Source: a virus (lineage: Duplodnaviria > Caudoviricetes). Taken from it: a stretch of 64,000 nt of DNA. The stretch spans positions 96,001-160,000 of the IMG/VR virus record IMGVR_UViG_3300028887_000075, one strand, 5' to 3'. Below the pieces are notes generated by a model that worked only from the letters and a program-made list of their open reading frames with translations, made no database searches and was not told where the DNA came from. The position numbers and the translations under genes are program-made. Numbering within the stretch: position 1 is the stretch's first letter; the number at the start of each line of letters is the position of its first letter. Shown here one piece after another: positions 1 through 64,000 of the stretch.

Positions 1-1
1 G

Positions 2-178
2 AAGACCCTGGTGCTCCCCGGTGCCTACCGGAGTGCAGCCCGGAGGTGCTTCAAGCTCATAAACGCGGCCAACGAGGCTATCTTCGCGGTCAACTATGGC
101 TACCGGGAGAAGGTAGGGCAGATGCTGGGCGCACTGCAGCGCGAGGCAGGCCCGCAGCATGCCGACATGAAGTTCTAG
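2..178 (+). CDS. 3' end of a CDS entering from the left edge, hypothetical
   Basis: Open frame 2 (KTLVLPGAY...DMKF*) with phage-like codon usage; its stop overlaps the stop of the convergent 175..648 ORF. Confidence 0.6.
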   Translation, partial: KTLVLPGAYRSAARRCFKLINAANEAIFAVNYGYREKVGQMLGALQREAGPQHADMKF

Positions 179-648
179 CCGCAGCGGGCTTTCGTGCCAT
201 CATATGTAACTGTAGTATCAGGGCATTTCATCAGCAACAGTGAATTATTGCTATTATCAGTAATGGCAGTGTCCCCGTAATCGTAGATGATAAAATTGGT
301 GCACCGATTAAGCATATGATGAATGTATTTGCTAGAAACAACATCATCTATCACATCGTGCACAGTACAGTCATCATAACTTGCGGTATCGGTTATTCTA
401 CCATGTATAGGGAAAAATGGCATGCTTAGTGCTTGTCCAACATACTTGAACCCTATATTTACCGAATCTTTTGAGATGTTAACCGAGGCTATCTGATATG
501 TATATTTACATGTAGTACCTGTGCACCAAAATACTTTATAGCCATGAAACGCCCCTGCATACAGTGGGCATGACAGCGAGAGTATGCTTATAACACTAAT
601 TATCTTATTTTTGATATGGTTTAAATACTTGCACATATAGTTCTCCAT
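175..648 (-). CDS. AT-rich hypothetical protein, possibly exported, Cys-rich
   Basis: 157 aa ORF with a hydrophobic N-terminus (IISVISILSLSCPLYA); reverse copy of the TTTGCTATATTT motif at ~673-685. Confidence 0.65.
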   Translation of the reverse strand: MENYMCKYLNHIKNKIISVISILSLSCPLYAGAFHGYKVFWCTGTTCKYTYQIASVNISKDSVNIGFKYVGQALSMPFFPIHGRITDTASYDDCTVHDVIDDVVSSKYIHHMLNRCTNFIIYDYGDTAITDNSNNSLLLMKCPDTTVTYDGTKARCG

Positions 649-734
649 ATCATATAACTGGTTGCACTACATAAATATAGCAAAAATTGTAGCACATGAC
701 TATTCATGCATTATTTTTTGCTATATTTGTTGGT

Positions 735-1949
735 ATGAAGACCAAAGAAGAACTCATAGCTGGTATAATTGATGCCATCAAAAATGCTCCTTTGCTGGAT
801 GACCCGACCGAAATCGACTCAACCGAGCTGATTGACATGTGCTTCCAGGGAAACTTCTGCAACCGCATAAAGACGGTTATTGACCGTATTTCACCTGAAG
901 GACCAGATAAAATCCTTGAATACTGCCGGTCCAGAGGAGCCGAATTCCACGATATGCAATCGAGACATACCGATGATATTCGACAGTTCAAGAATGCCTT
1001 CGTATCAAACAAGGCAGTAAACAATGTACCGCTATACCCATGTAATGTACATGTCACATCAGAACAACCGCTTAGATTCGGCATCAGGCTATCCGGGTTT
1101 GATACTGATATGATACTGAATGGAGTTACGGTCGAGAAACTGAAAGAACTGCTGGCCAGCATACCCGGCCTTGACATGGTTGCCGATGACTATCCAGTCA
1201 ATGACATCAGGTGTCCCGTATGTGGTTCGAACTGGCAGCTCTTTGGAGATAATCCCATAGTGCACTGTGCAAAATGCAACTCCCACTGGGTACTATATAC
1301 ACGTCGTCTGCTAGGGTGTTCGGGATTCATGGACCCGGTAAGCCTAGCGCACGGAAAGGGCCACGCGATGCAGAAGGCCTATCTTAAGAACACCGGATAC
1401 GAGCTGAAGAACCCGACTTCGATAGAACGAATCAAAAGAGTTATCCACAAAATTCCCGGCGACAAGGTGGTAAAGCTTGTAGGCACAACCGGGAAGTATG
1501 CCGGGTGGCACATGACCTTCATTGTGAACGCAGGTTCTATCGCGAACGAGCCACACTTCGACGAATGTGTTGACCAAACTCTGGTGTCGTGTAACTATAG
1601 TGGGGACCGGTATATCGGAAATGCATGTTCCGAATGTATGAGTATCGTGATACGGACACCAAAATGTACCGATGCTGACCTTGAAGAGTTATCGGCAGTC
1701 GCCGGTACGAAATACCAGGTACCTTGTGATACTTACAATATCAGTATGGTGGCAGGTAGACTGGTTGCGCTAGATGTAGAAACCTTGGCGAACTCGTATA
1801 GGAAGGACGAGGTACCCGGTGACCACTACGCTGACCTGGCAAGACTGTGCCCGTGGTTCAACGATGACCCACAGGCAATTGGCGGAGAATCACATGAAAC
1901 GTCAGGTATCACGATATTTACCGGTTATAATAGGAAAATTGTCAACTAG
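735..1949 (+). CDS. hypothetical protein with Zn-ribbon (CPVC...CAKC)
   Basis: Long ORF; ATG at 735 lies 5 nt after the promoter motif, so it is preferred over the 696 start. Confidence 0.75.
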   Translation: MKTKEELIAGIIDAIKNAPLLDDPTEIDSTELIDMCFQGNFCNRIKTVIDRISPEGPDKILEYCRSRGAEFHDMQSRHTDDIRQFKNAFVSNKAVNNVPLYPCNVHVTSEQPLRFGIRLSGFDTDMILNGVTVEKLKELLASIPGLDMVADDYPVNDIRCPVCGSNWQLFGDNPIVHCAKCNSHWVLYTRRLLGCSGFMDPVSLAHGKGHAMQKAYLKNTGYELKNPTSIERIKRVIHKIPGDKVVKLVGTTGKYAGWHMTFIVNAGSIANEPHFDECVDQTLVSCNYSGDRYIGNACSECMSIVIRTPKCTDADLEELSAVAGTKYQVPCDTYNISMVAGRLVALDVETLANSYRKDEVPGDHYADLARLCPWFNDDPQAIGGESHETSGITIFTGYNRKIVN

Positions 1950-1957
1950 GAACTACA

Positions 1958-2830
1958 ATGGAAAACAATTCTACCGAAAGAAGACCCACGCTGGGAGAGT
2001 CGATGAAGGCCCTCGAGTACCCGTTCACCCACGGGAACGTAGACTTCAGCGACAACAAGACCGTATTCGGCGAGGTCGCCATACCGGAAGGCTCCTGGTG
2101 CATCATCAGGGTCGACGGGAGGGCGTTCCACACGTACACCCGCCCGTTCAAGAAGGACGGCCCGTTCTCAGCCAAGATAATAGCGGCAATGAACTCCGCC
2201 GCCGAAGCGCTGCTCAACGAGTTCAAGCCCGAGCTGGTCTACTGGCAGTCCGACGAGATTACCCTGGTAATCCCCCCGGAACGAATCCCGTTCTCCGGAA
2301 AGACCCACAAGCTGAACTCCATCGCGGCCTCGGTAGCCACCGCGGCATTCAACCGGGAGATGGTCCTGGTAGATGTGCCCGACGCTATCTTCGACGCCCG
2401 TGCGTTCGCCGGCGACCGAGAGGACTGTGCCCTGTGCATCATGTGGCGCCAGCGGGACTGCATAAAGAACTCCGTATCGGCTGCAGCCCAGTCCGTCTAC
2501 AGCCACAAGCAGCTCGAGGGCAAGAATACCGAAGACAAGATTTCCATGATGGCCGAGAAGGGTCTCGACTGGCATGCATACACCTACGGCATCAAGTACG
2601 GCACCTTCATCAGGAAGGTAAACGTCGAGATTCCCGTGGACGAGCTGACGTCCGAAATCCCGGAGAAGGAACTGGAGAGAATACGCGCAAACGGCGGTAC
2701 GGTCACCCGTTCCCAGCTGGATTTCCCAAAGTATCCGGTACTTACCACCGTGGCCAACCTCGAGGGCATGCTCTTCGACGGTGAAGAACCCATTGCAAAG
2801 GAACAAACACATGAAGAAACCGACGTTTAA
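1958..2830 (+). CDS. thg1: Thg1-like protein (tRNA-His guanylyltransferase / 3'-5' polymerase)
   Basis: IIRVDGRAFHTYT, YWQSDEITL, FDARAF and WRQRDCIKNSV motifs; both catalytic Asp present. Confidence 0.92.
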   Translation: MENNSTERRPTLGESMKALEYPFTHGNVDFSDNKTVFGEVAIPEGSWCIIRVDGRAFHTYTRPFKKDGPFSAKIIAAMNSAAEALLNEFKPELVYWQSDEITLVIPPERIPFSGKTHKLNSIAASVATAAFNREMVLVDVPDAIFDARAFAGDREDCALCIMWRQRDCIKNSVSAAAQSVYSHKQLEGKNTEDKISMMAEKGLDWHAYTYGIKYGTFIRKVNVEIPVDELTSEIPEKELERIRANGGTVTRSQLDFPKYPVLTTVANLEGMLFDGEEPIAKEQTHEETDV

Positions 2831-2963
2831 GGAAGTGCTCGAACTCATTTCCAACGCTGTCAAGATTCTCGTTGCTGTCGACGCAGCAATCAAGATTTAC
2901 CGATTCTTCCGTCCGAAGAAGTGCACCTGCGACTGCAAGTGCAAGAAGGCCTTGATGGAGTAA
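2811..2963 (+). CDS. small hypothetical protein with Cys/Lys-rich tail
   Basis: MKKPTFKEV...KKCTCDCKCKKALME; AAGGA upstream; fills the gap between thg1 and NUDIX. Confidence 0.55.
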   Translation: MKKPTFKEVLELISNAVKILVAVDAAIKIYRFFRPKKCTCDCKCKKALME

Positions 2964-2966
2964 GGT

Positions 2967-3719
2967 ATGCCCAAGGAACTGTCCTGCGGCTTCATACTAT
3001 TCGACCTCTACTCGGGGAACGTACTCGGGTGCCACCCGGCGAACGGCCGGAAGGGACCCGAGATGGCCTTCGACATACCCAAGGGACACCTGGAAGCGGG
3101 CGAGACGCCACTGCAGGCTGCCACCCGGGAGCTCCGGGAGGAGACCGGCATCGTATTGCCGGAAGGGACGTATATCCACGAGATTGGACATGTTCCCTAC
3201 CAGACCAAGAAGTCACTGCACCTGTTCTCCGCGGCAATCCCGGGGCTTGCCGAGATGGTGACCGGTGACCGCCTGAAGTGCTCCACGGACTTCACCGACC
3301 ACTTCGGGAACGTGAAGCCGGAGGTCGACTCGTACACCCTGACCGGGTTCCACGAGTGGTTCTTCAAGAACATGCAGAAGCATGTCAGGGACGAGATGGA
3401 CAGGGCTCTGCCCCCAGAGCCGATGGTGGTAATCACCGGCTATACCGAGGCAGGGAACAAGTTCCGGACTGCAACCGTGATGCCGTACATTACAATCCAG
3501 AAGCTGCTGGACGACATCGAGTATGCCTCCGACCGGAACCTGCACCCGAACGGGTTCTCCTTTGACTTCATGGGTGCATCTTTCGACTCGGAGGACGTTA
3601 TCTTCGCCATAAGGAACCCGTGGAAGGTGGATGTGGAGGGTATCTGCACATCTGAGCACCAGTTCCCATTCGAGGAGTGGCGGGAGATTTTGTTAGACGA
3701 GACAGGAGAAAACGAATGA
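2967..3719 (+). CDS. NUDIX hydrolase with C-terminal extension
   Basis: Nudix box GHLEAGETPLQAATRELREETG. Confidence 0.9.
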   Translation: MPKELSCGFILFDLYSGNVLGCHPANGRKGPEMAFDIPKGHLEAGETPLQAATRELREETGIVLPEGTYIHEIGHVPYQTKKSLHLFSAAIPGLAEMVTGDRLKCSTDFTDHFGNVKPEVDSYTLTGFHEWFFKNMQKHVRDEMDRALPPEPMVVITGYTEAGNKFRTATVMPYITIQKLLDDIEYASDRNLHPNGFSFDFMGASFDSEDVIFAIRNPWKVDVEGICTSEHQFPFEEWREILLDETGENE

Positions 3720-4285
3720 GATTGCCGACAAAGCAAGAGCTTGACAAGCGCTTCGCCTTCGACGAGGGCGAACTGTTCCGTACAATCCGTGTGGACACCC
3801 TCCCGGTGACAATCGATAAGATGAATGACGTTTCCGGCTCAAGGTGTTCGATAATCGCCGGTGGACATCTGATTGCCGAGTACTTCATCCACAATGAAAC
3901 CAAGCTATGCTACCTGATTGAGCTCTGCAGGCTGGAACTGTGCAAGACCGGCGTAACCAGCAGGCAGATACTGGACTTTGACTGGGATGACCTTGAAGCG
4001 ATGATAATCCCGGGAAAGGCCAGCAATGCATGTCTTGCCAAGCTGGAAAAGCGCATGCAGGAGGGCATCCATGCGTTCAACCTGACTGTTGCTGCCTCGG
4101 TGGCTGCCCCGACGTTCTGCAACGCGTATGCGACCGGATTCAAGTATCCGAAAAAGCCGACACCTATAGACTTCAGGGCATGGCACCTTATCCGGGCGGC
4201 CGCATCGGGCAACTTCGGCATGGCCTGTCTCAACGTGTTCAAGATGACTACATCAACGCAGCAGAACAAGCCCAATATCTCGTGA
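3716..4285 (+). CDS. hypothetical protein
   Basis: ATGA overlap with the NUDIX stop, AGGAG RBS. Confidence 0.7.
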   Translation: MRLPTKQELDKRFAFDEGELFRTIRVDTLPVTIDKMNDVSGSRCSIIAGGHLIAEYFIHNETKLCYLIELCRLELCKTGVTSRQILDFDWDDLEAMIIPGKASNACLAKLEKRMQEGIHAFNLTVAASVAAPTFCNAYATGFKYPKKPTPIDFRAWHLIRAAASGNFGMACLNVFKMTTSTQQNKPNIS

Positions 4286-4475
4286 GCTGGAACGACCGTA
4301 TCACCAAGAACGACAGCATGCGGTTCACGGACCGGCAGGAAGCCTTCCGGAAGGCCTGGGCCATGCGCCGGGAGCCTACGGTGAACGACGTATCCGTAGA
4401 CATGATAACCGAGATTGCTGAACCGATAAGAGAATCGGAATGGAACCCCATGTATGATATCCTTAAGGAGAAAAA

Positions 4476-5330
4476 ATGGAGATAATGCTTAACGGACAGC
4501 TCGTATCATGCTCCCCCAAGGAGTATAAGGAGCTTATGGACATGGGTCTCATCCCGGGGCAGCCGGCAGGTACCAGTGCAGCTCCCGTGGCGGACTGGCA
4601 TGAGGAACTGCGCCAGATTATAGAGAAGTATCCCAAGATTGCACCGGAGAAACCCAAGTTTGGCTCTATCGCGGTCACACCGATGTACGGATGCGCTGTT
4701 CCTGCCGAGGAGGCCAAGAAGCCAGTATATGCAATAAACCTTGCCGACAGTAAGCCTATCGCATATCTAAGGAAAGGGGCATTCGATTTATTAGAAGAGG
4801 GCACTGCCCTGAATAGGGCGGCCACCCCGCGGGTTACTACTGAACTGTGCGCTGCCCTGCTCTTCACGTCGAAAGATGCGGCCAGCAAGTTCTGTGACAA
4901 ATGGAACGACTGCAAGAGCCACGCGGATTCACAGGTAAAGTTCTGCGAGGTGGAAATTCCGCCGAATGCAACCCTCACATTCCGCGGGCAAGGGCGGGTG
5001 GAGATTTCCGACTTCGACATGGAGTCCCTTTCCCTTACCGGGAAAGTCAAGCAGGATTCCGAGCTAAAGGTAGAGCCGACAGTGACGGTATACCTGTTGA
5101 GATTCAACGATTCCGACGAACCGACCTACCTAAGCAAGGAAGCATACGGCAAGATGTTCAACGGAGGTGGCTTTATCAAGACAACGTTCTTGTACGATGC
5201 GCTCGTGTTCAATGATAGGGAACGTGCGGACAAGTTCGCCGAGGACTATAACGTACGCTGTGTCAGGCCGATGCTTACTGTAGTCTCCATGGAGCTACCG
5301 GCATCTTACGTAGTGGAGACCCCCGACTGA
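4476..5330 (+). CDS. hypothetical protein
   Basis: 284 aa ORF, AAGGAG RBS; weak internal duplication (ALLFTSKDAASKFCD / ALVFNDRERADKFAE). Confidence 0.75.
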   Translation: MEIMLNGQLVSCSPKEYKELMDMGLIPGQPAGTSAAPVADWHEELRQIIEKYPKIAPEKPKFGSIAVTPMYGCAVPAEEAKKPVYAINLADSKPIAYLRKGAFDLLEEGTALNRAATPRVTTELCAALLFTSKDAASKFCDKWNDCKSHADSQVKFCEVEIPPNATLTFRGQGRVEISDFDMESLSLTGKVKQDSELKVEPTVTVYLLRFNDSDEPTYLSKEAYGKMFNGGGFIKTTFLYDALVFNDRERADKFAEDYNVRCVRPMLTVVSMELPASYVVETPD

Positions 5331-5497
5331 TGCGCCGCCCGTCAAAACCGACTTACGAATGCATCGGCGACCTAGAGGAGGCCGCCGACCTGGGCGAGTT
5401 CTACAACGGAATCTACTACCGCGACCAGTATATCAAGAAACTGGAAAGATACGCTAATTTTCTTGAAAAGGAACTGAAACATGCAAAAGACAATTAA
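5330..5497 (+). CDS. small hypothetical protein (55 aa, not in ORF track)
   Basis: TGATG coupling; MRRPSKPTYECIG...KHAKDN*. Confidence 0.55.
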   Translation: MRRPSKPTYECIGDLEEAADLGEFYNGIYYRDQYIKKLERYANFLEKELKHAKDN

Positions 5498-5993
5498 ACC
5501 TACAAAGGGACCCTACCGCCGGTATACCCGGGAGGATTGCGAGAGGATTGCCAGGAAGTACAGGACACTCAAGGCGTTTCGCGAGAACGATAAGCCGGTC
5601 ATGATGAAGGCATGGCGCGAAGGATGGCTCGACGACTACACCTGGCTCTCCCGGAGCCACCTCCCGAGGAATACCTGGACCGAACGCGCATGCCGTGCCG
5701 AGGCGAAGAAGTATTCCTCCCTGTCGGAATTCAGGAAGGCGTCCCTCCCGGCGTACGCCACGGCGCAGAAGAACGGCTGGCTCAAGGAATACAAGTGGCT
5801 GGAACGCAGGCACGTCAAGGCGTTCACCCTCAAGGAATGCACCCGGATAGCCCTGAAGTACGACACGCTGAGGCAGTTCCGCTTCGACAACTGGACGGCA
5901 TACGCCGCCGCATCCAGGAACGGGTGGCTCAAGAACTTCACCTGGCTGGAACGGTACGTGTCCCGCAAGAGGAAGATTAAGAGGAAGAAATGA
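5481..5993 (+). CDS. basic triple-repeat protein resembling homing-endonuclease-associated DNA-binding repeats, no nuclease domain
   Basis: Three ~48 aa repeats of (Y/W/F)T..C...A.KY.(T/S)L..FR......A...GWL..(Y/F).WL. Confidence 0.7.
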   Translation: MQKTIKPTKGPYRRYTREDCERIARKYRTLKAFRENDKPVMMKAWREGWLDDYTWLSRSHLPRNTWTERACRAEAKKYSSLSEFRKASLPAYATAQKNGWLKEYKWLERRHVKAFTLKECTRIALKYDTLRQFRFDNWTAYAAASRNGWLKNFTWLERYVSRKRKIKRKK

Positions 5994-6181
5994 TAAATTC
6001 CCTGATGATTTACAACCGGATGCGGGGTGACCCGGCATTCAAGAAATGGTCCTACGAAGAAATGATAATGAACTTGTATTATTATCTGAATGTAGTGGAC
6101 AAGCAGTATTATGCCAACCTAGCAACCCTTGATGCCATCGTAACGGACATCAAGAAGGCATTCTGCATCATAAGGGACTGA
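5990..6181 (+). CDS. hypothetical protein
   Basis: ATGA overlap, operon packing. Confidence 0.55.
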   Translation: MINSLMIYNRMRGDPAFKKWSYEEMIMNLYYYLNVVDKQYYANLATLDAIVTDIKKAFCIIRD

Positions 6182-6183
6182 AA

Positions 6184-6471
6184 ATGATAGATGCTTCCCT
6201 GTGCCCGGTTGACTGGCAGGCCTACATGGACAGTGTCGACCAGGCAATAGCCATGATTTCCAACCTGGACAAGGTTCCCGAGGCAACCCGGGACGAGATA
6301 ATTGCCCTGCTCGAGGTAGACCGGGTCTCCGGATATACCGACCCGAAGGTGGAGACCTGGGAGGACTCGCGGTACTATGCCGAGCTGATTGTTCCCGATT
6401 CCGCTTCAGTACCCGAGGCTGACCGGCTGTACCGGGTAATCGAGGAACTTTCCTGCGGAAATTCCTTATAG
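6184..6471 (+). CDS. hypothetical protein
   Basis: Operon packing; followed by a terminator. Confidence 0.6.
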   Translation: MIDASLCPVDWQAYMDSVDQAIAMISNLDKVPEATRDEIIALLEVDRVSGYTDPKVETWEDSRYYAELIVPDSASVPEADRLYRVIEELSCGNSL

Positions 6472-6497
6472 TTAGTGCACATATGCGCATCAGTTAG

Positions 6498-6528
6498 CCT
6501 CCCGGTAGCCTCCGGGAGGTTTCTTTTT
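6498..6528 (+). terminator. intrinsic terminator whose T-tract runs into the next promoter
   Basis: CCTCCCGG/CCGGGAGG stem followed by TTTCTTTTT. Confidence 0.7.
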
Positions 6529-6565
6529 GCTATATTTGTGATATACATTTAACAAGGAACAAAAT

Positions 6566-7021
6566 ATGGATTCAAAAGTATGCTCAATCTGTGGCTTCCC
6601 GCTGAAGCACTTCTGGCGGAACGCCGACCCGATAAAGAACGACATCTGTTGCGACCGTTGCTTTACGATGACGGTGATTCCAGCCCGCGAGGAGAAAATC
6701 CGGGAGTGGAACGCCGAGGAGAAGCTCCGCACTACCCTGGTAGAGAACAGGGGGAAGGCCGAGCAGGTGGATACCGGCTGCCCCACGGGCAAAATCCGCT
6801 ACAAGACCAAGATTGACGCCGAGTACGCCCTGTACAAGTGCGGGGCGAAGCAGACAGGGAACCGGCACGAGAAGGCAGTCTACTTCTGCCAGCAGTGCCA
6901 GTCGTTCCACCTGACGAGCCACGACCTGCTGCCGTCCTGGAAGGACCGGAACCGCCCCGGCAACTACGTTAACCCCGGTCCGGCGAAATATGTACCCACG
7001 TCCCGTGACGTGGACTGGTGA
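6566..7021 (+). CDS. Zn-finger protein
   Basis: CSIC...CCDRC and CPTGKIRY...YFCQQCQSFHLTS. Confidence 0.7.
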   Translation: MDSKVCSICGFPLKHFWRNADPIKNDICCDRCFTMTVIPAREEKIREWNAEEKLRTTLVENRGKAEQVDTGCPTGKIRYKTKIDAEYALYKCGAKQTGNRHEKAVYFCQQCQSFHLTSHDLLPSWKDRNRPGNYVNPGPAKYVPTSRDVDW

Positions 7022-7071
7022 TTTGCTATATTTGGCAGGCAGAAATGCAACCACATCATAAAGGAGAAAAA

Positions 7072-7374
7072 ATGAAGAAATTAATCTGTGCCTTGCTCAT
7101 TCTCGCCGGTCTCGCCTCGGCGGACGACATGTGCGTCGTGACATTCAAGATTAAGCAGGTGACCTATACCCTGAGCATCAGCGAGCACCTGAAGAACGAG
7201 GCGAACAAGCAGTACCTGCAGATTCCGGTGGACTGTGAGTTCTACCACACGCTCAGAGTAGACCAGGAAATACACGGACAGTTCAAGATGGGTTCCATTT
7301 TCTTCAACGGAGACCTATCCAAGCTCAAGGTAACTGTGCACGAAAAGAAGGTGATGCCCAGGCCGGGCAAATAA
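7072..7374 (+). CDS. small exported protein
   Basis: Signal peptide MKKLICALLILAGLASA; AAGGAG RBS; own promoter at 7022. Confidence 0.7.
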   Translation: MKKLICALLILAGLASADDMCVVTFKIKQVTYTLSISEHLKNEANKQYLQIPVDCEFYHTLRVDQEIHGQFKMGSIFFNGDLSKLKVTVHEKKVMPRPGK

Positions 7375-7415
7375 TTGCTATATTTGTACCGGAACACAAC
7401 AGCATCGAGGCAAAT

Positions 7416-7775
7416 ATGGACAATAACGACGATATCTGGGCCGGCGGCTCCATCCGCAAGGCCAACGACGGGAAGACTTACGACAAGTGGGCCGTCCAGC
7501 ACATGATTAACTCCGGGAAGTTCGCCCGGGAAGATTCCGGGTTCATCGACATCATGAAGATAGTCGGGCTTGTACTCGGCATATTCGCGCTCATCTACTT
7601 CTCGGTATGCGGCCCGGCCATGTGGCACAATTCGCTGGTCGTATGTTCCGGTGGCAGCTGCACCACCTATACGGACTGGAAGGTAATCGGCGAGGACACC
7701 AAGACCGGCGTACTGGAAGTATGGGCGGGCGGACGCCTGCAGAGACTTTCCAACGGGACCTGGCACTACGAATAG
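7416..7775 (+). CDS. single-TM membrane protein
   Basis: IVGLVLGIFALIYFSV; own promoter at 7374. Confidence 0.7.
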   Translation: MDNNDDIWAGGSIRKANDGKTYDKWAVQHMINSGKFAREDSGFIDIMKIVGLVLGIFALIYFSVCGPAMWHNSLVVCSGGSCTTYTDWKVIGEDTKTGVLEVWAGGRLQRLSNGTWHYE

Positions 7776-7785
7776 GGAGAAAAAT

Positions 7786-8067
7786 ATGTCAGAAGACCAG
7801 AAGCACTGGACTCAGGAAGACATCGACCGGATGGAAGAGCAGGTCAGCAAGCTCAAGATTAGTATTGAGCAGGCCAAAGCATACCTTCGTTTGGAAAAAG
7901 TAGGATATCTCGACGAGTATTACAAGCGGGAACTTACCGGGAAGGTCATAATGACCGAACACCCGTGGCCAGACGGCCAGAGTGATTACATGTACATCAC
8001 ATATGTCAATGTGGAGATGGAAAGGCCGAAGGAACTGGACGGTGTCGTCGGTTTTACTGTTGGATAG
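7786..8067 (+). CDS. hypothetical protein
   Basis: GGAG RBS, operon packing. Confidence 0.6.
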   Translation: MSEDQKHWTQEDIDRMEEQVSKLKISIEQAKAYLRLEKVGYLDEYYKRELTGKVIMTEHPWPDGQSDYMYITYVNVEMERPKELDGVVGFTVG

Positions 8068-8076
8068 GGGGTAATT

Positions 8077-8376
8077 ATGCCTAAAAAGTACAAGGGAATC
8101 ACGCCGGAACAGGCGCACGAGATTACGATGCAGTGCATCAACTGGAAGCCAATTCTCCAGGCCGAACTTGACGATAAAGTACCGGCCGCAGCCAGGAACG
8201 GCGAGACCAGCGTCATGCTCGACATAACGCATCCGTATGCCGACGGCCGGTTCGACGACGGCCTTATTGACAAGATAATCGGCCTGCTTGATTCTATGGG
8301 CTGGAACTGTAGCAGAAATAAGGAAAACGGCACCCACGGTTTCTTCGCTAGCCACCTTTTCAAGGTGAACTGGTAG
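8077..8376 (+). CDS. hypothetical protein
   Basis: Operon packing. Confidence 0.6.
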   Translation: MPKKYKGITPEQAHEITMQCINWKPILQAELDDKVPAAARNGETSVMLDITHPYADGRFDDGLIDKIIGLLDSMGWNCSRNKENGTHGFFASHLFKVNW

Positions 8377-8408
8377 GACTATGCATCTAGTATTAAAGGG
8401 TAGGTAAC

Positions 8409-8642
8409 ATGAGTATAGCAAGGGAATACTACGACAGCGAAGGAAACTACTGGCAGATTGAAACACCACACTACATTCCTCCGGCAGAAGCAATCAAAAA
8501 CCCGGCCTACGTGCGAGGGTTCGTATCAGCCGACGACAGGAAGTGGCAAAAGTATTTCAAAAAGGAAATCCTACGAAATAGCAAGACATTGGCCTTCATT
8601 GGCATCGTGGTCATGACCATAGTTTCATTGTTCTTGCTTTGA
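8409..8642 (+). CDS. small protein with C-terminal TM
   Basis: LAFIGIVVMTIVSLFLL at the C-terminus. Confidence 0.6.
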   Translation: MSIAREYYDSEGNYWQIETPHYIPPAEAIKNPAYVRGFVSADDRKWQKYFKKEILRNSKTLAFIGIVVMTIVSLFLL

Positions 8643-8652
8643 AGGAGATGAT

Positions 8653-8943
8653 ATGACCGCAATGGATAAATCGAGAAAAATATTAGATAGCATCATGCGT
8701 ATTCTAAAAATAGATAAATTGCCTAGAGGTTCATTCGTGGAAGGGTTTGGCTCGGTGGCTTATATTCGATACAACGGAAATATTCAGTGCAAGACCGACG
8801 ATGATACCGCAATGACTGATGAACTTGCCGATGAGATGGCTCTCAAAATAATCGAGCGGGAAGGTGTACCTAAGTACAACGGCTCACCGGATTTTCTGGC
8901 GCCGGATGACTTGCCACCGTGTCTAAGAAGTAGAGGAGCATAG
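8653..8943 (+). CDS. hypothetical protein
   Basis: AAGGAG RBS. Confidence 0.6.
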   Translation: MTAMDKSRKILDSIMRILKIDKLPRGSFVEGFGSVAYIRYNGNIQCKTDDDTAMTDELADEMALKIIEREGVPKYNGSPDFLAPDDLPPCLRSRGA

Positions 8944-8944
8944 G

Positions 8945-9709
8945 ATGCCATTGAAGAAGATTGGAATAACGGAAACGTATGACCCGTGCTTCGTGCCCGA
9001 CTGGGAAACGAAACTCTTGGAGGCGAATATCGTAATTTCCAAGGAATTGAACGATGAGATGATTGAGAAGCTCTTGATTGTCAAGGACAGGGTCATCTTC
9101 CACCATACGGTCACCGGGCAGGGCGGCTCCGTTTTGGAACCTAACGTGAATCCTCCGGCAGTCGAGTTTGAACAGTTCAAGAAACTAATATCCAGTGGGT
9201 TCCCCTGGACTCATTATGTACTACGCGTAGACCCGATAATACTGCTTGACTCGAAAACTCAGGAACGCGTACTGAATGTATTGACCATGTGGCACTCATA
9301 CGCGTCAGTCTTTCTGCATGACGTCATCAGGTGCCGGATATCCGTGGTAGACCTGTATCCGCATGCAAGGGAGCGCCTTGCTGCCGCCGGTGTAGATGTA
9401 TTCTATGACGGGTTTAAGGCGCCGCCTGCAGTGTTCGCCAGGATAGCCAAGATAATCGACCCTTACAATGATTATCTGGATTTCGAATGCTGTGCCGAGC
9501 CCGGCTTTGCAAGGTATGGCTTCATCAAGCAGATGGGATGTGCCAGTCACGAAGATATCAGGCGTCTGGGGCTTAACCCCGACGACTATGGAATGCCTGA
9601 GACTAAACAGCGTGGCGACTGCCTTTGCCTGGCGAAGAAGCAGATTTTAGGTGTTAAGCCGGGCAGATGCCCTCATGGTTGTCTGTACTGTTTCTGGAAG
9701 GATAAGTGA
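8945..9709 (+). CDS. DUF1848-like protein with a C-terminal radical-SAM-type CxxxCxxC cluster
   Basis: TVTG...LEPNV, LRVDPII, CCAE, QRGDCLC and CPHGCLYC motifs. Confidence 0.72.
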   Translation: MPLKKIGITETYDPCFVPDWETKLLEANIVISKELNDEMIEKLLIVKDRVIFHHTVTGQGGSVLEPNVNPPAVEFEQFKKLISSGFPWTHYVLRVDPIILLDSKTQERVLNVLTMWHSYASVFLHDVIRCRISVVDLYPHARERLAAAGVDVFYDGFKAPPAVFARIAKIIDPYNDYLDFECCAEPGFARYGFIKQMGCASHEDIRRLGLNPDDYGMPETKQRGDCLCLAKKQILGVKPGRCPHGCLYCFWKDK

Positions 9710-9995
9710 TATGCACCTGGAACCTATATTTGGACTTATCATACGGAAGGAAACCAGGGACGCGATGTGTCACGAGGAAGCTGCCGGCGGAATCAAGGAG
9801 CCATAATGCAAGAAGAGCAATTTAAAATCATTGGCCGGAGCGTGTTCCCGGCAATAAAGTTCTATCGCAACGGGAATGCTGTAATCGCACAGCTTCCGCA
9901 CGGGGATTCCAGTCTATCGCTCGCTGAGAGGGACGCAATCGAGACATTGGCGGAAGAACTGGAAAACGATTCGCACTAGGACTTAAGGAATTATC

Positions 9996-10157
9996 ATGAA
10001 AAAGAAAAAATACGAGAAACCCGAAATTGAGACCCTGGAAATGGAGACCGAAGAACTGCTGGCGCATTCAGGGCACGGAAATTCCAACCACGGGCACGAG
10101 ACGGCATGCTCCCACGGGGCGCATGCGTGGTTCTGCGATGACGAGGGGGACGACTGA
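9996..10157 (+). CDS. 53 aa peptide with YxxP leader and His/Cys-rich core (RiPP-precursor-like; not in ORF track)
   Basis: Manual translation MKKKKYEKPEIETLEMETEELLAHSGHGNSNHGHETACSHGAHAWFCDDEGDD*; AAGGA RBS; TGATG coupling to the next gene. Confidence 0.8.
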   Translation: MKKKKYEKPEIETLEMETEELLAHSGHGNSNHGHETACSHGAHAWFCDDEGDD

Positions 10158-10651
10158 TGACCCTGCCGATATTTGCCCTTGTTGCCACTATAGCGTTGAT
10201 GCTTGCCATAATCATTGCGTGCATCATCGCCGCAGTCACCACAATTCGTAGCGAATGGGCTGACCGTAACCTGCATTTGCACAACCTAACATGGCCGTAC
10301 CGCGTCGTGGAGACGATGGAGGGGAAGTTCATGGTGCAGCGGTATGTCAGACGGAAAAAGTACTTCGAATGGGCAGAGGTGAACCAGTATGACTCGCTCG
10401 ATACAGCCAAGGACATCTGCATAATGTATACGGCAATCCTCATGAAAAATCGATATAATACGATGACGAAAGAGGAGCGGGAAAGGATGCGCGACTACAA
10501 TAACAGTGTAAAGCAGGTCGTTCCCATAGGCCACCTTACCGAGCAGGTATGTTCGTACATGAAGCGCAGTGAAACCCTGTCCGACCTGGACAGAAACGAA
10601 CTGGACTACATCACGAGCAAGGAATTCGTAACTACGCACGGAGATAAGTGA
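10157..10651 (+). CDS. N-terminally anchored membrane protein
   Basis: Hydrophobic stretch over residues ~4-29. Confidence 0.7.
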   Translation: MTLPIFALVATIALMLAIIIACIIAAVTTIRSEWADRNLHLHNLTWPYRVVETMEGKFMVQRYVRRKKYFEWAEVNQYDSLDTAKDICIMYTAILMKNRYNTMTKEERERMRDYNNSVKQVVPIGHLTEQVCSYMKRSETLSDLDRNELDYITSKEFVTTHGDK

Positions 10652-10652
10652 T

Positions 10653-11060
10653 ATGATAGAATACAAGGGAATGAAACTGGAAGAGTTCACGTCGGACAAG
10701 CCGGTCGTGTTCGATGAACCTAGAAAATCGTTATTATGGGATAATTCCGGCAACACCTGCGATGGGTGGCTACTTGCGTATATTCCCGGGCGAGATAAGC
10801 CAGCCATATCAAAACGGCATGTCTGGGTTCACTGTGCCATACTCCCTCCTCCCCGCATTGCGACCAACCGCGAACTGCAGGCATGGTGCGCCCAGGGAAA
10901 GGGACAGGTACACTACTCCGGGGCAGTCAACGTCCACTCGTTCTATTCCTACCAGAACGAGGAGGACGACACCCTGGTTACAAAGGATATTTCCGTGCGC
11001 AAGTGGGGGGATACCGTCTGGCACGAACCTACGACCGAATACCTGGGACTTACTGAATGA
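10653..11060 (+). CDS. hypothetical phage protein
   Basis: Operon packing; ATNREL...VRKWGDTVWHEPT. Confidence 0.65.
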   Translation: MIEYKGMKLEEFTSDKPVVFDEPRKSLLWDNSGNTCDGWLLAYIPGRDKPAISKRHVWVHCAILPPPRIATNRELQAWCAQGKGQVHYSGAVNVHSFYSYQNEEDDTLVTKDISVRKWGDTVWHEPTTEYLGLTE

Positions 11061-11392
11061 GCAATCCCGAGTCCATAGACTGGAAGGAAGTCCGCCGGAG
11101 AATCGCGGAGACTCCCGTCATCGTCCCTCCCGGTCCCTCCCGGAAATCCCTGGAGAGGCGCCGTAGGAGAGACCGGGAGCGGTGGCGGAAGTACTACAAA
11201 GAGAACCCCGAGCACTGCCACGCCAGGCAGAAGGAATGGGAACTGGCGAACCCGGAGAAGGTGAAGGCCAAGAGGCAACGGTGCTACGAGAAAATGAAGC
11301 AGGACCCGGTACGCCTCGAGAGGAAGCGCCAGAGGAACCGGGAGTACAAGGCAAGGAAAAGACTTGAGAAACTGACCGCACAGGCGGCATAG
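11057..11392 (+). CDS. highly basic helical protein resembling the N-terminal arm of HNH homing endonucleases
   Basis: YYKENPE / WELANPEKVKAKRQR repeats; no HNH motif. Confidence 0.55.
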   Translation: MSNPESIDWKEVRRRIAETPVIVPPGPSRKSLERRRRRDRERWRKYYKENPEHCHARQKEWELANPEKVKAKRQRCYEKMKQDPVRLERKRQRNREYKARKRLEKLTAQAA

Positions 11393-11399
11393 GAATACC

Positions 11400-11876
11400 A
11401 TGGCAAGGAAATACAAGAAATCCGTCTATTTCGGCATAGTGGCAGATTGCGACTGCAGGGCAGTTGCCATGTGCAACCTGTTCTACGAGCCTTCCGGAAA
11501 GCCCCGTGTAGGCCATCTGAAGGCCGACCGGTATCAGGAATTCGACTACGACAGGTTCATGCGGAAAGGATATGCCGAAACCTCCCACGGATACACGGTA
11601 TTGAAACGGGATGTCGACGTATTTGCCACTGCAGCGAAAGCGTTCGGAAATGACGGGTTCAACCGGTTCATCGCCTCGATAATCCGACTGAGCGCACTGG
11701 AAGACGCCCTGGATGCACCGGGAGTGGGTGACCGGATACTCTACTTGGCCAAGATGAGCCTACACAGGACAGGAGGAAAGTTGGCACACATGGAACTAAT
11801 GCATGACAGCATGCTCAGGCTGGACAAGTTCGTACTGGACCGGGGGTTCGCTGCTACCAAGGAGTCACCCAAATGA
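11400..11876 (+). CDS. hypothetical protein
   Basis: AGGA RBS, operon packing. Confidence 0.65.
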   Translation: MARKYKKSVYFGIVADCDCRAVAMCNLFYEPSGKPRVGHLKADRYQEFDYDRFMRKGYAETSHGYTVLKRDVDVFATAAKAFGNDGFNRFIASIIRLSALEDALDAPGVGDRILYLAKMSLHRTGGKLAHMELMHDSMLRLDKFVLDRGFAATKESPK

Positions 11877-12103
11877 CCATAGACTTCAACGAGATGTCCG
11901 ACGACCGGTACTGGAACCAGGAACCGGTCCTTCTCCTTGTAGGAAATACCGTCCACGAGGCGATGTTCGAGAACAGCCGCGGGTGGTTTTACCTGTACAA
12001 CCACATGCAGTTCACTGACGAGGGCGAATACGAGGACCTCCCGGACTATATCGACGAATACGATGAGCGTCTCCGGGGATGGGCGTTCGCCCGGCAGATA
12101 TAA
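11873..12103 (+). CDS. hypothetical protein
   Basis: ATGA overlap; ends at a terminator. Confidence 0.6.
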   Translation: MTIDFNEMSDDRYWNQEPVLLLVGNTVHEAMFENSRGWFYLYNHMQFTDEGEYEDLPDYIDEYDERLRGWAFARQI

Positions 12104-12135
12104 AAAACCGGTGTCCCAAAGGACACCGGCTTTTT
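12102..12135. terminator. bidirectional intrinsic terminator
   Basis: A6-CCGGTGTCC-caaa-GGACACCGG-C-T5 between convergent operons. Confidence 0.85.
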
Positions 12136-12151
12136 CTTATGGCAAACTCAA

Positions 12152-12826
12152 TCAGGCCCGCCGGACATCCACTATATTTTCCAGTTTCTTACTGGCTTCA
12201 TGCATGTCCCTGGCCATGACCTTGACTTCCTCCTGTACGAGGTCGCTCCCCTTAATCTTCCTGTCCTGCATCTCCTGCCATGTCAGGTAGCGGGTCACAA
12301 TGAAGGGGATTTCGGAGCGGTCGTCCTCGAACAGTTTCCTGACACGGTCGAACTTGTCCTTCGTTATCTCCTTGAACTGGATGTGGCGCATGTTGTTGTA
12401 GTCCAGCCTCACGGGGAACCTGTTCCCGAACACGTCGGTGCACGACATCTCTATGTATCCACGCCCGTACATCTCGTTAACCGCCCAGAATCCGTCGACG
12501 TATAGGTACAGCTTCTGCCTCCGGTAGACGGGCTCGCCACGGTTCGTATAGTTTTTCTCACCGTGGTGCGGCGCATAGGCCGATTCCGGCTTCTGGAAGT
12601 ACGAACAGTTGTCAAACCTGGTACCTACCTGCTGTACGTCGATAAAGGCGATGTACCGCATGGCATATCTCTTGAAGAACCGGGCCACGAACCTGTCTCG
12701 GTCGGTCAGGTCGGCACCGTCGTTGAACGCGAACTCCTTGTACTTCGTGTTGATGTACTCGGAATGCTCGGTGAAAGCCTTCCAGACGCGCTCGACTGTC
12801 TTCTGCGGTATCATGTCGTACTTCAT
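12152..12826 (-). CDS. hypothetical protein
   Basis: MKYDMIPQK start after AAGGA. Confidence 0.7.
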   Translation of the reverse strand: MKYDMIPQKTVERVWKAFTEHSEYINTKYKEFAFNDGADLTDRDRFVARFFKRYAMRYIAFIDVQQVGTRFDNCSYFQKPESAYAPHHGEKNYTNRGEPVYRRQKLYLYVDGFWAVNEMYGRGYIEMSCTDVFGNRFPVRLDYNNMRHIQFKEITKDKFDRVRKLFEDDRSEIPFIVTRYLTWQEMQDRKIKGSDLVQEEVKVMARDMHEASKKLENIVDVRRA

Positions 12827-12996
12827 CTGGATTCCTTTTGGGTAAATATGGCAGGCACCGGGTATATATGGTCGATGTACGGGCAGAATACCTCGGTAGT
12901 CACCGGGATGCTGGCACAAAGAATCTTCAGTCCCTTCTTGATGTCCCCCTCAGCTCCGGGAATCGGGTGTATGCCGATAGCGCTCATGGTGGTCTC

Positions 12997-13359
12997 CTAC
13001 ATTGCGGCATTCATACCGAAGTTTGCGTTCCCCCAATTGACTGCCTGCTCCCGGGTTGCGAAGAAATGTATCCCTTCCGCGCAGTCGGTATGCGGGTTTG
13101 GGTCCAGGCTGGTCATGGCGGTATCGCCGATATTATACGGGAATTCCTTGTTGAACCACGAGTGGGCTGCCGGGTCAAGTATCATCATGTTGCTATTCTG
13201 GCTAGACCAGAATTTTACCGGTACTATCTTGTCGGTCCGGTAGAAACCTCCCCCGGAATGCACCACGGTGGCATCCATCGGTATATCCAGTTCCAGGATG
13301 TACCATCTGAACTCGGTATAGCGGATAACCGCCTTGTATCCTTTGGTTGGGCGTTCCAT
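12997..13359 (-). CDS. DUF5758-like protein
   Basis: C-terminal CAEGIHFFATREQAV motif. Confidence 0.65.
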   Translation of the reverse strand: MERPTKGYKAVIRYTEFRWYILELDIPMDATVVHSGGGFYRTDKIVPVKFWSSQNSNMMILDPAAHSWFNKEFPYNIGDTAMTSLDPNPHTDCAEGIHFFATREQAVNWGNANFGMNAAM

Positions 13360-13360
13360 A

Positions 13361-13543
13361 TTATCTCCCGATGCATCCGATGTAGTCGATGAAAATGGGT
13401 TTATTGGCAAGTTCGGTCAGTTCTTCCGGTGACAGCCCGATGCCTCCACGGGGCGGCTGGGTGGCAGTCACGACAACACACGAATGTTTTATGACAAATT
13501 CGCGAATTTCCTTGTATTTCCTTTGTAGTTCGGTATAATCCAT
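13361..13543 (-). CDS. 60 aa protein carrying DnaB-like motif fragments
   Basis: EIREFVIKHSCVVVTATQPPR and IFIDYIG; AAGGAGG RBS. Confidence 0.6.
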   Translation of the reverse strand: MDYTELQRKYKEIREFVIKHSCVVVTATQPPRGGIGLSPEELTELANKPIFIDYIGCIGR

Positions 13544-13544
13544 A

Positions 13545-13787
13545 TTAGTTTTCCTCCTTATGAGGTCCCCTCCGGTGTGCATCGCGTTCGTTGACTATGG
13601 AGAAGTCCACGCCGTTCTGCTTGCACAGGGCCTCGAAGTCGGCTATCTTCTCGTTCAGGTAGTATTCTTCCATTTCAGCCTTGAGTGACTCCCGGTCGCA
13701 CTTCTGGGTGAGTTCCCTGAGCTGCTTCTGGTACTTGCCGCAGAGCGCCTTCAGTTGGTCTATATTGTCAGGTATCTTTATTGCCAT
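13545..13787 (-). CDS. coiled-coil hypothetical protein, probably leaderless
   Basis: ATG 6 nt after the reverse promoter at 13794-13806. Confidence 0.65.
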   Translation of the reverse strand: MAIKIPDNIDQLKALCGKYQKQLRELTQKCDRESLKAEMEEYYLNEKIADFEALCKQNGVDFSIVNERDAHRRGPHKEEN

Positions 13788-13841
13788 ATGCCACAAATAT
13801 AGCAAAAAAGTGGCCTAGTGCGGCCACTTGACTTCCTTTAC

Positions 13842-14429
13842 CTATACCTTCGATATGTAGTCGATTAGGTCGTACTTCATCGACTGTATAAGGCAGTTGT
13901 TGGTATCGTCCCCTGTGAACCTACCGAGCAGGTCACATGACATGTCCTCGCTCAGGTGCAGGTATGACGGAATCTTGTCCGGCATTATCTTTTCCACCAT
14001 TTCCTTCAGTTTCATAGCACAGGCTTCAAGTGTAGTCCCTTCCCTCTCGTTCGAGTCGCACAGCTTGCATATGGCAGTTCCACGTATGTAGTCGGCAAAT
14101 TCATTTGCCAGTTCGGCGAGGAACTGGTTGACCATCTCGGTAGTAACCTCTTCCCACGGGACTGGATATCTGCCGCCATATAGTTTGAGTGGAGTATTGG
14201 CCTTCCCGCAGTACAGGAAATACTCGCTGGCTATGTAGTATTCCGTGCCGTCCGGAGCATACAGGTTTGTCCTGAGGTTCGTAGCATACACTGCCTTGAT
14301 GTACTTCTCGAGCATATCCAGTTCTGGCCCGGGATACTCGGAGATGGCCCGGGAGAACTCGTAGATGTTCCACTTGGGCGGTTCGATAGGCGGTTCCATC
14401 GCGTCAATGAAATCTTCTGTGTTGCTCAT
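13842..14429 (-). CDS. hypothetical protein
   Basis: 195 aa ORF, GGAG RBS. Confidence 0.7.
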   Translation of the reverse strand: MSNTEDFIDAMEPPIEPPKWNIYEFSRAISEYPGPELDMLEKYIKAVYATNLRTNLYAPDGTEYYIASEYFLYCGKANTPLKLYGGRYPVPWEEVTTEMVNQFLAELANEFADYIRGTAICKLCDSNEREGTTLEACAMKLKEMVEKIMPDKIPSYLHLSEDMSCDLLGRFTGDDTNNCLIQSMKYDLIDYISKV

Positions 14430-14432
14430 ACG

Positions 14433-14840
14433 TCACTCCATCGGCGTCTGCCACATGTAATCATTTGTGAAATACAGGGACCACGGGCCCATCACGATAT
14501 GCCCGTCGTAGTATCCGTTGAGAAGCACCTTGAACGGCTTCCCTTCCTTTTCCATGTACGGGATGAGGGTGTTCAGGGTCTTTCCTGGTGCCGAGTCATA
14601 CAGCTCAACCTCGACGGACCACTTGCCGTCGGCACCCTTCTCGGGCTTCCCGGTTACCTTCCCGGCAACCTTGCCCATGTCCAGCTCGAACGGTGCGCGT
14701 ACCTGGCCATAGGTGACGTACAGTTCCGCTATCACCGGCCAGTCAGTCCTGCGGCGTGCCTCCACCGAAGCCATATACCGTTCCACCAGTTCGTCCGAGG
14801 TATGCCCCGGGAGCTCCGGGATAATCATCTCGAACTTCAT
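14433..14840 (-). CDS. possible degenerate T4 gp21-type prohead protease paralog
   Basis: ELVERY..., LDMGKVAGKV and VELYDSAPGKTLNTLI resemble gp21 segments; no HP or SSRG catalytic motifs. Confidence 0.4.
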   Translation of the reverse strand: MKFEMIIPELPGHTSDELVERYMASVEARRRTDWPVIAELYVTYGQVRAPFELDMGKVAGKVTGKPEKGADGKWSVEVELYDSAPGKTLNTLIPYMEKEGKPFKVLLNGYYDGHIVMGPWSLYFTNDYMWQTPME

Positions 14841-14843
14841 ATG

Positions 14844-15188
14844 TCATTCTCCCGTGGCAGGACTGTATTCCTCATGGCCGGTGATGCCAATCATTACTTC
14901 CTGCTTGTATATGGTGTATCCTTCTTCTGCAAGGCGACTGACCTGGGCCTTCGCCTCGCCGATATCCTTGGTTTCCAGGTAGGCTTCCTCGTAAGGCCTT
15001 CGGAACTCCACCTGGTTATACCGGGAGGTCAGTATGCGGGTGGCCGTACCGTTCTTGCATTCCCGGGAGAACCATACGGTATACTGGGACTTGCCTATAA
15101 GCCTATTGCTGGCACTGATACCGTCGGGCAGCCGGAAACCCGGATACGCCGAAGCTATCATGGAGACTACGGTAGGTACTGCTATCAT
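14844..15188 (-). CDS. hypothetical protein
   Basis: AAGGAG RBS. Confidence 0.6.
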   Translation of the reverse strand: MIAVPTVVSMIASAYPGFRLPDGISASNRLIGKSQYTVWFSRECKNGTATRILTSRYNQVEFRRPYEEAYLETKDIGEAKAQVSRLAEEGYTIYKQEVMIGITGHEEYSPATGE

Positions 15189-15457
15189 GGGTTCTCCTTT
15201 CTGAAGTAGATGTTGTTGGCCTTGATGATAGGCTGACCGCCCCAGTAGCATTTATCACCGAATTTCAGCATGAAGTCCCACAGCTGCATCTTGGCCAGCT
15301 GCTTCTTCTCACCATCCACCATGTAGTCGGCCACGTGGTACTTGATGAAGTCAGCCAGTCCCTGGGGGTCGTCCCCTAACGCCTCGAGCGTCCCCTTGTT
15401 CAGCTCGAAGTAGATTGTATCGTTCAGGTTCACCGTGCTAAGGTTGAGTTCTTCCAT
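15185..15457 (-). CDS. hypothetical protein
   Basis: GGAGG RBS. Confidence 0.65.
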   Translation of the reverse strand: MEELNLSTVNLNDTIYFELNKGTLEALGDDPQGLADFIKYHVADYMVDGEKKQLAKMQLWDFMLKFGDKCYWGGQPIIKANNIYFRKENP

Positions 15458-15467
15458 GTTGTCCTCC

Positions 15468-15764
15468 CTATATTCTATATTCCTGTATGCTGAGCAGGGT
15501 ATCGGTTGCCGGTTTCCCGTTACACCTGAACCGGAAACGGGATGTGCCGGTAAGCATAAGGTGGTCAAGGGCATTCAGCCTGTCGGTGATGCGGTCGGAG
15601 GCGAACGTTATTTCGTTGTCCGTATCCGCGTCGAATACAGTTACACACGAACCGCTAAGTAATCGGTACGCCTCATCCGTGAAATGTATGGATAGGTCCT
15701 CCCGCTTGAACCCGTGCGATACGATATGGCCGGTATATAGCGACGATTCCAGTAAAAATACCAT
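15468..15764 (-). CDS. hypothetical protein
   Basis: AAGGAG RBS, first gene after the reverse promoter at 15786. Confidence 0.65.
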   Translation of the reverse strand: MVFLLESSLYTGHIVSHGFKREDLSIHFTDEAYRLLSGSCVTVFDADTDNEITFASDRITDRLNALDHLMLTGTSRFRFRCNGKPATDTLLSIQEYRI

Positions 15765-15785
15765 GTTTGGCTCCTTGGTTTGCTA

Positions 15786-15830
15786 CAAATATAGCAAAAA
15801 CTGGGGCTACCGGGAAAATTGCTATATTTG
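15786..15830. promoter_or_regulatory. divergent pair of (T)TTGCTATATTTG promoters
   Basis: CAAATATAGCAAA at 15786-15798 and ATTGCTATATTTG at 15818-15830; same layout at 673-729. Confidence 0.8.
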
Positions 15831-15834
15831 TGGC

Positions 15835-16488
15835 ATGAAGAAACAGGAACTATTCAACCTTCCGGAAGAAGGTGCCGAACTCATCCGGCTATACGATGAA
15901 ATCAAGAACACTGACGACAGCCAGTTCGTCAACCCGGCCAGCAAGAAGGAACGCTTGCTTGGTATGGTAGATGAATTGCATGCCGCTCTGCAACAGGTAG
16001 ATGACGGAAATGCGTCCTTCGACTATGTGGCGCATATTGCCTCCGACTTGCTTGCGCAGTGCAATGCCAAGGAAGCAAAGGTCAGGTACGACAAGACCAA
16101 GGACCAGATGCTCGGCGAAATAGTGGCCAAGCTCCGGCCGATTGTCACCGATGCCTTGCTGGGAAAGAACGTATGCGTAAAGGGCGGTCCGGACAATTTT
16201 CAGTATTTCAAGGTATACGAGGTCATCGTCAAGAGGTATGCGTTTAACGAGCTATGTATACTTTTCAAGGGGTTGGGCTTCGAAATATGGCCAAAGGCGT
16301 TCAACTGTAAAGGAAATGCTTTCCCTACATTCGGCGCAAAGTCCGGACATGGCGTGCGGCTTGTACTAACCGGGAAAGACCCGTTTGCCGATGAATGGCT
16401 ATACGTGCTTTCCGACGAGGAAATGACAAGGGTGTTCCGCACCACAATCGACGACATGGCCAAGACCATGGAAATACCGGGGTACTGA
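15835..16488 (+). CDS. hypothetical protein, probably leaderless
   Basis: ATG 4 nt after the promoter motif. Confidence 0.7.
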   Translation: MKKQELFNLPEEGAELIRLYDEIKNTDDSQFVNPASKKERLLGMVDELHAALQQVDDGNASFDYVAHIASDLLAQCNAKEAKVRYDKTKDQMLGEIVAKLRPIVTDALLGKNVCVKGGPDNFQYFKVYEVIVKRYAFNELCILFKGLGFEIWPKAFNCKGNAFPTFGAKSGHGVRLVLTGKDPFADEWLYVLSDEEMTRVFRTTIDDMAKTMEIPGY

Positions 16489-16504
16489 TTGGAAGGAGTA
16501 ATCT

Positions 16505-16960
16505 ATGTGGGGATGCGTAAATGGATATCCATTCGGCTCGTCCGCCGGAGACAATGAGGTCAGAAATATTCTACAGCCGGTACTGGACAAGTACCCGGAA
16601 GCGAAGCTGGACTACGACGAGTTCCATTCGATTACCCTGGAGTATTTTGGCCATACAATGCACTTGGAAGCCATATTCTTCCCTTTTGATGAGCGTCATG
16701 TGGCCGAGATAGTGGACTCGTGCATACGGTGTGCTTCAAAGGAACAACTGTTCTACGACCGTCTGGAATATCTCAAGGAGATATTTGATAGGTTCCCAAG
16801 CGCGTTCATGGACATAGACAAGGACGGACGGCTTGTACTGGACTACCACGGTCGGCAGTATGACCTGGAGACCGTATATGACGTGAGGGATTCGCTTAGG
16901 CTCCTATTGCTTGCTAAGGACATGAGGGCGAATGACGAGTATGACGCGAGGGAAAAGTAA
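16505..16960 (+). CDS. hypothetical protein with an internal duplicated domain
   Basis: VLDKYPEAKLDYD...LEYFG and IFDRFPSAFMDID...LDYHG. Confidence 0.65.
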   Translation: MWGCVNGYPFGSSAGDNEVRNILQPVLDKYPEAKLDYDEFHSITLEYFGHTMHLEAIFFPFDERHVAEIVDSCIRCASKEQLFYDRLEYLKEIFDRFPSAFMDIDKDGRLVLDYHGRQYDLETVYDVRDSLRLLLLAKDMRANDEYDAREK

Positions 16961-16989
16961 TACAACAACTAATTAATGGAGATAGCCAG

Positions 16990-17526
16990 ATGATTACCTT
17001 TGAAGAAGCACACAGGATACTGGACAGGGTCGAGCAGAAGAGCAAGGACCAGAAAGCCGTGGCAATCGAGCGGTTCGACCGGTTCATCCACACGATGGCA
17101 CTGTACCACGAGGACTTCAGCAAGACATGCGAGCTCGCCATGCGTAGGTACCGCATGAACCATCCTAATGGCGACGACGAGAATTTCTGCTACGGCAGCA
17201 TCGACACAAATCCCGTATTTCTGCAAGCAGTTCATGACGAAGCAGGCAATATGGCCATTTCCCTCGCCGTATTTAAGCATACCGACTATGGCCAGTACCA
17301 GATTGTTCTTCTTCCAAACGGGCACATCCGGCTGGACGGTCAGTGGACTACCATCGAAAAACTCAGGGACCGCCTCTGCGGAACCGACGACCTCAACAGT
17401 AACGTAATGGTTAACGTGCCGATTACTTTCATGTACCTCCTCGACTGGCTGGAAGTGATGGTTCCAGATAGGCTTGGACAACTGAAAGTTCTACTGCTGG
17501 AATTTATAGAAGCACTGGAGAAATAA
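16990..17526 (+). CDS. hypothetical protein
   Basis: GGAG RBS. Confidence 0.65.
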   Translation: MITFEEAHRILDRVEQKSKDQKAVAIERFDRFIHTMALYHEDFSKTCELAMRRYRMNHPNGDDENFCYGSIDTNPVFLQAVHDEAGNMAISLAVFKHTDYGQYQIVLLPNGHIRLDGQWTTIEKLRDRLCGTDDLNSNVMVNVPITFMYLLDWLEVMVPDRLGQLKVLLLEFIEALEK

Positions 17527-17591
17527 CATGACAACCCAGAAAAATACACCCAAGAAGACCCTGGATGCCGGCAAACACAAGGAAACGTAAT

Positions 17592-17759
17592 ATGACCAGA
17601 TTCACGCGTGAACTCGAAGAGCTCAAGAAGCTCGCCGACAATAGAGATACTGAAGTGGCGCACCTGAACGCTGATGGTATTCTCTGCGATATTCTTAAGA
17701 AGCTCGGCGAAGAAGACATAGTGAAAGCGTACAATGCCGTCAAGAAGTGGTATGCATAA
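17592..17759 (+). CDS. small conserved-type phage protein
   Basis: DTEVAHLNADGILCDIL...KWYA. Confidence 0.65.
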   Translation: MTRFTRELEELKKLADNRDTEVAHLNADGILCDILKKLGEEDIVKAYNAVKKWYA

Positions 17760-17781
17760 TGAATAACCGAGGAATAGAAGC

Positions 17782-18060
17782 ATGGCCACTCAGAAAAAGA
17801 CACCCAAAAAGACCCTGGACGACGCCATCAAGGCGCTATCCAAGGCAAAGACCAAGAAACAAATTTCGAAGTGCGCCGGTGAAGTCATAAAGCTGGCCGA
17901 GGAGAAGCCCGAACGGACGAGGACCAGCCCGAAGTATTCCCGCTTCATAAAGGCCACCCCCGACCTGAAGGGCAGGCTCGTCACCAGGTTCTACGTGGAC
18001 AGGACCCTCGACTTCTATGTCACCGATGTGAACTACCGCCGCCCTTTAGGGCGGCGGTAG
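17782..18060 (+). CDS. basic hypothetical protein, probably truncated by the palindrome
   Basis: Stop codon lies inside the 18026-18067 palindrome. Confidence 0.55.
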   Translation: MATQKKTPKKTLDDAIKALSKAKTKKQISKCAGEVIKLAEEKPERTRTSPKYSRFIKATPDLKGRLVTRFYVDRTLDFYVTDVNYRRPLGRR

Positions 18061-18067
18061 TTCACAT
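18026..18067. repeat. perfect 19 bp palindrome made of two IS200/IS605-type right-end halves
   Basis: ATGTGAACTACCGCCGCCC-TTTA-GGGCGGCGGTAGTTCACAT; right arm matches the ends at 20294 and 44604. Confidence 0.85.
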
Positions 18068-18187
18068 GAAAATGGCTATTTCAGCCAAAATACCCAGGAA
18101 AAAAATACATTACCAATTTTCAAAAATCGCGTCGATTTCCACAAAAAACGGTATAGTTTCCTGTACAGAAAACCAACGAGGCCATCA

Positions 18188-19276
18188 ATGTACAGGGGAA
18201 TATACAACCTCCGCTCCGCAGACGACAACATTATACTCACCGCCGAGCAACTAGAAGAAAGCATCAAGTGCTCCAAGGACCCGGTGTACTTTTTCAGGAA
18301 CTACTGCTATATACACAATGCGAGACAGGGACTGCACCTGTTCCAGCCACGACCCAGACAGCTGGCAGAAATCCCGGTGCTTTCATCGGAGAAGATGGTC
18401 AAGTCCGACTGGTACCGGCAATCCGGATATACCACGCTGGTACTGGCGCTCATGCTATGGAAGGCGATGTTCACCGCAAATACCGCATGCCTATACATGA
18501 TACCCAAGAAGGAACTGGCATACGAAAACTTCAACGAGAAGGTCCGCCAGATGTACCTCGCGCTCCCTGAATGGCTACAGACGGGAGTCAAGGAATGGAC
18601 GCACGAGAGGATAAGGCTAGCAAACGGTAGCATTTTCTGTGCCAAGGCGGCATCCGCCGACAATGCGGCTGGTATAGGATGGGACTACATATTCATCGAC
18701 GAGTTTGGCTGGATTAAGGACAAGGCCATGATGGAAATAGTCAACCGGCTGTTCCCGGTCGCCTGGTCCTCGAAGAAACAGCACCTGATACTGGGCCAGA
18801 GCCACCGGTTCGGACGGCAGACACCCGCCAACCTGCTGTTCTGGCAGAACAACACGCTGCCGTTCCACGTGTCCGAGTTCACATGGGACCAGGATGAGCG
18901 GCTGGACGCGAAGTGGGCAGAAGCGGAGAGGCTGCGTATCGGGGACCGGAACTTCGAGAAGCAATACTGCGGGAAGATAGAGATGAAGGACGACCCGGAC
19001 GGACTCCCTGAACAGTTCGGCAGGTGGACCGTATGGGCGGAGGGAAAGTTCCCGGATGTCAAGGAACGCTCCGGAGGAAGATACATTTGTACTGTAGCAA
19101 TGTTCAGCCGGTCCACCGGCCTGCCGGTAGGCACACCGCATATAGATGTGCTGGCCGCGGATGGCAACGGCGTGTTCCACGGGCTGTTCAGCGACGACGG
19201 GACATACGAGAAGGTAGTCGCATGGATGCCAGCACCGGAGATACCCGGGGAAGTCCGGGAGATTTACGGGGAGTGA
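18188..19276 (+). CDS. degenerate T4 gp17-type terminase ATPase domain fused to a DUF551-like tail; no nuclease domain
   Basis: IKCSKDPVYFFRNYCYI, RQSGYTT (Walker A K to Y), IRLANGS, IFIDEFGWI (Walker B), FEKQYCG; tail VVAWMPAPEIP. Confidence 0.8.
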   Translation: MYRGIYNLRSADDNIILTAEQLEESIKCSKDPVYFFRNYCYIHNARQGLHLFQPRPRQLAEIPVLSSEKMVKSDWYRQSGYTTLVLALMLWKAMFTANTACLYMIPKKELAYENFNEKVRQMYLALPEWLQTGVKEWTHERIRLANGSIFCAKAASADNAAGIGWDYIFIDEFGWIKDKAMMEIVNRLFPVAWSSKKQHLILGQSHRFGRQTPANLLFWQNNTLPFHVSEFTWDQDERLDAKWAEAERLRIGDRNFEKQYCGKIEMKDDPDGLPEQFGRWTVWAEGKFPDVKERSGGRYICTVAMFSRSTGLPVGTPHIDVLAADGNGVFHGLFSDDGTYEKVVAWMPAPEIPGEVREIYGE

Positions 19277-19310
19277 GTTGGGGGCTACCGGGAGACTACC
19301 GGGAGGCCAC

Positions 19311-19856
19311 CTATATCCGGCAGTAAGAGTTGACGAACTCCCTTATCGTATTTACCGTGGAGGAACCGTTGTCGAAATCGCAGCATATGCTTTCGTCCCC
19401 TTCTCCGGTGTACTTGACGTGCTTAACGCTCCATCCCGTAGGACCGTAAAGGTCATAACCCAAGGCGGACTCTGTGATTCTGAGCGATTCCTTAAGTACA
19501 TTCCTGTATTGCATGACGCCATAGTTCTCCTTGCAGAATATCTCTATGGTGGGCGAGCCTGCCGTGAAGGTCACCGAGAAAGAGTACGGGGTGCCGTCGG
19601 GAGTGCGCTCATCCCGGCGTATCCGGCAAATCTGCTCCATGAAGTTGTCCACCGCGATGGCTACCAGGGAATGCCTGGCATCGGCTTCGATAGCGGCGAT
19701 TGCCTCCAGCGAGTCCAGCCTCGTCCTGTACTCATGGATTGCCTTGTCCTTCACCTCGGAAAGCTGCTCCGGGCTGATAGGAGTGGGGTATACTTTCAGG
19801 TTGCCGTCGTCGAACTTGACCTCGAAACTTAGTCCTCCGTCTAGCGTTATCCTCAT
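19311..19856 (-). CDS. hypothetical protein
   Basis: AAGGAG RBS; reverse promoter at 19888-19900. Confidence 0.7.
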   Translation of the reverse strand: MRITLDGGLSFEVKFDDGNLKVYPTPISPEQLSEVKDKAIHEYRTRLDSLEAIAAIEADARHSLVAIAVDNFMEQICRIRRDERTPDGTPYSFSVTFTAGSPTIEIFCKENYGVMQYRNVLKESLRITESALGYDLYGPTGWSVKHVKYTGEGDESICCDFDNGSSTVNTIREFVNSYCRI

Positions 19857-20030
19857 GTGGCGCTCCTTTGCTTATGCGCTATATGGGCAAATATAGCAAA
19901 TTCCGGCGGGGAGCACCGGGAGGCTTGCCTGCCGGTACCGGGTCAACCGGGAGGGCCCTAGGTGGTACGCGGGGTATACCGGGGGAGAGTACTGGTTCAT
20001 AGTGTACAATATTAGTAATCAATATTTTAC

Positions 20031-20294
20031 AATTATCGGCGGGAAAGATGCCACCCTTCAGGGTGGCATATGAGAGCCGACGAAAAAATAGAAAAAGAAC
20101 TTGCATTTTTGAAACTGTTAAACTATATTAGGAACTGTCAGGCCGAAGGACACTAAATATGCGGGTACCTCCGGAACGGAGGAAACTTATGATGGTGGAC
20201 TGGTGGACCTATATATCCAAACCTATTCTGGAACGGACAAGTTCGCTGGGTTGAAACCAGAAGCTGCCGCCCTTTAGGGCGGTCTGTAGTTCAC
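20031..20294 (+). mobile_element. non-autonomous IS200/IS605-family element (264 bp, no TnpA/TnpB)
   Basis: TTAC target at 20027-20030; AAAG plus hairpin ATGCCACCC-TTCA-GGGTGGCAT at 20044-20069; GAAG plus hairpin and terminal TCAC at 20260-20294. Confidence 0.78.
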
Positions 20295-20302
20295 ATTGTT
20301 GA

Positions 20303-20602
20303 ATGGCTACTATGGAAACGCATCTTATCATGTTGCGGGATGCCTTCGATGCATCCCGGATTGCCGGAGTAAATGTCCGGGAATTAATTGACGCCGGTAT
20401 ACCTGTCGGTGACATGGATATCGGTTTCGCTACTTACTTCGACATATGTCCGGGCTGGGAGCCAGGTACCGCCTGGCCAGGAACCTCCATGGACGATGGT
20501 TATCCGCTTATTGGGATGATGGTGCATAGCTGTCCTGCCGGCTATAGCGTTTCACATTCGGTTTTCGACAAGTGGCATTTCTACCTCAGGACAAAGGTTT
20601 AA
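20303..20602 (+). CDS. hypothetical protein
   Basis: 99 aa ORF directly upstream of uvsX. Confidence 0.55.
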   Translation: MATMETHLIMLRDAFDASRIAGVNVRELIDAGIPVGDMDIGFATYFDICPGWEPGTAWPGTSMDDGYPLIGMMVHSCPAGYSVSHSVFDKWHFYLRTKV

Positions 20603-20617
20603 ACAAAGGATAATGTT

Positions 20618-21964
20618 ATGGCTGCAGCAAAGAAAAAGGGAGCAAACGCGCTTGCGGAGAATCCGTGGGCATTTTTCGATACGGTCGTTACGACCGACAA
20701 GTTCGTCGACGCGGGTGTTGACCGCCCGACGTACGGTTTCGCAGATTCCGGGAGCTACGCGCTGAACGTGCTTCTTTCCGGCGACGTCTATGGGGGATTC
20801 CCCAAGAACAAGGTCGTGCAGACGGCAGGCCTGCAGGGTTCCGGTAAGTCCCTGCTCGGCAAGTACAACTTCTGCCCACCGCTGTTCAAGGACAACTACT
20901 TCATCTACTATATCGATACCGAGAACGAGACCACCCGGAAGGACCTCGAGTTTTTCGCATCCTTCCCGTGTCAGCAATTCAAGGTGCTTCACTTCCATAC
21001 GGTAGAGGATTGCCACCACGGTATCTCCACCATCCTCAAGCAGCTCGAAGATTATATGGAGAAGAACAAGACGCTCATCAACCCGCACAAGGTTGCTTTC
21101 GTCCTTGACTCCCAGGGCATGCTGTCCACCGCCAAGAACATCACCGACGTGCTCAAGGGTGACGACAAGACCGACCTTACCAAGGCAAAGAAGCTCTCTG
21201 CGATGTACCGTGACCTTACCTTCCGTCTTGGTGAACTCGGTGCCCCGATGTATGTCACCAACCACATGTACCTTGACCCGAACGCGGCCACCACCCATAC
21301 CGAGACCAAGAAGGTCGCCGGTGGCGAAGGCGCCAAGTATTCTGCTTCCATCATCCTGTCCGTCTACAAGATTACCGAGCGTGTCGACAGCGGAAAGAAG
21401 GATGACTACGGCAACAAGGTCAAGGAGGTCCAGGGTATCTTCATCCAGGTCGGTAACATCAAGAACCGCCTTGTCCATGAAGGACTTAGCACCCGTCTCT
21501 ACCTGAGCTACAAGAATGGTCTCAGCCGCTACTACGGTCTCCATGTCTGGGCGCAGGAAGCCGGTCTCATCGTTCCCTACACCAAGCAGGCCGACTGGCC
21601 TGGCCTGGAACTTCCGAGGAACCCCGACGGTTCCACCTTCCTCGGCAAGAAGTGGGTTATCTGTGACCCGCGCAAGCCCCGTACGGAATGGCTGGTCGCT
21701 CCGGAGAACAAGATTCATTCCGCCAAGTATATCGGTACGATTCTTGACCCGATTAACGACTATGTAAAGGCCAAGTACAAGAACCAGAAGATTGGCGTGT
21801 TCGGCGACGAGGATACCGAGCAGGCTACCGAGGATGAGCTTGCCAACGTAGACGAGGCCGCGCTCGACCAGGCAGACGCCGAACAGAACAGCCGGTTCAT
21901 CCGGGAGGCTGCCCAGAAGGCGGAGGCCCTCGGGCTGGTCGCAGAAGGCTCCGCCGAAGACTAA
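20618..21964 (+). CDS. uvsX: UvsX/RecA-like recombinase
   Basis: DSGSYALNVLLSG, GLQGSGKS, YIDTE, VLDSQGML, VTNHMY and GGEGAKYSAS motifs. Confidence 0.92.
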   Translation: MAAAKKKGANALAENPWAFFDTVVTTDKFVDAGVDRPTYGFADSGSYALNVLLSGDVYGGFPKNKVVQTAGLQGSGKSLLGKYNFCPPLFKDNYFIYYIDTENETTRKDLEFFASFPCQQFKVLHFHTVEDCHHGISTILKQLEDYMEKNKTLINPHKVAFVLDSQGMLSTAKNITDVLKGDDKTDLTKAKKLSAMYRDLTFRLGELGAPMYVTNHMYLDPNAATTHTETKKVAGGEGAKYSASIILSVYKITERVDSGKKDDYGNKVKEVQGIFIQVGNIKNRLVHEGLSTRLYLSYKNGLSRYYGLHVWAQEAGLIVPYTKQADWPGLELPRNPDGSTFLGKKWVICDPRKPRTEWLVAPENKIHSAKYIGTILDPINDYVKAKYKNQKIGVFGDEDTEQATEDELANVDEAALDQADAEQNSRFIREAAQKAEALGLVAEGSAED

Positions 21965-21976
21965 TTAAAAAAGTTG

Positions 21977-22016
21977 AAGACCGGCCCCTCTCCGGGTCGG
22001 TCTTTTGCTATATTTG
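21977..22016 (+). terminator. terminator fused to a TTTGCTATATTTG promoter
   Basis: AAGACCGGCCC/GGGTCGGTCTT stem; T-run shared with the promoter. Confidence 0.75.
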
Positions 22017-22045
22017 GGAACGAACGAACTCGGATTTTGACTGCT

Positions 22046-23683
22046 ATGGAAAATTTGCAAAATCCTACGTTCGCGCAGCCTGTTCCGGCGATGCAACCGG
22101 GGTATCCCCCGGTAATGCAACCGCCACCTCCGCAGCAGCTACCGGTAGCTCCCGGTGGCTACATGCAGCCCCAGCAGCAGGTATATGCGTTAACGCGGGA
22201 AGACTTGGTAATTAGGGTATTCTTCCAGGATTCGGTAGTGGGACCAAAGCTACGCGATTCCCTGCGTGCGGAACTGTTCCAGGACGTGAACAACCGCAAC
22301 ATCGTGGAAATTATCCGGAAGTACATGCATAAGCATGGTCGTGTACCAACGGCACAGGAACTTATCACCGGCATGGGGGCGAACGACTACGCCATACAGG
22401 CCCGTGACAAGCTGATATTCATCTACAACACACCCATCCAGACGATGCATCAGGACTACGTGGTTCTGATGGTTGAGTCCTTCTTCAAGGAACGTCTGGC
22501 CGAGGAGGTGTTGGTGTCTGCCGCGGAGCAGATTCACGACAAGAAGGTTGATGGGATACGTGACCTCATCCCGCGTTTGCAGGCTGCAGTCACGTACAGC
22601 CTGCATACCGACCTGGGTCTCAACCTCTATTCGGATGCGGATACGGCACTGGCGAAATTGCGCGAGCAGAAACAGTGCATCCCCTCCGGTATCAATGAGA
22701 TACGATACTACACTGGTCGCCCGGGACTTGACGGAGTCATGGTCGGGGGCGGATACTACCGCAAGACGCTTTCCCTGTTCGTCGGGCAGCCCAACATAGG
22801 TAAGTCCCTTGTCCTCTGCTCGGAGGCGGCATACGCATACAAGAGCGGGTTCAATGTCCTCTACATAACCCTGGAACTTGCCGAGGACTATGTGTGGCAG
22901 CGTCTCGCGGCCAACATATGCGAGGTGGACTTCTATTCGGTGATGAGCCTTACCGGTGACGAGGTCAGGAAGAAGATTGACGAGAATGTCGCCAGGTTCT
23001 CCGCTACCGGCGCCCGTCCGGGACAGCTCCAGGTTCGCTACATGAAGACCACGACCACCCCGGTGGAAATCGAGGCGGTCATCGACTCGTTCGAGATTGC
23101 TCACGGTAAGTTGGATTTGCTGGTCGTTGACTATATCGGTATCATGAAGCCGGCGAGCCGTGGCAGGGTCTCGGAGTCAAGCATGTACCAGGACGGTGTC
23201 GCCAAGGCCGAACAGCTTCGCGATATCGCCATCGAGAGGAACTTCGCCTGCCTTTCCGCAGTGCAGTTCAACCGTTCCGGCTACCACAATACCGAGGCGG
23301 GCATCGAGTCGGTCGAGGGTTCTTCCGGTTACGCCGAGACTTCCGACCTGATGATTTCGCTGACGGCGAACGACGTGCTCCGAAGCATGGCGATGTTCAG
23401 CCACTATATCCTCAAGTCCCGCCTCGGACCGGCGCTCGTTACCTTCCTTACACGGTGCGACTTCAAGCAGATGCGCTGGTTCAGCCCGAGTAAGGAGGAG
23501 GTCAATGCATACAACACGGCTGCCGCCGAGGCGGAACCGCAGATGAACGCTCCCCAGAGGAACGGACAGAAGGGACAGCCGAAGCGTGCGGTAAGCAAGC
23601 CGGCAGAACCCCAGGCCCTCCCGGAGGCTACCGGGGAGACCCAGGAGGCCGTCAAGGTAGAGACCGTGGCGGACTACGTATGA
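22046..23683 (+). CDS. replicative DnaB/gp41-like helicase
   Basis: GQPNIGKS, YITLEL, VVDYIG, SAVQFNRSG and KSRLG motifs; Pro/Gln-rich N-terminus. Confidence 0.92.
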   Translation: MENLQNPTFAQPVPAMQPGYPPVMQPPPPQQLPVAPGGYMQPQQQVYALTREDLVIRVFFQDSVVGPKLRDSLRAELFQDVNNRNIVEIIRKYMHKHGRVPTAQELITGMGANDYAIQARDKLIFIYNTPIQTMHQDYVVLMVESFFKERLAEEVLVSAAEQIHDKKVDGIRDLIPRLQAAVTYSLHTDLGLNLYSDADTALAKLREQKQCIPSGINEIRYYTGRPGLDGVMVGGGYYRKTLSLFVGQPNIGKSLVLCSEAAYAYKSGFNVLYITLELAEDYVWQRLAANICEVDFYSVMSLTGDEVRKKIDENVARFSATGARPGQLQVRYMKTTTTPVEIEAVIDSFEIAHGKLDLLVVDYIGIMKPASRGRVSESSMYQDGVAKAEQLRDIAIERNFACLSAVQFNRSGYHNTEAGIESVEGSSGYAETSDLMISLTANDVLRSMAMFSHYILKSRLGPALVTFLTRCDFKQMRWFSPSKEEVNAYNTAAAEAEPQMNAPQRNGQKGQPKRAVSKPAEPQALPEATGETQEAVKVETVADYV

Positions 23684-24435
23684 AGATTGCCGGAATAGAC
23701 CCGTCGATGAACTCGTCAGGAAAGGTCATAATGGACCTGGACGACGAGACGTTCGACGTGAATGACATCCAGTTCTACGGGTACCAGCCGAAGCTGAACG
23801 CGGTTCTGGAGACCGAGCATGTCCATATCATGTGCAGCGGGACAGACTACGACAAGGTCCCGATGCTCGTAAGGCAGGAGCGGGCTATCAAGATTCTCGA
23901 GCGGGACATGGAGGATGTCAAGTACATCTCCTTCGAGGATTACGCCTACGAGAAGGCCAACGAGGGCAACAGCAACTCCATTTTCCAGATTGGGGAGTTC
24001 TGCGGGGCGTACCGGCGGCACTTCTACCTGCAGGGGAAGGGCATCATAACCTACGGTATATGCCAGATTAAGCACTTTGCCACCGGGAACGGGGACGCCA
24101 ACAAGATTGCCATGTGTGAGGCCATGAAGGCGGTCTACCCCCAGTTCTACTATCCGGAGTTTGAGCAGTTCCCCAAGCAGTACGAGAGTCCGCATTCCGA
24201 CCTTTGCGATGCCTTCTGGATGTGCGAGATACTCCGTAACCACATCAAGTATGATATTTTGGGACCGGAGAGCCTCCCGGAGGACACCCTGGCGCTGATG
24301 CGGTTCCATACTGCCAAGAAACAGTACGATACCAGGGCGTTGGTGGACTATTCCATGGTGAGAATGGCCGACTGGCCGGTGGATTTGGAACTTCTTACCC
24401 ATCGGAAGAAGCCGAAAAGGAAGAAAAAGGCGTAG
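23680..24435 (+). CDS. RuvC-like Holliday junction resolvase
   Basis: IAGIDPS, FEDYAY, IKHFATGNGDANK and DLCDAF motifs. Confidence 0.85.
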   Translation: MKIAGIDPSMNSSGKVIMDLDDETFDVNDIQFYGYQPKLNAVLETEHVHIMCSGTDYDKVPMLVRQERAIKILERDMEDVKYISFEDYAYEKANEGNSNSIFQIGEFCGAYRRHFYLQGKGIITYGICQIKHFATGNGDANKIAMCEAMKAVYPQFYYPEFEQFPKQYESPHSDLCDAFWMCEILRNHIKYDILGPESLPEDTLALMRFHTAKKQYDTRALVDYSMVRMADWPVDLELLTHRKKPKRKKKA

Positions 24436-24469
24436 TTTTCCGTATGGATATGAACCATACGGTACTACG

Positions 24470-25153
24470 ATGGCCTACACTGTCGAAGAAGACGAAAAAA
24501 TAGACGGCGACCCGCAGGAAACTGACGGTGTGAACCGTGAAGACGAGATTGACACCTCGGGCAAGAGGAGCAAGCTGGGCGACAAGGACATCGCCCACGA
24601 GATTGACGAGTTCCTGAAGAAGCCCAGGTTCCCCGGTGACATCTGTATCACCTTGAAGATGCCCGACAACTACCTGAAGAAGGCACGGGACAAGCTCAAC
24701 CTAGCACTCTGGAACGCATACCGCAAGTACGCAAGGACGGTAACCCGTACTGACCGCTACGGTAACGAGTACGAGGTACCGGGCTTCGGCATGTTCGACA
24801 TACTTATTACGCTCGATTCCTACGTAGACCCGGTAAAGCTCAGTGCAGTGCTTGACAACGACATCAAGCAGAAGGTTGCCGAGGAGCGCGGCATCAGGAT
24901 TTCCGATGACGAACTCGAATATGTGGCGAAGCACCCGGGAACTGCCAGGGCGGACAAGGACTCCCCGGATATAGTGGAATGTCCCGAGTGCCACGGTACC
25001 GGAGAGGTGGACGGTGAGGAATGTTCCCTCTGTCTTGGACAGGGCAAGGTCGCCCGTGTTGTGGACGATGTTCCGGCAGTCGAAGCCGACGATGACGAAC
25101 TCGACCTCGCACAACTGGACAGCATGATGCTGAGGACACTGAAGAATGGCTAG
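24470..25153 (+). CDS. hypothetical protein with DnaJ-type Zn finger
   Basis: CPECHGTG...CSLCLGQG. Confidence 0.75.
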   Translation: MAYTVEEDEKIDGDPQETDGVNREDEIDTSGKRSKLGDKDIAHEIDEFLKKPRFPGDICITLKMPDNYLKKARDKLNLALWNAYRKYARTVTRTDRYGNEYEVPGFGMFDILITLDSYVDPVKLSAVLDNDIKQKVAEERGIRISDDELEYVAKHPGTARADKDSPDIVECPECHGTGEVDGEECSLCLGQGKVARVVDDVPAVEADDDELDLAQLDSMMLRTLKNG

Positions 25154-25808
25154 GTTCAAGTTCCCTAAATACGCCGATACCCTCCGGGAGGAGAACGAGG
25201 AGTTCGAGAAGATGTTCGCCGGCAGGGAAGAGGAAATCAAGTCCCAGACGGCGCTCATAGTCAATGGCGACCTGGAGGCTGCCGGCCATAACCAGCTCGT
25301 AGTCACGGAGAAGGCCAAGAACTGGCTCGCGAAGCTCCGGGAGGAACACCACAACCCGATGATTGGCAAGGACTACATGATGCGTGCCCCGGAATTTGAG
25401 AGAGATTCCGAGGAAGTATCCAAGTCGGAATGCATGAGCGACGCCGAGGCCGACAAGATTCTCACCGTGCAGGACGATAAGAACGAGAACGTGCGCCATA
25501 TCGACGACGACTTTAACCCGAACATCACCGAGGTCGAGCTGTCCCATGACGAGGTTTCCCGTCGGTTCGTGGAGGCCTGCATCATCGACAACACGACCCA
25601 GAAGTGCATCGACTGGAAGTTCGAGGACATCCTGTCGGAATGCGCGGCTGAACTTGAGAAGGAATTCGGCAAGGAAGACTACAAGATTCCGGATGATTTC
25701 GACCAGCTGGTCGAGGCTTCCCTGGAAAAAGCGGAGAAAATGCAGCTTATCGGCATGGAAACCGCCCCGAAAATCGCCATTCCGCACCTCAATGACGAAA
25801 AAAAGTAG
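25146..25808 (+). CDS. acidic hypothetical protein
   Basis: 220 aa ORF overlapping the previous stop. Confidence 0.75.
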   Translation: MARFKFPKYADTLREENEEFEKMFAGREEEIKSQTALIVNGDLEAAGHNQLVVTEKAKNWLAKLREEHHNPMIGKDYMMRAPEFERDSEEVSKSECMSDAEADKILTVQDDKNENVRHIDDDFNPNITEVELSHDEVSRRFVEACIIDNTTQKCIDWKFEDILSECAAELEKEFGKEDYKIPDDFDQLVEASLEKAEKMQLIGMETAPKIAIPHLNDEKK

Positions 25809-25939
25809 CCGAGTGGCACTTTTTGACAACGCATTTTGCTATATTTACTCGTGAACCGTTAGCCGGGCATGCTAGACGGCTATCGGTTTAATGTAAAACC
25901 GGTTAGAAACAAGGCCTTGAAGGGGCCTAGGAAACTGCT

Positions 25940-27364
25940 ATGACAAACACACCAAACACAATGCAAGCAAATGGCGGTATGCTTTCTGTTACCGCCCCCG
26001 CAGCACCCACGGCAGCACCGGGTGCAAACCGCTCAGCCAACAAGGACGAACGCATGTGGCGCCCGGTTGTCACCAAGGACAACCCGGAATACGTTGCGGT
26101 AATCCGTACGCTTCCCAAGGGCCGCGACCTTAACGCCTATCCGGCAGTGTGCGTCCTCGTCCACCGCATACGCGACATGGTCACGGGCAAGGTGCTCTAC
26201 GACAAGTGCTGCAAGAACAACCCGAACGTCCGCACCTGCCCCTACTGCGAGGATGCGTGGGGACGCTACAACGAGGCCAAGAAGCGCCCGGGCATCACCA
26301 AGGAACAGCTCGGCAAGTTCCTCCAGCAGACTGCCGACGAGGAATGGTGGCAGAATATCTATGTCCGCCAGGACCAGAACCATCCGGAACTCAACGGTAC
26401 AGTGAAGGTCTGGGCGATGAGCCGCGGACAGCACAACCGCTTCCAGAAGCCGGTCGACAACTGGAACGCCAAGCACGACCCATCCAAGCAGGTACCTGGC
26501 GCAATCAATGTCGATACAGGTGACGACTTTATCCCGTACGACCCGATGCAGGGCCGTGACTACTACATCGCCGGCAAGTGGGATGCCGAGAAGTCTTACG
26601 GTGGTCGCCGCAAGGGCGCCCCGACCTATGACGGAAGCACTTTCGTCAAGGACTCCACCCCGCTCGCCTACCAGATGGTCCAGGACCCGAACACGGGCAT
26701 GGTCGTCTACCAACCCGACCAGAACCAGATGCTCGCCATCCTCGACCAGTGCCATGACCTGAGCTTCGCATACGACAATATCCCGACCCCGGAACAGGCT
26801 ACGGCTAACCTCGCCCAGTTCTGGGACGAGTGTGCCAAGGCCGCCGCAGAACGCCAGCAGTACGGTGGCGCCCGCGGTGCCGGCAACCAGGGCTACCAGC
26901 AGCCCCAGCAGCCGCTCTACGGCCAGGCTCCGGCCAACTACGGTGCACAGCCGTTCGCTACCGGTATGCCCGGTGTTCCGCAGAACAACATCCCGCAGGT
27001 CCCGAGCAACGCCAACATCAGCATGTCGTCCGACCCGGCTGCATTCATGGGCCAGGCCGCCCAGATGCCTCCCCCGATTCCCGAGGCTGCCGCTCCGGCT
27101 ACCCCGGCTTTCGCCCAGGCACCTATCCCGGCAACCATGCCCGGCCCGATGGCTACACCTACCGCTCCGGCAGCTCCCGCAGCACCCTCGTTCGTGCCCC
27201 CGGCAGCCCCGGCAGCACCCGCTGCTCCTACAGCCCCGTCCTTTGTGCCACCGGCAGCACCTCCCGTGCAGCAGCCGATGACGCAGTTCGCACAGCCGGC
27301 TGCACCGCAGGCTAACCCGGCTCCTATCGTGGAGACGGATAGCGACGAAGACCTCCCGTTTTAA
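25940..27364 (+). CDS. T4 gp32-like single-stranded DNA-binding protein with long Pro/Ala/Gln tail
   Basis: DERMWRP, AVIRTLP, H...CC...CPYCE Zn site, NIYVRQDQNHPELNGTV, YDPMQG, TYDGSTF; ends DSDEDLPF. Confidence 0.85.
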   Translation: MTNTPNTMQANGGMLSVTAPAAPTAAPGANRSANKDERMWRPVVTKDNPEYVAVIRTLPKGRDLNAYPAVCVLVHRIRDMVTGKVLYDKCCKNNPNVRTCPYCEDAWGRYNEAKKRPGITKEQLGKFLQQTADEEWWQNIYVRQDQNHPELNGTVKVWAMSRGQHNRFQKPVDNWNAKHDPSKQVPGAINVDTGDDFIPYDPMQGRDYYIAGKWDAEKSYGGRRKGAPTYDGSTFVKDSTPLAYQMVQDPNTGMVVYQPDQNQMLAILDQCHDLSFAYDNIPTPEQATANLAQFWDECAKAAAERQQYGGARGAGNQGYQQPQQPLYGQAPANYGAQPFATGMPGVPQNNIPQVPSNANISMSSDPAAFMGQAAQMPPPIPEAAAPATPAFAQAPIPATMPGPMATPTAPAAPAAPSFVPPAAPAAPAAPTAPSFVPPAAPPVQQPMTQFAQPAAPQANPAPIVETDSDEDLPF

Positions 27365-27423
27365 TTTGTATGTAATGACTCGTAAGTCAATACGACGGAT
27401 TATAGCGAAAATCTGACCATTTA

Positions 27424-27468
27424 GGGACCGGCATCAACTTGCCGGCCCCTTCTTTTTTGCTATATTTG
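27424..27468 (+). terminator. terminator fused to a promoter
   Basis: GGGACCGGCA/TGCCGGCCCC stem plus T-run into TTTGCTATATTTG. Confidence 0.7.
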
Positions 27469-27476
27469 GTTCAAGA

Positions 27477-28643
27477 ATGGCAATAAGTTTCGACGACATA
27501 CCCGCGTCGGTGTACGACTCGTTCATACACGAGCAGTTCGAGCAGTATGCCCTGGATGACTCCCATCCGGGGTTCTACAACTTCGTATGTCCGAATCCCG
27601 AGTGCGGGGACATGAACTTCCCTAACAAGAAGAAGGCGTATATCTATACCGATACCTGGCTCTATGTGTGCTGGAAGTGCGGTGAGCGCATGCATTTCGC
27701 CCGGTGGCTGAAGGAGCATGACGAGCAGGCATACCAGCGGCTCCTGTTCATGGCCTTCGGAAATGACCGTGGCCAGAAGAAGGAGGCGCCCTCCCCGAGA
27801 CCAGAGAGGAAACTGGATGCCACCCTCCCGTTCAAGGACGGGGAACTGATGTCCATTTACGACAGCGACCCTCTTGCACAGGCGGCGCTTGCCCTGTGCC
27901 GCTCCCGGAGAATCCGGGAGGAGGTATACTCGGAGTGGTTTGTGTGCCGCCAGGGCGAGCAGTTCTACGACCGGGACGAGGCAGGCAACATAAAGTATGA
28001 TGACTATGGCCGTCCGAAGGGAAACGATTACAGGAACCGCATAATCATCCCGTTCTACAAGTTCGGCGGCAAGTGGGGCCAGTTCGACGCCCGTGCGATA
28101 GACCCGAACAACCCACTCCGCTACCGGAACTTTACCGGTGTCAAGCGCGGTGCCTACAATATCGACTTCATCAACTACTCCGAGACAATCTACATTCTCG
28201 AGGGTACGATAGACTCTACCTTTATCCGCAACTCCATTGCCATTGGCGGCATCCCGCACTTCGGCGAGGTGATTGCCGAGAATCCGCAGCTTGCTGCCGC
28301 CAAGGACAGGATAGTTGTGCTGTGGGATAATGACCCGGAAGGGCGCAAGGCGAGAACGGGAACTACCTGTGACCAGGGGTACAAGTGGTTCTCCTGGGAC
28401 GGGATACACAGCAAGGACGTGAACGGGGCGGTGATGTCCGGGGAGTTCCCGGTGGATGCCGACGGTTTCGTCGATAGTAATTTTCTGAAGTCCCGCACGA
28501 GGGACCCAGAAGGGGCGAGTATCCTGTTCACCATGAAGTACGGCAACATGAAGAAGGAGGCTTCGAGGAAGCGGTTCGACGCACTGAAGGCATTCCGCGA
28601 GGGACGGGCGAAGCCGAACAACCGTCCGGAGGTTCTGTTCTGA
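27477..28643 (+). CDS. T4 gp61-like DNA primase
   Basis: Zn finger CPNPEC...CWKC, RIIIPF, TOPRIM LEGTIDS, WDND, KDVN. Confidence 0.9.
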   Translation: MAISFDDIPASVYDSFIHEQFEQYALDDSHPGFYNFVCPNPECGDMNFPNKKKAYIYTDTWLYVCWKCGERMHFARWLKEHDEQAYQRLLFMAFGNDRGQKKEAPSPRPERKLDATLPFKDGELMSIYDSDPLAQAALALCRSRRIREEVYSEWFVCRQGEQFYDRDEAGNIKYDDYGRPKGNDYRNRIIIPFYKFGGKWGQFDARAIDPNNPLRYRNFTGVKRGAYNIDFINYSETIYILEGTIDSTFIRNSIAIGGIPHFGEVIAENPQLAAAKDRIVVLWDNDPEGRKARTGTTCDQGYKWFSWDGIHSKDVNGAVMSGEFPVDADGFVDSNFLKSRTRDPEGASILFTMKYGNMKKEASRKRFDALKAFREGRAKPNNRPEVLF

Positions 28644-30679
28644 TGGCTAACGTACTCGTGCAGGCATACAGGAACCGGTTCCTCGACCGTGAGTTCATAG
28701 ACTACAACTTCATTACCAGGATTACCCATATCCCGTCCGAGCAGTTGAAGCGCCTAGGAGTATTTGACGGGCTTCCTTACAGGTATGACCCGCAGGGGCA
28801 CAAGGAGTTCCGCATGACGGACGCCATGTCCGCCCTTGCCAAGGCGAAGCTTACTCCGCCAGACAACCTGCACCCGCTGTACGAGTTCAGTGTAGCCCAG
28901 GCGATGAACGAGCTCCGCATCAAGCCGGAGTCGGTAAATGCGCTGATAAAGAGCGGGAAGCTCCGTACGCATGTTTCGGAATATGACAATTACCGCAAGA
29001 TTTACCGCAAGGACCTGGAATATTACCGGCGGAACTGGGACCCGGTGTATCTTGCTGAATTCATGAAGGTTCCTCTCCGTAGGAGCATGGCCGCGCTCAT
29101 AATGGGAATCCGTGCATCGACCATATGGAGGCTAGAAAGGACAAAAGCAATTACACCCATGCCCAGGAAGAAGGGCGAACGGGTAAAGTACAGCAAGGCC
29201 GAGGTACTGAGGTACCTGCATAGCCGGAAGGTGCGCGTGTACCGGAAAGACCCGCTGCCCGAATACATGAACTCCGAGCTGGCTCTGGTATATTCCGGGT
29301 TCTCCACCAGTAAGTTCAAGCAGCTTAGCGATGTAAAGCGGCTGAATGCTGAATGGCATACGTTCCCGGACGGGAAGAAGATGTGGGTATACAGCAAGGC
29401 AAGGATTGACCAGATTCGGGAAGAGGAACTAGCTCGGGAATATTACTGTGAGGGACTGCCTTACTATACACGTAGGGCAATCAAGTACAAGTTCTTCAAG
29501 ACTGACCGGTGGGTGGACATGTTCATCGTAGGTAAATGCCGCCGGATGCACGACAAGAAGAGAATACTGTCCCCTGACGAAAAAGGCGTGTCATCGCAGG
29601 GATGGGTCAAGGAGGACGTGGAGCAGGTGGTCGCGTCAGGCGTCGACTTCAAGTTCAGGAAGAAACAGAAGCCACTGTCCCGCGTTACCCGCAAGTACAT
29701 GAGAGTCGTAGCAGTGGCCAAGCCGCCGGTAGCGTTCTCCTCCCCGGTCGAACAGATGGAGGAGGCAATCCGGCTGGCACTGGATGAGAAGGCGGAAAAG
29801 AAGAAGAAACACATGGCCGACATAAGGGAAAAGATGAACTATACGATGGCCAGACGCAATGCAATCCGCAATATCCTCACGACAGGCGCATCCAACACCC
29901 CGATGATTCCGTCCAGGAATGACTTCCTCAGGTATGCTACTGACCGGCAGATTGTCACGTTCATGATATCGACCGACGGAAAGTCCGGGAGATACCGAGA
30001 ATATCCGCATACCAAGGAAGAGAGAATTTTCAAGGCCAGGCCGGGACGTAACCTGGGCAGGCGCAAGATAGCCCCGGTATTCGCACGTGCAATCCTGAAC
30101 GTGCTGACCACATACAACAGGTACAATTTTGAGAAGATACCCGCATGGGTTGTATTGGTGTCATCCACCTCCATGATTACTGACCCGATGTTCCATAGCA
30201 AGCTAGCCGCGGTCCCGGATAATGTAGGGGCGGTAGGTCCGTTCGGGTACGGATACATACTTCCGGACGGTTCGTGGGATGCCTGTTCGGAGACATACGG
30301 GAGTTACTGGGTGTACAGCGAAATTACCGGGGAGAACCGGAAGGTGGAAGGACTATCGTCGACCTCGGGTAGTCACCGGGTTGACATGCTCGACGGTCCG
30401 TTCATTGCCATACGGGGAGAGTACCTGCAGGAACTTACATCGATGAGGTATTTCATGCAGCTGGGCGATGCACGAGGTCTCCTGGCACCCACAGTATCCG
30501 CTATAATCAGGAGGCATGGAATACCTATGATGCAGATACCGGTAGATTGCTGGGCAAGCGCGGAGTTCGAGGTAAGGCCGGGTACACCCGAGATGAACCT
30601 GGCAATAGAGCGAATTACACGTTTCGTCAGTCTGAACGAAGCAGAACTTAATGCATTCCTAAAGAAAAAGAAGGTATAG
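28643..30679 (+). CDS. multi-HTH basic protein fused to a glycosyltransferase-like C-terminal domain
   Basis: Repeated Xis/MerR-like units (SVAQAMNELRIKPESVNALIKSGKL; MAALIMGIRASTIWRLE); C-terminal VGAVGPFG...VDMLDGPFIAIR. Confidence 0.55.
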   Translation: MANVLVQAYRNRFLDREFIDYNFITRITHIPSEQLKRLGVFDGLPYRYDPQGHKEFRMTDAMSALAKAKLTPPDNLHPLYEFSVAQAMNELRIKPESVNALIKSGKLRTHVSEYDNYRKIYRKDLEYYRRNWDPVYLAEFMKVPLRRSMAALIMGIRASTIWRLERTKAITPMPRKKGERVKYSKAEVLRYLHSRKVRVYRKDPLPEYMNSELALVYSGFSTSKFKQLSDVKRLNAEWHTFPDGKKMWVYSKARIDQIREEELAREYYCEGLPYYTRRAIKYKFFKTDRWVDMFIVGKCRRMHDKKRILSPDEKGVSSQGWVKEDVEQVVASGVDFKFRKKQKPLSRVTRKYMRVVAVAKPPVAFSSPVEQMEEAIRLALDEKAEKKKKHMADIREKMNYTMARRNAIRNILTTGASNTPMIPSRNDFLRYATDRQIVTFMISTDGKSGRYREYPHTKEERIFKARPGRNLGRRKIAPVFARAILNVLTTYNRYNFEKIPAWVVLVSSTSMITDPMFHSKLAAVPDNVGAVGPFGYGYILPDGSWDACSETYGSYWVYSEITGENRKVEGLSSTSGSHRVDMLDGPFIAIRGEYLQELTSMRYFMQLGDARGLLAPTVSAIIRRHGIPMMQIPVDCWASAEFEVRPGTPEMNLAIERITRFVSLNEAELNAFLKKKKV

Positions 30680-30684
30680 CCACT

Positions 30685-31569
30685 ATGGAACCACAGATAA
30701 TCACAATGAGCCCGCAGTTCTTTGCACTGCTGAAGAAACTCACCATGGTAAGCAAGTCCAAGGCTACCGTGATGTTTAAGGCCAACGGCAGGTGCAGGAT
30801 TACCATACCTACGCCGGCTACGTTCCTTCACATATCGGCCGGACCGGCTGACCTTAACTTTGGTGGCAACGAGATATGTGTCGCAAACATGATGGAGTTC
30901 ATCAAGTTCTGCGAGCTGGTGGGATATCCCGGTACGGTGAACAGTAACGTCCAGGCGCTGGAACGGACGCTATCCAACGGGCATGTCTACCCGATGCTCC
31001 AGTTCATGAACGGCAACGATACCACTGCGACCCGCACGGCATACACGATTTGTGCCGACCCGACAAGGTTCGACAAGAAGGCCCGTCACGTTCCGGCTGA
31101 CCGCGACAAGGACATCATGAACTGCCTGTCAACCATTTCAATGGGCAAGGACGCACTGAAGACCTTCTGTGACGAGCTCAAGCTGGTTCCCGGCTGTCAG
31201 TTCGTATCCGTGGTGTTGAGCCATACGAAGGTGAAGATTTACATGAAGGGACGTACCGGACAGCAGATTACTGAGGACATCCCCAGGAACTGCACCCGCA
31301 TGGGTGCCGCCGACCTAATTGATGCCGCCTATGCCAGTTCTAAGGACAAGTACAGAAAGATTCCTGCCATGTACTTCACCATACTGAAGGGCATCGAGAC
31401 CGACTACGAGATTGAGGTTCGCCACATGAAGACCGAGGCCCGTGACAAGATTGCCCTGAAGGCGTTCTCTTCCCTGGCCGGAGCAGACCCGCAGGACCCG
31501 ATTTCCCTCTACGTGGCCGGCATGGAGAGCGACGGCGGTGAAATCAACCATGAGGCCCTGGTCGAATAA
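30685..31569 (+). CDS. T4 gp45-like sliding clamp
   Basis: N-terminus MSPQFFALLKKL and C-terminus LYVAGME resemble gp45; size and context fit. Confidence 0.6.
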   Translation: MEPQIITMSPQFFALLKKLTMVSKSKATVMFKANGRCRITIPTPATFLHISAGPADLNFGGNEICVANMMEFIKFCELVGYPGTVNSNVQALERTLSNGHVYPMLQFMNGNDTTATRTAYTICADPTRFDKKARHVPADRDKDIMNCLSTISMGKDALKTFCDELKLVPGCQFVSVVLSHTKVKIYMKGRTGQQITEDIPRNCTRMGAADLIDAAYASSKDKYRKIPAMYFTILKGIETDYEIEVRHMKTEARDKIALKAFSSLAGADPQDPISLYVAGMESDGGEINHEALVE

Positions 31570-31592
31570 GCCATAAACTACGGTAGTCGAAT

Positions 31593-32753
31593 ATGGACTG
31601 CCGTATGCAAATTGAACTTGATGATATCTTGCTTGAGGCCCTCGGTGAACTGCCGGACCTCCCGGAATCCCTCGTAGTCGCCCTGGTGGAAGGCGCCCAT
31701 GCCCTCACCGGTGGTATGCGCAAGTTCCGCCCCCTCACTCCCGAGGAGACCGATGCGGTTGTCGACTACCTGAGGGGCAACGCCGCCAGGCTTGGAACAC
31801 CGTTCAACGAGGCCGAAATCCGGGCAGATATCGCGAAGCATCCGGGAAAGTACCAGAATACCCTGGCGAACATCAAGAAGCGCCGGGAGATGCCGTCTGC
31901 CTTTGAAAGGAACATGCGCATAAAGCAGTCTGCTGACAGGAGGCAGGCCGAGGTGGACAACAAGGCGAAACGTTTCATCTACTATGCGGCCATCGTGGAG
32001 CGGCTCAAGAAGAGCTTCTCCCACTTCGGTATTCCGTTCGACGAGACGCGTGCCATGACGGACATAGCGCGTGACGATGCGAGGTGGCTTGCGCGAGTGG
32101 TACTCAGGGATGCCCAGGAGAATCCAGTATTCATGTCGCTCGGTATGGCGGCCAAGGACCCGTCCGTAAGCTACCTCCGAATGAAGAATCCTTCCCTTGC
32201 CAAGTACATGCAGGATGCATTCAGCTTCAGCCGGATGGACGAAAAGGAACTGGAAAGCATGAAGGTCGAATACAGGTACATGCGGCCGGATGTTGCCAAG
32301 GAGGCTGCCAGTAAGTCCGGGAAGAATCCTGGCGAACATTCTACTACCAACACGGAATATGACAGCAAGATAGCTCCATGGTACGGCAAGGGAGTATCGC
32401 TAGTTGATGTGGTGATGAAATGCAAGGATGTACCGTACGACTACATATGTCGGTACTTCGTGGAGCATGGTGGGGCCGACCGGGTCAAGGATGCGCCCAG
32501 GGCCGGGGAGGACATCGTGGAATACCTCCGCAGGCTACCCAGGGGTGACCGGGGTGAACTGGAGTTCACCACCGAGCTCAACCGGCTGTCCGAGGCTGCA
32601 TTCGGGCGGGCCGTGGTCGACGGTGCTGTCAAGCAGGTTGAACGGGAAAATCCCGGAAAGTTCGCCGAGATGACGGCGAAATGCTCCCGCAGCATGGTCA
32701 AGCCGAAGGATATACCGCTGTACGCCGCGTGGTGCACCTTGCACGCCAAGTAG
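31593..32753 (+). CDS. hypothetical protein (ATAAACT promoter class)
   Basis: 386 aa ORF. Confidence 0.75.
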   Translation: MDCRMQIELDDILLEALGELPDLPESLVVALVEGAHALTGGMRKFRPLTPEETDAVVDYLRGNAARLGTPFNEAEIRADIAKHPGKYQNTLANIKKRREMPSAFERNMRIKQSADRRQAEVDNKAKRFIYYAAIVERLKKSFSHFGIPFDETRAMTDIARDDARWLARVVLRDAQENPVFMSLGMAAKDPSVSYLRMKNPSLAKYMQDAFSFSRMDEKELESMKVEYRYMRPDVAKEAASKSGKNPGEHSTTNTEYDSKIAPWYGKGVSLVDVVMKCKDVPYDYICRYFVEHGGADRVKDAPRAGEDIVEYLRRLPRGDRGELEFTTELNRLSEAAFGRAVVDGAVKQVERENPGKFAEMTAKCSRSMVKPKDIPLYAAWCTLHAK

Positions 32754-32799
32754 GCCAGCAGTATAAACTACTGGAAAATCGACAGAATCGAGGTTCCAA

Positions 32800-34290
32800 G
32801 TGGCCGTATCGCTTACAGATTTCACGAAGACGTTCCAGTACGTCACCACCAAGAGCGGACCGGTAGTCCCGGCCCGTACGACAACCGTCGACATGATGAA
32901 GGGCACGCTGCCCCCAGTAGACGACCAGACCAAGGAAAAGTTCGACCACCGGACATACGAGAACAAGAACCTCGAGATGAAGAAGAACTACCTCTCCCTC
33001 CGCGATATCGGGGTGAAGGTCATGACCGAGGCTACTTCCAGTACGTCATATTCCCCGATGCGGCTCAATCTCGCCGGGATGGACATGGACAATACCTCGC
33101 TCAACGGGGCCTTCAACTGTGACGGCACTCCGGTTACAATCAACCTGAAGTATCCCAACAAGAACGGGAACATCAGTGTCGAGCTCACCCTGGACGGCGG
33201 TGCGACCATGCTGTACGAGGTATCCCTCGATTCCGACCAGTTCAAGGGGAACTTCGCCCAGTCAATCCGGGAGAGCGCCAGGAACCTCATCAAGCAGAAC
33301 AGCGAACCGGCCGACCTGGACGAGATGCTTTACGGTGTGGGTGCCATCCCGAGCATGAAGGACAACTTCAACGACACGCTCGGCATCGCCAATTCCGACA
33401 CCAACAACATCACCGCATACGAATCTGTCGACTGGAAGCTCCAGAAGCTTCTCAATGTATGCAACGAGGCCGCCATGCTCGAGGCCGATGACGACATGGG
33501 TGGCGACGCCGGTGCCGACTTCGGTGCGGATGACTTCGCCGCCCCGGCGGACGGCGGTGCACCTGCCGGTGGCGACATGGGCGCCCCCCAGGATGCCGGC
33601 GATGTCAACGGTGTTACCGATGGTAACGGCAAGGGTGACGACATGCTCGAGTTCCGCGAGTTCTGCCTCCCGAGCGACCCGGATAACGGCTCCGGCCTAT
33701 CCCAGGCAGCATGGGACAACATGGCCCAGATTGTATCCGACGCAATCAACTACATCAACGACAACCAGGCTGGTGGCGTCAAGCCGTCGGCCAATGAATG
33801 GTACGAGGGCTTCCCGGGTGTCAAGAACATGATTCCGGAAGAAATACTCGAACAGTTCCTGTCGTTTGACGACTACAAGGCGCTCGATACCACTCTCCCC
33901 ATCGACGGCCTTAGGCAGTTTGCCCATGCCCTCGAGGGTGGCAAGATTGACATCACCAAGTTCAAGACCGACCTCGGCAAGTGGTTCCCCGAAGTGTACA
34001 ATACCGACGGTACTGCCATGAGTGACGTGTCCAAGGAAACTGCCGCCATGACGTTCCCGGCCGATGACCAGACCGGCGTCGGACAGGGTCTCGACATGAA
34101 CTCCCAGATGGACTTCGGCGGCTACGACGGCTTCAACGATACCGAGGGCATGATGGACCAGGCCAACGCTATGGTCGGCAATGGCAATACCGACCCGGGC
34201 ATCGACATGAGCGAGGGCGGTAGCGATTCCGAAGAACCGGGTAAGGACAAGACCGACATCGCAATCGACTCCTTGGACAACCTGTTCTAG
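32800..34290 (+). CDS. very acidic Asp/Gly-rich protein ending in SLDNLF
   Basis: 496 aa ORF, GTG start with GAGG RBS, TATAAACTA upstream. Confidence 0.8.
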   Translation: MAVSLTDFTKTFQYVTTKSGPVVPARTTTVDMMKGTLPPVDDQTKEKFDHRTYENKNLEMKKNYLSLRDIGVKVMTEATSSTSYSPMRLNLAGMDMDNTSLNGAFNCDGTPVTINLKYPNKNGNISVELTLDGGATMLYEVSLDSDQFKGNFAQSIRESARNLIKQNSEPADLDEMLYGVGAIPSMKDNFNDTLGIANSDTNNITAYESVDWKLQKLLNVCNEAAMLEADDDMGGDAGADFGADDFAAPADGGAPAGGDMGAPQDAGDVNGVTDGNGKGDDMLEFREFCLPSDPDNGSGLSQAAWDNMAQIVSDAINYINDNQAGGVKPSANEWYEGFPGVKNMIPEEILEQFLSFDDYKALDTTLPIDGLRQFAHALEGGKIDITKFKTDLGKWFPEVYNTDGTAMSDVSKETAAMTFPADDQTGVGQGLDMNSQMDFGGYDGFNDTEGMMDQANAMVGNGNTDPGIDMSEGGSDSEEPGKDKTDIAIDSLDNLF

Positions 34291-34309
34291 CCCCGGGAGA
34301 TATCCTTTT

Positions 34310-34340
34310 GAAGGCGGCTGCTACCGGCAGCTGCCTTTTT
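34310..34340 (+). terminator. intrinsic terminator
   Basis: AAGGCGGCTGC/GCAGCTGCCTT stem plus T-run. Confidence 0.8.
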
Positions 34341-34374
34341 GATTTAGTTTCTCTACCGAAAGAGAGGAACTATT

Positions 34375-35535
34375 ATGTCCGAAGAAGTATCTACAGTAGA
34401 AGAATCCGCCGGGCCGAGCCTGGTCATGTTCAATACCGTTACCGGTTTCCGCGAGGCGATGACCTTCATCGGGTTCTCGTGCGAGTCAGATGACGTCAAG
34501 GTGCACGTCGAGACCTTCGAGAACGAGGAAGAGGGACTTGTCTACATGAAGCTCACTACGTCCAAGGGTGTCAGCGTGCTTATCGACTCGACCCTGAAGT
34601 CCAAGTGCCTGGATAGCGATGCGTATGTCAACCTCCGCGACCTGTACGTGTTCTGCGACAAGGGTGTGAAGGACGGACTGGTTGCCATGTGGGTGGCCGA
34701 CAACAGGCTCTATGTCGGTTCGTCGTTTAATGAGTCGTTCCAGGGGTTCGAGTCCGAGGCAAGTCTCCCGCTGCTCGAACCGTTCGAAACCGAAGCCGAG
34801 GAATTCCTGCTGCAGGATAGTATCAAGATTGAGCAGACCGTGATGGCGTCAATCATCGACAGCGTCTATACGTTCGACTGCATGGAGATTATCAGGAAGG
34901 AGGGGACGCTCTCGTTCCGCACCGGGGATGACCGGGTGACAATCGCTACCCTCCCGGCAAGTACCAAGATGGAATCGTTTACGGAGGACGGCAAGCTGGG
35001 TGATTTCGAGGTTTCTGTCCCGCTGTGCATATTCAAGCTTATCCCGCTGGTAGAAACCAAGTCGGTATGCACGATGGAGTTCGACTGGACCCACGGGACA
35101 ATCCGTTCACAGGGAAAACTCTATGGGTTTACCTACAAGTTTGCGCCGGCAACTCTCCGTACGGGTACCAGTGACGGTATGATGTCCTACATGAAGTTCG
35201 ACACGCTCGGCATGGCAGCGACTATCGACATGATTTACGGGCTCAACTACCGTGACCCGACTGCACCGGTCACCCTTACCCCGCTTGATGAGAAGACTGT
35301 CGAAATCAAGTACGCCAACGGTGACCGCTATGAGGGTGTCATCACGATGACCGGGGTCAAGATGATGGATACTAAAAAGTCCATCGAGTTGCCGATGGAC
35401 ATAAGTACTATGATGGTCAGGAATGCCGGGACTTCCGTGCTTGAGCTGCTCTATGGCGAAGATGGCCGCCTCTTTATGACATACTGCAACGAGAAGATGG
35501 GCTACGCCAGGAAGTGCATGTACTTCGGCGATTAG
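34375..35535 (+). CDS. probable DnaN (beta-clamp)-fold protein
   Basis: 386 aa, acidic; collinear by-eye similarity to DnaN segments (VNLRDLYVFC...NRLYVGS; IEQTVMASII; FRTGDDRVTIA; EVSVP; VTLTPLDEKTVEI). Confidence 0.5.
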   Translation: MSEEVSTVEESAGPSLVMFNTVTGFREAMTFIGFSCESDDVKVHVETFENEEEGLVYMKLTTSKGVSVLIDSTLKSKCLDSDAYVNLRDLYVFCDKGVKDGLVAMWVADNRLYVGSSFNESFQGFESEASLPLLEPFETEAEEFLLQDSIKIEQTVMASIIDSVYTFDCMEIIRKEGTLSFRTGDDRVTIATLPASTKMESFTEDGKLGDFEVSVPLCIFKLIPLVETKSVCTMEFDWTHGTIRSQGKLYGFTYKFAPATLRTGTSDGMMSYMKFDTLGMAATIDMIYGLNYRDPTAPVTLTPLDEKTVEIKYANGDRYEGVITMTGVKMMDTKKSIELPMDISTMMVRNAGTSVLELLYGEDGRLFMTYCNEKMGYARKCMYFGD

Positions 35536-36143
35536 AGCTCGGCCAGGTCGTCGCTGCCGCCGAGGTCGAAATCCTCGGCAGGACCTTCATCGGAACTGCC
35601 ATTGTCGAGCGGTTCCGTTTCAGTATCCGGGCTTCCCGGCTCGATTTCGGACATCGCATTGACGCTGTCACCGTCCAGTTCGGAGCCGAAGTCGCCAAAG
35701 TCGTCATTCACCTGGTCGAACGAGGCCATACCCTCGTCGGAGAATCCCAGGTCCATGTTGTCGATTCCGCCGCCGAAGCCGCCGCCGAAACCGCCCGCAT
35801 CTTCACCGAAATCACCCGGGGCGGCGAACATGTCCGCACCGGGAGGCGGGACGTTGGGGTCGAACCCCATGAGGTCGTCATACTCGGTATCTTCGTCGGA
35901 TTGTTCCTCGGGATGTTCCAGTTTTTGCCGGAGGGAGTTGACCGCGTCGTGGACCATGTCCTGCTCGGTACCTCCCAGTACCTGATTGGATGGGTCGTCC
36001 ATGGCCTCCTTGTGCTTCTCGAGCATCTCGTTGCGGAAGCGTGCCTTGATTTCGCTGACAGGGATGCCGGAATCCCGGCTGAGCTCGGTAAATATAGGGA
36101 GCTCGTGGCTCACCGTGGATGATTTCGGTATGTTCAGGTCCAT
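35532..36143 (-). CDS. very acidic low-complexity protein
   Basis: D/E/G-rich; GGAGG and AGGA upstream. Confidence 0.75.
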   Translation of the reverse strand: MDLNIPKSSTVSHELPIFTELSRDSGIPVSEIKARFRNEMLEKHKEAMDDPSNQVLGGTEQDMVHDAVNSLRQKLEHPEEQSDEDTEYDDLMGFDPNVPPPGADMFAAPGDFGEDAGGFGGGFGGGIDNMDLGFSDEGMASFDQVNDDFGDFGSELDGDSVNAMSEIEPGSPDTETEPLDNGSSDEGPAEDFDLGGSDDLAEL

Positions 36144-36156
36144 CCTGCTAGTCCTC

Positions 36157-36753
36157 CTAAAGTTCCTTTTCCTCGTCGGTCCACCACTCGTTTCCGCCTA
36201 TTCCTGGCTTGGTGGCCATAAAACGTTCTCCCGGGTCGACCGACGGATATTCCTTGAACCCGAGCCTTGAATAGAGGCGGTAGGCCCCGTCGTTGTCCTT
36301 GGCCGTATGCAGGGATATTCCCTGTGGGGAGTCCTGGATGGCCTGCCTGATGAGCAGGCTGCCGGTGCCGGTGCTACGTTCGTCTTCCGGTACGTATACC
36401 AGGTAGATGTAGGCAGTCCCGTCCTTGTTAGTTACCGTAACCAGGCCCTGCCGTCCGTCTATCGTGTATGCGTGGATTCGGCGGTCCCAGGTATGCTGCG
36501 CGTTATCCAGACACTCTGCCAGGAACTTATCGCTTTCCTCCGGGTTGTCATGGTAGCATTCGGCCTCGTTCTCCGTTACCTTGCGGTATATGGCCATGAA
36601 CTCGCCATAGGTCATCTCCCTGATACCGGAAACAACCGGTTCCTGGGATTCCAGACATACCCGGTATCCTGTGCCAAGGGTTTTGGCCAGCTCGTGGGGA
36701 ATTCCGGTAAGTATGTGGTTGATTGTCATGTTTGCAAGTTGGTTGATTGTCAT
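36157..36753 (-). CDS. GNAT acetyltransferase
   Basis: VYVPEDERSTGTGSLLI and NDGAYRLYSRLGF motifs; alternative start at 36729. Confidence 0.8.
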   Translation of the reverse strand: MTINQLANMTINHILTGIPHELAKTLGTGYRVCLESQEPVVSGIREMTYGEFMAIYRKVTENEAECYHDNPEESDKFLAECLDNAQHTWDRRIHAYTIDGRQGLVTVTNKDGTAYIYLVYVPEDERSTGTGSLLIRQAIQDSPQGISLHTAKDNDGAYRLYSRLGFKEYPSVDPGERFMATKPGIGGNEWWTDEEKEL

Positions 36754-36764
36754 GTTTGCAAGTT
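36717..36764. repeat. exact 24 bp tandem duplication
   Basis: GGTTGATTGTCATGTTTGCAAGTT x2. Confidence 0.95.
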
Positions 36765-36860
36765 TATCGCCCCAGGCAGTATCCCGGAAACTGCCGGAAA
36801 ATACTTTTTGCCACCTGTATAAACTTACCGTCAAATAACCTTTTACCGGATGGTATCCAA

Positions 36861-37493
36861 ATGGCATATTCAATCGAAGAAGAAGATAAGATGCTCGCGA
36901 TGATTGAGGCTATCGCTAACCAGCCTATCGAAGAGCAGCGCCCGTACAACGAGGTCAAGGACCCGAAGCCGATTGTTGAGTCCGCCTGTTTCGAGGGCGT
37001 CAAGGTCGACTTCTCCGGCTGGACCGAGGACAAGAAGAAGGTCGGCAAGGCCAAGACCGCCGAGAACCCGGACCTCGCCAAGCAGTCCAAGGATGCACCG
37101 AAGGTGACCGACGTGGACACCAAGGGCACTGCGGTTGCTACGGAAGGTACCGAGAAGCCGGTTACCGAGAACGACACTGTCACCGAGAAGAAGGAAGACA
37201 AGCAGGTCACCGAGCTCGTCACCGAGGATGCCACCCACGAAGCCAAGGGCGAACCCAAGGCAAAGACCGGCAGCTTCGACACGAAGGCCAAGTCTACCGC
37301 CTCCGCCCAGCGTTCCAAAGCTGACTCCAACAAGAAGTTCTCCGAGGAAAGCAAGCGCCAGCGCAAGATTGACATGTTCAGGGACTTCGTGAAGTCACTG
37401 GGAGTCGACAAGGAATCCAAGGAAGCTGCCGAGAAGGTGCTGAAGAAGTTCGACGAGATTTCCAAGCACATCGGTGAACCGGGCGAAAAATAA
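36861..37493 (+). CDS. charged Lys/Glu/Thr-rich protein, possibly virion-internal
   Basis: TATAAACT promoter at 36818; strong codon bias. Confidence 0.75.
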   Translation: MAYSIEEEDKMLAMIEAIANQPIEEQRPYNEVKDPKPIVESACFEGVKVDFSGWTEDKKKVGKAKTAENPDLAKQSKDAPKVTDVDTKGTAVATEGTEKPVTENDTVTEKKEDKQVTELVTEDATHEAKGEPKAKTGSFDTKAKSTASAQRSKADSNKKFSEESKRQRKIDMFRDFVKSLGVDKESKEAAEKVLKKFDEISKHIGEPGEK

Positions 37494-37517
37494 CAACCTA
37501 TTCATTTTTTATCATCG

Positions 37518-37553
37518 AATGCCTACCCTAGGTAGGCATTTTTGCTATATTTC
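37518..37553 (+). terminator. terminator fused to a promoter
   Basis: AATGCCTACC/GGTAGGCATT stem followed by TTTGCTATATTT. Confidence 0.75.
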
Positions 37554-37564
37554 CGGTAGCTGCT

Positions 37565-40498
37565 ATGGAAACTATGGAATTGGCCTCGCCGGACAAGAAG
37601 TCCGACGAGCACAGGATGTGGTCGGCGATATACCACGACAGGGATACTGACAACCTGTTCCTCTGGTACGACGACGGGACGATGGAGCAGAAGCGCATCG
37701 TCAATACCTTCTACACCCCGAATCGGGGCGAGTTCGGCGCCATGCCGTGCGGAATGAAGGACATATACGGAAGGGAGATGTATGCCGTCCAGAGGCATAC
37801 CGCCCAGGAACAGGACATACGAAAGCGCTATATCGGACCCAATAACCACCTGGCCGAAATCGATATAGACCCGAGGGCCAGGTTCCTCCAGCAGCACTAT
37901 GCTAACACCGGCATGCTCAAGCCGGACATGAGCAAGATTAACATCTGCTTCCTCGATATAGAGGTGGAGACTACCGGTCGCTTCCCGATGGCCCACCGTG
38001 CCGAATACCCTATCAACTGCGTTACCATCTACTTTTCTGCTACCGACAACTACTTTACCTACGGTGTTGGACGTGACATTGAGGACTGGGTCAAGGAGAA
38101 GATGGCCAAGGAGAACTGCCAGTACGTGCTGTGCGAGTCCGAATCAGACCTGCTTACCCGATTATTTACCGAGATTGGCCGAAATGACGTAGCCATTCTC
38201 TCGGGGTGGAACTTCTCCTACGATACCACGTACATGGTCAACCGGGCCCAGAAGCTCGGTATCGACATCAAGCTCATGTCCCGTCTCCCGGCTCAGTTCA
38301 AGAAGGCCTGGGTCAACAACGACGGCGAGCTGCAGATTGCCGGAACGGAGGTCATCGACTTCCTCGCCCTCTACCGCAAGTACACCTTCTCCGAGCAGCC
38401 TTCCTACAAGCTTGACTACATCGGCGGGATGATTACCGGCGAGCACAAGGCTCCCCTTCCCGACGGATACAAGTCCTGGAAGAACTACTGGTCGCAATTT
38501 ATCTTTTATAACTGGCAGGACGTTCGCCTGCTCAAGATGATGGAGCTGGAAGTGAAGATGTTCCAGCTGTGCGTCACTGCTGCGGCGGAGGCCCACGTCC
38601 CGTTCTCCTTCGTGTTCGAGTCCAAGAAGATGCTGGTCGGCTTCGTTATGAACCACCTCCATAAGAACGGCATGGTGTTCCCGGCCTACCGCCAGCAGTC
38701 CAAGGAAGAGTATCCCGGTGCCTTCGTGTATTCAATCCCCGGTTTCTACAAGTGGCTCGTGTCGTATGACTACCGCTCGCTGTATCCGTCCATAATGATG
38801 ACGTTCAATACCTCGCCGGAGACCAAGGTCACCAAGCCGATGGACTACATCATGACCGAGGAGGAACGCGCCACGCTCATTGAGAGCCCGTGGACGCACA
38901 ACGGCAGGTACAAGGTATACTTCCGGAAGGACAAGGAGGGCATCGTCCCCCAGGTAACAAGACTTCTATTTGATGGCCGTGCTAACCTGAAGAACAAGAT
39001 GAAGGCTGCGAAGAAGGCGGGCGACCACGAAATGACCGCCGTCTACGACATGATGCAGAAGGTGTACAAGGTGCTCGGAAACTCCCTGTACGGTCTGCTC
39101 GGTTCAAACTTCTTCCCGTTCTACGACGTGGACAATGCCGCATCCATTACCGCATTCGGCCGCAACCTCATCAAGTTCACCATCGAGCAGCTTGCCCACT
39201 ACCTCAACGAGGAGGTGGCCCACGACGAGCGCTTCATCAAGGCGTTCGGGTATGTCCCGGAAATCGACCAGTCCTTCCTGGGAACTACCATGGACGATGA
39301 CGGCCAGGTGCTGTTCAAGAGGATGTCCCACGGCGATACCGACTCGTTCTACTGCAAGGTGGGCGACCTGTTCGAGGAGTTCCGCAAGAAGCAGGGGACC
39401 GGTACGGAGGTCATCGTCTATACCGGACACGAGGAGACCGAGAGGTATTCCTTCGGCAATTCTCCCGAGGAGGAACTGGAGTCCCGCAAGTGCTTCAACC
39501 GCATGTGCAACAAGTACGCGCATGCCCAGTGGCATGACCCGGAGAACCGGGCGATAGACAAGAAGACCGGCCTTTCCAAGGTCAAGATTATGTTCCACGA
39601 CGGCATCGTGTGGGGTAAGGGCTGCAGGATTATATACAACCGGTACAGGCTCACCGACTTCTGCCGCATCATGGACGCCGTTATCCTAGAAGAGAAACTG
39701 GACGAGTTCATGCTCGCCTACGCCACCAAGTGGGGATATCTGACGAACGAGCTGTTCCTGAAGCGCGAGAAGTGCATCTACAAGGCAATCGTCACGGCAA
39801 AGAAGAAGTACATCTGCGAGGCGGAGTCCAACGAGGATATTGTCTACCTTGACAAGGAGCCGAAGAAGGACGAGCAGGGCAACGTTGTCGAAATCGGCTC
39901 GATGGAATTGACTCCCGACTTTGCCGTTACCGGCCTTGAAATCGTCCGCAGTTCCACCACGCTGTTCTCCCGCGAGCGCATGATGGACATGGTTAAGCTG
40001 ATGCTGAAGACCATGGACAAGGGCGTAGTGCGCGAGAGGCTTCTGGAAATCAAGCGCGAGTTCTTCCAGGCGGTCAAGGACGGCAAGTACTCCTACATCT
40101 CCATGCCTTCCGGCATGAAGGAGGAGCCCGTCCCGTATGCGATACAGTGCCACCTGCCAAAGGATGAACTCTCCAAGCTGGACTGGCGCCGCAGGGCGGC
40201 ATCCGTGTGGAACTACCTTATCGAGTTCGACCCTATCTTGTCCAAGGAGCCTTACGAGCCAATCGTTGCCGGTGAGAAGATGAAGTTCATCAAGAAGGCT
40301 GACGACGACTACGGCGTATCGATTATCTGTTACACCGGAGAGGAGTGCCCGCAGCGTCTCATTGACATGTTCCATATAGACTGGGACCAGCAGTGGAAGG
40401 TTTCCGTGGCCCAGATTCTGGGAAGACTGTTCGGAGCCGTGGGGTGGCCGGAAGAATTGGAATATGACGAGACCGACGCGATGCTCGAACTGATTTAG
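37565..40498 (+). CDS. family B DNA polymerase (gp43-like)
   Basis: Exo DIEV, GWN..YD, YN..DV; pol DYRSLYPS, KVLGNSLYG, HGDTDS, KKKY, GLEIVRSST. Confidence 0.96.
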   Translation: METMELASPDKKSDEHRMWSAIYHDRDTDNLFLWYDDGTMEQKRIVNTFYTPNRGEFGAMPCGMKDIYGREMYAVQRHTAQEQDIRKRYIGPNNHLAEIDIDPRARFLQQHYANTGMLKPDMSKINICFLDIEVETTGRFPMAHRAEYPINCVTIYFSATDNYFTYGVGRDIEDWVKEKMAKENCQYVLCESESDLLTRLFTEIGRNDVAILSGWNFSYDTTYMVNRAQKLGIDIKLMSRLPAQFKKAWVNNDGELQIAGTEVIDFLALYRKYTFSEQPSYKLDYIGGMITGEHKAPLPDGYKSWKNYWSQFIFYNWQDVRLLKMMELEVKMFQLCVTAAAEAHVPFSFVFESKKMLVGFVMNHLHKNGMVFPAYRQQSKEEYPGAFVYSIPGFYKWLVSYDYRSLYPSIMMTFNTSPETKVTKPMDYIMTEEERATLIESPWTHNGRYKVYFRKDKEGIVPQVTRLLFDGRANLKNKMKAAKKAGDHEMTAVYDMMQKVYKVLGNSLYGLLGSNFFPFYDVDNAASITAFGRNLIKFTIEQLAHYLNEEVAHDERFIKAFGYVPEIDQSFLGTTMDDDGQVLFKRMSHGDTDSFYCKVGDLFEEFRKKQGTGTEVIVYTGHEETERYSFGNSPEEELESRKCFNRMCNKYAHAQWHDPENRAIDKKTGLSKVKIMFHDGIVWGKGCRIIYNRYRLTDFCRIMDAVILEEKLDEFMLAYATKWGYLTNELFLKREKCIYKAIVTAKKKYICEAESNEDIVYLDKEPKKDEQGNVVEIGSMELTPDFAVTGLEIVRSSTTLFSRERMMDMVKLMLKTMDKGVVRERLLEIKREFFQAVKDGKYSYISMPSGMKEEPVPYAIQCHLPKDELSKLDWRRRAASVWNYLIEFDPILSKEPYEPIVAGEKMKFIKKADDDYGVSIICYTGEECPQRLIDMFHIDWDQQWKVSVAQILGRLFGAVGWPEELEYDETDAMLELI

Positions 40499-40506
40499 GA
40501 GATGTT

Positions 40507-41508
40507 ATGGCTGAATTCAAGGTAGAAGTGTTGAAGTACCCGACTGACGAGGACTGGCAGTGGGTGAAGAAACTCGCTCTAAATACGATGGGGAAGAATT
40601 ATTTGATGGACAAGGATATGTCTATCGAACTCAAGAAGAAGTACTTGACATCGGAGCATTCCCCCATCCGTTATCTGCGCTTTATCATCAGGATGGAAAT
40701 TCCCTATTGTAACTCGGTGCATTTCGTCCGTCACAAGCTCGGCGTGGAGCATTTCGTGCAGTCACAGCGGAATGACCGGCAGGACAACTATGACCGGACG
40801 AAGGCACCACAGGACGCCCCGGTGTCGCACATGATGGTAGTCAACGCACAGGAACTGATGTTCATGGCAAGGAAGCGCCTGTGCGGGAAAGCCGATATCG
40901 ATACGCAGAAGATTATGCGTGCCATAGTGAGGGAAGTGCTGAAGACCAACCCTGAATTCAAGGATGTTCTTGTGCCCCAGTGCCAGTACCTCCACGCATG
41001 CCCCGAGTTCGTATCGTGCGGCAGATGGATTAAGTCGGACAGTTCGCTTGAGGGTGTACTGGACCTGCGCGGCCTATATGAGCCGACTTGCTTTGCTCGG
41101 CTGGATGCCTACGACATTTCCCGGATAGAGGACAAGGTAAAGGAAGCGACCGATGTATCTAACCTGACCACGTTTGGCCCGGATGCGACCTGGCGACGCC
41201 GAGAAATATGCATGCTGGAGATATTCCTGGATATCTCCCGGTGGCTAAATGAGGATTCCGACGTTGAGATTCTCGACGAAGATGTGGTACTACAGGACAA
41301 CAACCGGCTTTATATTACAGCCACCTGCATGAACAATAAGAAGACTGTCAAGATGGAAGTGGCTACCCTTAGTCTGTTACATGATATGAATACCGGTGGA
41401 GTCAACTGGATACTTAATTCAGGAGACCGGACCTTGTTCACTGCGGAGAACTGTGCCAAGATGATGAGGAGATTCTTGGAGTCCTTGCCGTGGAAACCTT
41501 CGAAGTAG
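40507..41508 (+). CDS. thyX: ThyX-like flavin-dependent thymidylate synthase with C-terminal extension
   Basis: EHSPIR, HFVRH.......SQR and RKRLC motifs. Confidence 0.82.
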   Translation: MAEFKVEVLKYPTDEDWQWVKKLALNTMGKNYLMDKDMSIELKKKYLTSEHSPIRYLRFIIRMEIPYCNSVHFVRHKLGVEHFVQSQRNDRQDNYDRTKAPQDAPVSHMMVVNAQELMFMARKRLCGKADIDTQKIMRAIVREVLKTNPEFKDVLVPQCQYLHACPEFVSCGRWIKSDSSLEGVLDLRGLYEPTCFARLDAYDISRIEDKVKEATDVSNLTTFGPDATWRRREICMLEIFLDISRWLNEDSDVEILDEDVVLQDNNRLYITATCMNNKKTVKMEVATLSLLHDMNTGGVNWILNSGDRTLFTAENCAKMMRRFLESLPWKPSK

Positions 41509-41539
41509 CAGGTCCCGGCAGCGAGACTACCGGCGAATC

Positions 41540-41893
41540 CTAGGACTCCCCGGACTGTGTCGAGGAGTTGACGTTTTCCGGACCGGTACCTCCCCACATT
41601 CCGAGGGAGGTCCTTCCCGGTGACACCACGCCCTTCCACTGTCCGAACCTGTTGGCATATGATTGTTTCATCAGCTTAGCCACTGTCTGGTCGCTGGGCA
41701 TTCCCTTGTACAGAGAAAGGTTGCCGTTAGGCACGATGCCCTGCTGGCAGGTTCCCGGCTGTGCGGCCACCTGCTTCACGTTGATGTCCGTGGCGGAGTT
41801 CTCGAATATCGACCGGTACAGGCCGGTGACCTTCCTTCTCAGTTCCGGGTCCTTCCTGGTGACACCCTCGATGAATTCAAGCATCGTATTCAT
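41540..41893 (-). CDS. small hypothetical protein (ATAAACT promoter class)
   Basis: ATG 7 nt after the reverse TATAAACT at 41901-41908. Confidence 0.65.
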   Translation of the reverse strand: MNTMLEFIEGVTRKDPELRRKVTGLYRSIFENSATDINVKQVAAQPGTCQQGIVPNGNLSLYKGMPSDQTVAKLMKQSYANRFGQWKGVVSPGRTSLGMWGGTGPENVNSSTQSGES

Positions 41894-41957
41894 AACCGGG
41901 AGTTTATATTGGATGCACCGGGTAAATTTGCTATATTTGCCGTAGAGGAATTTTGAT

Positions 41958-43031
41958 ATGCCGCAGGAAATCGACCTTATAACTGGAGAAGTGATAGAGA
42001 CCGCAGGAACCCCGGTAACTACGGGACAGGACGACCTTTGGCCGGAGAAATACCGCCCCAGGAAGCTGGAGGACTTCATCCTTCCCACGAAGCTGGAGAA
42101 CATGGTCCGTACGGCACTGCAGGTGAACTCGTTCAACAACTACATACTCTACTCGGGAGCACCGGGAACCGGGAAGACGAGCCTAGCCATGGCCATCCCT
42201 GAGATGCTCGGTGCCGAATCCAAGTTCCTCTACGCGAAGCGCGACTCCGAGATTCTCGAGGAGATTGACGAGAGCGCCACCTACCGGAGCCTGAACGGGC
42301 GTCCCAAGTTCTTCATCATCGACGAGGCGGACTACCCGTCCCAGCCGGACAGCTTCTACCGCAAGCTCCAGTCCTGCGTGGAGGCAACATCGTCCAACCT
42401 ACGCTTCATCCTTACTTGTAATGAGCTCTTCCGCATACCTGACGCAATCAAGTCAAGGTGTACCCCCATAGCGTTCGACCATCCCGGTGACGACCGTGAC
42501 CTCAAGAACCGCATGTTCAAGCGTCTCATGAAGATAGCGAAGATAGAGACCAAGCCGCTGAACGGGGAGGTATCCAAGGATACCGTAGTGGAAATCCTTA
42601 CTACCTGCTATCCGGACATGCGCATGATGATTAACGTGATGCACAATACGTTCCTGGAGAACTCCGGGAGCATCGTGGGGCATCCGAACATCGTCACCGA
42701 TGAACTGATATCCAATATATACAGGCTGACCATATCGATGGACCCGAGAAGGCTCCGTTACTACCTGTCCGCCAACGCGCACGACTTCAGGGGAGTCTAC
42801 ATCCCGTTCGGTAAGTACTTCATGGAAAGGATACCGGTACCTGCCGGTGGCACCGTGGACTACATGTACATCAAGTTCGCCTCCATGCTGGGGAAGGCAT
42901 ACCGCGCCAGCCTGACACAGGTGAACCAGGAGGTATCCCTGATGGAGTTCCTGTGCGACGTGATGGAACTCATCATGCAGTGCCAGATGGTCGGCAAGAT
43001 GCCGATGGATGCACCGCCGGAAAATACATAG
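41958..43031 (+). CDS. clamp loader AAA+ subunit (gp44/RFC-like)
   Basis: WPEKYRP, GAPGTGKT, IIDEAD, FILTCN, SRC and YPDMR motifs. Confidence 0.93.
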   Translation: MPQEIDLITGEVIETAGTPVTTGQDDLWPEKYRPRKLEDFILPTKLENMVRTALQVNSFNNYILYSGAPGTGKTSLAMAIPEMLGAESKFLYAKRDSEILEEIDESATYRSLNGRPKFFIIDEADYPSQPDSFYRKLQSCVEATSSNLRFILTCNELFRIPDAIKSRCTPIAFDHPGDDRDLKNRMFKRLMKIAKIETKPLNGEVSKDTVVEILTTCYPDMRMMINVMHNTFLENSGSIVGHPNIVTDELISNIYRLTISMDPRRLRYYLSANAHDFRGVYIPFGKYFMERIPVPAGGTVDYMYIKFASMLGKAYRASLTQVNQEVSLMEFLCDVMELIMQCQMVGKMPMDAPPENT

Positions 43032-43071
43032 ACTACGTAAACTTCAAACAACCGAAAGGTAAACCTAAATC

Positions 43072-43341
43072 ATGGTCGAACAGATAAAAGCTCGCTGCGA
43101 CAGCAACCTATTCAACAAATGGGGCGCCACTAACGACCCCAAAGACCTTACGGTCGGCAAGGAATACGATGTCGACTTCGTTCTAATCCACGGCAGTTAC
43201 ACACAGGTCTACCTCGTCGGTGACAACCGTGCCTACAACTCGGTCAACTTCTCCTTCTTCAACAAGGAAGGGAATGAAATCGACCTCATAGAGTACTTCA
43301 ACCACCAGCTCGGCATACACAAGTGCTGGCCGAGGAAGTAG
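43072..43341 (+). CDS. hypothetical protein
   Basis: LTVGKEY...YNSVNF. Confidence 0.65.
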   Translation: MVEQIKARCDSNLFNKWGATNDPKDLTVGKEYDVDFVLIHGSYTQVYLVGDNRAYNSVNFSFFNKEGNEIDLIEYFNHQLGIHKCWPRK

Positions 43342-43427
43342 AGCATGATGGTTTAGGTTTAACGGAGCTGTTATAATAAGAAATTAAAACTGGAAACCGC
43401 ACAGGCTTAGGTACCAAAGGAGAAGAA

Positions 43428-43679
43428 ATGTACATCGAAAAAATGACCGTAGGGGAACTCAGAAAGGCTCTCGAAGGCATCCCGGACGACTACTCGATTT
43501 CCCTTGAATCTGTCGAGGACGGAATATATGTCCCGAACGGCGAAGACCGCATCGGAACAACCTACAATAACAGCAGATACGAAATCAACTCTCGCATCAG
43601 CGAGCTTAAATCAGTTGACCGTGACGACGATTGTCGTGACGTAACCATCCAGATGTCCATAACATTGGAGGAGGTTTAA
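43428..43679 (+). CDS. hypothetical protein
   Basis: MTVGELRKALEGIPDD-type N-terminus, AAGGAG RBS. Confidence 0.7.
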   Translation: MYIEKMTVGELRKALEGIPDDYSISLESVEDGIYVPNGEDRIGTTYNNSRYEINSRISELKSVDRDDDCRDVTIQMSITLEEV

Positions 43680-43866
43680 GGTTTAATTGGGATTTCATTA
43701 CGAGGAGAAGGGGTCAGTAAAGATTCTCATGACAACGGAAACCAACCATATCCTCCCTAACCTTATCGTGCAGACTGTCTCGTTTTCCGAGTTTCGCTCG
43801 GAATACAAAAAACTGGCGAACTCAGTCATTCCCGACAAGTCCGCTTTCTAGGTTTAACGGGGAAAC

Positions 43867-44340
43867 ATGGATAATTCTGAATTATATAGGTCCGTATGTA
43901 AACTACGGATAGAGCATGCCAAGTTGAAAAAACACTTGGCATTTGAAAAAATCTGACTATAAAAAATATGAAGATTATATGCGGGAGCATTATTTTTGGA
44001 AGCATGTAGAAGAATACTGGCGCTCTAAATTATTAAGTTTTCTTAGTGTGATATCTATGAAATCAATTTTGCAAAAGGATGCCCAGCAACTATCCTCATA
44101 TTAAATGAAAATTGTTATAAACTATTGATAACTGTATAAAAAAATGTATATTTAATATAGTTATTGGTAGGAAACTCAATTATGAGAGCAAAATCCAGAA
44201 TGCAGTCTTCAGCAAGAACTATATACAAAAGTGCTATAATATTTACACTTTTGCATAGTTATATATAGTTTTTGTATTTTATGAGAATCATCCAGATGCG
44301 CTAATGCCTGATGATATCTTGCAAAAAACATTTCTATAGC
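43867..44340 (+). pseudogene. AT-rich decayed ORF(s)
   Basis: Protein-like reading continues across a one-base slip in the A6 run at ~43946-43951; further stops and shifts downstream. Confidence 0.35.
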
Positions 44341-44358
44341 AAGGAATTAAAAAAAAAT

Positions 44359-44529
44359 ATGTCCACATCGGCAATTGTACTTATCATCGCCATCTGCACC
44401 ATGGTGTGCATTCTTGTCTACTGCCATAAGACGCATTACATCCTTGGCGAAGAGGACGAGCTTGGCATATTCACTGGGCTTGTCGGATTCGTAATCTTCG
44501 TGTCGGCATTACTCACGCTATTCTGTTAA
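44359..44529 (+). CDS. small two-TM membrane protein
   Basis: AIVLIIAICTMVCILVY and IFTGLVGFVIFVSALLTLF. Confidence 0.6.
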   Translation: MSTSAIVLIIAICTMVCILVYCHKTHYILGEEDELGIFTGLVGFVIFVSALLTLFC

Positions 44530-44543
44530 CCGCTTCCGTCACG

Positions 44544-44604
44544 ACGGACAAGTCCGCTGGGGTGACGCGCGAAGCTGCCACCCTTTAGGGTGGCGGTAGT
44601 TCAC
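44544..44604 (+). mobile_element. isolated IS200/IS605 right end (omega-RNA-like 3' scaffold)
   Basis: About 60 nt homologous to 20233-20294, ending GAAGCTGCCACCCTTTAGGGTGGCGGTAGTTCAC. Confidence 0.75.
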
Positions 44605-44685
44605 ATATGAAAGTTTTTGCTATATTTGTGGAAAAAGACACCTATAGAATAGGTTATAGTATAACTGTTCAAATAGTGGATACTG

Positions 44686-45135
44686 ATGAGCATAAAATTT
44701 GACCCGTTCAGGTTCCTGGAGGAACGCCGGAACTGCCTGCCTGTCTCCGATATGGACAAGGTGGAGTTCCAGCTGTACAATGTCGTACAGGCAATCAGCA
44801 TGGACCCGAAGATGAGGAAGGTCGCCCACGAGCTGAACGAGCTGTCCTTCAGCCATCTCCCTAGGGATATCCAGGCGATGGCCATCCAGGGGCTCAACGG
44901 GGTGAGGATGGATACCCGGTGGTGCAGGGCGAAGACGTCGTCCCTGCAGGAACGGGACTCCCAGATAGACCACGCGATGAGGGTGCTGAAGATGCCCCAC
45001 CATGACGTGCTGGAGGCGAAGCGCTACGGGCTGATAAAGACCGAGGAGGTGGAGGACACCTACTTGCGTCTTTACGAGCCGGACAAGCTGCTGGCGAAGT
45101 ACTCCTCGAAGAAATCCACCAGGAGGAAAAAATGA
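44686..45135 (+). CDS. clamp loader small subunit (gp62-like)
   Basis: YNVVQAISMD...AHELN...LPRDIQ...WCRAK pattern; near gp44. Confidence 0.6.
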   Translation: MSIKFDPFRFLEERRNCLPVSDMDKVEFQLYNVVQAISMDPKMRKVAHELNELSFSHLPRDIQAMAIQGLNGVRMDTRWCRAKTSSLQERDSQIDHAMRVLKMPHHDVLEAKRYGLIKTEEVEDTYLRLYEPDKLLAKYSSKKSTRRKK

Positions 45136-45401
45136 GTTCCTTCTGGGTCGTTGTCCTTATTATAATGAGTGTAACTACCGGTGCGCTCGGCACCTGGCTG
45201 GTCATGATGTTCCGCAGGGGAGAGGTCAAGGTCGAGGCCGACCCGGGCCAGCTGTCGGTAATTCTGAAACTGCACGAACTTGAAACTTACCTGGAGGCAA
45301 GGGGTGACTACTACGAACAGGTCGCGAAAACAAGGGGAATGCCGAGGAAGGACAGGTACCCGTCGTACGAAGTCTGGAGAAGGCTCCGGAAAAGAACGTG
45401 A
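45132..45401 (+). CDS. small membrane-anchored protein
   Basis: N-terminal TM; ATGA overlap. Confidence 0.6.
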   Translation: MSSFWVVVLIIMSVTTGALGTWLVMMFRRGEVKVEADPGQLSVILKLHELETYLEARGDYYEQVAKTRGMPRKDRYPSYEVWRRLRKRT

Positions 45402-45590
45402 ACTCCCTCCCGAGGTCCGGTTCATGATGGAGAAGTTCGGGTTGGACGAGGAGAAGGCCGGGATGGCCATAAGGGACGGGTTCCGTGTAGGTGCACTGAT
45501 GGACGGGTCCGCGATGGACAGGTTCATGGACGACTCGGGCATAAACGCCCGGGTGAACAGGATGAAGAAGGAAACCGATATTAAGGAAGA

Positions 45591-46475
45591 TTAAATCATT
45601 CCACGGAGGGTCTCGAGGATGGCGTTATCGCCGTCCTCTCTTTCTTTTTCCTGGCAGTTGGCCTGGGCCACGCCGATGGCTGCGGTGACCTCCTTCTCGG
45701 GGGCTGCACCTGCATCCTTGGCGTCCTGCGTGTTCTGGGCTACCGTAAGGTCAATCTGCTTCTGTTCCTGCGGACTGGGCGGCTGGGCCGGTGTTCCGGC
45801 TGCCTGCGGGTTGACCTCTCCTTCCGGGGTAATCCCGGTCTGCTGGTCCACGGCCATGAGGTCGTTGTTAGATACCGGCATCTGCGGGGTGTTGTCTACC
45901 GGTGTCTCCTCGGTGGGGCTCTGGGAGAATTCCGCTAGCAGTTCCTCGAGGACCGGGTCCTCGCCCATGCCGTTGTCTCCGTTGGCGAACTCGATGAGGT
46001 AGTCCATGGCGGTCTTCCCGGCGGCATCCACGGCGAACCAGGCGTTTCCCTCTGCCTTGGAGTTGATGTCGTTCGGGCGGGTCATCTCGATGTAGGACAT
46101 GTTCTTGTCGAGCATCTTCTTTATGAAATCATAGTCTACCTGTTGGGTAAACTTGCCGGTAGCGGCAAAAACCAGGGCATGCAGCACGGTCTCACCGGCG
46201 GAATCGGTGCAGGTGAGCATCAGTGGGTCGATTTCCAAGAGGTCCTCGACGAGGTTGTCGGCCCACATGTGGAGGGTCGTTGTCCACTCGCCGTCACCCA
46301 GGTTGACCCGGCGGGTGAACTGCAGGGGGAACTGCCGGAGAGCCCGGCGGTTCTTCTCGGAAATCACCTCCAGCTTCTTGTTGACGATGTTCTGGATGCC
46401 CTCGATGAGCGCCAGTTCGTTCGGGTAGGCGTCCTTCAGCCCGTTAAGCCTGCTGTTGAATTCCCTCTTGTCCAT
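45591..46475 (-). CDS. ankyrin-like repeat protein with low-complexity tail
   Basis: DSAGETVLHAL and DAAGKTAMDY motifs. Confidence 0.65.
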   Translation of the reverse strand: MDKREFNSRLNGLKDAYPNELALIEGIQNIVNKKLEVISEKNRRALRQFPLQFTRRVNLGDGEWTTTLHMWADNLVEDLLEIDPLMLTCTDSAGETVLHALVFAATGKFTQQVDYDFIKKMLDKNMSYIEMTRPNDINSKAEGNAWFAVDAAGKTAMDYLIEFANGDNGMGEDPVLEELLAEFSQSPTEETPVDNTPQMPVSNNDLMAVDQQTGITPEGEVNPQAAGTPAQPPSPQEQKQIDLTVAQNTQDAKDAGAAPEKEVTAAIGVAQANCQEKEREDGDNAILETLRGMI

Positions 46476-46597
46476 GCTATTTACCCGTTAAAAGTGCCGT
46501 TTTCTGCAAGTTTATGATATCCGAGCCGAAAAACGGAGAAAAAATGTGACCACGGGATAAACTTCCGCCAGAATCAATATAACCATGAGGTATGATT

Positions 46598-49500
46598 ATG
46601 GCAACTAGGATGGGAAGTCCCGGAGTCCGCATAGAGCTCCACGACAAGTCCGGCTACAGCCTGGTCGAGACCCCGAACGCTGTCGCAGGCGTGGTTGGCT
46701 TCGCCCCGAAGGGGGAACTGAACAAGATTCAGAAGCTCACCAATACCGCTGAGCAGGACATGTACTTCGGCCTCGGCTTCAACAACTCCCGGTTCAACCA
46801 GGGAATGTACGCGGCCCGCGCCGTCATCAACGCCGGCGGTCACGTCGAGTTCGTCCGCCCCTACGGCGAGGAAATCGACAAGACCGACGACTTCAAGCGC
46901 GACCTGAAGACCGACGCATATGTCGTTGCTTTCGACCGCGACGCCATCAACAACGACCAGAACGCGGACAAGACCTCCCTGAAGATGGAGTACTTCGCGT
47001 CCACCCGTTACAAGGTCGACGGTGCCGCCAGGTACGGTGCTACCCGCAAGATTAACAATATTGCGGAAACAATCGTCAAGAACAGCAACGTGGACTTCAA
47101 CCTGGATGCCTCCGAAGATTTCACCAAGGAAGCGAACTGGGAAGCCAACAACGGCGTTGCCAGGGGCAAGACCGATACGGTCCTCTTCAGCATCATGAAT
47201 GCCGACCCGAGCGGAGCCAACCGTGCGTACAGTACGTTCCCGGTCAGTGCGGCCGATGCCACCAAGAAGGCTGACGGCGTCCTGGTTGTCACCTGTGCCT
47301 CCAAGGTCGGGTTCGCCGTGGGTGATACCGTATACGGCCCCATGGGCAAGCTCAAGGTCCTCGGCAAGTTCGAGGTTACCAGCATCGTCGACAAGAAGGT
47401 CACCATCGAGGCGGCCGACGAGGATACCAGGACCGCAGTGGGAACACTGGGAGGAATCCCGGAAGTCCTCATCTACAGCGAGGGTGCCGACGCGGTGAAC
47501 ACCGGGAGCGACTACCTGACTGTCAAGACCGCGGTCACAGGTGCCGGTGCCAAGACGTTCAGCGCCATCCAGCTCGACGATGCCGGACTGGCTATGCTCA
47601 AGGGAACCGATGCATCCAACAAGGTCTATTCCGGTACGCCAATCGAGTTCGCCAATTCCGAAGGCGAGGCGGTATACGTCCGTATCGACAACGGCGTCAA
47701 GATGGAAGCTGACTTGGATATTGCCGATGGCATCGTTACTGCGACCATCAATGCCAAGAAGGCCGCTGCACTGTTCGTTGGCGATGTCGTCATTGCTGAA
47801 TGGACGCAGTCTAACGAAAAGAAGACCGCCGAGCTTACTGTATTGTCAGTGACTGACACGACCGCTACGTTAAGTACTGCAACCGAGATTTCTGCGAGTA
47901 CGCTCAATGGTGCCACATTGACCAGCCTCCGGGAGAACTGGGCTGATTCAGTTAACACCCTTGCCCTGGTGGTCAATGCCGATTCCACGGTTAAGAGCGT
48001 GGCAGAGGACATCGTTGCCCTGGCCGGAAGCGAGGAAATCGGCTTCGGTGTGGCGCCGACCATCGGTGACATTATAGAAGTCAGCGCTACCGACCGTACG
48101 GTTGTTACGTTGGCTCCGGGAGCAGCAATCGAGTTCGTTGTCGGCGACCGTGTCGCCGTTACTCGTAGCAGTGTGGCAATCGGAAGTGAAACTTCCTATA
48201 CCACATATAGCGCTACGACCGATGCGGAATTCGGCAAGACCCCGATTGTCATGGTCACCACGGTAAAGAGCTCCGACCCGATTACCAACACGGTCGTGCT
48301 CAATGACGCGGTCCCGGCCGATGAAGATGCCGACATCGGCAAGCAGCTTCTCAACCTCACCCAGACAACCCGTACGGTATTTGCTGCCAAGGACAGCTAC
48401 ACCTACGTGGCCGACCCGGTTAGTGTTACGAATATTAGCAAGGCGCAAGCTGCTGATGCAGCATGGACAGAGGCGGGAACCAATATCTATACGACGGATA
48501 TTGTTGTCACTGGGACAACTACCGATGCTTCGGTAGCCGGTTGCACTGAGGTTACGTTTAAAACCCAGAAGCTGGAAGGTACGGAACTTGTTGTTGATAC
48601 CAGGACGGTTGAATGTACGTTATCGAAGACCGGTGATACGTATACGCTAACGTTCCGCGTTAATGGGGTTTACCTGAGTTCGGAACAGGTGCCGGTTAGT
48701 GCTGATGGCGTAGAAATAGACAATGTCCAGGCATTAATCTCGGTTCCAAACGTCAAGGAATACGCTGACATCTACTTCGTCGGTAACTTCACTGTTTCCG
48801 TCCCGAGGGCTACCCAGGATGCCACCACGATTGTCAAGCTCGACAACATCGTGGCGGGTAGCAAGGGCACCGCGAAGGTTCCGTTCCAGTACACCCCGGC
48901 GATTGCCACGGAGTCTTCCGCGGTGGTCGAACGTTCCGAGAAGGTCCTTACCGATACCTCAATCGGTGCCACCTTCGTCGGTCTCGGACTCGCCAACATC
49001 CGCTACATGGACGTGAACTTTACCGGCTCCACGGTCAAGGTCTACGACCTTACTGAGGAAGGTGAAGCTGTCGCAAGGCTCTACCTCTCGGTGGCCTACA
49101 TGTACAACGGTGTCCGCTACGAGTTCGACGGTACAATCATCAAGTACGTGTACAACGACATCCAGCTCTACATCGGCGATACCGCCGAACGCGAGCTCGT
49201 GGGTAGCGGCGTGCAGTTCGTGCTGAATGACAGCGGCGAGCTCGACATGTTCCTCGAAGACAACTCCTACGACCTATCCGGCACGGTGATGGGCGGCAAG
49301 CCGTCCAGCACGATGACCTGCGTGTCGTTCAACGAGAACGACCCGGCAATCATCAATAACGCCGTGTGGACGTATGACCCGAAGAACAACATGAACACCA
49401 GCACGCTCTCCAACGCGTTCAACCTGTTCATTGACAAGGACAAGTCCGATGTGACGTTCTTCGTCGGTGCAGGTCTCGGCATCAACAACTTCGGTATGCG

Positions 49501-50347
49501 CAAGTACGAGACGCTGAACACGCAGCTCATGCAGGCCGTGTTGAGCATCTGCGAACTCCGCAAGGACTGCTTCGCTCTGTTCGATGGTGTTGCCGAACCG
49601 CGTATCGAGCAGGCTCTCAAGCTTGACTCTCCGGCAAGCCGCTTCGGTTCTACCCTCGGCCGCTGGGGTGCAATCTATGACGCCCGTCCGATTTTCGCTG
49701 ACCGAGTGGTCACGATGTCCAACGTCGAGGCTGCCCCGTCCATCGCGATGGCTTCCCTCATCACGGCCAACCGCCGCGGGGCCATCTGGTGGCACGTACC
49801 GGCTGGCGAGGACACCGGCATGATTCCTGGCGCATGGTGCACCAAGGTCAAGTACGAACGTACCTTCAACATTCCTGAGGACCCGGATTCCGATATCGCC
49901 CGTCTGTGCGACATCCATGTGAACCCGTTCCGCACGAACAAGAAGGGCATCTACGCGTTCGGTGACTTCACCATGCAGATGGAAGACACCGCGTTCAACG
50001 CGATTAACGTGACGATGCTCGTTGCCGGTATCCACAAGATGTACTACGACTATCTCGACTCCAAGGTGTTCCGTCTGAACACGGCCGCGCTCCGCGCCCA
50101 GATTACGACGGACCTGCAGGAAAAGCTCGACGAGATTATCTCGTCCAATCCTGCCGGACTCGAGTATGGCGTGGTCACCTGCGACGACACCAACAACACG
50201 CCGGAAGTCATCAAGGCCCACAAGCTCTTTGTTGACCTTGACCTCATCCCGACTGCAAGCACCCGGTACATCACCCTTCGCACGAACGTCCTTTCCAGGA
50301 CGAACGGCAAGACGATATCCACCGAAATCAGCACGCGTAACCGCTAA
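46598..50347 (+). CDS. contractile tail sheath protein with large internal insertions
   Basis: SPGVRIELHDKS, GVVGFAPKG, RKDCFALFD, WWHVPAG, VNPF, INVTML and VTCDDTNNTPEVI motifs. Confidence 0.93.
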   Translation: MATRMGSPGVRIELHDKSGYSLVETPNAVAGVVGFAPKGELNKIQKLTNTAEQDMYFGLGFNNSRFNQGMYAARAVINAGGHVEFVRPYGEEIDKTDDFKRDLKTDAYVVAFDRDAINNDQNADKTSLKMEYFASTRYKVDGAARYGATRKINNIAETIVKNSNVDFNLDASEDFTKEANWEANNGVARGKTDTVLFSIMNADPSGANRAYSTFPVSAADATKKADGVLVVTCASKVGFAVGDTVYGPMGKLKVLGKFEVTSIVDKKVTIEAADEDTRTAVGTLGGIPEVLIYSEGADAVNTGSDYLTVKTAVTGAGAKTFSAIQLDDAGLAMLKGTDASNKVYSGTPIEFANSEGEAVYVRIDNGVKMEADLDIADGIVTATINAKKAAALFVGDVVIAEWTQSNEKKTAELTVLSVTDTTATLSTATEISASTLNGATLTSLRENWADSVNTLALVVNADSTVKSVAEDIVALAGSEEIGFGVAPTIGDIIEVSATDRTVVTLAPGAAIEFVVGDRVAVTRSSVAIGSETSYTTYSATTDAEFGKTPIVMVTTVKSSDPITNTVVLNDAVPADEDADIGKQLLNLTQTTRTVFAAKDSYTYVADPVSVTNISKAQAADAAWTEAGTNIYTTDIVVTGTTTDASVAGCTEVTFKTQKLEGTELVVDTRTVECTLSKTGDTYTLTFRVNGVYLSSEQVPVSADGVEIDNVQALISVPNVKEYADIYFVGNFTVSVPRATQDATTIVKLDNIVAGSKGTAKVPFQYTPAIATESSAVVERSEKVLTDTSIGATFVGLGLANIRYMDVNFTGSTVKVYDLTEEGEAVARLYLSVAYMYNGVRYEFDGTIIKYVYNDIQLYIGDTAERELVGSGVQFVLNDSGELDMFLEDNSYDLSGTVMGGKPSSTMTCVSFNENDPAIINNAVWTYDPKNNMNTSTLSNAFNLFIDKDKSDVTFFVGAGLGINNFGMRKYETLNTQLMQAVLSICELRKDCFALFDGVAEPRIEQALKLDSPASRFGSTLGRWGAIYDARPIFADRVVTMSNVEAAPSIAMASLITANRRGAIWWHVPAGEDTGMIPGAWCTKVKYERTFNIPEDPDSDIARLCDIHVNPFRTNKKGIYAFGDFTMQMEDTAFNAINVTMLVAGIHKMYYDYLDSKVFRLNTAALRAQITTDLQEKLDEIISSNPAGLEYGVVTCDDTNNTPEVIKAHKLFVDLDLIPTASTRYITLRTNVLSRTNGKTISTEISTRNR

Positions 50348-50365
50348 TAAAAGGAGGACTAGAAT

Positions 50366-51103
50366 ATGTCAACTTACGGACTCGACATTAGCGACAAGAA
50401 GAAGGTATTCTATGCTGCGAACATCGACAAGCTGCCGGACCCGGTGCGAAGCACCCGCTGGCGCATGTGCGTGGACCAGGGTATCTTCAAGGCAATCGGC
50501 ATCAAGCCCTCCAACGGCGAGGACTTCGGTACCAACCCGGAAACTGCGAAGGAGTTCACCCTTCACATATCCAGCGGGGCCAAGATTCCCGATGCGAACA
50601 TCAAGGCGGACAAGATATGGTACATGGGATACGAGAAGAAGTACCCCGTGCAGCAGGAACAGCTGGCTGGCAGTATGCCTATCACCGCCCTTCTCCTTGA
50701 AGACGGCCGTGCATACGAGACCATGATGGCCTGGAACCAGTGCTGCCTCAACAGTGGTATCCTGAATACAAAGGGTACCGGGGACACGAACTCCGATACG
50801 AACCGAATCGAGCAGGGCAACAACAAGCTCTACCTCGGTCTCGGCCAGCAGGAGAACTACGGTAACTCTACCGCGGTGCTCCTCCGTAACGCCCACGTGA
50901 CCCTGGAACTCTACGACTGGATGTACGGCGACGTCATCATGGGCATCAGGCTCATTAACGCCTGGCCGTCTAAGGTTGGTGTCAGTGATAGTCTTACCTA
51001 TGACAGTGCCAAGCTGATGCACTTCCAGTTCACCCTGGAGTACGACAGGTGGAACATCTGGTTCAACCCGAACTACAAGGTCATCGGCGCTGGCAACAAG
51101 TAG
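50366..51103 (+). CDS. tail tube protein (gp19-like)
   Basis: Follows the sheath; LINAWPSKVG...LTYD...FQFTLEYD. Confidence 0.88.
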   Translation: MSTYGLDISDKKKVFYAANIDKLPDPVRSTRWRMCVDQGIFKAIGIKPSNGEDFGTNPETAKEFTLHISSGAKIPDANIKADKIWYMGYEKKYPVQQEQLAGSMPITALLLEDGRAYETMMAWNQCCLNSGILNTKGTGDTNSDTNRIEQGNNKLYLGLGQQENYGNSTAVLLRNAHVTLELYDWMYGDVIMGIRLINAWPSKVGVSDSLTYDSAKLMHFQFTLEYDRWNIWFNPNYKVIGAGNK

Positions 51104-51125
51104 CCGTAGCCTACAAATTCAACTA

Positions 51126-51154
51126 GGGAGCCGGGAAACCGGTTCCCTTTTCTT
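51126..51154 (+). terminator. intrinsic terminator
   Basis: GGGAGCCGG-GAAA-CCGGTTCCC followed by TTTTCTT. Confidence 0.85.
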
Positions 51155-51199
51155 GCAATTTCTGGAACAATAATGTATTTTTGAAGCAGAGGAAATTAT

Positions 51200-51727
51200 A
51201 TGGCTGCAGGATTTCATATAGACGAGGACGCACTCAACGAGATGGTGGGCGACCAGAACGCCCCGGTTAACATCCAGATGCAGAGGCTGCGCGAATGGTG
51301 CGCTAATGCTCTTAGGACTACAAACGAGAAGGGCGAGGTGGATGCCCAGGTTGTTTACAATCAAGGCAACTACAACATGGGTGAAAACGCGGTGCACATC
51401 GCCATGCTCGCCTTCAAGAACAAGTTGAAACTAATCGCCCTAAAGAAGGAAGTAAAGACCAAGCGTAGCGAGGTGTACCAGAAGATGGCCACCACGAAGC
51501 ACAAGTGGATTCCCTCCAAGGAAGGGGAAACCATCATGGTCGAGGGTGACCCGGACCTTGCCGACCTCCAGGAACGCCTGGATTGCCAGGAGGAGTTCGT
51601 CAAGTTCCTGGAGGACATGCAGGACAAGATTCGCTATTATCCGAGGAACGCCGACGCCATGGTGCGCGTCCACAACTTCGGACAGGAAATCGGCCAGATT
51701 ATCGTGGGGGTACACAAATGGGGATAA
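51200..51727 (+). CDS. uvsY: UvsY-like recombination mediator
   Basis: Helical; VEGDPDLADLQ...FLEDMQDKIR pattern. Confidence 0.6.
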   Translation: MAAGFHIDEDALNEMVGDQNAPVNIQMQRLREWCANALRTTNEKGEVDAQVVYNQGNYNMGENAVHIAMLAFKNKLKLIALKKEVKTKRSEVYQKMATTKHKWIPSKEGETIMVEGDPDLADLQERLDCQEEFVKFLEDMQDKIRYYPRNADAMVRVHNFGQEIGQIIVGVHKWG

Positions 51728-51880
51728 TCAGGAAAATCAAGGAATTATTTCTCCCGGTACCTCCCGGTGAACTCCCGGAGCAGACCACTAGGCAGCTGGC
51801 GGAGGGCAAGGAGCCACTACCGGAAGGCAAGCCCAAGGAAACGAAAAGGGCACTACTGGGATAACTCAAGGAGACACATT

Positions 51881-52711
51881 ATGAATATAAGTCTGTTCAA
51901 GACATACCTGCCATATAACCGACAGGAGCCATTTGCACTTGCTGTGATGGGTAATTCTGCCCGTCGCAAGGTAAAGAAACTAAATTCTCGACTAAATAAG
52001 GTCATATTCGACCTTAGGCCATACAATTTACCGAAAATGAAATTCAATGAACTATTTAAATTAAAGGTTACACGGGATTTTCGGTCACCAATCGACACGA
52101 CGATTGACTTCAAAGTCACCTATGTAGGAATCGAGCTTAATCCTAGCAGCCGGCATGACCTAATATCCTTTTGTGCGAGATTGATAAAATATGATGATGG
52201 CTGTCTACGTAGTCAACTATATGCGTGGCAGTTAGCATGTGATAATATATTCGGTGGCATGATGGATTGCCTTACGTCATTTCTCCGGTTTCTTCTTGAG
52301 GATTTATACGTGCAAAACCAACAGCTTTCATCTATACCTGACTCTATTGACGTGTGTTGTAAGTGGTGTGGCGACCTTAGACGTTACGCGTTATATGCTC
52401 ATACATATCCAAAAGATGTAGAGGTTCTCGTTGATGTGGCCAAGAAAACGAATATTAATGGACTTTATGAAGTTGATGCTGTGCAGGGATACGAACGGTA
52501 TATAATAGACGAGCTCGCTACGTCGGCCATTAAGAAGAAAATCAGTAATGCCGACCTTACCGAGCCTGATGCGAATGTGCTATTATTTCAACCATGGTAT
52601 GAACAATATATGGCGAATAAGGCATGGGTTGATAAGAAAAACAACTGCACAGAAACAATTGATAAGATATCTAAACGCATCATTGAACTTAAGGATGTAG
52701 CCAACACTTAA
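51881..52711 (+). CDS. AT-rich hypothetical protein
   Basis: AAGGAG RBS; atypical composition. Confidence 0.7.
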   Translation: MNISLFKTYLPYNRQEPFALAVMGNSARRKVKKLNSRLNKVIFDLRPYNLPKMKFNELFKLKVTRDFRSPIDTTIDFKVTYVGIELNPSSRHDLISFCARLIKYDDGCLRSQLYAWQLACDNIFGGMMDCLTSFLRFLLEDLYVQNQQLSSIPDSIDVCCKWCGDLRRYALYAHTYPKDVEVLVDVAKKTNINGLYEVDAVQGYERYIIDELATSAIKKKISNADLTEPDANVLLFQPWYEQYMANKAWVDKKNNCTETIDKISKRIIELKDVANT

Positions 52712-52811
52712 CGAATAAAGGATAGATTGAACATGGTTATAATCGAAACAATAGTGCCGTATTTGGTTCAGCAATGGAATGCATGTCGCAAACTAGAGAG
52801 TTCTGGGTATA

Positions 52812-52877
52812 ATGATATGCAGAAATCTAGAGTTTCTAAGTATGATGATATGCAGCAATCTAGAGTTTCTAAGTATG
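52812..52877. repeat. 33 bp tandem duplication (1 mismatch)
   Basis: ATGATATGCAG(A/C)AATCTAGAGTTTCTAAGTATG x2. Confidence 0.95.
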
Positions 52878-52929
52878 CAACAGGTTATACACGAAAATGG
52901 GCAAAGGTGTTGCGGGGAGTTTCGTTACG

Positions 52930-53706
52930 ATGAGCGAGAAGATACCTACAGATACGACGGACGCCTCCGAGCTGTTCGACGTAGACTTCGGGAGCAACCC
53001 GGTATCTTCCGGTACTCCCAAGGAAAATCCCAAGGATTCAGGCAAGAATCCCTACGAGGCGGTCGAGGACGTGCTGGGAATACCCCGCGGTTCCACCAAG
53101 GAGGGCATCGCCGCTGCCAAGAAGGAGGTCAAGCGCATCACCGACGAGGCCAAGAACCTCAAGGTGCAGAAGGATATCCTTGTCCGCAAGGAGAAGATGT
53201 CCGACACGCTCGACCTTGTGCCCGGTTTCAACATGGACGACCTGGCCAACGACCGGAAGGTGCTCCGCCAGGAGTACATGGAACTGTTCAGGCGCGGCAA
53301 GAGGATGCTCGACCGCATCGAGAAGGACGTGGAGGACCTGGTCAACCCGGAACCGGACGACTACGCCAACTACCAGAGGCAGTATCTCGCCCTCCTGAAG
53401 ACCCTGGACAGCATCCGGGGAGCGCTCGTTACCCTCCGGGAGGAGGAGGAGAAGGCCCTGCTTACCCGTGCGAAGGACGCTCCCGCAGGCATCGCCGGTG
53501 CGGGCGGGGAGTCCGCCGGGGGAGCCCAGGTTGCCGCCGACGGTTCAGTGGAGGTGACACCGCAGGACACCAACGCGTGGATTGCCAAGTGGACAGCCGA
53601 GCTGGATGCGGAGGTTGCCGACCAGATTCAGAAGGACTTCGACAACCGGAATGCGCCGAAGGCCATCACGGATGGCACCGGGGAACCTCCGGACAGTAAA
53701 GAATAA
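52930..53706 (+). CDS. probable terminase small subunit (gp16-like)
   Basis: DRKVLRQEYMELFRRGKRMLD...P..Y...LLKTLDSI helical hairpin resembles gp16. Confidence 0.45.
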   Translation: MSEKIPTDTTDASELFDVDFGSNPVSSGTPKENPKDSGKNPYEAVEDVLGIPRGSTKEGIAAAKKEVKRITDEAKNLKVQKDILVRKEKMSDTLDLVPGFNMDDLANDRKVLRQEYMELFRRGKRMLDRIEKDVEDLVNPEPDDYANYQRQYLALLKTLDSIRGALVTLREEEEKALLTRAKDAPAGIAGAGGESAGGAQVAADGSVEVTPQDTNAWIAKWTAELDAEVADQIQKDFDNRNAPKAITDGTGEPPDSKE

Positions 53707-53782
53707 TTTACTTGATTGCACCTACGATAATTAATACATTTTCATTAGCATGTGATAGTTTTGTAATACAAAAAATAAGACA

Positions 53783-55396
53783 ATGGAGATGCATATGCCC
53801 ACCGAGCGCCAGGTAGTGTCGGTTTCGCTAACTCAGCAACAAAGTGAATTCTTGAAGACTCGTCCAGAGGGACAGTCTCAGTTCATACAGAATCTAATAA
53901 ATGAATATATCGGGAAAGATGCTCTAGAGAAAGCCGGTATTCCGATATTGCCGACTGCCCTGGAGAAATATATAGTTGCAGAGGCGGAAACCGCTGTCAG
54001 GACTGACGGTAATAGCCCCACACATAATACATTCAGTTGGACTCCGGGTCCGGTTCCTGAAATGTGTCTAAGCATATTCCAGGAAGGCGGGCATGGGTTG
54101 AATGCATGGCTGGTATGTAGAATGACCCTAAACGGGATAAAGGATGCTAACGCGAACATGTATAAGCTCAGGGTGAATCTACATAGTAATGCCGTCCCCT
54201 GTGGCGAATACAGCATCATACACACAAAGAGCGACACATATGAGTTTTGGATAAGACCTGGTTCCGGCATAGAGAAAACGTTTTTCGGACTGAAGGATAA
54301 GCTCTATCCGGATGGGAATATTTGTTTTGACTCTAAACATGATAGCCATGTCGACATTGACAATACCGGAGATGCAATCTATCGGTCCCGGTTTAGATTA
54401 GTGGCATATTCCCCGATGGATAAATCTGTATGGAACCTGCCGGAGCTTTCATTGTACGTCAGCAAGATAGAGTTTGGCGAGCATGATGACCTATTCATCA
54501 CGTTCATTAATACAAACACTTTCTGTCTTCACAAATTCTGCAAGGTGGATAAGCATGAATGCATGACAACGGCATGCTATGTCACATTGGATATCAGTAG
54601 TTACGACTGGAAACTTGGGACGCTTGTTGAGACTACCAGGTACAATGTATGGGTATCGTGTCGGATACCAACAAGGTCCAGTTTAATGTACAACTCCTCG
54701 GAAGGTAACCCGGTTACCACTACTACCGTCCATTGTTTCATTGTAGATAGCGGTGACCCGGGCGAGATATGCATGGTTACTGGGGAAGATACCGCCAATG
54801 CCCGGAAAAACATATCAAAATTCACATATGACAATGAACTTGGGATGAGCCGGGGGCTGTATTGGAACAACCGTCGGGAAGACATTAATAGTAAGAAAAT
54901 TGACCATTATAGTCATGAAACGGTGGAAAATCTTGGCGGATATTGTATTTTTTCCGATAGTGACAAAGCGCGGATACTTAGTGCGATAGACAATGCAGAC
55001 CAGGAAAAGTCCGTCATAATACGGAGTAATAATGGAATGCAACCATACAAGGGGAGTTTCTATATTTCGGAAAGGGAATACCTGTATATTGAGGTAAACA
55101 GGTTATATGATGTTCCACAAGGCGCTCCAAATATAATAGTTAAGACCTCATGGACAACTACGATGACGGAAAATGATGTCATTAAGCATCAAACCTGGTG
55201 GCGCGGGGAGAACATTGGATGGTTAACTGACAGATTGGATGAATTACAAATATGCGAGCAGGAAATGTTTCCGTCCGCTGAAGAAATTGATATAGTCAAT
55301 CCACACCTAGCAGATGAATTGGCTAAAGCGCTAAGCTTGCAACATTCGGATGAAAATAAACGTGCAGATTTGCTGACCGCATCTGGATTAAAGTAA
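53783..55396 (+). CDS. AT-rich hypothetical protein with N-terminal ribbon-helix-helix-like segment
   Basis: VVSVSLTQQQSEFL...SQFIQNLINEY. Confidence 0.65.
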   Translation: MEMHMPTERQVVSVSLTQQQSEFLKTRPEGQSQFIQNLINEYIGKDALEKAGIPILPTALEKYIVAEAETAVRTDGNSPTHNTFSWTPGPVPEMCLSIFQEGGHGLNAWLVCRMTLNGIKDANANMYKLRVNLHSNAVPCGEYSIIHTKSDTYEFWIRPGSGIEKTFFGLKDKLYPDGNICFDSKHDSHVDIDNTGDAIYRSRFRLVAYSPMDKSVWNLPELSLYVSKIEFGEHDDLFITFINTNTFCLHKFCKVDKHECMTTACYVTLDISSYDWKLGTLVETTRYNVWVSCRIPTRSSLMYNSSEGNPVTTTTVHCFIVDSGDPGEICMVTGEDTANARKNISKFTYDNELGMSRGLYWNNRREDINSKKIDHYSHETVENLGGYCIFSDSDKARILSAIDNADQEKSVIIRSNNGMQPYKGSFYISEREYLYIEVNRLYDVPQGAPNIIVKTSWTTTMTENDVIKHQTWWRGENIGWLTDRLDELQICEQEMFPSAEEIDIVNPHLADELAKALSLQHSDENKRADLLTASGLK

Positions 55397-55605
55397 GATT
55401 CTATCAAGACTCGGAATGAACTTATCGCTGATTGGTTGAACGAGTATTCATGTCAGAACGGCGACCAGGGCATGACAAAAATATATCATACCGGATGAGT
55501 CAAGGATAGGCCGATATAGAGGGCTTTCTATTCGTCTAATCAAGGATTAATTTGCTATATTTGGGGGTACCGCTGGTCGGTACCCTTTATTTTTTGGAGA
55601 TTTGT

Positions 55606-56721
55606 ATGCAGATTGGTATAGTTGGAGACCTCCACCTCGGCCCGAAGTGCCAGAAGACACCTATCAAGGACGCCGTAGTGGCCGGGCAGAAGGCCCTGCA
55701 CAAGCTGATGATTGAGGATTTCCGCTCCCGCGGTATCAAGACGGTGCTATTCAGTGGCGACGTGTTCACCGTGCATGCCTTCATGACCATCGACGTGATG
55801 GCCTACGCGATACAACTGTTCCGGGACGACATGAAGGACTTCGACATCCATGTAATTGCCGGAAATCACGACTATGTCTACGAGAACAGGGACTCTCTTA
55901 CCTCCCTGCAGCTGCTGGAACTCCTCCCGAACGTCCACGTGTACCGCACCTCGATAGTTCCCCTGGAACTCCTGGGCAAGAAGTGGTACATGGTGCCCTG
56001 GATTTTCCCGGACAAGATGGAGGCGACCAGCGAGTGGCTCTCCAAGTTATCCAGGCAGGCGAAGGCGAAGCGCGAGAATACCGTCCTGTTCGGCCATTTC
56101 GACATAATGGACATGCTGATGGAGGCCGGACAGGTTTCTACCGAGGGCCTGCCCCCGGAGAAGTTCTACAAGGCGGCCAGCCATACCTTCAGTGGCCACT
56201 ACCACTGCCGTTCCTTCAACAAGGGCAAGGACGCCGACTCGTCAATCCTCTACATGGGCACCCCGTATCACCTGTCGTTCGCTCACGTTGGGACGGACTG
56301 CGGGTACTATATCCTGGACGACAAGATGGAGATAGAGTTCGTAGAGAACAAGGTATCCCCGAGGTTCATCGACGTGGACGACGAGCACCTGGAGGGACTG
56401 GGGGACCTGTCCAACTGCATCGTGAGGTACTTCTCGCTGAACGGGCGAAACTTCGACGAGGCGGTGGCCCGCAAGAAGGTCCTGATGGACGCCCACCCGA
56501 TTTACGTAAATACCGTATGCTACGGTGGCGCCGCCGGTGACATCGACGATGCCCGCCGGGTGGATGACGAGGAGGCCCGGAAGCTGCTGGGAGCGGACAA
56601 CCTGACCATGGCGAGCATGTACATGGACAAGTTCCCCGAGCAGCTGCCCACTTTCTGGTCCGGGGAGGACCCGAAAAAGAAGATAATGCAGATTTTGAGC
56701 ACCTACGGCGAAAAAATCTAG
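55606..56721 (+). CDS. gp47/Mre11/SbcD-like recombination nuclease
   Basis: GDLHLG, GDVF, GNHD, FGHF, SGHYH and YMGTPY motifs. Confidence 0.92.
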   Translation: MQIGIVGDLHLGPKCQKTPIKDAVVAGQKALHKLMIEDFRSRGIKTVLFSGDVFTVHAFMTIDVMAYAIQLFRDDMKDFDIHVIAGNHDYVYENRDSLTSLQLLELLPNVHVYRTSIVPLELLGKKWYMVPWIFPDKMEATSEWLSKLSRQAKAKRENTVLFGHFDIMDMLMEAGQVSTEGLPPEKFYKAASHTFSGHYHCRSFNKGKDADSSILYMGTPYHLSFAHVGTDCGYYILDDKMEIEFVENKVSPRFIDVDDEHLEGLGDLSNCIVRYFSLNGRNFDEAVARKKVLMDAHPIYVNTVCYGGAAGDIDDARRVDDEEARKLLGADNLTMASMYMDKFPEQLPTFWSGEDPKKKIMQILSTYGEKI

Positions 56722-56768
56722 CGCAAATGCATTAGTTTCCTGAGCAAAGACAAGGAAACTTTTGCATT

Positions 56769-58109
56769 ATGGACTTTTCCAAGAAGATTGAAACACGAAT
56801 CGGCGAGCTTCTCGAGAAGAAGCGCGAGTTCAACGTCCTCTACGTCGGGGACAACACTTCCCGCCTGTCCTGCGTGCGCGGACTTACCGCCATGCAGCAG
56901 TTCAAGTCGTTCTACAGCTCCATTGCGAGCGTGTCGGTCACTACGATGGACAGCAAGACCTTCTGCAAGTCCAGGCCGAACCTCGACAGCTTCGGTATCG
57001 TCTGGGTCGACAACGTAATCAACCGCCAGTTCAACGACACGCTCCTCGCCCTCATCGGCGAATCCTTCGACCGCAAGGAACCGGGATGGCGTGACGAGGG
57101 CAAAGCTCTTGCCGGTGACCTCCGCGCGCAGTTCGACAAGGAAGCCAACGAGTACCGTTCCCTCCTCACCCACGTAGTATACTCCCTGGATGAGTTCGTA
57201 TGGGATGCCCCGGCTGCCCGCAATCGTACAATCATCGAGGCCCGCACGGTGGCCGACTGTGTGAGCTACGCCGACACGGTGGTCGTGCCGAACAACGAGA
57301 TGCGCACCGCCCTCGTCCAGCTCCAGCTGGCCGACGAGGACAAGGATATCCAGATTATCCCGAGCTTCGTATCCTCCCAGTTCTACCCGACGCACAAGGT
57401 TTTCCTCAAGTCGAAGACCGGGTCGACCGTAATCAACCGCCCGAAGGTGCTCGTCAAGGGAACGGAAATCCCGAAGAATGTCCAGAACTTCATCATTCAC
57501 GGAACGGACGACTACGACTTCACAATCTGCACCGTCGGTGAGCTCGACCAGCGCCTGATGGAACTTCTCCGTCCGCGCAGCAAGAAGGAAGGACCGCTTG
57601 TCCGCAACCTGATGCACTGGGCCAACCCGTATGTGACCGCCGACAACATGGCGGAAACCATGGCTATGGAACGAGACGCCGGCTTCGACTTCGTTATTCT
57701 CACAGGTCCAGACGACTATGCCGACGATATCTACAACGTCACCATTACCGATACCGATGCCCTGCTTGCCATCTCCGCAGGTTCTGTAGTGTTCGCCCAG
57801 ATTGAAAAGGCTGGGTTCGCCAAGGGAATCCACCTCTGCAACGAGACGGGCGAGGACTTCATCTTCAGCGAAGAGACCAAGGTCAAGGAACTGAAGGACC
57901 GTATCGAGAAGTGGCGTATCACGGTCAACTGGGACGAGGCCTACACCAAGCAGCGTACCCTCCTCGAACACCGCCTGGTGTCCGACCCGCAGGTTCTCGC
58001 AGGATTCTTCCACGCGATGCTCGGCCGCAGGGTCAGCACCGAGATGAAGGGCCGTTTCGACGAGGCGATGGCCAAGTCAAAGAAGGCTGAAGACAATGCC
58101 GACGTTTAA
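56769..58109 (+). CDS. glycosyltransferase-like (GT-B fold) protein, divergent
   Basis: VYSLDEFVW...ADTVVVPNNEM...IQIIPSFV pattern. Confidence 0.5.
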   Translation: MDFSKKIETRIGELLEKKREFNVLYVGDNTSRLSCVRGLTAMQQFKSFYSSIASVSVTTMDSKTFCKSRPNLDSFGIVWVDNVINRQFNDTLLALIGESFDRKEPGWRDEGKALAGDLRAQFDKEANEYRSLLTHVVYSLDEFVWDAPAARNRTIIEARTVADCVSYADTVVVPNNEMRTALVQLQLADEDKDIQIIPSFVSSQFYPTHKVFLKSKTGSTVINRPKVLVKGTEIPKNVQNFIIHGTDDYDFTICTVGELDQRLMELLRPRSKKEGPLVRNLMHWANPYVTADNMAETMAMERDAGFDFVILTGPDDYADDIYNVTITDTDALLAISAGSVVFAQIEKAGFAKGIHLCNETGEDFIFSEETKVKELKDRIEKWRITVNWDEAYTKQRTLLEHRLVSDPQVLAGFFHAMLGRRVSTEMKGRFDEAMAKSKKAEDNADV

Positions 58110-58368
58110 TTACTACGCGGTGAAATACGACGTCAGGAGCTTCGAGGCCGACCCGGAAAGACCGGGCCGGTCCCTTTCTTACGCGGATAGGGATGTTGCG
58201 GCTCCAGTAATTCTTGATAAACGGTTTGACACCCCGGAATCTGCTCAGGCATATATCGATGCGCTGATGTCCGGTGACCGTGGCGAGGAGGTCGAGCTGA
58301 CCCTCGCGAACGGGGGACAGTACAAGGGTCCCAGATACTTTTATACAATGGGGAGTTCAATCACATGA
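58096..58368 (+). CDS. hypothetical protein
   Basis: Overlaps both neighbours in operon fashion. Confidence 0.6.
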   Translation: MPTFNYYAVKYDVRSFEADPERPGRSLSYADRDVAAPVILDKRFDTPESAQAYIDALMSGDRGEEVELTLANGGQYKGPRYFYTMGSSIT

Positions 58369-60155
58369 GCGAAGAATTTAACCAGTACGACACTGCCAGG
58401 TTCGGCGAGGAGACCCGCCAGCTGCTGGCTACGGGAATATCAGCCCTGGCGGCACAGGAGTCCATGGGCCTGGCTACCGATGCCAACGCCGAGATTCGCC
58501 GCCGGGAGGCCGCGGAACTTGCCGCGGACATGGAAAGGAAGAACAAGGAGAACCAGCTCCGCAGGGCTGCCGCGGTTACCGGTGGCCTCCCGGAGACCCC
58601 GGCTACTGCCGACCAGAAGCCCAAGCTGAAGGGCCGCAGGAAGAAGTCGATGCCCAAGCAGGAGCCGTCCAAGATTATGCCCGCTTCGCATATCCCGGAG
58701 CAGCCGGTAGCGGCCCCGCAGGCCCCCGCCCCGCAGCCACAGCAGCTGCCTCCAGGCCTTACCGAGGCGGACCTGGCGCTCATCGAGCAGGTGAAGGCTT
58801 CTCGCAACAGGGCTGTAGGCAATTTCCTGGAGTCGCATGATACCGTTCATCCGAACGCCTATGATGCACGTCCCGTGCAGCCGGCACAGCAGCCGGTACA
58901 GCAGCCGCAACATCAGCAGTGGGCATCGAATCCTGGACAGCAGGAGCGTGCCGTGCTGAACGAGCGCCAGGCCATGGCATACAACGGGCAGGACAATCCC
59001 GCATACGGACAGCCGGCACAGTTCGGCGCCCCGGTGCAGTTCCAGCCGGCCCAGCGGCAACAGCCGCAGTTCAATTTCCAGCAGCCTCCTGTGCAGGCCC
59101 CGGTGCAGCCACAGTATACCTATGTCCAGCAACCGTCTCAGACTGCAGTGCTTCCCCCGGAGATGTCCTATGTCCCCCCGCAGCCGGCTCCCCAGCAGGT
59201 ACCGGAATATTACTGGTGGGAAGACGAGGTAGACCCCGATGCTCCCGAGGATGAACCGGAAGGCTCCGGGACGGCACCGGAAGCCCCGGTGCAGGAAATG
59301 AAGCCGTCCGTCGAGCCTACGGTCGTGCATGCCACCAGTCCGGCCCCGTTCGACCCGGGAGTTCCCGACAGGGCCTTCGCCGCGTTCAGCGAGATTACCG
59401 GGTTCCCGTCGCAGGGACTGTTCTATACCGACAGGCTGTTCGGCCAGGGCCTTACGACCGTCGATGCCGACATGCTCAGCGCGATGGACCCGGACGACCC
59501 GCTGGAGGTGGCCAACACGTTCACCGCAATAATCGGCCGCAGGGTACGCGGAATCAACCCGGAGGACATCCTGTCCGCCGACGAGGAGTTCCTCGTCTAC
59601 TGGCTGAGGGAGTCGACGTACCTTACCGAGTCTCTTCCCAAGCCGAGGTTCAAGTGCGAGCACTGCGGGACATACGTTACCAACCGGGAGCAGTTTGACG
59701 TGATTGGACGGCTAGGCTTCACCAACCAGGAGTTCACCACGGAGAGCGACCCTGCTGCCGTAGCGGCCATGCATGCAGCCGAGGGATTCGTCAGGTACAC
59801 CCTGTTCGACGGGAGGGAATGCGCCATCTACCTGCGCCGCAGGAAGCACGACCGCGCCATCGCCGAGTACATGGACAGCTGGGAGAAGGCCAACAAGAAG
59901 ATTTACCCGGTATACCGGGCGTTCAACACCAGCATAGCCTCGTTCATCGAGATTGAGGACTGCGATACCATGAGCGAGAAGATTAGGTTCCTCGAGGAAT
60001 ACCCGCTGTCCAAGAGGCAGGAATTCCTCAAGGCCGTCTACGACGCCCAGGTGGTGTCAAAGACCTTCCTGAACATCAAGTGTCCGAAGTGCGGAGGTGT
60101 GGCCCGTGTGCCGTACTCCTTTCAACCCGCACCGTTCGTGGCCAGTCTACGATAG
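58365..60155 (+). CDS. baseplate hub assembly-like protein (gp26/gp51-like C-terminus) with long Gln/Pro-rich N-terminus
   Basis: FPSQGLFY, DEEFLVYWLR, CEHCG and CPKCG motifs. Confidence 0.65.
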   Translation: MSEEFNQYDTARFGEETRQLLATGISALAAQESMGLATDANAEIRRREAAELAADMERKNKENQLRRAAAVTGGLPETPATADQKPKLKGRRKKSMPKQEPSKIMPASHIPEQPVAAPQAPAPQPQQLPPGLTEADLALIEQVKASRNRAVGNFLESHDTVHPNAYDARPVQPAQQPVQQPQHQQWASNPGQQERAVLNERQAMAYNGQDNPAYGQPAQFGAPVQFQPAQRQQPQFNFQQPPVQAPVQPQYTYVQQPSQTAVLPPEMSYVPPQPAPQQVPEYYWWEDEVDPDAPEDEPEGSGTAPEAPVQEMKPSVEPTVVHATSPAPFDPGVPDRAFAAFSEITGFPSQGLFYTDRLFGQGLTTVDADMLSAMDPDDPLEVANTFTAIIGRRVRGINPEDILSADEEFLVYWLRESTYLTESLPKPRFKCEHCGTYVTNREQFDVIGRLGFTNQEFTTESDPAAVAAMHAAEGFVRYTLFDGRECAIYLRRRKHDRAIAEYMDSWEKANKKIYPVYRAFNTSIASFIEIEDCDTMSEKIRFLEEYPLSKRQEFLKAVYDAQVVSKTFLNIKCPKCGGVARVPYSFQPAPFVASLR

Positions 60156-60348
60156 GAAGGCGCTCATAAAGAACAAGTGCATCATTTCCGAGATGACGTC
60201 CAACACGTTCGCCGACTGCGACAGGATGTTCTTCTCGGAGTTCCTCGAACTTGCCCGGTATGCGGCGAAGCGGTTCACCGCCGAGCACTACATACCCGAC
60301 CAGGGGGAGGAACTGTCCAATTATGGATAGTTTGCTATATTTGTGGAT

Positions 60349-60831
60349 ATGATTGAACGGCTCTATATTGACATGGACGGCGTGATGGTCGACTTCGACG
60401 GGCGCGTGGACGAGCTCGGGTGCCGGCTGGCTCCCGGTAAGCACCCGTCGTATGTCGACTGGAACCGGGTTAAGGAAATCGGGCCGGACTTCTGGGCGAC
60501 GATGCAGTGGTTCCCGGAGGGGAAGGCGTTCTTCGAGGAGTGCCAGCGGGTCTGCCGGGAGAACGGCATCGAGATGGGAATCCTTACCGCCATATCCATT
60601 CCTGCCGGTGTCAAGGGGAAGAGCCTGTGGGTTCACTGGAATACGGACCTCGACAACGAGCACCTGATTATCGTGCCTCATGGATATGACAAGTACCGCT
60701 TTGCCGCTCCCGGGCGTGTCCTGGTGGATGACGACCCGAGGAACATTTCCGACTGGAATGCCGCCGGTGGCACCGGGATACTCTACAAGGACGCTTCCGG
60801 CGCCTTCCGGGAGATTCTCGGGCTAATCTAG
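60349..60831 (+). CDS. HAD-family 5'(3')-deoxyribonucleotidase, probably leaderless
   Basis: IDMDGVMVDF, ILTA and LVDDDPRNISDWNAAGGTGI motifs. Confidence 0.85.
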   Translation: MIERLYIDMDGVMVDFDGRVDELGCRLAPGKHPSYVDWNRVKEIGPDFWATMQWFPEGKAFFEECQRVCRENGIEMGILTAISIPAGVKGKSLWVHWNTDLDNEHLIIVPHGYDKYRFAAPGRVLVDDDPRNISDWNAAGGTGILYKDASGAFREILGLI

Positions 60832-60857
60832 CAGAAATCAGGTTTTTCCATAGAACG

Positions 60858-60882
60858 GGGCCGCCTTCCGGGGCGGCCCTTT
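60858..60882 (+). terminator. GC hairpin / terminator next to an ATAAACT promoter
   Basis: GGGCCGCC/GGCGGCCC stem followed by TTT. Confidence 0.6.
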
Positions 60883-60915
60883 CGGGTATAAACTACCGAA
60901 TTGAGGATATACCCC

Positions 60916-62928
60916 ATGGCAAATACCGCACAGACATCAGCGGCTACCGCTGCCGAGCAGGAAACGATAAAGGCTATCGAGCAGAAGCTTTCCGGCCTCA
61001 GTTCCATAATGGAAGGCTTCAAGAACGGCATGACCGAATTTGCCAAGGTAATGACCGACGAGAAGAGCCAGTTCTTCCAGAATATGTCTAGCATCATGTT
61101 CGGCTCTATGCAGAGGAACGATGCCGACCGTCGTGCATACGAGGAGGCGAAGGCCCAGCACGAGGAAACCAGGAAGATGGCTATGGGGGCCAGGGGTCCA
61201 GAGCGGGGACAGGCGGGATTCTGGGAAGCGGCCTTCGCGGCCACCCCTGATAAACCGGAGGAAATTCAGGCAAGGGCCACCATCAAGGCACTTACTTCTG
61301 ACGACGTCAAGAAGCATATGCAGGAGGCTTTTTCCACCGCTACCATAAAGAATGCCGTGAGTGAAGGCGATTCGCGCACTACAGGCGAGAAGGCACTGGA
61401 TTTCATGGGTTTGGGATTCATTAACAAGATTAAGAACCGAATTCAGGACCGTGACATCATACATGAGGAAAAGGCCAACAAGAAGGACAAGGATTCCATT
61501 GCAAGGGATATGCGCGAGAAGGCGAGGTTGGAAGCGGCAATCAGGAAAGCAAAGGGTCCGGACGGTACCGGCGAGGATGCCATTGAGCTCGTTGAACGGC
61601 TGCGCGAGGTAAATTCCAATATCAAGGATGCCGAAGGAAGGCTCGATGCGCGAAAGCGTGCCGCCGACCCGTATTCTGACCTTATCGAGGGTGACGGGCT
61701 TGATGCCCGGTTTATCGACGGCAAGGGCGTGGTAATAGGCGATTCCAAGGGGAAACTGGCCGATACACTTGACAATCCAAGTTCACCCCTTAAGGTAACC
61801 GATTCAAAATCTGATAAGGACGACGATAAGAAACGGTCGATATCAGGAGTAGACGAGGAAGCTGCTGCGGAGGTCGAATATGAACTCAACACTAAGGCCC
61901 GTCCTGATTTCTACAAAGAAGGCACCGAGGCATTCAAGGCTATTAATGATGGAGAACTTAGTTCCGGCATAGCATCGTCGGTGAGCAGCGGATTGATGTC
62001 AGGTGTAGGTAGTGGGGTCGGCAAGGGAATTGCGGACAGCCTGATGCCTACATTCATGGACAAGGCAAAATCCAAGTTCTTCCGCAAGGATGCAGAGGGC
62101 GCATTCCCGTCAGGCGAAACCGGCGACGCAAAGGAGATTGCCGACACCGAAAGATACCTAAATACCCAGTTAAGGCCGGACTTCTACAAGGAAGGCATAC
62201 GGGCATTCAAGGTAATTAATTCCGGTAAGCTCAAAGTAGGCGAAGGTGAGTCGGGGAACAACGAAAGCCTGATTGATACGTTCAAGGACATGGTGCCGGA
62301 TTTACCTGAGCTACCCGGTAAACAGAAGGTCAAGGAAGTGGTTGACTTCATTAAGGAAGGACCAAATGGCGCCTCAAAGAATATCAAGGCATTTCTTGAT
62401 AGTACCGTTGAGAATCTGGAAAATAGTAAACGTGGTTGGGATAACGAGCAGAAAGATGCCATGATAGCTCATACCAAGGCTGAAAAGGAGCTAGAAGAAG
62501 GCAAGCTGTTCGGATTTACGATGCCATGGCAGTTCCGGCAGGTAGCCAAGGTTAAGAAAGCCAAGGTAGAAATGGATGAAGCCTCTAAAAAGTTTGGTGA
62601 ATTCACCAAGGCGGCAAGGGAAAGGGGAATATCGTTCGATGACCAAGAAGCTATGATGAAGTTCAAGGACGAGTATGACCATGCTAAGGGTGGAACGGGC
62701 ACTGCAGGAAATGCAGGCAAGCAGATGCCGCCAAACGCTACTACTCCTGGAGAATCGGTTGACCCCCGCAAGTCAGAAACTGCTGATGAAAAGACAGCGC
62801 GCGAAGAGGAGACTCTGTTCCGTGCCGTCAAACGAGCATTGACGGATGTCGATGTGCAGAAGCAGAATTTGGAAAATGCCAAGGTGACTGGCCAGCAGAT
62901 TGACCAGTCATTGACCGGGAGGAAGTAA
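60916..62928 (+). CDS. long helical virion protein (tape-measure or baseplate-hub-like)
   Basis: Coiled-coil; internal repeat LNT..RPDFYKEG..AFK.IN.G.L x2; context. Confidence 0.55.
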   Translation: MANTAQTSAATAAEQETIKAIEQKLSGLSSIMEGFKNGMTEFAKVMTDEKSQFFQNMSSIMFGSMQRNDADRRAYEEAKAQHEETRKMAMGARGPERGQAGFWEAAFAATPDKPEEIQARATIKALTSDDVKKHMQEAFSTATIKNAVSEGDSRTTGEKALDFMGLGFINKIKNRIQDRDIIHEEKANKKDKDSIARDMREKARLEAAIRKAKGPDGTGEDAIELVERLREVNSNIKDAEGRLDARKRAADPYSDLIEGDGLDARFIDGKGVVIGDSKGKLADTLDNPSSPLKVTDSKSDKDDDKKRSISGVDEEAAAEVEYELNTKARPDFYKEGTEAFKAINDGELSSGIASSVSSGLMSGVGSGVGKGIADSLMPTFMDKAKSKFFRKDAEGAFPSGETGDAKEIADTERYLNTQLRPDFYKEGIRAFKVINSGKLKVGEGESGNNESLIDTFKDMVPDLPELPGKQKVKEVVDFIKEGPNGASKNIKAFLDSTVENLENSKRGWDNEQKDAMIAHTKAEKELEEGKLFGFTMPWQFRQVAKVKKAKVEMDEASKKFGEFTKAARERGISFDDQEAMMKFKDEYDHAKGGTGTAGNAGKQMPPNATTPGESVDPRKSETADEKTAREEETLFRAVKRALTDVDVQKQNLENAKVTGQQIDQSLTGRK

Positions 62929-64000
62929 ATGGCTAACCAGAAGACAGTGAATAGGTACAAGCAGTTTCCGCTGCATACCGACACGAAGTATCATTCGTCG
63001 CACCTCCCGTTACCTAACGTAGTGAGGATAGAGGTCCTTTCTCCTGCAGCGAAGGCCAGGTACCTTGGTAAGTTCCATAGTATGATGGACGGTTTCCGGC
63101 AGAAGCTGACGGAATCAATGATGCCGCCCGATGCCAACATGCCGTTTTATGCCTTCTTTGACCCTATGGAGAACGGCGACATCGGGTTTGATGTTAGTTC
63201 CACCTGGGATACTACGCAGAATGCTGGGTTGAATGCCGGCGTTGCCCTGGTAAAGAAACTGCCTGTTATTGGTGATACAGTCGGTGGCGTAGCCGAGAAG
63301 GGCGCCAGCATATTCAACCAGGGTGCACGGTTCATGGGGTTCAACAACGACAGTACCGGTTCCTGCACTATGAAGGAATTTACCAAGTCCGAATTTACAT
63401 TCACCAAGAACATCAGGTGCAGCTGGTATATGCCGGAACAGGAGGATATGGCCCGTGTTTCACTTTCCCGGCTTATCCGTATGGCCTATGTGCGTAACTT
63501 CGACATGGACAAGCGAAATAACTTTGGCACCAAGCTGGCCGAGGCATTGAAGACTATTCCCAAACAGATTAACGCAGTAAACCAGGCAGGTGAAGGAACT
63601 AGTAGCATGGCAGGTGATTTCGTCGGTGGTCTGGCCGATAAGGGTATTGCATGGGCATCAAGCAAGGTGGGTGGGCTAGTTGATTCAGGAATAGTGAATA
63701 AGGTCATTTCCGGCGCGGCCAGAACAGGCATCTCACTGAATGAATATTTCGGAGGGTCACTGACCGTTAACCCGTTACCGGTAAGGTTGACTATGGGCCA
63801 CCAGCTTGATATTGAACCACTGGTGATTACTAACATCAAGATATCGGGTAGTCAGGAACAGTTCATGACCACTGATGGAAGCAATATCCCGTTGTTTGTC
63901 AATGTAGATATTACATTCGCAATGTGGATGATACCTGACCCGAACAAGGGCTTCGTACAGTACCTGGGAGATGATATTTTCAATGTCGGGTATTCTGCTG
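62929..64000 (+). CDS. partial CDS running off the right edge, probable baseplate/tube-initiator-type protein
   Basis: ATG directly after the previous TAA; MANQKTVNRYKQFP...; open to the window end. Confidence 0.6.
   Translation, partial: MANQKTVNRYKQFPLHTDTKYHSSHLPLPNVVRIEVLSPAAKARYLGKFHSMMDGFRQKLTESMMPPDANMPFYAFFDPMENGDIGFDVSSTWDTTQNAGLNAGVALVKKLPVIGDTVGGVAEKGASIFNQGARFMGFNNDSTGSCTMKEFTKSEFTFTKNIRCSWYMPEQEDMARVSLSRLIRMAYVRNFDMDKRNNFGTKLAEALKTIPKQINAVNQAGEGTSSMAGDFVGGLADKGIAWASSKVGGLVDSGIVNKVISGAARTGISLNEYFGGSLTVNPLPVRLTMGHQLDIEPLVITNIKISGSQEQFMTTDGSNIPLFVNVDITFAMWMIPDPNKGFVQYLGDDIFNVGYSA

Follow-up and report, generated by a model that had tools for sequence, protein, structure and literature searches.

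Candidate promoter-in-hairpin translation locks at internal promoters of early operons in an uncultured huge phage

Genomic setting and promoter-like motifs

The window (the whole 64,000-nt stretch of DNA that was analysed) comes from a 170.7-kb huge-phage contig, and relatives of the phage reach 430-470 kb. Genes are referred to below by their start positions, and all features given are on the + strand. A megablast comparison of the sheath region with GenBank phages gave no match, and sequence searches against Pfam, PHROGs and PDB assigned no function to the genes at 31605, 32800, 34375, 56769 and 60916. The label 'late' is unproven for the genes discussed here, most of which are without known function so that a check by function is impossible.

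Three promoter-like motif classes are found: TTGCTATATTTG (class A), (T/G)ATAAACT, and aaaTG-N3-TAGTTTC. Class A is likely an early, host-type promoter. (T/G)ATAAACT resembles the T4 late promoter TATAAATA (ATAAACT has 6 of its 8 bases) and precedes the sheath and tube genes, while aaaTG-N3-TAGTTTC resembles an extended -10 element (TGnTATAGT) and looks like a promoter of that kind, with late timing unproven for it. As bare hexamers the latter two are not over-represented (26/24 and 32/28 copies, roughly the composition expectation); the motifs are gene-proximal and orientation-specific, with 22 of 35 ATAAACT copies (1.2 expected) and 8 of 22 TAGTTTC copies (0.75 expected) standing in the sense orientation no more than 60 nt before a start codon. 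TAAACT and TAGTTT, named together in an earlier note on this DNA, form two separate classes, and each ortholog group keeps its own. We rejected the reading of TAGTTT (the reverse complement of AAACTA) as an ATAAACT element on the opposite strand: the class is specific for orientation, carries a separate aaaTG upstream, and lacks a divergent gene for which it could act. TAGTTTCC was also considered as a built-in anti-Shine-Dalgarno matched by GGAAACT near the start codon, and this match is not enriched in the class.

Between the end of TAAACT and the start codon the spacing is bimodal, with 6-8 nt in 15 leaderless cases, 19-36 nt in most others, and only two cases at 9-18 nt, which supports a transcription start about 6-7 nt past the hexamer. 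Leaderless genes make up about one sixth of the motif-bearing genes. Some motif promoters stand back-to-back with class A promoters, and motifs lie directly 3' of terminators at 34.3 kb and 60.9 kb. The motifs and their spacing are observed, as are the hairpins, their conservation and covariation, and the operon context described below. That the motifs are promoters and where transcription starts are inferred from enrichment, conservation and spacing; when each class is active and how translation is affected are inferences as well.

Hairpins at gene starts

Nine inverted repeats had been proposed at starts of probable late genes, and all nine are present, with the hexamer in or just before the 5' arm at 9/9. 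Fold z-scores of individual sites are relative to 200 dinucleotide shuffles. Before the TerL-like gene there is a promoter-like element TATAGTTT (18152-18159, with TAGTTT at 18154-18159) and a hairpin spanning 18157-18200, with the core CCTGTACA (18160-18167) / TGTACAGG (18189-18196) extended on both sides and the 3' arm covering the ATG at 18188. Its MFE of -18.1 kcal/mol (z -4.7) is equalled by none of the 200 shuffles. The hairpin is lineage-specific: it is absent from the one ortholog of the gene, in L046 (69%), where TGATATAATTT stands at the position of TATAGTTT and the counterpart of TAGTTT is TGATATAAT.

The hairpins at 24470, 31605, 32800 and 56769 are conserved in relatives with compensatory changes. 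The 15-bp hairpin at 24431-24469 (z -3.3) contains TAGTTT at 24433-24438, its 3' arm abuts the ATG at 24470, and its eight orthologs have a mean z of -3.17 with differing arm sequences. The TAG of this TAGTTT is the stop codon of the upstream RuvC-like gene and lies inside the 5' arm in 8/8 orthologs, so conservation of the motif there may not signify a promoter. We note that a ribosome terminating at this stop would melt the 5' arm. Near 31.6 kb the pair CCATA/TATGG named in the earlier note exists and is trivial, whereas a stronger hairpin (31579-31588 / 31596-31605; whole feature 31574-31607, z -3.5) spans from the last T of TAAACT (31574-31579) to the A of the ATG at 31605, which is the start called in two orthologs. 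According to RNAalifold on three orthologs, it has 10 pairs, and compensatory double changes occur at 3. The short transcript of this gene is predicted to be no more open than the long one.

At 32764-32803, TAAACT (32764-32769) is followed by the pairing 32768-32776 / 32794-32803 (z -3.3), with the conserved GTG start at 32800 within the 3' arm and an inner stem that touches the Shine-Dalgarno (SD) CGAGG; in the short transcript the inner stem is predicted still to contact the SD. All 14 orthologs have z between -1.5 and -3.5 (mean -2.42), and a paired indel distinguishes the arm variant ACTGGGAA/TTCCCAGT from TACGGGAA/TTCCCGT. The hairpin at 56726-56768 (ATGCAT..TAGTTTCCT / AGGAAACT..TGCAT; z -3.8) carries TAGTTT (56733-56738) in the 5' arm, and its 3' arm contains the SD and abuts the ATG at 56769. 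It is present in 7 of the 8 orthologs, at amino-acid identities as low as 47%; loop length varies from 6 to about 50 nt, and the pair adjoining the TAG is A:T, C:G or T:A depending on the ortholog (covarying flanking pairs). MAFFT/RNAalifold put the arms of the leaders at 32800 and 56769 out of register, and pairing was therefore read directly from the arms; covariation counts for these leaders understate the pairing on account of paired indels and a TTT/TTTT length difference. N4-type DNA-hairpin promoters were dropped as a reading, since loop length varies (6 to 50 nt) and each gene has its own stem.

The other four sites are weaker. The hairpin GGGTATA/TATACCC at 60884-60918 (z -1.1) straddles TAAACT (60889-60894) and leaves 1 nt between its 3' arm and the ATG at 60916; a terminator-like hairpin lies immediately upstream. 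Each of seven orthologs has its own distinct promoter-straddling or promoter-adjacent hairpin, and cutting at the predicted start raises the unpaired probability of the start region by a mean of 0.21. At 34310-34372, a terminator (34310-34338) precedes a 10-bp hairpin, TAGTTTCTCT/AGAGGAACTA (34345-34354 / 34363-34372; z -1.5), that covers the SD preceding the 34375 ATG. Relatives keep the terminator and TAGTTT; the mean z of 14 orthologs is -0.13, which limits this hairpin to the present lineage. The 7-bp repeat after TAAACT at 36820-36855 (36826-36832 / 36849-36855; z -1.5), in a divergent intergenic region, is broken in a 93% relative, has an ortholog mean z of -0.41 and is judged to be chance. 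In the sheath (46598) leader after TAAACT (46558-46618; z -1.7), a conserved TTCCGCCAGAA is accompanied by weak long-range pairing of GCCA with TGGC of the start region; the ortholog mean z is -0.98, and covariation is unreadable because the paired bases are invariant. The fold and ortholog tests thus gave no start-masking hairpin at 36861 and 46598. Conservation with compensatory changes is seen at four genes; the hairpins at 34375 and 36861 are not conserved, and the one at 18188 is absent in L046.

Folding against controls and operon context

Five sites (18188, 24470, 31605, 32800 and 56769) fold far more strongly than their shuffles, with z from -3.3 to -4.7; at 34375, 36861, the sheath leader and 60916, z lies between -1.1 and -1.7. 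Two further motif sites in the window, absent from the earlier note's list, have z of -0.1 and +0.3. For class comparisons, the mean z over -46..+18 was used, with 239 genes without motif as controls (mean z 0.05; 3% with z < -2.5). Leadered TAGTTT genes have a mean z of -1.21, and 25% are below -2.5 (p=6e-5; pooled p-values are optimistic, orthologous sites of related phages being non-independent). As a class, leadered ATAAACT genes have little excess structure and are barely apart from controls. Together with 3/9 hairpins that are unconserved or at chance level, this speaks against the proposal that the hairpins are a general solution for late genes scattered among other genes.

Cutting the leader at the predicted start changes the MFE from -18.1 to -0.6 kcal/mol at 18188, from -20.8 to -2.8 at 56769 and from -21.5 to -7.3 at 24470, and in silico the start region opens upon truncation by a mean of 0.10 vs 0.046 in controls. 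The effect across whole classes is small, however. Truncation raises the accessibility of leadered TTGCTATATTTG genes, a comparison suggested in the earlier note, just as much as that of the supposed late classes, and when the segment 5' of the predicted start is shuffled, mean z reaches only -0.2 to -0.4.

Structure also depends on operon context. Sites behind co-directional genes have a mean z of -1.15 vs -0.04 in divergent regions (p=0.001), and restricted to this genome the two means are -1.60 and +0.11 (p=0.0125). The genes at 18188, 24470, 31605, 32800 and 56769 lie in co-directional operons behind a TTGCTATATTTG promoter motif, with no intervening + strand terminator as judged from the DNA. 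For 31605 and 32800, the putative upstream source of read-through is the TTGCTATATTTG-class promoter at 27461-27468, before the leaderless primase gene, after which the next + strand terminator comes only at 34310; for 56769 it would be the TTGCTATATTTG-class motif at 55556-55563, before the Mre11-like gene. The earlier claim that the genes are carried by read-through transcripts fits the sequence at the five strong sites and not at 36861 and 46598, which are in divergent regions, or at 34375, which is behind a terminator.

Proposed mechanism and alternative explanations

We think it somewhat better than even (probability about 0.55) that the hairpins are translation locks of the T4 gene e type, with the promoter inside the hairpin, at five or six internal promoters of early operons. 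The set would comprise 24470, 31605, 32800 and 56769, probably 60916, and 18188 in this lineage only. In such an arrangement, an upstream TTGCTATATTTG promoter would already drive a co-directional operon, inside which an ATAAACT or TAGTTT promoter sometimes lies. The 5' arm of the hairpin would be encoded by the hexamer of this internal promoter or by the few bases between it and the transcription start, and the SD, spacer or start codon would be covered by the 3' arm. In read-through mRNA the hairpin would form and block initiation, and mRNA starting 6-7 nt past the hexamer would be without the 5' arm and translatable. T4 genes e and I-TevI are known to work in this way. The removal of most of each 5' arm by such a start, as put forward in the earlier note, fits the geometry and the bimodal spacing, the start itself being a predicted one. 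A wider reading is rather doubtful, namely that in this clade gating of translation by the mRNA 5' end is a design rule, in which embedded internal promoters are systematically backed by a hairpin that takes its 5' arm from the -10-to-start segment of the promoter itself, the same bases serve as promoter DNA and as RNA pairing with the start region, and the arrangement is conserved across phages at about 45% protein identity.

The hairpins could instead act on all transcripts bearing them, as attenuators, coupling devices or operators, with an upstream ribosome or a phage RNA-binding protein recognising the TAGTTTCC/GGAAACTA stem opening or closing the start region; we consider this unlikely. 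An upstream stop is within reach of the 5' arm at 24470, where each of the eight orthologs has it inside the arm; at 56769 this is partly so, the outer stem beginning 5 nt past the stop codon. A terminating ribosome unwinds only about 5-7 nt past the stop (an estimate), which would leave the 5' arms at 31605 and 32800, beginning 10-17 nt past the upstream stop, out of its reach, and 18188 and 60916 have no upstream ORF end nearby. As for a protein, the TAGTTTCC/GGAAACTA stem occurs at both 56769 and 34375 as well as in several relatives, and T4 gp32, gp43 and RegA are precedents with operators at start regions (PMC3014915); however, arm sequences differ among the genes, leaving no common protein site beyond the TAGTTT box, and AAACT/GGAAA near the start is not enriched in the TAGTTT class (2/28 vs 3% of controls, p=0.2).

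Two other explanations are less probable still. It is improbable that chance and selection by eye account for the hairpins, inverted repeats being common in short leaders of mixed AT/GC content and the T/C-rich TAGTTTCC box pairing easily with purine-rich SD regions. The three sites at or near background and the lineage-specific 18188 hairpin would fit this, as would the duplex test of the 5' segment against the start region, in which cognate pairs barely beat non-cognate ones (a marginal separation) and 14% of motif-free genes reach duplex energies of -12 or lower. Yet z is below -2.5 at 4 of 11 leadered motif sites in the window vs 3% of controls, the structure follows operon context, and the compensated conservation at four genes has no parallel in flanking genes (neighbouring motif-free genes across relatives have mean z from +0.35 to -0.63). 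We regard as similarly improbable that the hairpins are RNA processing or stability elements, either sites of RNase III-type cleavage that separates cistrons and frees the start region or protective stem-loops, with the AU-rich hexamer as cleavage context and no promoter. Long interrupted stems are typical RNase III substrates, the 56769 hairpin is of this form and reaches about -38 kcal/mol in G1, G2 and L042, and the stems begin at or within the hexamer. However, the majority of stems are just 7-10 bp, and translation would gain nothing from a 5' stem-loop in which the start codon stays paired. The strict 6-8 nt spacing of the leaderless cases, the back-to-back arrangement with class A promoters and the position directly 3' of terminators fit a -10 element instead.

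Relation to known systems

That the hairpins are further instances of the known T4 gene e/I-TevI type of lock is partly supported; they are not a general rule for late genes. If true, a classic T4 regulatory device, by which one gene is transcribed from two promoters and translated from only one of the transcripts, would extend to uncultured 430-470 kb phages with other promoter sequences. An internal promoter with a lock would flag genes that need delay relative to their operon, and so make the temporal programme of phages still beyond cultivation accessible from sequence alone. Ready test cases are the families of 32800 and 56769, with conserved and covarying hairpins.

The T4 precedent invoked in the earlier note is real. 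The late promoter of T4 gene e lies in the DNA that encodes the 5' strand of its hairpin, so late transcripts are without that strand (PMC3014915, section 29). As in gene e, the 5' arm in the phage contains or closely follows a -10-like hexamer, with the SD or start codon covered by the 3' arm. Unlike gene e, the hexamers are ATAAACT/TAGTTT rather than TATAAATA, several arms mask the start codon or spacer and not the SD, and the phage is an uncultured huge phage of another host and lineage, with many leaderless mRNAs, known here from sequence alone. In the MS2 coat/replicase coupling hairpin we see a likeness to 24470, where the upstream stop inside the 5' arm means that a terminating ribosome could unmask the downstream start; unlike in MS2, the arms at the other sites are too distant from the upstream stop or there is no upstream ORF nearby. 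T4 I-TevI, I-TevII, I-TevIII and segB and Aeh1 mobE are embedded in early/middle operons with their own middle/late promoter, and in genes of the I-TevI type the ribosome-binding site is exposed only on transcripts from that promoter (PMC2988022, section 12). The phage genes likewise appear to be embedded in operons with their own internal promoter motif; unlike the I-TevI group, which are homing endonucleases, they are conserved core-neighbourhood genes, without function by search, among replication/recombination genes. The gene at 31605, which is present in some relatives only, resembles an inserted cassette.

Hairpins at nine start codons

An earlier note had proposed that about nine probable late genes carry a translation lock, an RNA hairpin whose 5' arm contains or closely follows a promoter-like hexamer (TAAACT or TAGTTT) and whose 3' arm covers or abuts the ribosome-binding site or start codon. 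The proposed arm pairs were confirmed at all nine sites, named here by the window positions of their start codons, although CCATA/TATGG at 31.6 kb is not a meaningful pair: the real hairpin there joins 31579-31588 with 31596-31605 and is bounded by the hexamer's final T on one side and the A of the 31605 ATG on the other. Compared with shuffled sequences, five sites fold strongly, with z of -4.7 at 18188 (a TerL-like gene), -3.3 at 24470, -3.5 at 31.6 kb, -3.3 at 32800 and -3.8 at 56769; the others reach -1.5 (34375), -1.5 (36861), -1.7 (sheath gene, 46598) and -1.1 (60916), and two further motif sites that the note did not list give -0.1 and +0.3. In-silico short transcripts, cut at hexamer +6, go from -18.1 to -0.6 kcal/mol at 18188, from -20.8 to -2.8 at 56769, from -14.0 to -2.2 at 34375 and from -21.5 to -7.3 at 24470.

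Promoter-like motifs and class-level controls

K-mers enriched in the 60 nt before start codons (from our own, crude gene calls) form three classes: TTGCTATATTTG, ATAAACT and TAGTTTC. ATAAACT lies sense-oriented upstream of a start codon in 22 of its 35 copies (1.2 expected), and TAGTTTC in 8 of 22 (0.75 expected). The bare hexamers TAAACT and TAGTTT show no genome-wide over-representation, and are notable for placement, not abundance. ATAAACT, which precedes the sheath gene, is similar to the T4 late promoter TATAAATA. The motif class is kept within every ortholog group, so TAAACT and TAGTTT count as separate classes. An aaaTG-N3 precedes TAGTTT, and the TerL-like gene's 69% ortholog has TGATATAATTT in place of TAGTTT, which thus resembles an extended -10 promoter (TGnTATAGT).

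In the window's genome plus three relatives, spacings between the end of TAAACT and the start codon have a bimodal distribution: 15 are of 6-8 nt, leaving no room for a leader, most others are of 19-36 nt, and only two are of 9-18 nt. This is exactly what a -10-type element would give, which supports the predicted transcription start ~6-7 nt after the hexamer that the proposal had assumed. Leaderless-type spacing is found at 15/92 TAAACT and 15/46 TATATTT sites in four genomes, which implies that leaderless mRNAs may be widespread in both the early-type and ATAAACT classes. Contig-wide, many starts lie 4-8 nt past a promoter-like hexamer, as in TATATTTG-tggc-ATG or ATAAACT-N6-7-ATG (e.g. window 15823-15837, 27461-27479, 36753-36772 on the minus strand, and 60336-60351).

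ATAAACT also occurs back to back with an opposite-strand TTGCTATATTTG or ATAAACT at near-fixed spacing, tatagcaaaa-N4-6-gaTAAACT (window 36753-36825; outside it, e.g. contig 83392-83428), and such pairs probably form compact divergent promoter cassettes. In relative G001 (e.g. contig positions 131595, 139496, 148059 and 150003), single genes are preceded by both TAGTTT and, 9-19 nt downstream of it, ATAAACTA, resembling tandem promoters of different classes; since AAACTA is TAGTTT read on the opposite strand, the arrangement is also an inverted repeat.

At class level, minimum free energies over -46..+18 were compared with shuffles in four genomes, and with no-motif genes (n=239, mean z 0.05, 3% below -2.5). 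Leadered TAGTTT genes clearly exceed these controls (n=28, mean z -1.21, 25% below -2.5, p=6e-5), whereas leadered TAAACT genes barely do (n=66, mean z -0.34, 9% below -2.5, p=0.054) and leadered TTGCTATATTTG genes do not differ significantly (n=23, mean z -0.16, 0% below -2.5, p=0.16). Start-region accessibility tests agree, with small effect sizes, and cognate duplexes are only marginally separated from non-cognate ones. The lock is therefore not shared by ATAAACT genes in general.

Operon context

Motif sites behind a co-directional gene have a mean z of -1.15 (n=49) versus -0.04 in divergent regions (n=40; p=0.001); in the window's genome alone the values are -1.60 and +0.11 (p=0.0125). 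Co-directional genes with no motif show no comparable effect (mean z +0.13, for pre-start-shuffle start-region accessibility, a different measure). Operons containing the five strong sites each have a TTGCTATATTTG motif at their head (~15823, 22006, 27461 or 55556), and no plus-strand terminators were found between these motifs and the sites. Of the weak sites, 34375 follows a terminator, and 36861 and the sheath gene lie between divergent genes. The context fits a narrower version of the idea that the hairpins silence read-through mRNA. Ahead of the start of an Mre11-like gene (window 55556-55605), a TTGCTATATTTG promoter is followed by a GC-rich hairpin with a T-run (55563-55587) that resembles an attenuator or a terminator in the leader.

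Conservation in relatives

Syntenic loci were gathered from related contigs, which belong to rumen or gut sample series. The 56769 family comprises 74 protein clusters, and the neighbourhood of 34375 comprises 28. Orthologs of 24470 have a mean z of -3.17 (eight orthologs) with varying arm sequences. For 32800, z is between -1.5 and -3.5 in 14/14 orthologs; the 3' arm contains the GTG start, and the arms occur in two variants, with a whole base pair lost plus flanking changes. At 56769, the pairing of TAGTTT(T)CCT with AGGAAACT is kept in 7/8 orthologs, down to 47% identity and across loops of 6 to ~50 nt; the pair beside TAG is A:T, C:G or T:A depending on the ortholog, and outer stems vary. 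Compensatory double changes are seen in 3 of the 10 pairs at 31605 (three orthologs). All seven orthologs of 60916 have a hairpin straddling or following the hexamer, different in each, and truncation opens the start region by +0.21 on average. The hairpins are not conserved at 34375 (ortholog mean z -0.13), 36861 (-0.41), the sheath gene (-0.98) or 18188 (ortholog z -0.4).

No-motif neighbour genes have mean z of +0.35 to -0.63. PolB, also a neighbour, averages -1.51; its start region is mildly structured in the window (37528-37591, z -1.5) and falls below -4 in two distant relatives (L037:12640-12703, z -4.0; L041:12807-12870, z -4.7), recalling the T4 gp43 translational operator.

Only some relatives (contigs L034 and L035) have the 31605 gene (window 31605-32753), which carries an ATAAACT and a hairpin of its own; in the rest, either the 32800 ortholog or an unrelated 123-aa gene comes straight after the clamp-like gene. 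The 31605 gene resembles a cassette whose insertion supplied or duplicated the promoter. The loop of the 56769-family hairpin is enlarged in four relatives by an additional GC-rich stem-loop of 35-50 nt (L015:6638-6718, L028:19206-19297 and L024:14510-14595, all minus strand; L042:5417-5503), bringing the whole structure to ~-38 kcal/mol.

Possible mechanism

The arrangement described for T4 gene e and I-TevI (PMC3014915, section 29; PMC2988022, section 12) is our best reading, at a probability of roughly 55%: read-through mRNA would fold and hide the start, and mRNA from the internal promoter would lack the 5' arm. We are more confident that the conserved structures themselves are real. Translational coupling or an operator function is the main rival, with its best case at 24470: in all orthologs of this gene the upstream stop codon coincides with the motif's TAG. 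The long 56769 stems might instead serve RNase III-type processing, and chance is accepted for three sites. As to type, the hairpins would be new instances of the known T4-type lock. As a general solution to the scatter of about nine late genes among replication genes, the earlier proposal loses its generality and is narrowed to five or six genes, in two promoter classes and a read-through context.

Phage and gene content

The source contig (IMG/VR, 170,734 bp, of which the window is bases 96001-160000) is 41% complete according to CheckV. Contigs of relatives with the same genes are 430-470 kb, which makes this a huge phage; a megablast with the sheath region found no close relative among GenBank phages. 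A T4-like replisome (UvsX, DnaB-like helicase, gp32-like protein, primase and PolB) is encoded, together with a TerL-like protein, a 1,249-aa sheath and a tube protein. The TerL-like protein (window 18188-19276) has 362 aa; in G001 the match to its N-terminal part falls inside an open frame of 1,015 aa, and the C-terminal match lies at a separate locus (G001:C1:17733-18332 and 82221-82484), so it is probably not a standard large terminase but a paralogue or fragment. Related phages have Cas12f/TnpB-like genes (Pfam Cas12f1-like_TNB) at differing insertion points (L034:18973-20766 and L043:8337-9554, both minus strand).

Follow-up and report, generated by a model that had tools for sequence, protein, structure and literature searches.

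The gene at positions 18188–19276 on the plus strand (P0001) very probably belongs to a family of inactive, conserved paralogues of the ATPase domain of the terminase large subunit (TerL). It is an intact and complete coding sequence of 362 amino acids with a stop codon. The window, that is the whole stretch of 64,000 nucleotides that was analysed, corresponds to bases 96001–160000 of a 170,734-bp IMG/VR record with a CheckV completeness of 41%, and its source is an uncultured jumbo phage. P0001 is a real and ordinary-looking gene, yet it is biologically unexplained and its kind has barely been described. A literature search found no paper describing the W-Y-R-Q-x-[G/S]-[Y/F] family. The features of the coding region and of the gene that follows it are listed here.

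18178–18181, plus strand: Shine-Dalgarno sequence GAGG, 6 nt 5' of the ATG, read directly from the sequence
18188–19276, plus strand: complete CDS of P0001, a predicted TerL-ATPase-like pseudo-ATPase with a DUF551-like tail
18188–18982, plus strand: N-terminal domain (amino acids 1–265) with the T4 gp17 ATPase fold, from the AF2 model, Foldseek and the family profile
18401–18436, plus strand: remodelled P-loop K72-S-D-W-Y-R-Q-S-G-Y-T-T83, the most conserved block of the family
18428–18430, plus strand: TAT codon of Tyr81, which replaces the Walker A lysine, read directly from the sequence
18698–18703, plus strand: Walker B Asp171 and, at the position of the catalytic Glu, Glu172 (YIFIDEF), placed by alignment
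18800–18820, plus strand: family-specific insert of 7 residues, SHRFGRQ (amino acids 205–211), which interrupts the TerL coupling (C) motif
19001–19273, plus strand: small beta-domain (amino acids 272–362) with a DUF551-like fold in AF2 and ESM-Atlas comparisons, ending in VVAWMPAPEIP
19311–19856, minus strand: convergent downstream gene of 181 amino acids with no family match; no split nuclease gene follows P0001

The ATPase-like domain

An initial annotation of this DNA, made from the letters alone, described a gp17-like N-terminal domain, and structure prediction and profile comparison with gp17 both agree with it. The AF2 model of P0001 has a mean pLDDT of 85, and the blocks of the N-terminal domain lie mostly at 82–97. 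The best structural match of the model is the gp17 structure 2o0h (rmsd 3.4 Å over 277 columns, E 1e-18), and Foldseek returned 2o0h and 3cpe at E 1e-18 to 1e-19. The family profile matches the T4 gp17 structures 3EZK, 3CPE and 2O0H with E values of 1e-57 to 1e-61, and structures in the Atlas that match P0001 align over 306–318 residues. Terminase_6N, the Pfam family for the ATPase fold of a functional T4-type TerL, is found at amino acids 77–187 of P0001 with 30.9 bits against a cut-off of 22, and PHROG 5989, 'terminase large subunit', matches the protein with an E value of 1e-36. The structure and sequence searches with P0001 found similarity to terminases and to nothing else.

The closest characterised protein is T4 gp17. 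P0001 has the same fold as the gp17 ATPase domain and is collinear with it over about 265 residues; the Arg-Gln of the P-loop, the Walker B Asp, the adenine-site Gln and many core residues are common to P0001 and gp17-type TerL proteins. P0001 is 31% identical to the TerL of its own phage (P0018) over 274 residues. Among the TerL residues that are kept outside the catalytic set are E24, C28, Y34, F35, Y39, Q58 and R77, together with Q78, P127, W129, Q131, G133 and N146. The retention of these residues is compatible with a TerL-like interaction surface or with the core of the fold.

A separate TerL in the same phage

A second, full-length TerL was sought in the record, and P0018 was found, a protein of 553 amino acids encoded about 100 kb from P0001. 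It has both the ATPase and the nuclease domain (Terminase_6N, 75.6 bits; Terminase_6C, 24.7 bits) and a P-loop that reads S-R-Q-V-G-K-S-T. P0001 and P0018 are the sole TerL-like genes in the 170.7-kb record. The description of P0001 as nuclease-less holds as well, as Pfam finds no Terminase_6C in the ORF and the C-terminal RNase H-like nuclease of a functional TerL is missing. The sole Terminase_6C match in the record is P0018, although this search is insensitive in the relatives and misses even the true TerL of one of them (G004), so that a miss there is no argument for a missing nuclease. Because a full TerL is encoded elsewhere in the record, P0001 is a paralogue and not a split or decaying terminase.

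Selection on the gene leads in the same direction. Whole-gene pairwise dN/dS among homologues is 0.15–0.33, which is purifying selection. By part, the values are 0.12–0.26 for the N-terminal domain and 0.20–0.36 for the tail, and they include an unsaturated pair with dS of about 0.2. The ORF is whole and maintained, as was proposed when its intact frame was set against decay. It is scarcely credible that P0001 results from a sequencing error, is a pseudogene in decay or provides the ATPase half of a terminase split between two genes. Such an origin would account for the missing lysine and the missing nuclease and for nothing more, and it is refuted by the intact frame, by dN/dS values well below 1, by a Tyr or Phe that is fixed in 30 of 30 family members and by the separate TerL. 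A split terminase in particular would have left P0001 without a second TerL and with a nuclease gene to complete it, as the initial annotation pointed out. P0018 exists, the record contains no nuclease gene standing on its own, and P0001 is followed by a convergent, unrelated gene. A homologue of this 181-residue downstream gene also lies downstream of the paralogue at another locus (L005).

Lost and remodelled catalytic residues

The differences between P0001 and T4 gp17 lie in the Walker A Lys, the invariant Arg, the coupling motif, which is unsplit in gp17, and the RNase H-like nuclease domain, where P0001 has its DUF551-like tail instead. The Walker A lysine (G-K-[ST]) of a functional TerL is replaced in P0001, where the initial annotation had read RQSGYTT, and the TAT codon at this position bears out its reading. 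All 30 paralogues, which come from independent assemblies, have Tyr or Phe at the Walker A position, whereas each canonical TerL in the comparison has Lys (46 in the tree alignment and 33 in alignment A5). The Tyr would have been suspect as a sequencing error if close homologues had kept GKT, and none of them does. The motif W-Y-R-Q-x-[G/S]-[Y/F]-[S/T] is present in all family members, including those from nine IMG/VR loci. In alignment A2 the invariant columns of the P-loop are K72, D74, W75, Y76, R77, Q78 and T83; K72, D74, W75 and Y76 are gains of the family around the P-loop.

The remaining catalytic positions have changed to different extents. Walker B was said to be retained, and it is, as D171-E172 in YIFIDEF, so that P0001 has both the Walker B Asp and the catalytic Glu of a functional TerL. 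Across the family D171 is kept in 97% of members, and E172 in 50% (otherwise Asn, Asp or Tyr) compared with 100% of TerL proteins. About 50% of the family still have the Arg that is invariant in TerL (R160 of P0018); P0001 has Ala161 instead. In the coupling region P0018 reads I-T-S-T-P-A-G and P0001 reads G-Q-S-H-R-F-G-R-Q-T-P-A-N. The statement that the S/T-T-P coupling motif is absent is thus essentially correct: the motif is split by SHRFGRQ, but T212-P213 remain. Neither the S/T-T of the coupling motif nor the invariant Arg of a functional TerL is present in P0001.

From these residues P0001 is predicted to be catalytically inactive, and it cannot, on this prediction, be the packaging enzyme, because it is without the Walker A lysine, the invariant Arg, an intact coupling motif and a nuclease domain, and because a TerL is encoded elsewhere. 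The former nucleotide pocket has been rebuilt and has not decayed, and no part of the protein is better conserved. The conserved elements of the pocket are K-x-D-W-Y-R-Q-x-G-Y/F-T-T, D-E/N/D-F-G and S-H-R-F-G-R-Q. A P-loop that is conserved and not degenerate is the mark of a pseudo-enzyme whose pocket has been put to another use, and not of a dying gene.

Family, forms and distribution

Thirty members of the family were collected from searches of 5.8 billion proteins and 1.84 billion representatives and from nine IMG/VR loci. The family is small and sharply set apart, as its members score from 568 down to about 219 bits and true TerL proteins score 193 bits or less. The N-terminus MYRG is conserved in all homologues of P0001. 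Three forms can be told apart. The short form (258–284 residues, roughly 260–285) consists of the ATPase-like domain alone. The medium form (345–366 residues), to which P0001 belongs, carries the small beta tail. The long form (441–460 residues) has an unrelated-looking tail of about 180 residues with no Pfam match. All the members found come from metagenomic phage contigs, which reach 453 kb in length. A tblastn search for members in cultured phages, with the medium and the short form as queries and 50,697 phage records as target, returned only true TerL proteins with no more than 30% identity.

In a maximum-likelihood tree of the ATPase domain the 30 paralogues and 46 T4-type TerL proteins are split by one branch with an SH-aLRT support of 99. 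The medium forms are one clade (97) nested among the long forms, and the short forms are on long branches. The tree is unrooted and comes from a 'quick' search. The duplication can only be called old, and a donor cannot be named.

At least one form of the family is present in every related record searched. In three of these records (G003, G004 and G005) the paralogue occurs together with a true TerL that is 67–91% identical to P0018. G003 (355 kb, CheckV 93%) and G004 each have a long form, and G005 has a long form plus a short form of 270 residues. The short form of G005 ends 12 nt upstream of an intein-bearing terL, in the slot that is usually that of the small terminase (TerS). A comparable protein is gp3 of Escherichia phage 121Q, a Rak2-like jumbo myovirus (PHROG 27915), which is terminase-ATPase-like, has a P-loop without Lys and is encoded directly upstream of terL. 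Its slot is the same as that of the G005 short form, but P0001 itself is not next to terL and has an extra domain. The 121Q protein belongs to a different PHROG, and hhalign gives a probability of 0.1% for its relation to the P0001 family.

The position of these two genes raises the idea that the paralogue is a TerS surrogate, whose inactive domain and variable C-terminal module would recognize phage DNA and activate TerL. We regard this as improbable. In addition to the G005 member and 121Q gp3, the idea can draw on the result that no gp16-type TerS was detected by Pfam in five related records; however, TerS is so divergent that a miss in Pfam does not mean absence, and the result is uninformative. 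The medium and long forms never adjoin terL in any record, and in G003 and G004 there is no gene between terL and a divergent glycosyltransferase-like gene.

The C-terminal tail

The initial annotation called the tail DUF551-like. This stands for the predicted fold but not for the sequence, which is below the Pfam threshold. The model of the tail alone (pLDDT 84) is a small beta-sheet with a terminal helix. Near neighbours of the tail in the ESM-Atlas include a DUF551 cluster (TM 0.57/0.66, rmsd 2.6 Å over 66 residues) and an HTH+DUF551 cluster (TM 0.58); the likeness is between predicted models on both sides and concerns a short domain, which makes it suggestive. Pfam DUF551 (PF04448) does not match residues 255–362 of P0001, and the tail of the most divergent medium-form member (P0011) reaches 21.9 bits against a cut-off of 22 (E 3e-4). 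The C-terminal ending W-M-P-x-P-E-x-P, which is a hallmark of DUF551, also ends the tail of P0001. It is reasonable, on the strength of the models, to call the tail 'DUF551-like' at the level of the fold. DUF551 is a portable phage domain that is found, for example, in Ea22 V2 of Stx phages and in YfdS, and it has been described in fusion with a wide range of N-terminal domains (PMC10834534).

Other origins of the tail were considered. Its first strands aligned loosely with the start of the nuclease domain in HMMER and MAFFT; a vestige of the TerL nuclease is not supported, as the comparison of the tail with TerL nuclease domains in hhalign yielded a probability of 0.2%. Nor did hhalign relate the medium tail significantly to that of the long form (E 0.089 over 29 columns), and the comparison of the long-form tail with the nuclease was not significant either. 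Foldseek found no match to the tail in the PDB, the search of 5.8 billion proteins for standalone relatives of the tail gave one fragment only, and tblastn of the P0011 tail against phages gave nothing useful.

Neighbourhood

Upstream of P0001 are unannotated small ORFs, and downstream is a replication module with a UvsX-like recombinase, a DnaB-like helicase, SSB, a primase and a DNA polymerase. Across 13 loci, 12 besides that of P0001, no conserved neighbourhood was found. The sole recurring neighbour is a radical-SAM gene that adjoins the paralogue in four loci, three of which are near-identical. A 442-kb relative (L003) is collinear with the window at 44.8–58.3 kb, where the tail sheath, the tail tube and the following genes are encoded. 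In L003 the paralogue is directly after the tail-tube gene, and the corresponding slot in the window is empty. Because this slot is empty here, the gene is seen to relocate as a unit.

The replication module next to P0001 bears on the reading that the paralogue has been neofunctionalised, as a protein that binds a ligand or nucleic acid or as an enzyme other than an ATPase, for example in replication, recombination or the handling of DNA ends. The pocket is the most conserved part of the protein and has gained the invariant W75, Y76, Y/F81 and the H-R-F-G-R-Q insert, and DUF551, which is portable, is fused to HTH and other DNA-related domains (PMC10834534); these points are in keeping with such a role, as is the place of the gene just upstream of UvsX, helicase, SSB, primase and polymerase. 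However, this neighbourhood is not conserved in the relatives, no ligand was indicated by any search, and the only similarity found is to terminases. We consider neofunctionalisation of this kind unlikely, although not strongly so.

Expression signals

The region upstream of the start codon contains the following features.

18030–18063, plus strand: inverted repeat with perfect arms of 15 bp and a loop of 4 nt; it overlaps the TAG that ends the preceding ORF (17782–18060); read from the sequence
18101–18159, plus strand: A/T-rich conserved block, TTTTnnAAAAT...GATTT...AAAA...TATAGT/TATAAT-like box (box at 18152–18157), from alignments A3 and A8
18151–18205, plus strand: predicted stem-loop in the RNA, in which the sequence just 3' of the TATAGT box is paired with the start codon and the first codons

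The A/T-rich block can be recognised at six loci, where the encoded proteins share no more than 43–70% identity, and its pattern occurs once in the window against an expected number of 0. It is probably a promoter or regulatory region of the gene's own. With a single occurrence in the window the motif was rejected as a recurrent phage promoter. A sigma-70 scan found no promoter on the plus strand, and an Rfam scan of 17000–21000 found no match. A different motif, TATAAACT, precedes the tail-sheath gene and several others, as well as the long-form gene of another locus (L012). The box before P0001 differs from TATAAACT.

The stem-loop has a predicted dG of -19.5 kcal/mol and a z-score of -3.4. 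It resembles an arrangement known from T4, in which a late transcript that starts inside the hairpin frees the start codon. The start had been described as hairpin-locked, with timed expression as the consequence. The hairpin is predicted in this phage and recurs in a 69% identical relative (L004, z -4.6), but it is absent in the four other relatives examined (L003, L005, L008 and L009). Timed expression through the hairpin is plausible as a lineage-specific possibility and would not be a feature of the family. The inverted repeat further upstream may be a terminator-like insulator before the gene. A terminator scan did not list this hairpin, which is without a T-run; in L003 a GC hairpin followed by a T-run is found at the same relative place.

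Possible roles of the paralogue

It is tentatively proposed that P0001 acts by binding, as a non-catalytic mimic of TerL that modulates or assists packaging; among the readings considered we favour this one, though it may well prove wrong. P0001 probably works by binding and not by ATP hydrolysis. By imitating the TerL motor domain in structure, it would engage a partner or ligand that is normally contacted by TerL, the candidates being the TerL ring, the portal, DNA or a TerS-like activator, and this binding would modulate or assist packaging of the genome. The exchangeable C-terminal module (none, DUF551-like or the domain of about 180 residues) may provide a second contact. The proposal is made because the protein keeps the core of the fold along with many TerL residues outside the catalytic set, because a T4-type TerL always accompanies the family where this can be checked, and because one form occupies the TerS slot in G005.

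Several observations do not fit a role in packaging well. P0001 is about 100 kb from terL and near replication genes. Its neighbours are not conserved, and its position varies even between syntenic relatives such as L003. Phages with very similar TerL proteins have different forms, medium here and long plus short in G005. The conserved pocket is aromatic and rich in Arg and could bind something outside packaging. The finding of different forms beside near-identical TerL proteins, together with the variable place of the gene, leads us to view it as an exchangeable accessory gene more than as a core part of the motor. An accessory role, possibly with a link to conflict, fits a gene whose place varies and whose forms are exchanged between phages.

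A role in conflict could be that of a counter-defence mimic, which would engage the sensors Avs1-3 and Upx as a non-activating competitor or sponge and so shield the real TerL. A precedent is T4 vs.8, a paralogue resembling the TerL ATPase that is bound by EcAvs2; the paper that reports it speculates that such proteins could be anti-defence factors (PMC13601566). The paralogue is also cassette-like, with a varying location, a conserved upstream block of its own and forms that differ among relatives. The change of K to Y/F would remove canonical ATP binding, and a bound mimic might then not activate Avs2 or Avs3. However, Avs3 and Avs2 recognise the active-site residues of TerL jointly with bound ATP, and recognition by Avs3 extends to the nuclease domain (PMC13601566). 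P0001 probably lacks the features that Avs2 and Avs3 read and may go unseen. If it is recognised, it would be expected to trigger the sensor, as vs.8, with its Walker motifs intact, activates EcAvs2 rather than blocking it (PMC13601566). Some form of the family is present in every related record searched, which is more core-like than would be expected of a sporadic anti-defence gene. A copy without the lysine and the nuclease is more likely to be invisible to the Avs sensors, or else it must be a non-activating competitor. Counter-defence is therefore doubtful in our view, and the decoy proposed in the initial annotation is somewhat disfavoured. The dominant-negative role that it named beside the decoy would likewise be a conjecture.

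A broader version of this idea is that the W-Y-R-Q-x-G-Y/F family is a dedicated TerL mimic for conflict, which would fill the pocket in which host sensors (Avs1-3 and Upx) bind terminase, or would occupy the packaging machinery of rival phages. This is speculative and rather improbable. If it is true, a pocket without canonical ATP would leave the ATP-dependent activation interface incomplete, so that the protein would be a natural competitive inhibitor of terminase sensing, and the swappable C-terminal modules would tune the target.

Relatives in kind and significance

T4 vs.8 is, like P0001, a free-standing protein that resembles the TerL ATPase and lacks the nuclease domain; its gene lies apart from gene 17. 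Unlike P0001, it is 219 residues long with no C-terminal module, and its Walker A (GGRQSGKS) and Walker B motifs are intact. It belongs to a different PHROG (1488), and hhalign gives a probability of 0.1% for its relation to the P0001 family.

Free-standing copies of the terminase motor thus recur in large phages, as T4 vs.8, as gp3 of Rak2-like phages and as the P0001 family. The family is a clean case, in which the lysine is always Tyr or Phe, the pocket is rebuilt and conserved, three architectures exist and an intact TerL is encoded alongside. Annotation pipelines will label such genes 'terminase large subunit', and this can mislead phylogenies and estimates of completeness that assume one TerL per genome. 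The family provides a defined pseudo-enzyme with which to ask a question about these phages. Does a copy of the packaging motor of this kind regulate packaging, stand in for the small terminase, or interfere with the immune sensors that read the TerL ATPase?

Terminase genes of the related phages

Members of the family of inactive TerL-ATPase-like proteins are found in different genomic settings, one of them directly in front of the gene for the large terminase, terL, in the relative G005:

L032:1498-2310 (G005:C1:106653-107465), plus strand: short family member of 270 aa, upstream of terL
L032:2323 onward (G005:C1:107478 onward): terL of G005, directly after the short paralogue
L032:2323-3804, also loci L026 and L029 (G005:C1:107481-110420): true TerL of G005, an open frame of 999 aa

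The two genes are separated by 12 nt. The P-loop of the short paralogue reads S-W-Y-R-Q-A-G-Y-S-S and only L-D-Y-F is left of its Walker B motif. This protein occupies the position usual for a small terminase. No such insert is present beside terL in the window's own phage (locus L001), where the abutting neighbor is a divergent glycosyltransferase-like gene. The TerL of G005 carries a large insert that starts exactly at the coupling motif (I-I-I-T-S / C-V-V-K-D...) and resembles an intein containing a homing endonuclease.

The terminase complement was also searched in other records. The IMG/VR record G002, from a relative (253,117 bp, CheckV 99%; loci L010 and L027) encodes a long-form paralogue of 459 aa, and no T4-type TerL was found in it by searches with the intact TerL of the window's phage (P0018), Terminase_6N, Terminase_6C or TerL_ATPase. 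The explanation is either a gap in the record, in spite of the CheckV figure, or an unusual terminase. The five related whole jumbo-phage records G000, G002, G003, G004 and G005 gave no detectable match to Pfam DNA_Packaging (PF11053), the gp16-type small-terminase family.

Putative promoter motifs and gene relocation

The following features of the window are relevant to the expression and setting of the paralogue gene:

18101-18159: conserved non-coding block, 5' of the paralogue gene, common to six loci
20031-20294: intergenic stretch, no family match in an Rfam scan of 17000-21000
20618-23683 and 25940-40498: T4-like replication and recombination module (UvsX-like recombinase, DnaB-like helicase, gp32-like SSB, primase and a DNA polymerase of 977 aa)
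31573, 32763, 36819, 46557 and 60888, plus strand: TATAAACT motif, 5' of several genes

TATAAACT lies 20-45 nt upstream of the start codon of several genes, among them the tail-sheath gene (46592-50347, 1251 aa), and also precedes the long-form paralogue in locus L012. It is probably the late-promoter box of this phage, and the counterpart of this putative box in T4 is TATAAATA.

The conserved block is shared by the window and the upstream regions in loci L003, L004, L005, L008 and L009, with the pattern T-T-T-T-n-n-A-A-A-A-T ... G-A-T-T-T ... A-A-A-A ... TATAGT/TATAAT, while the paralogue proteins of these six loci are just 43-70% identical. The block probably serves the paralogue gene as its own promoter or operator and moves together with it. 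Positions 44800-58300 of the window are collinear with L003:1-13095, from a 442-kb relative, through the sheath, tube and following genes (protein identity 31-66%), except that L003 has the paralogue after the tube gene, ahead of the gene that comes next. The comparison shows that the paralogue gene changes place while the backbone around it is conserved.
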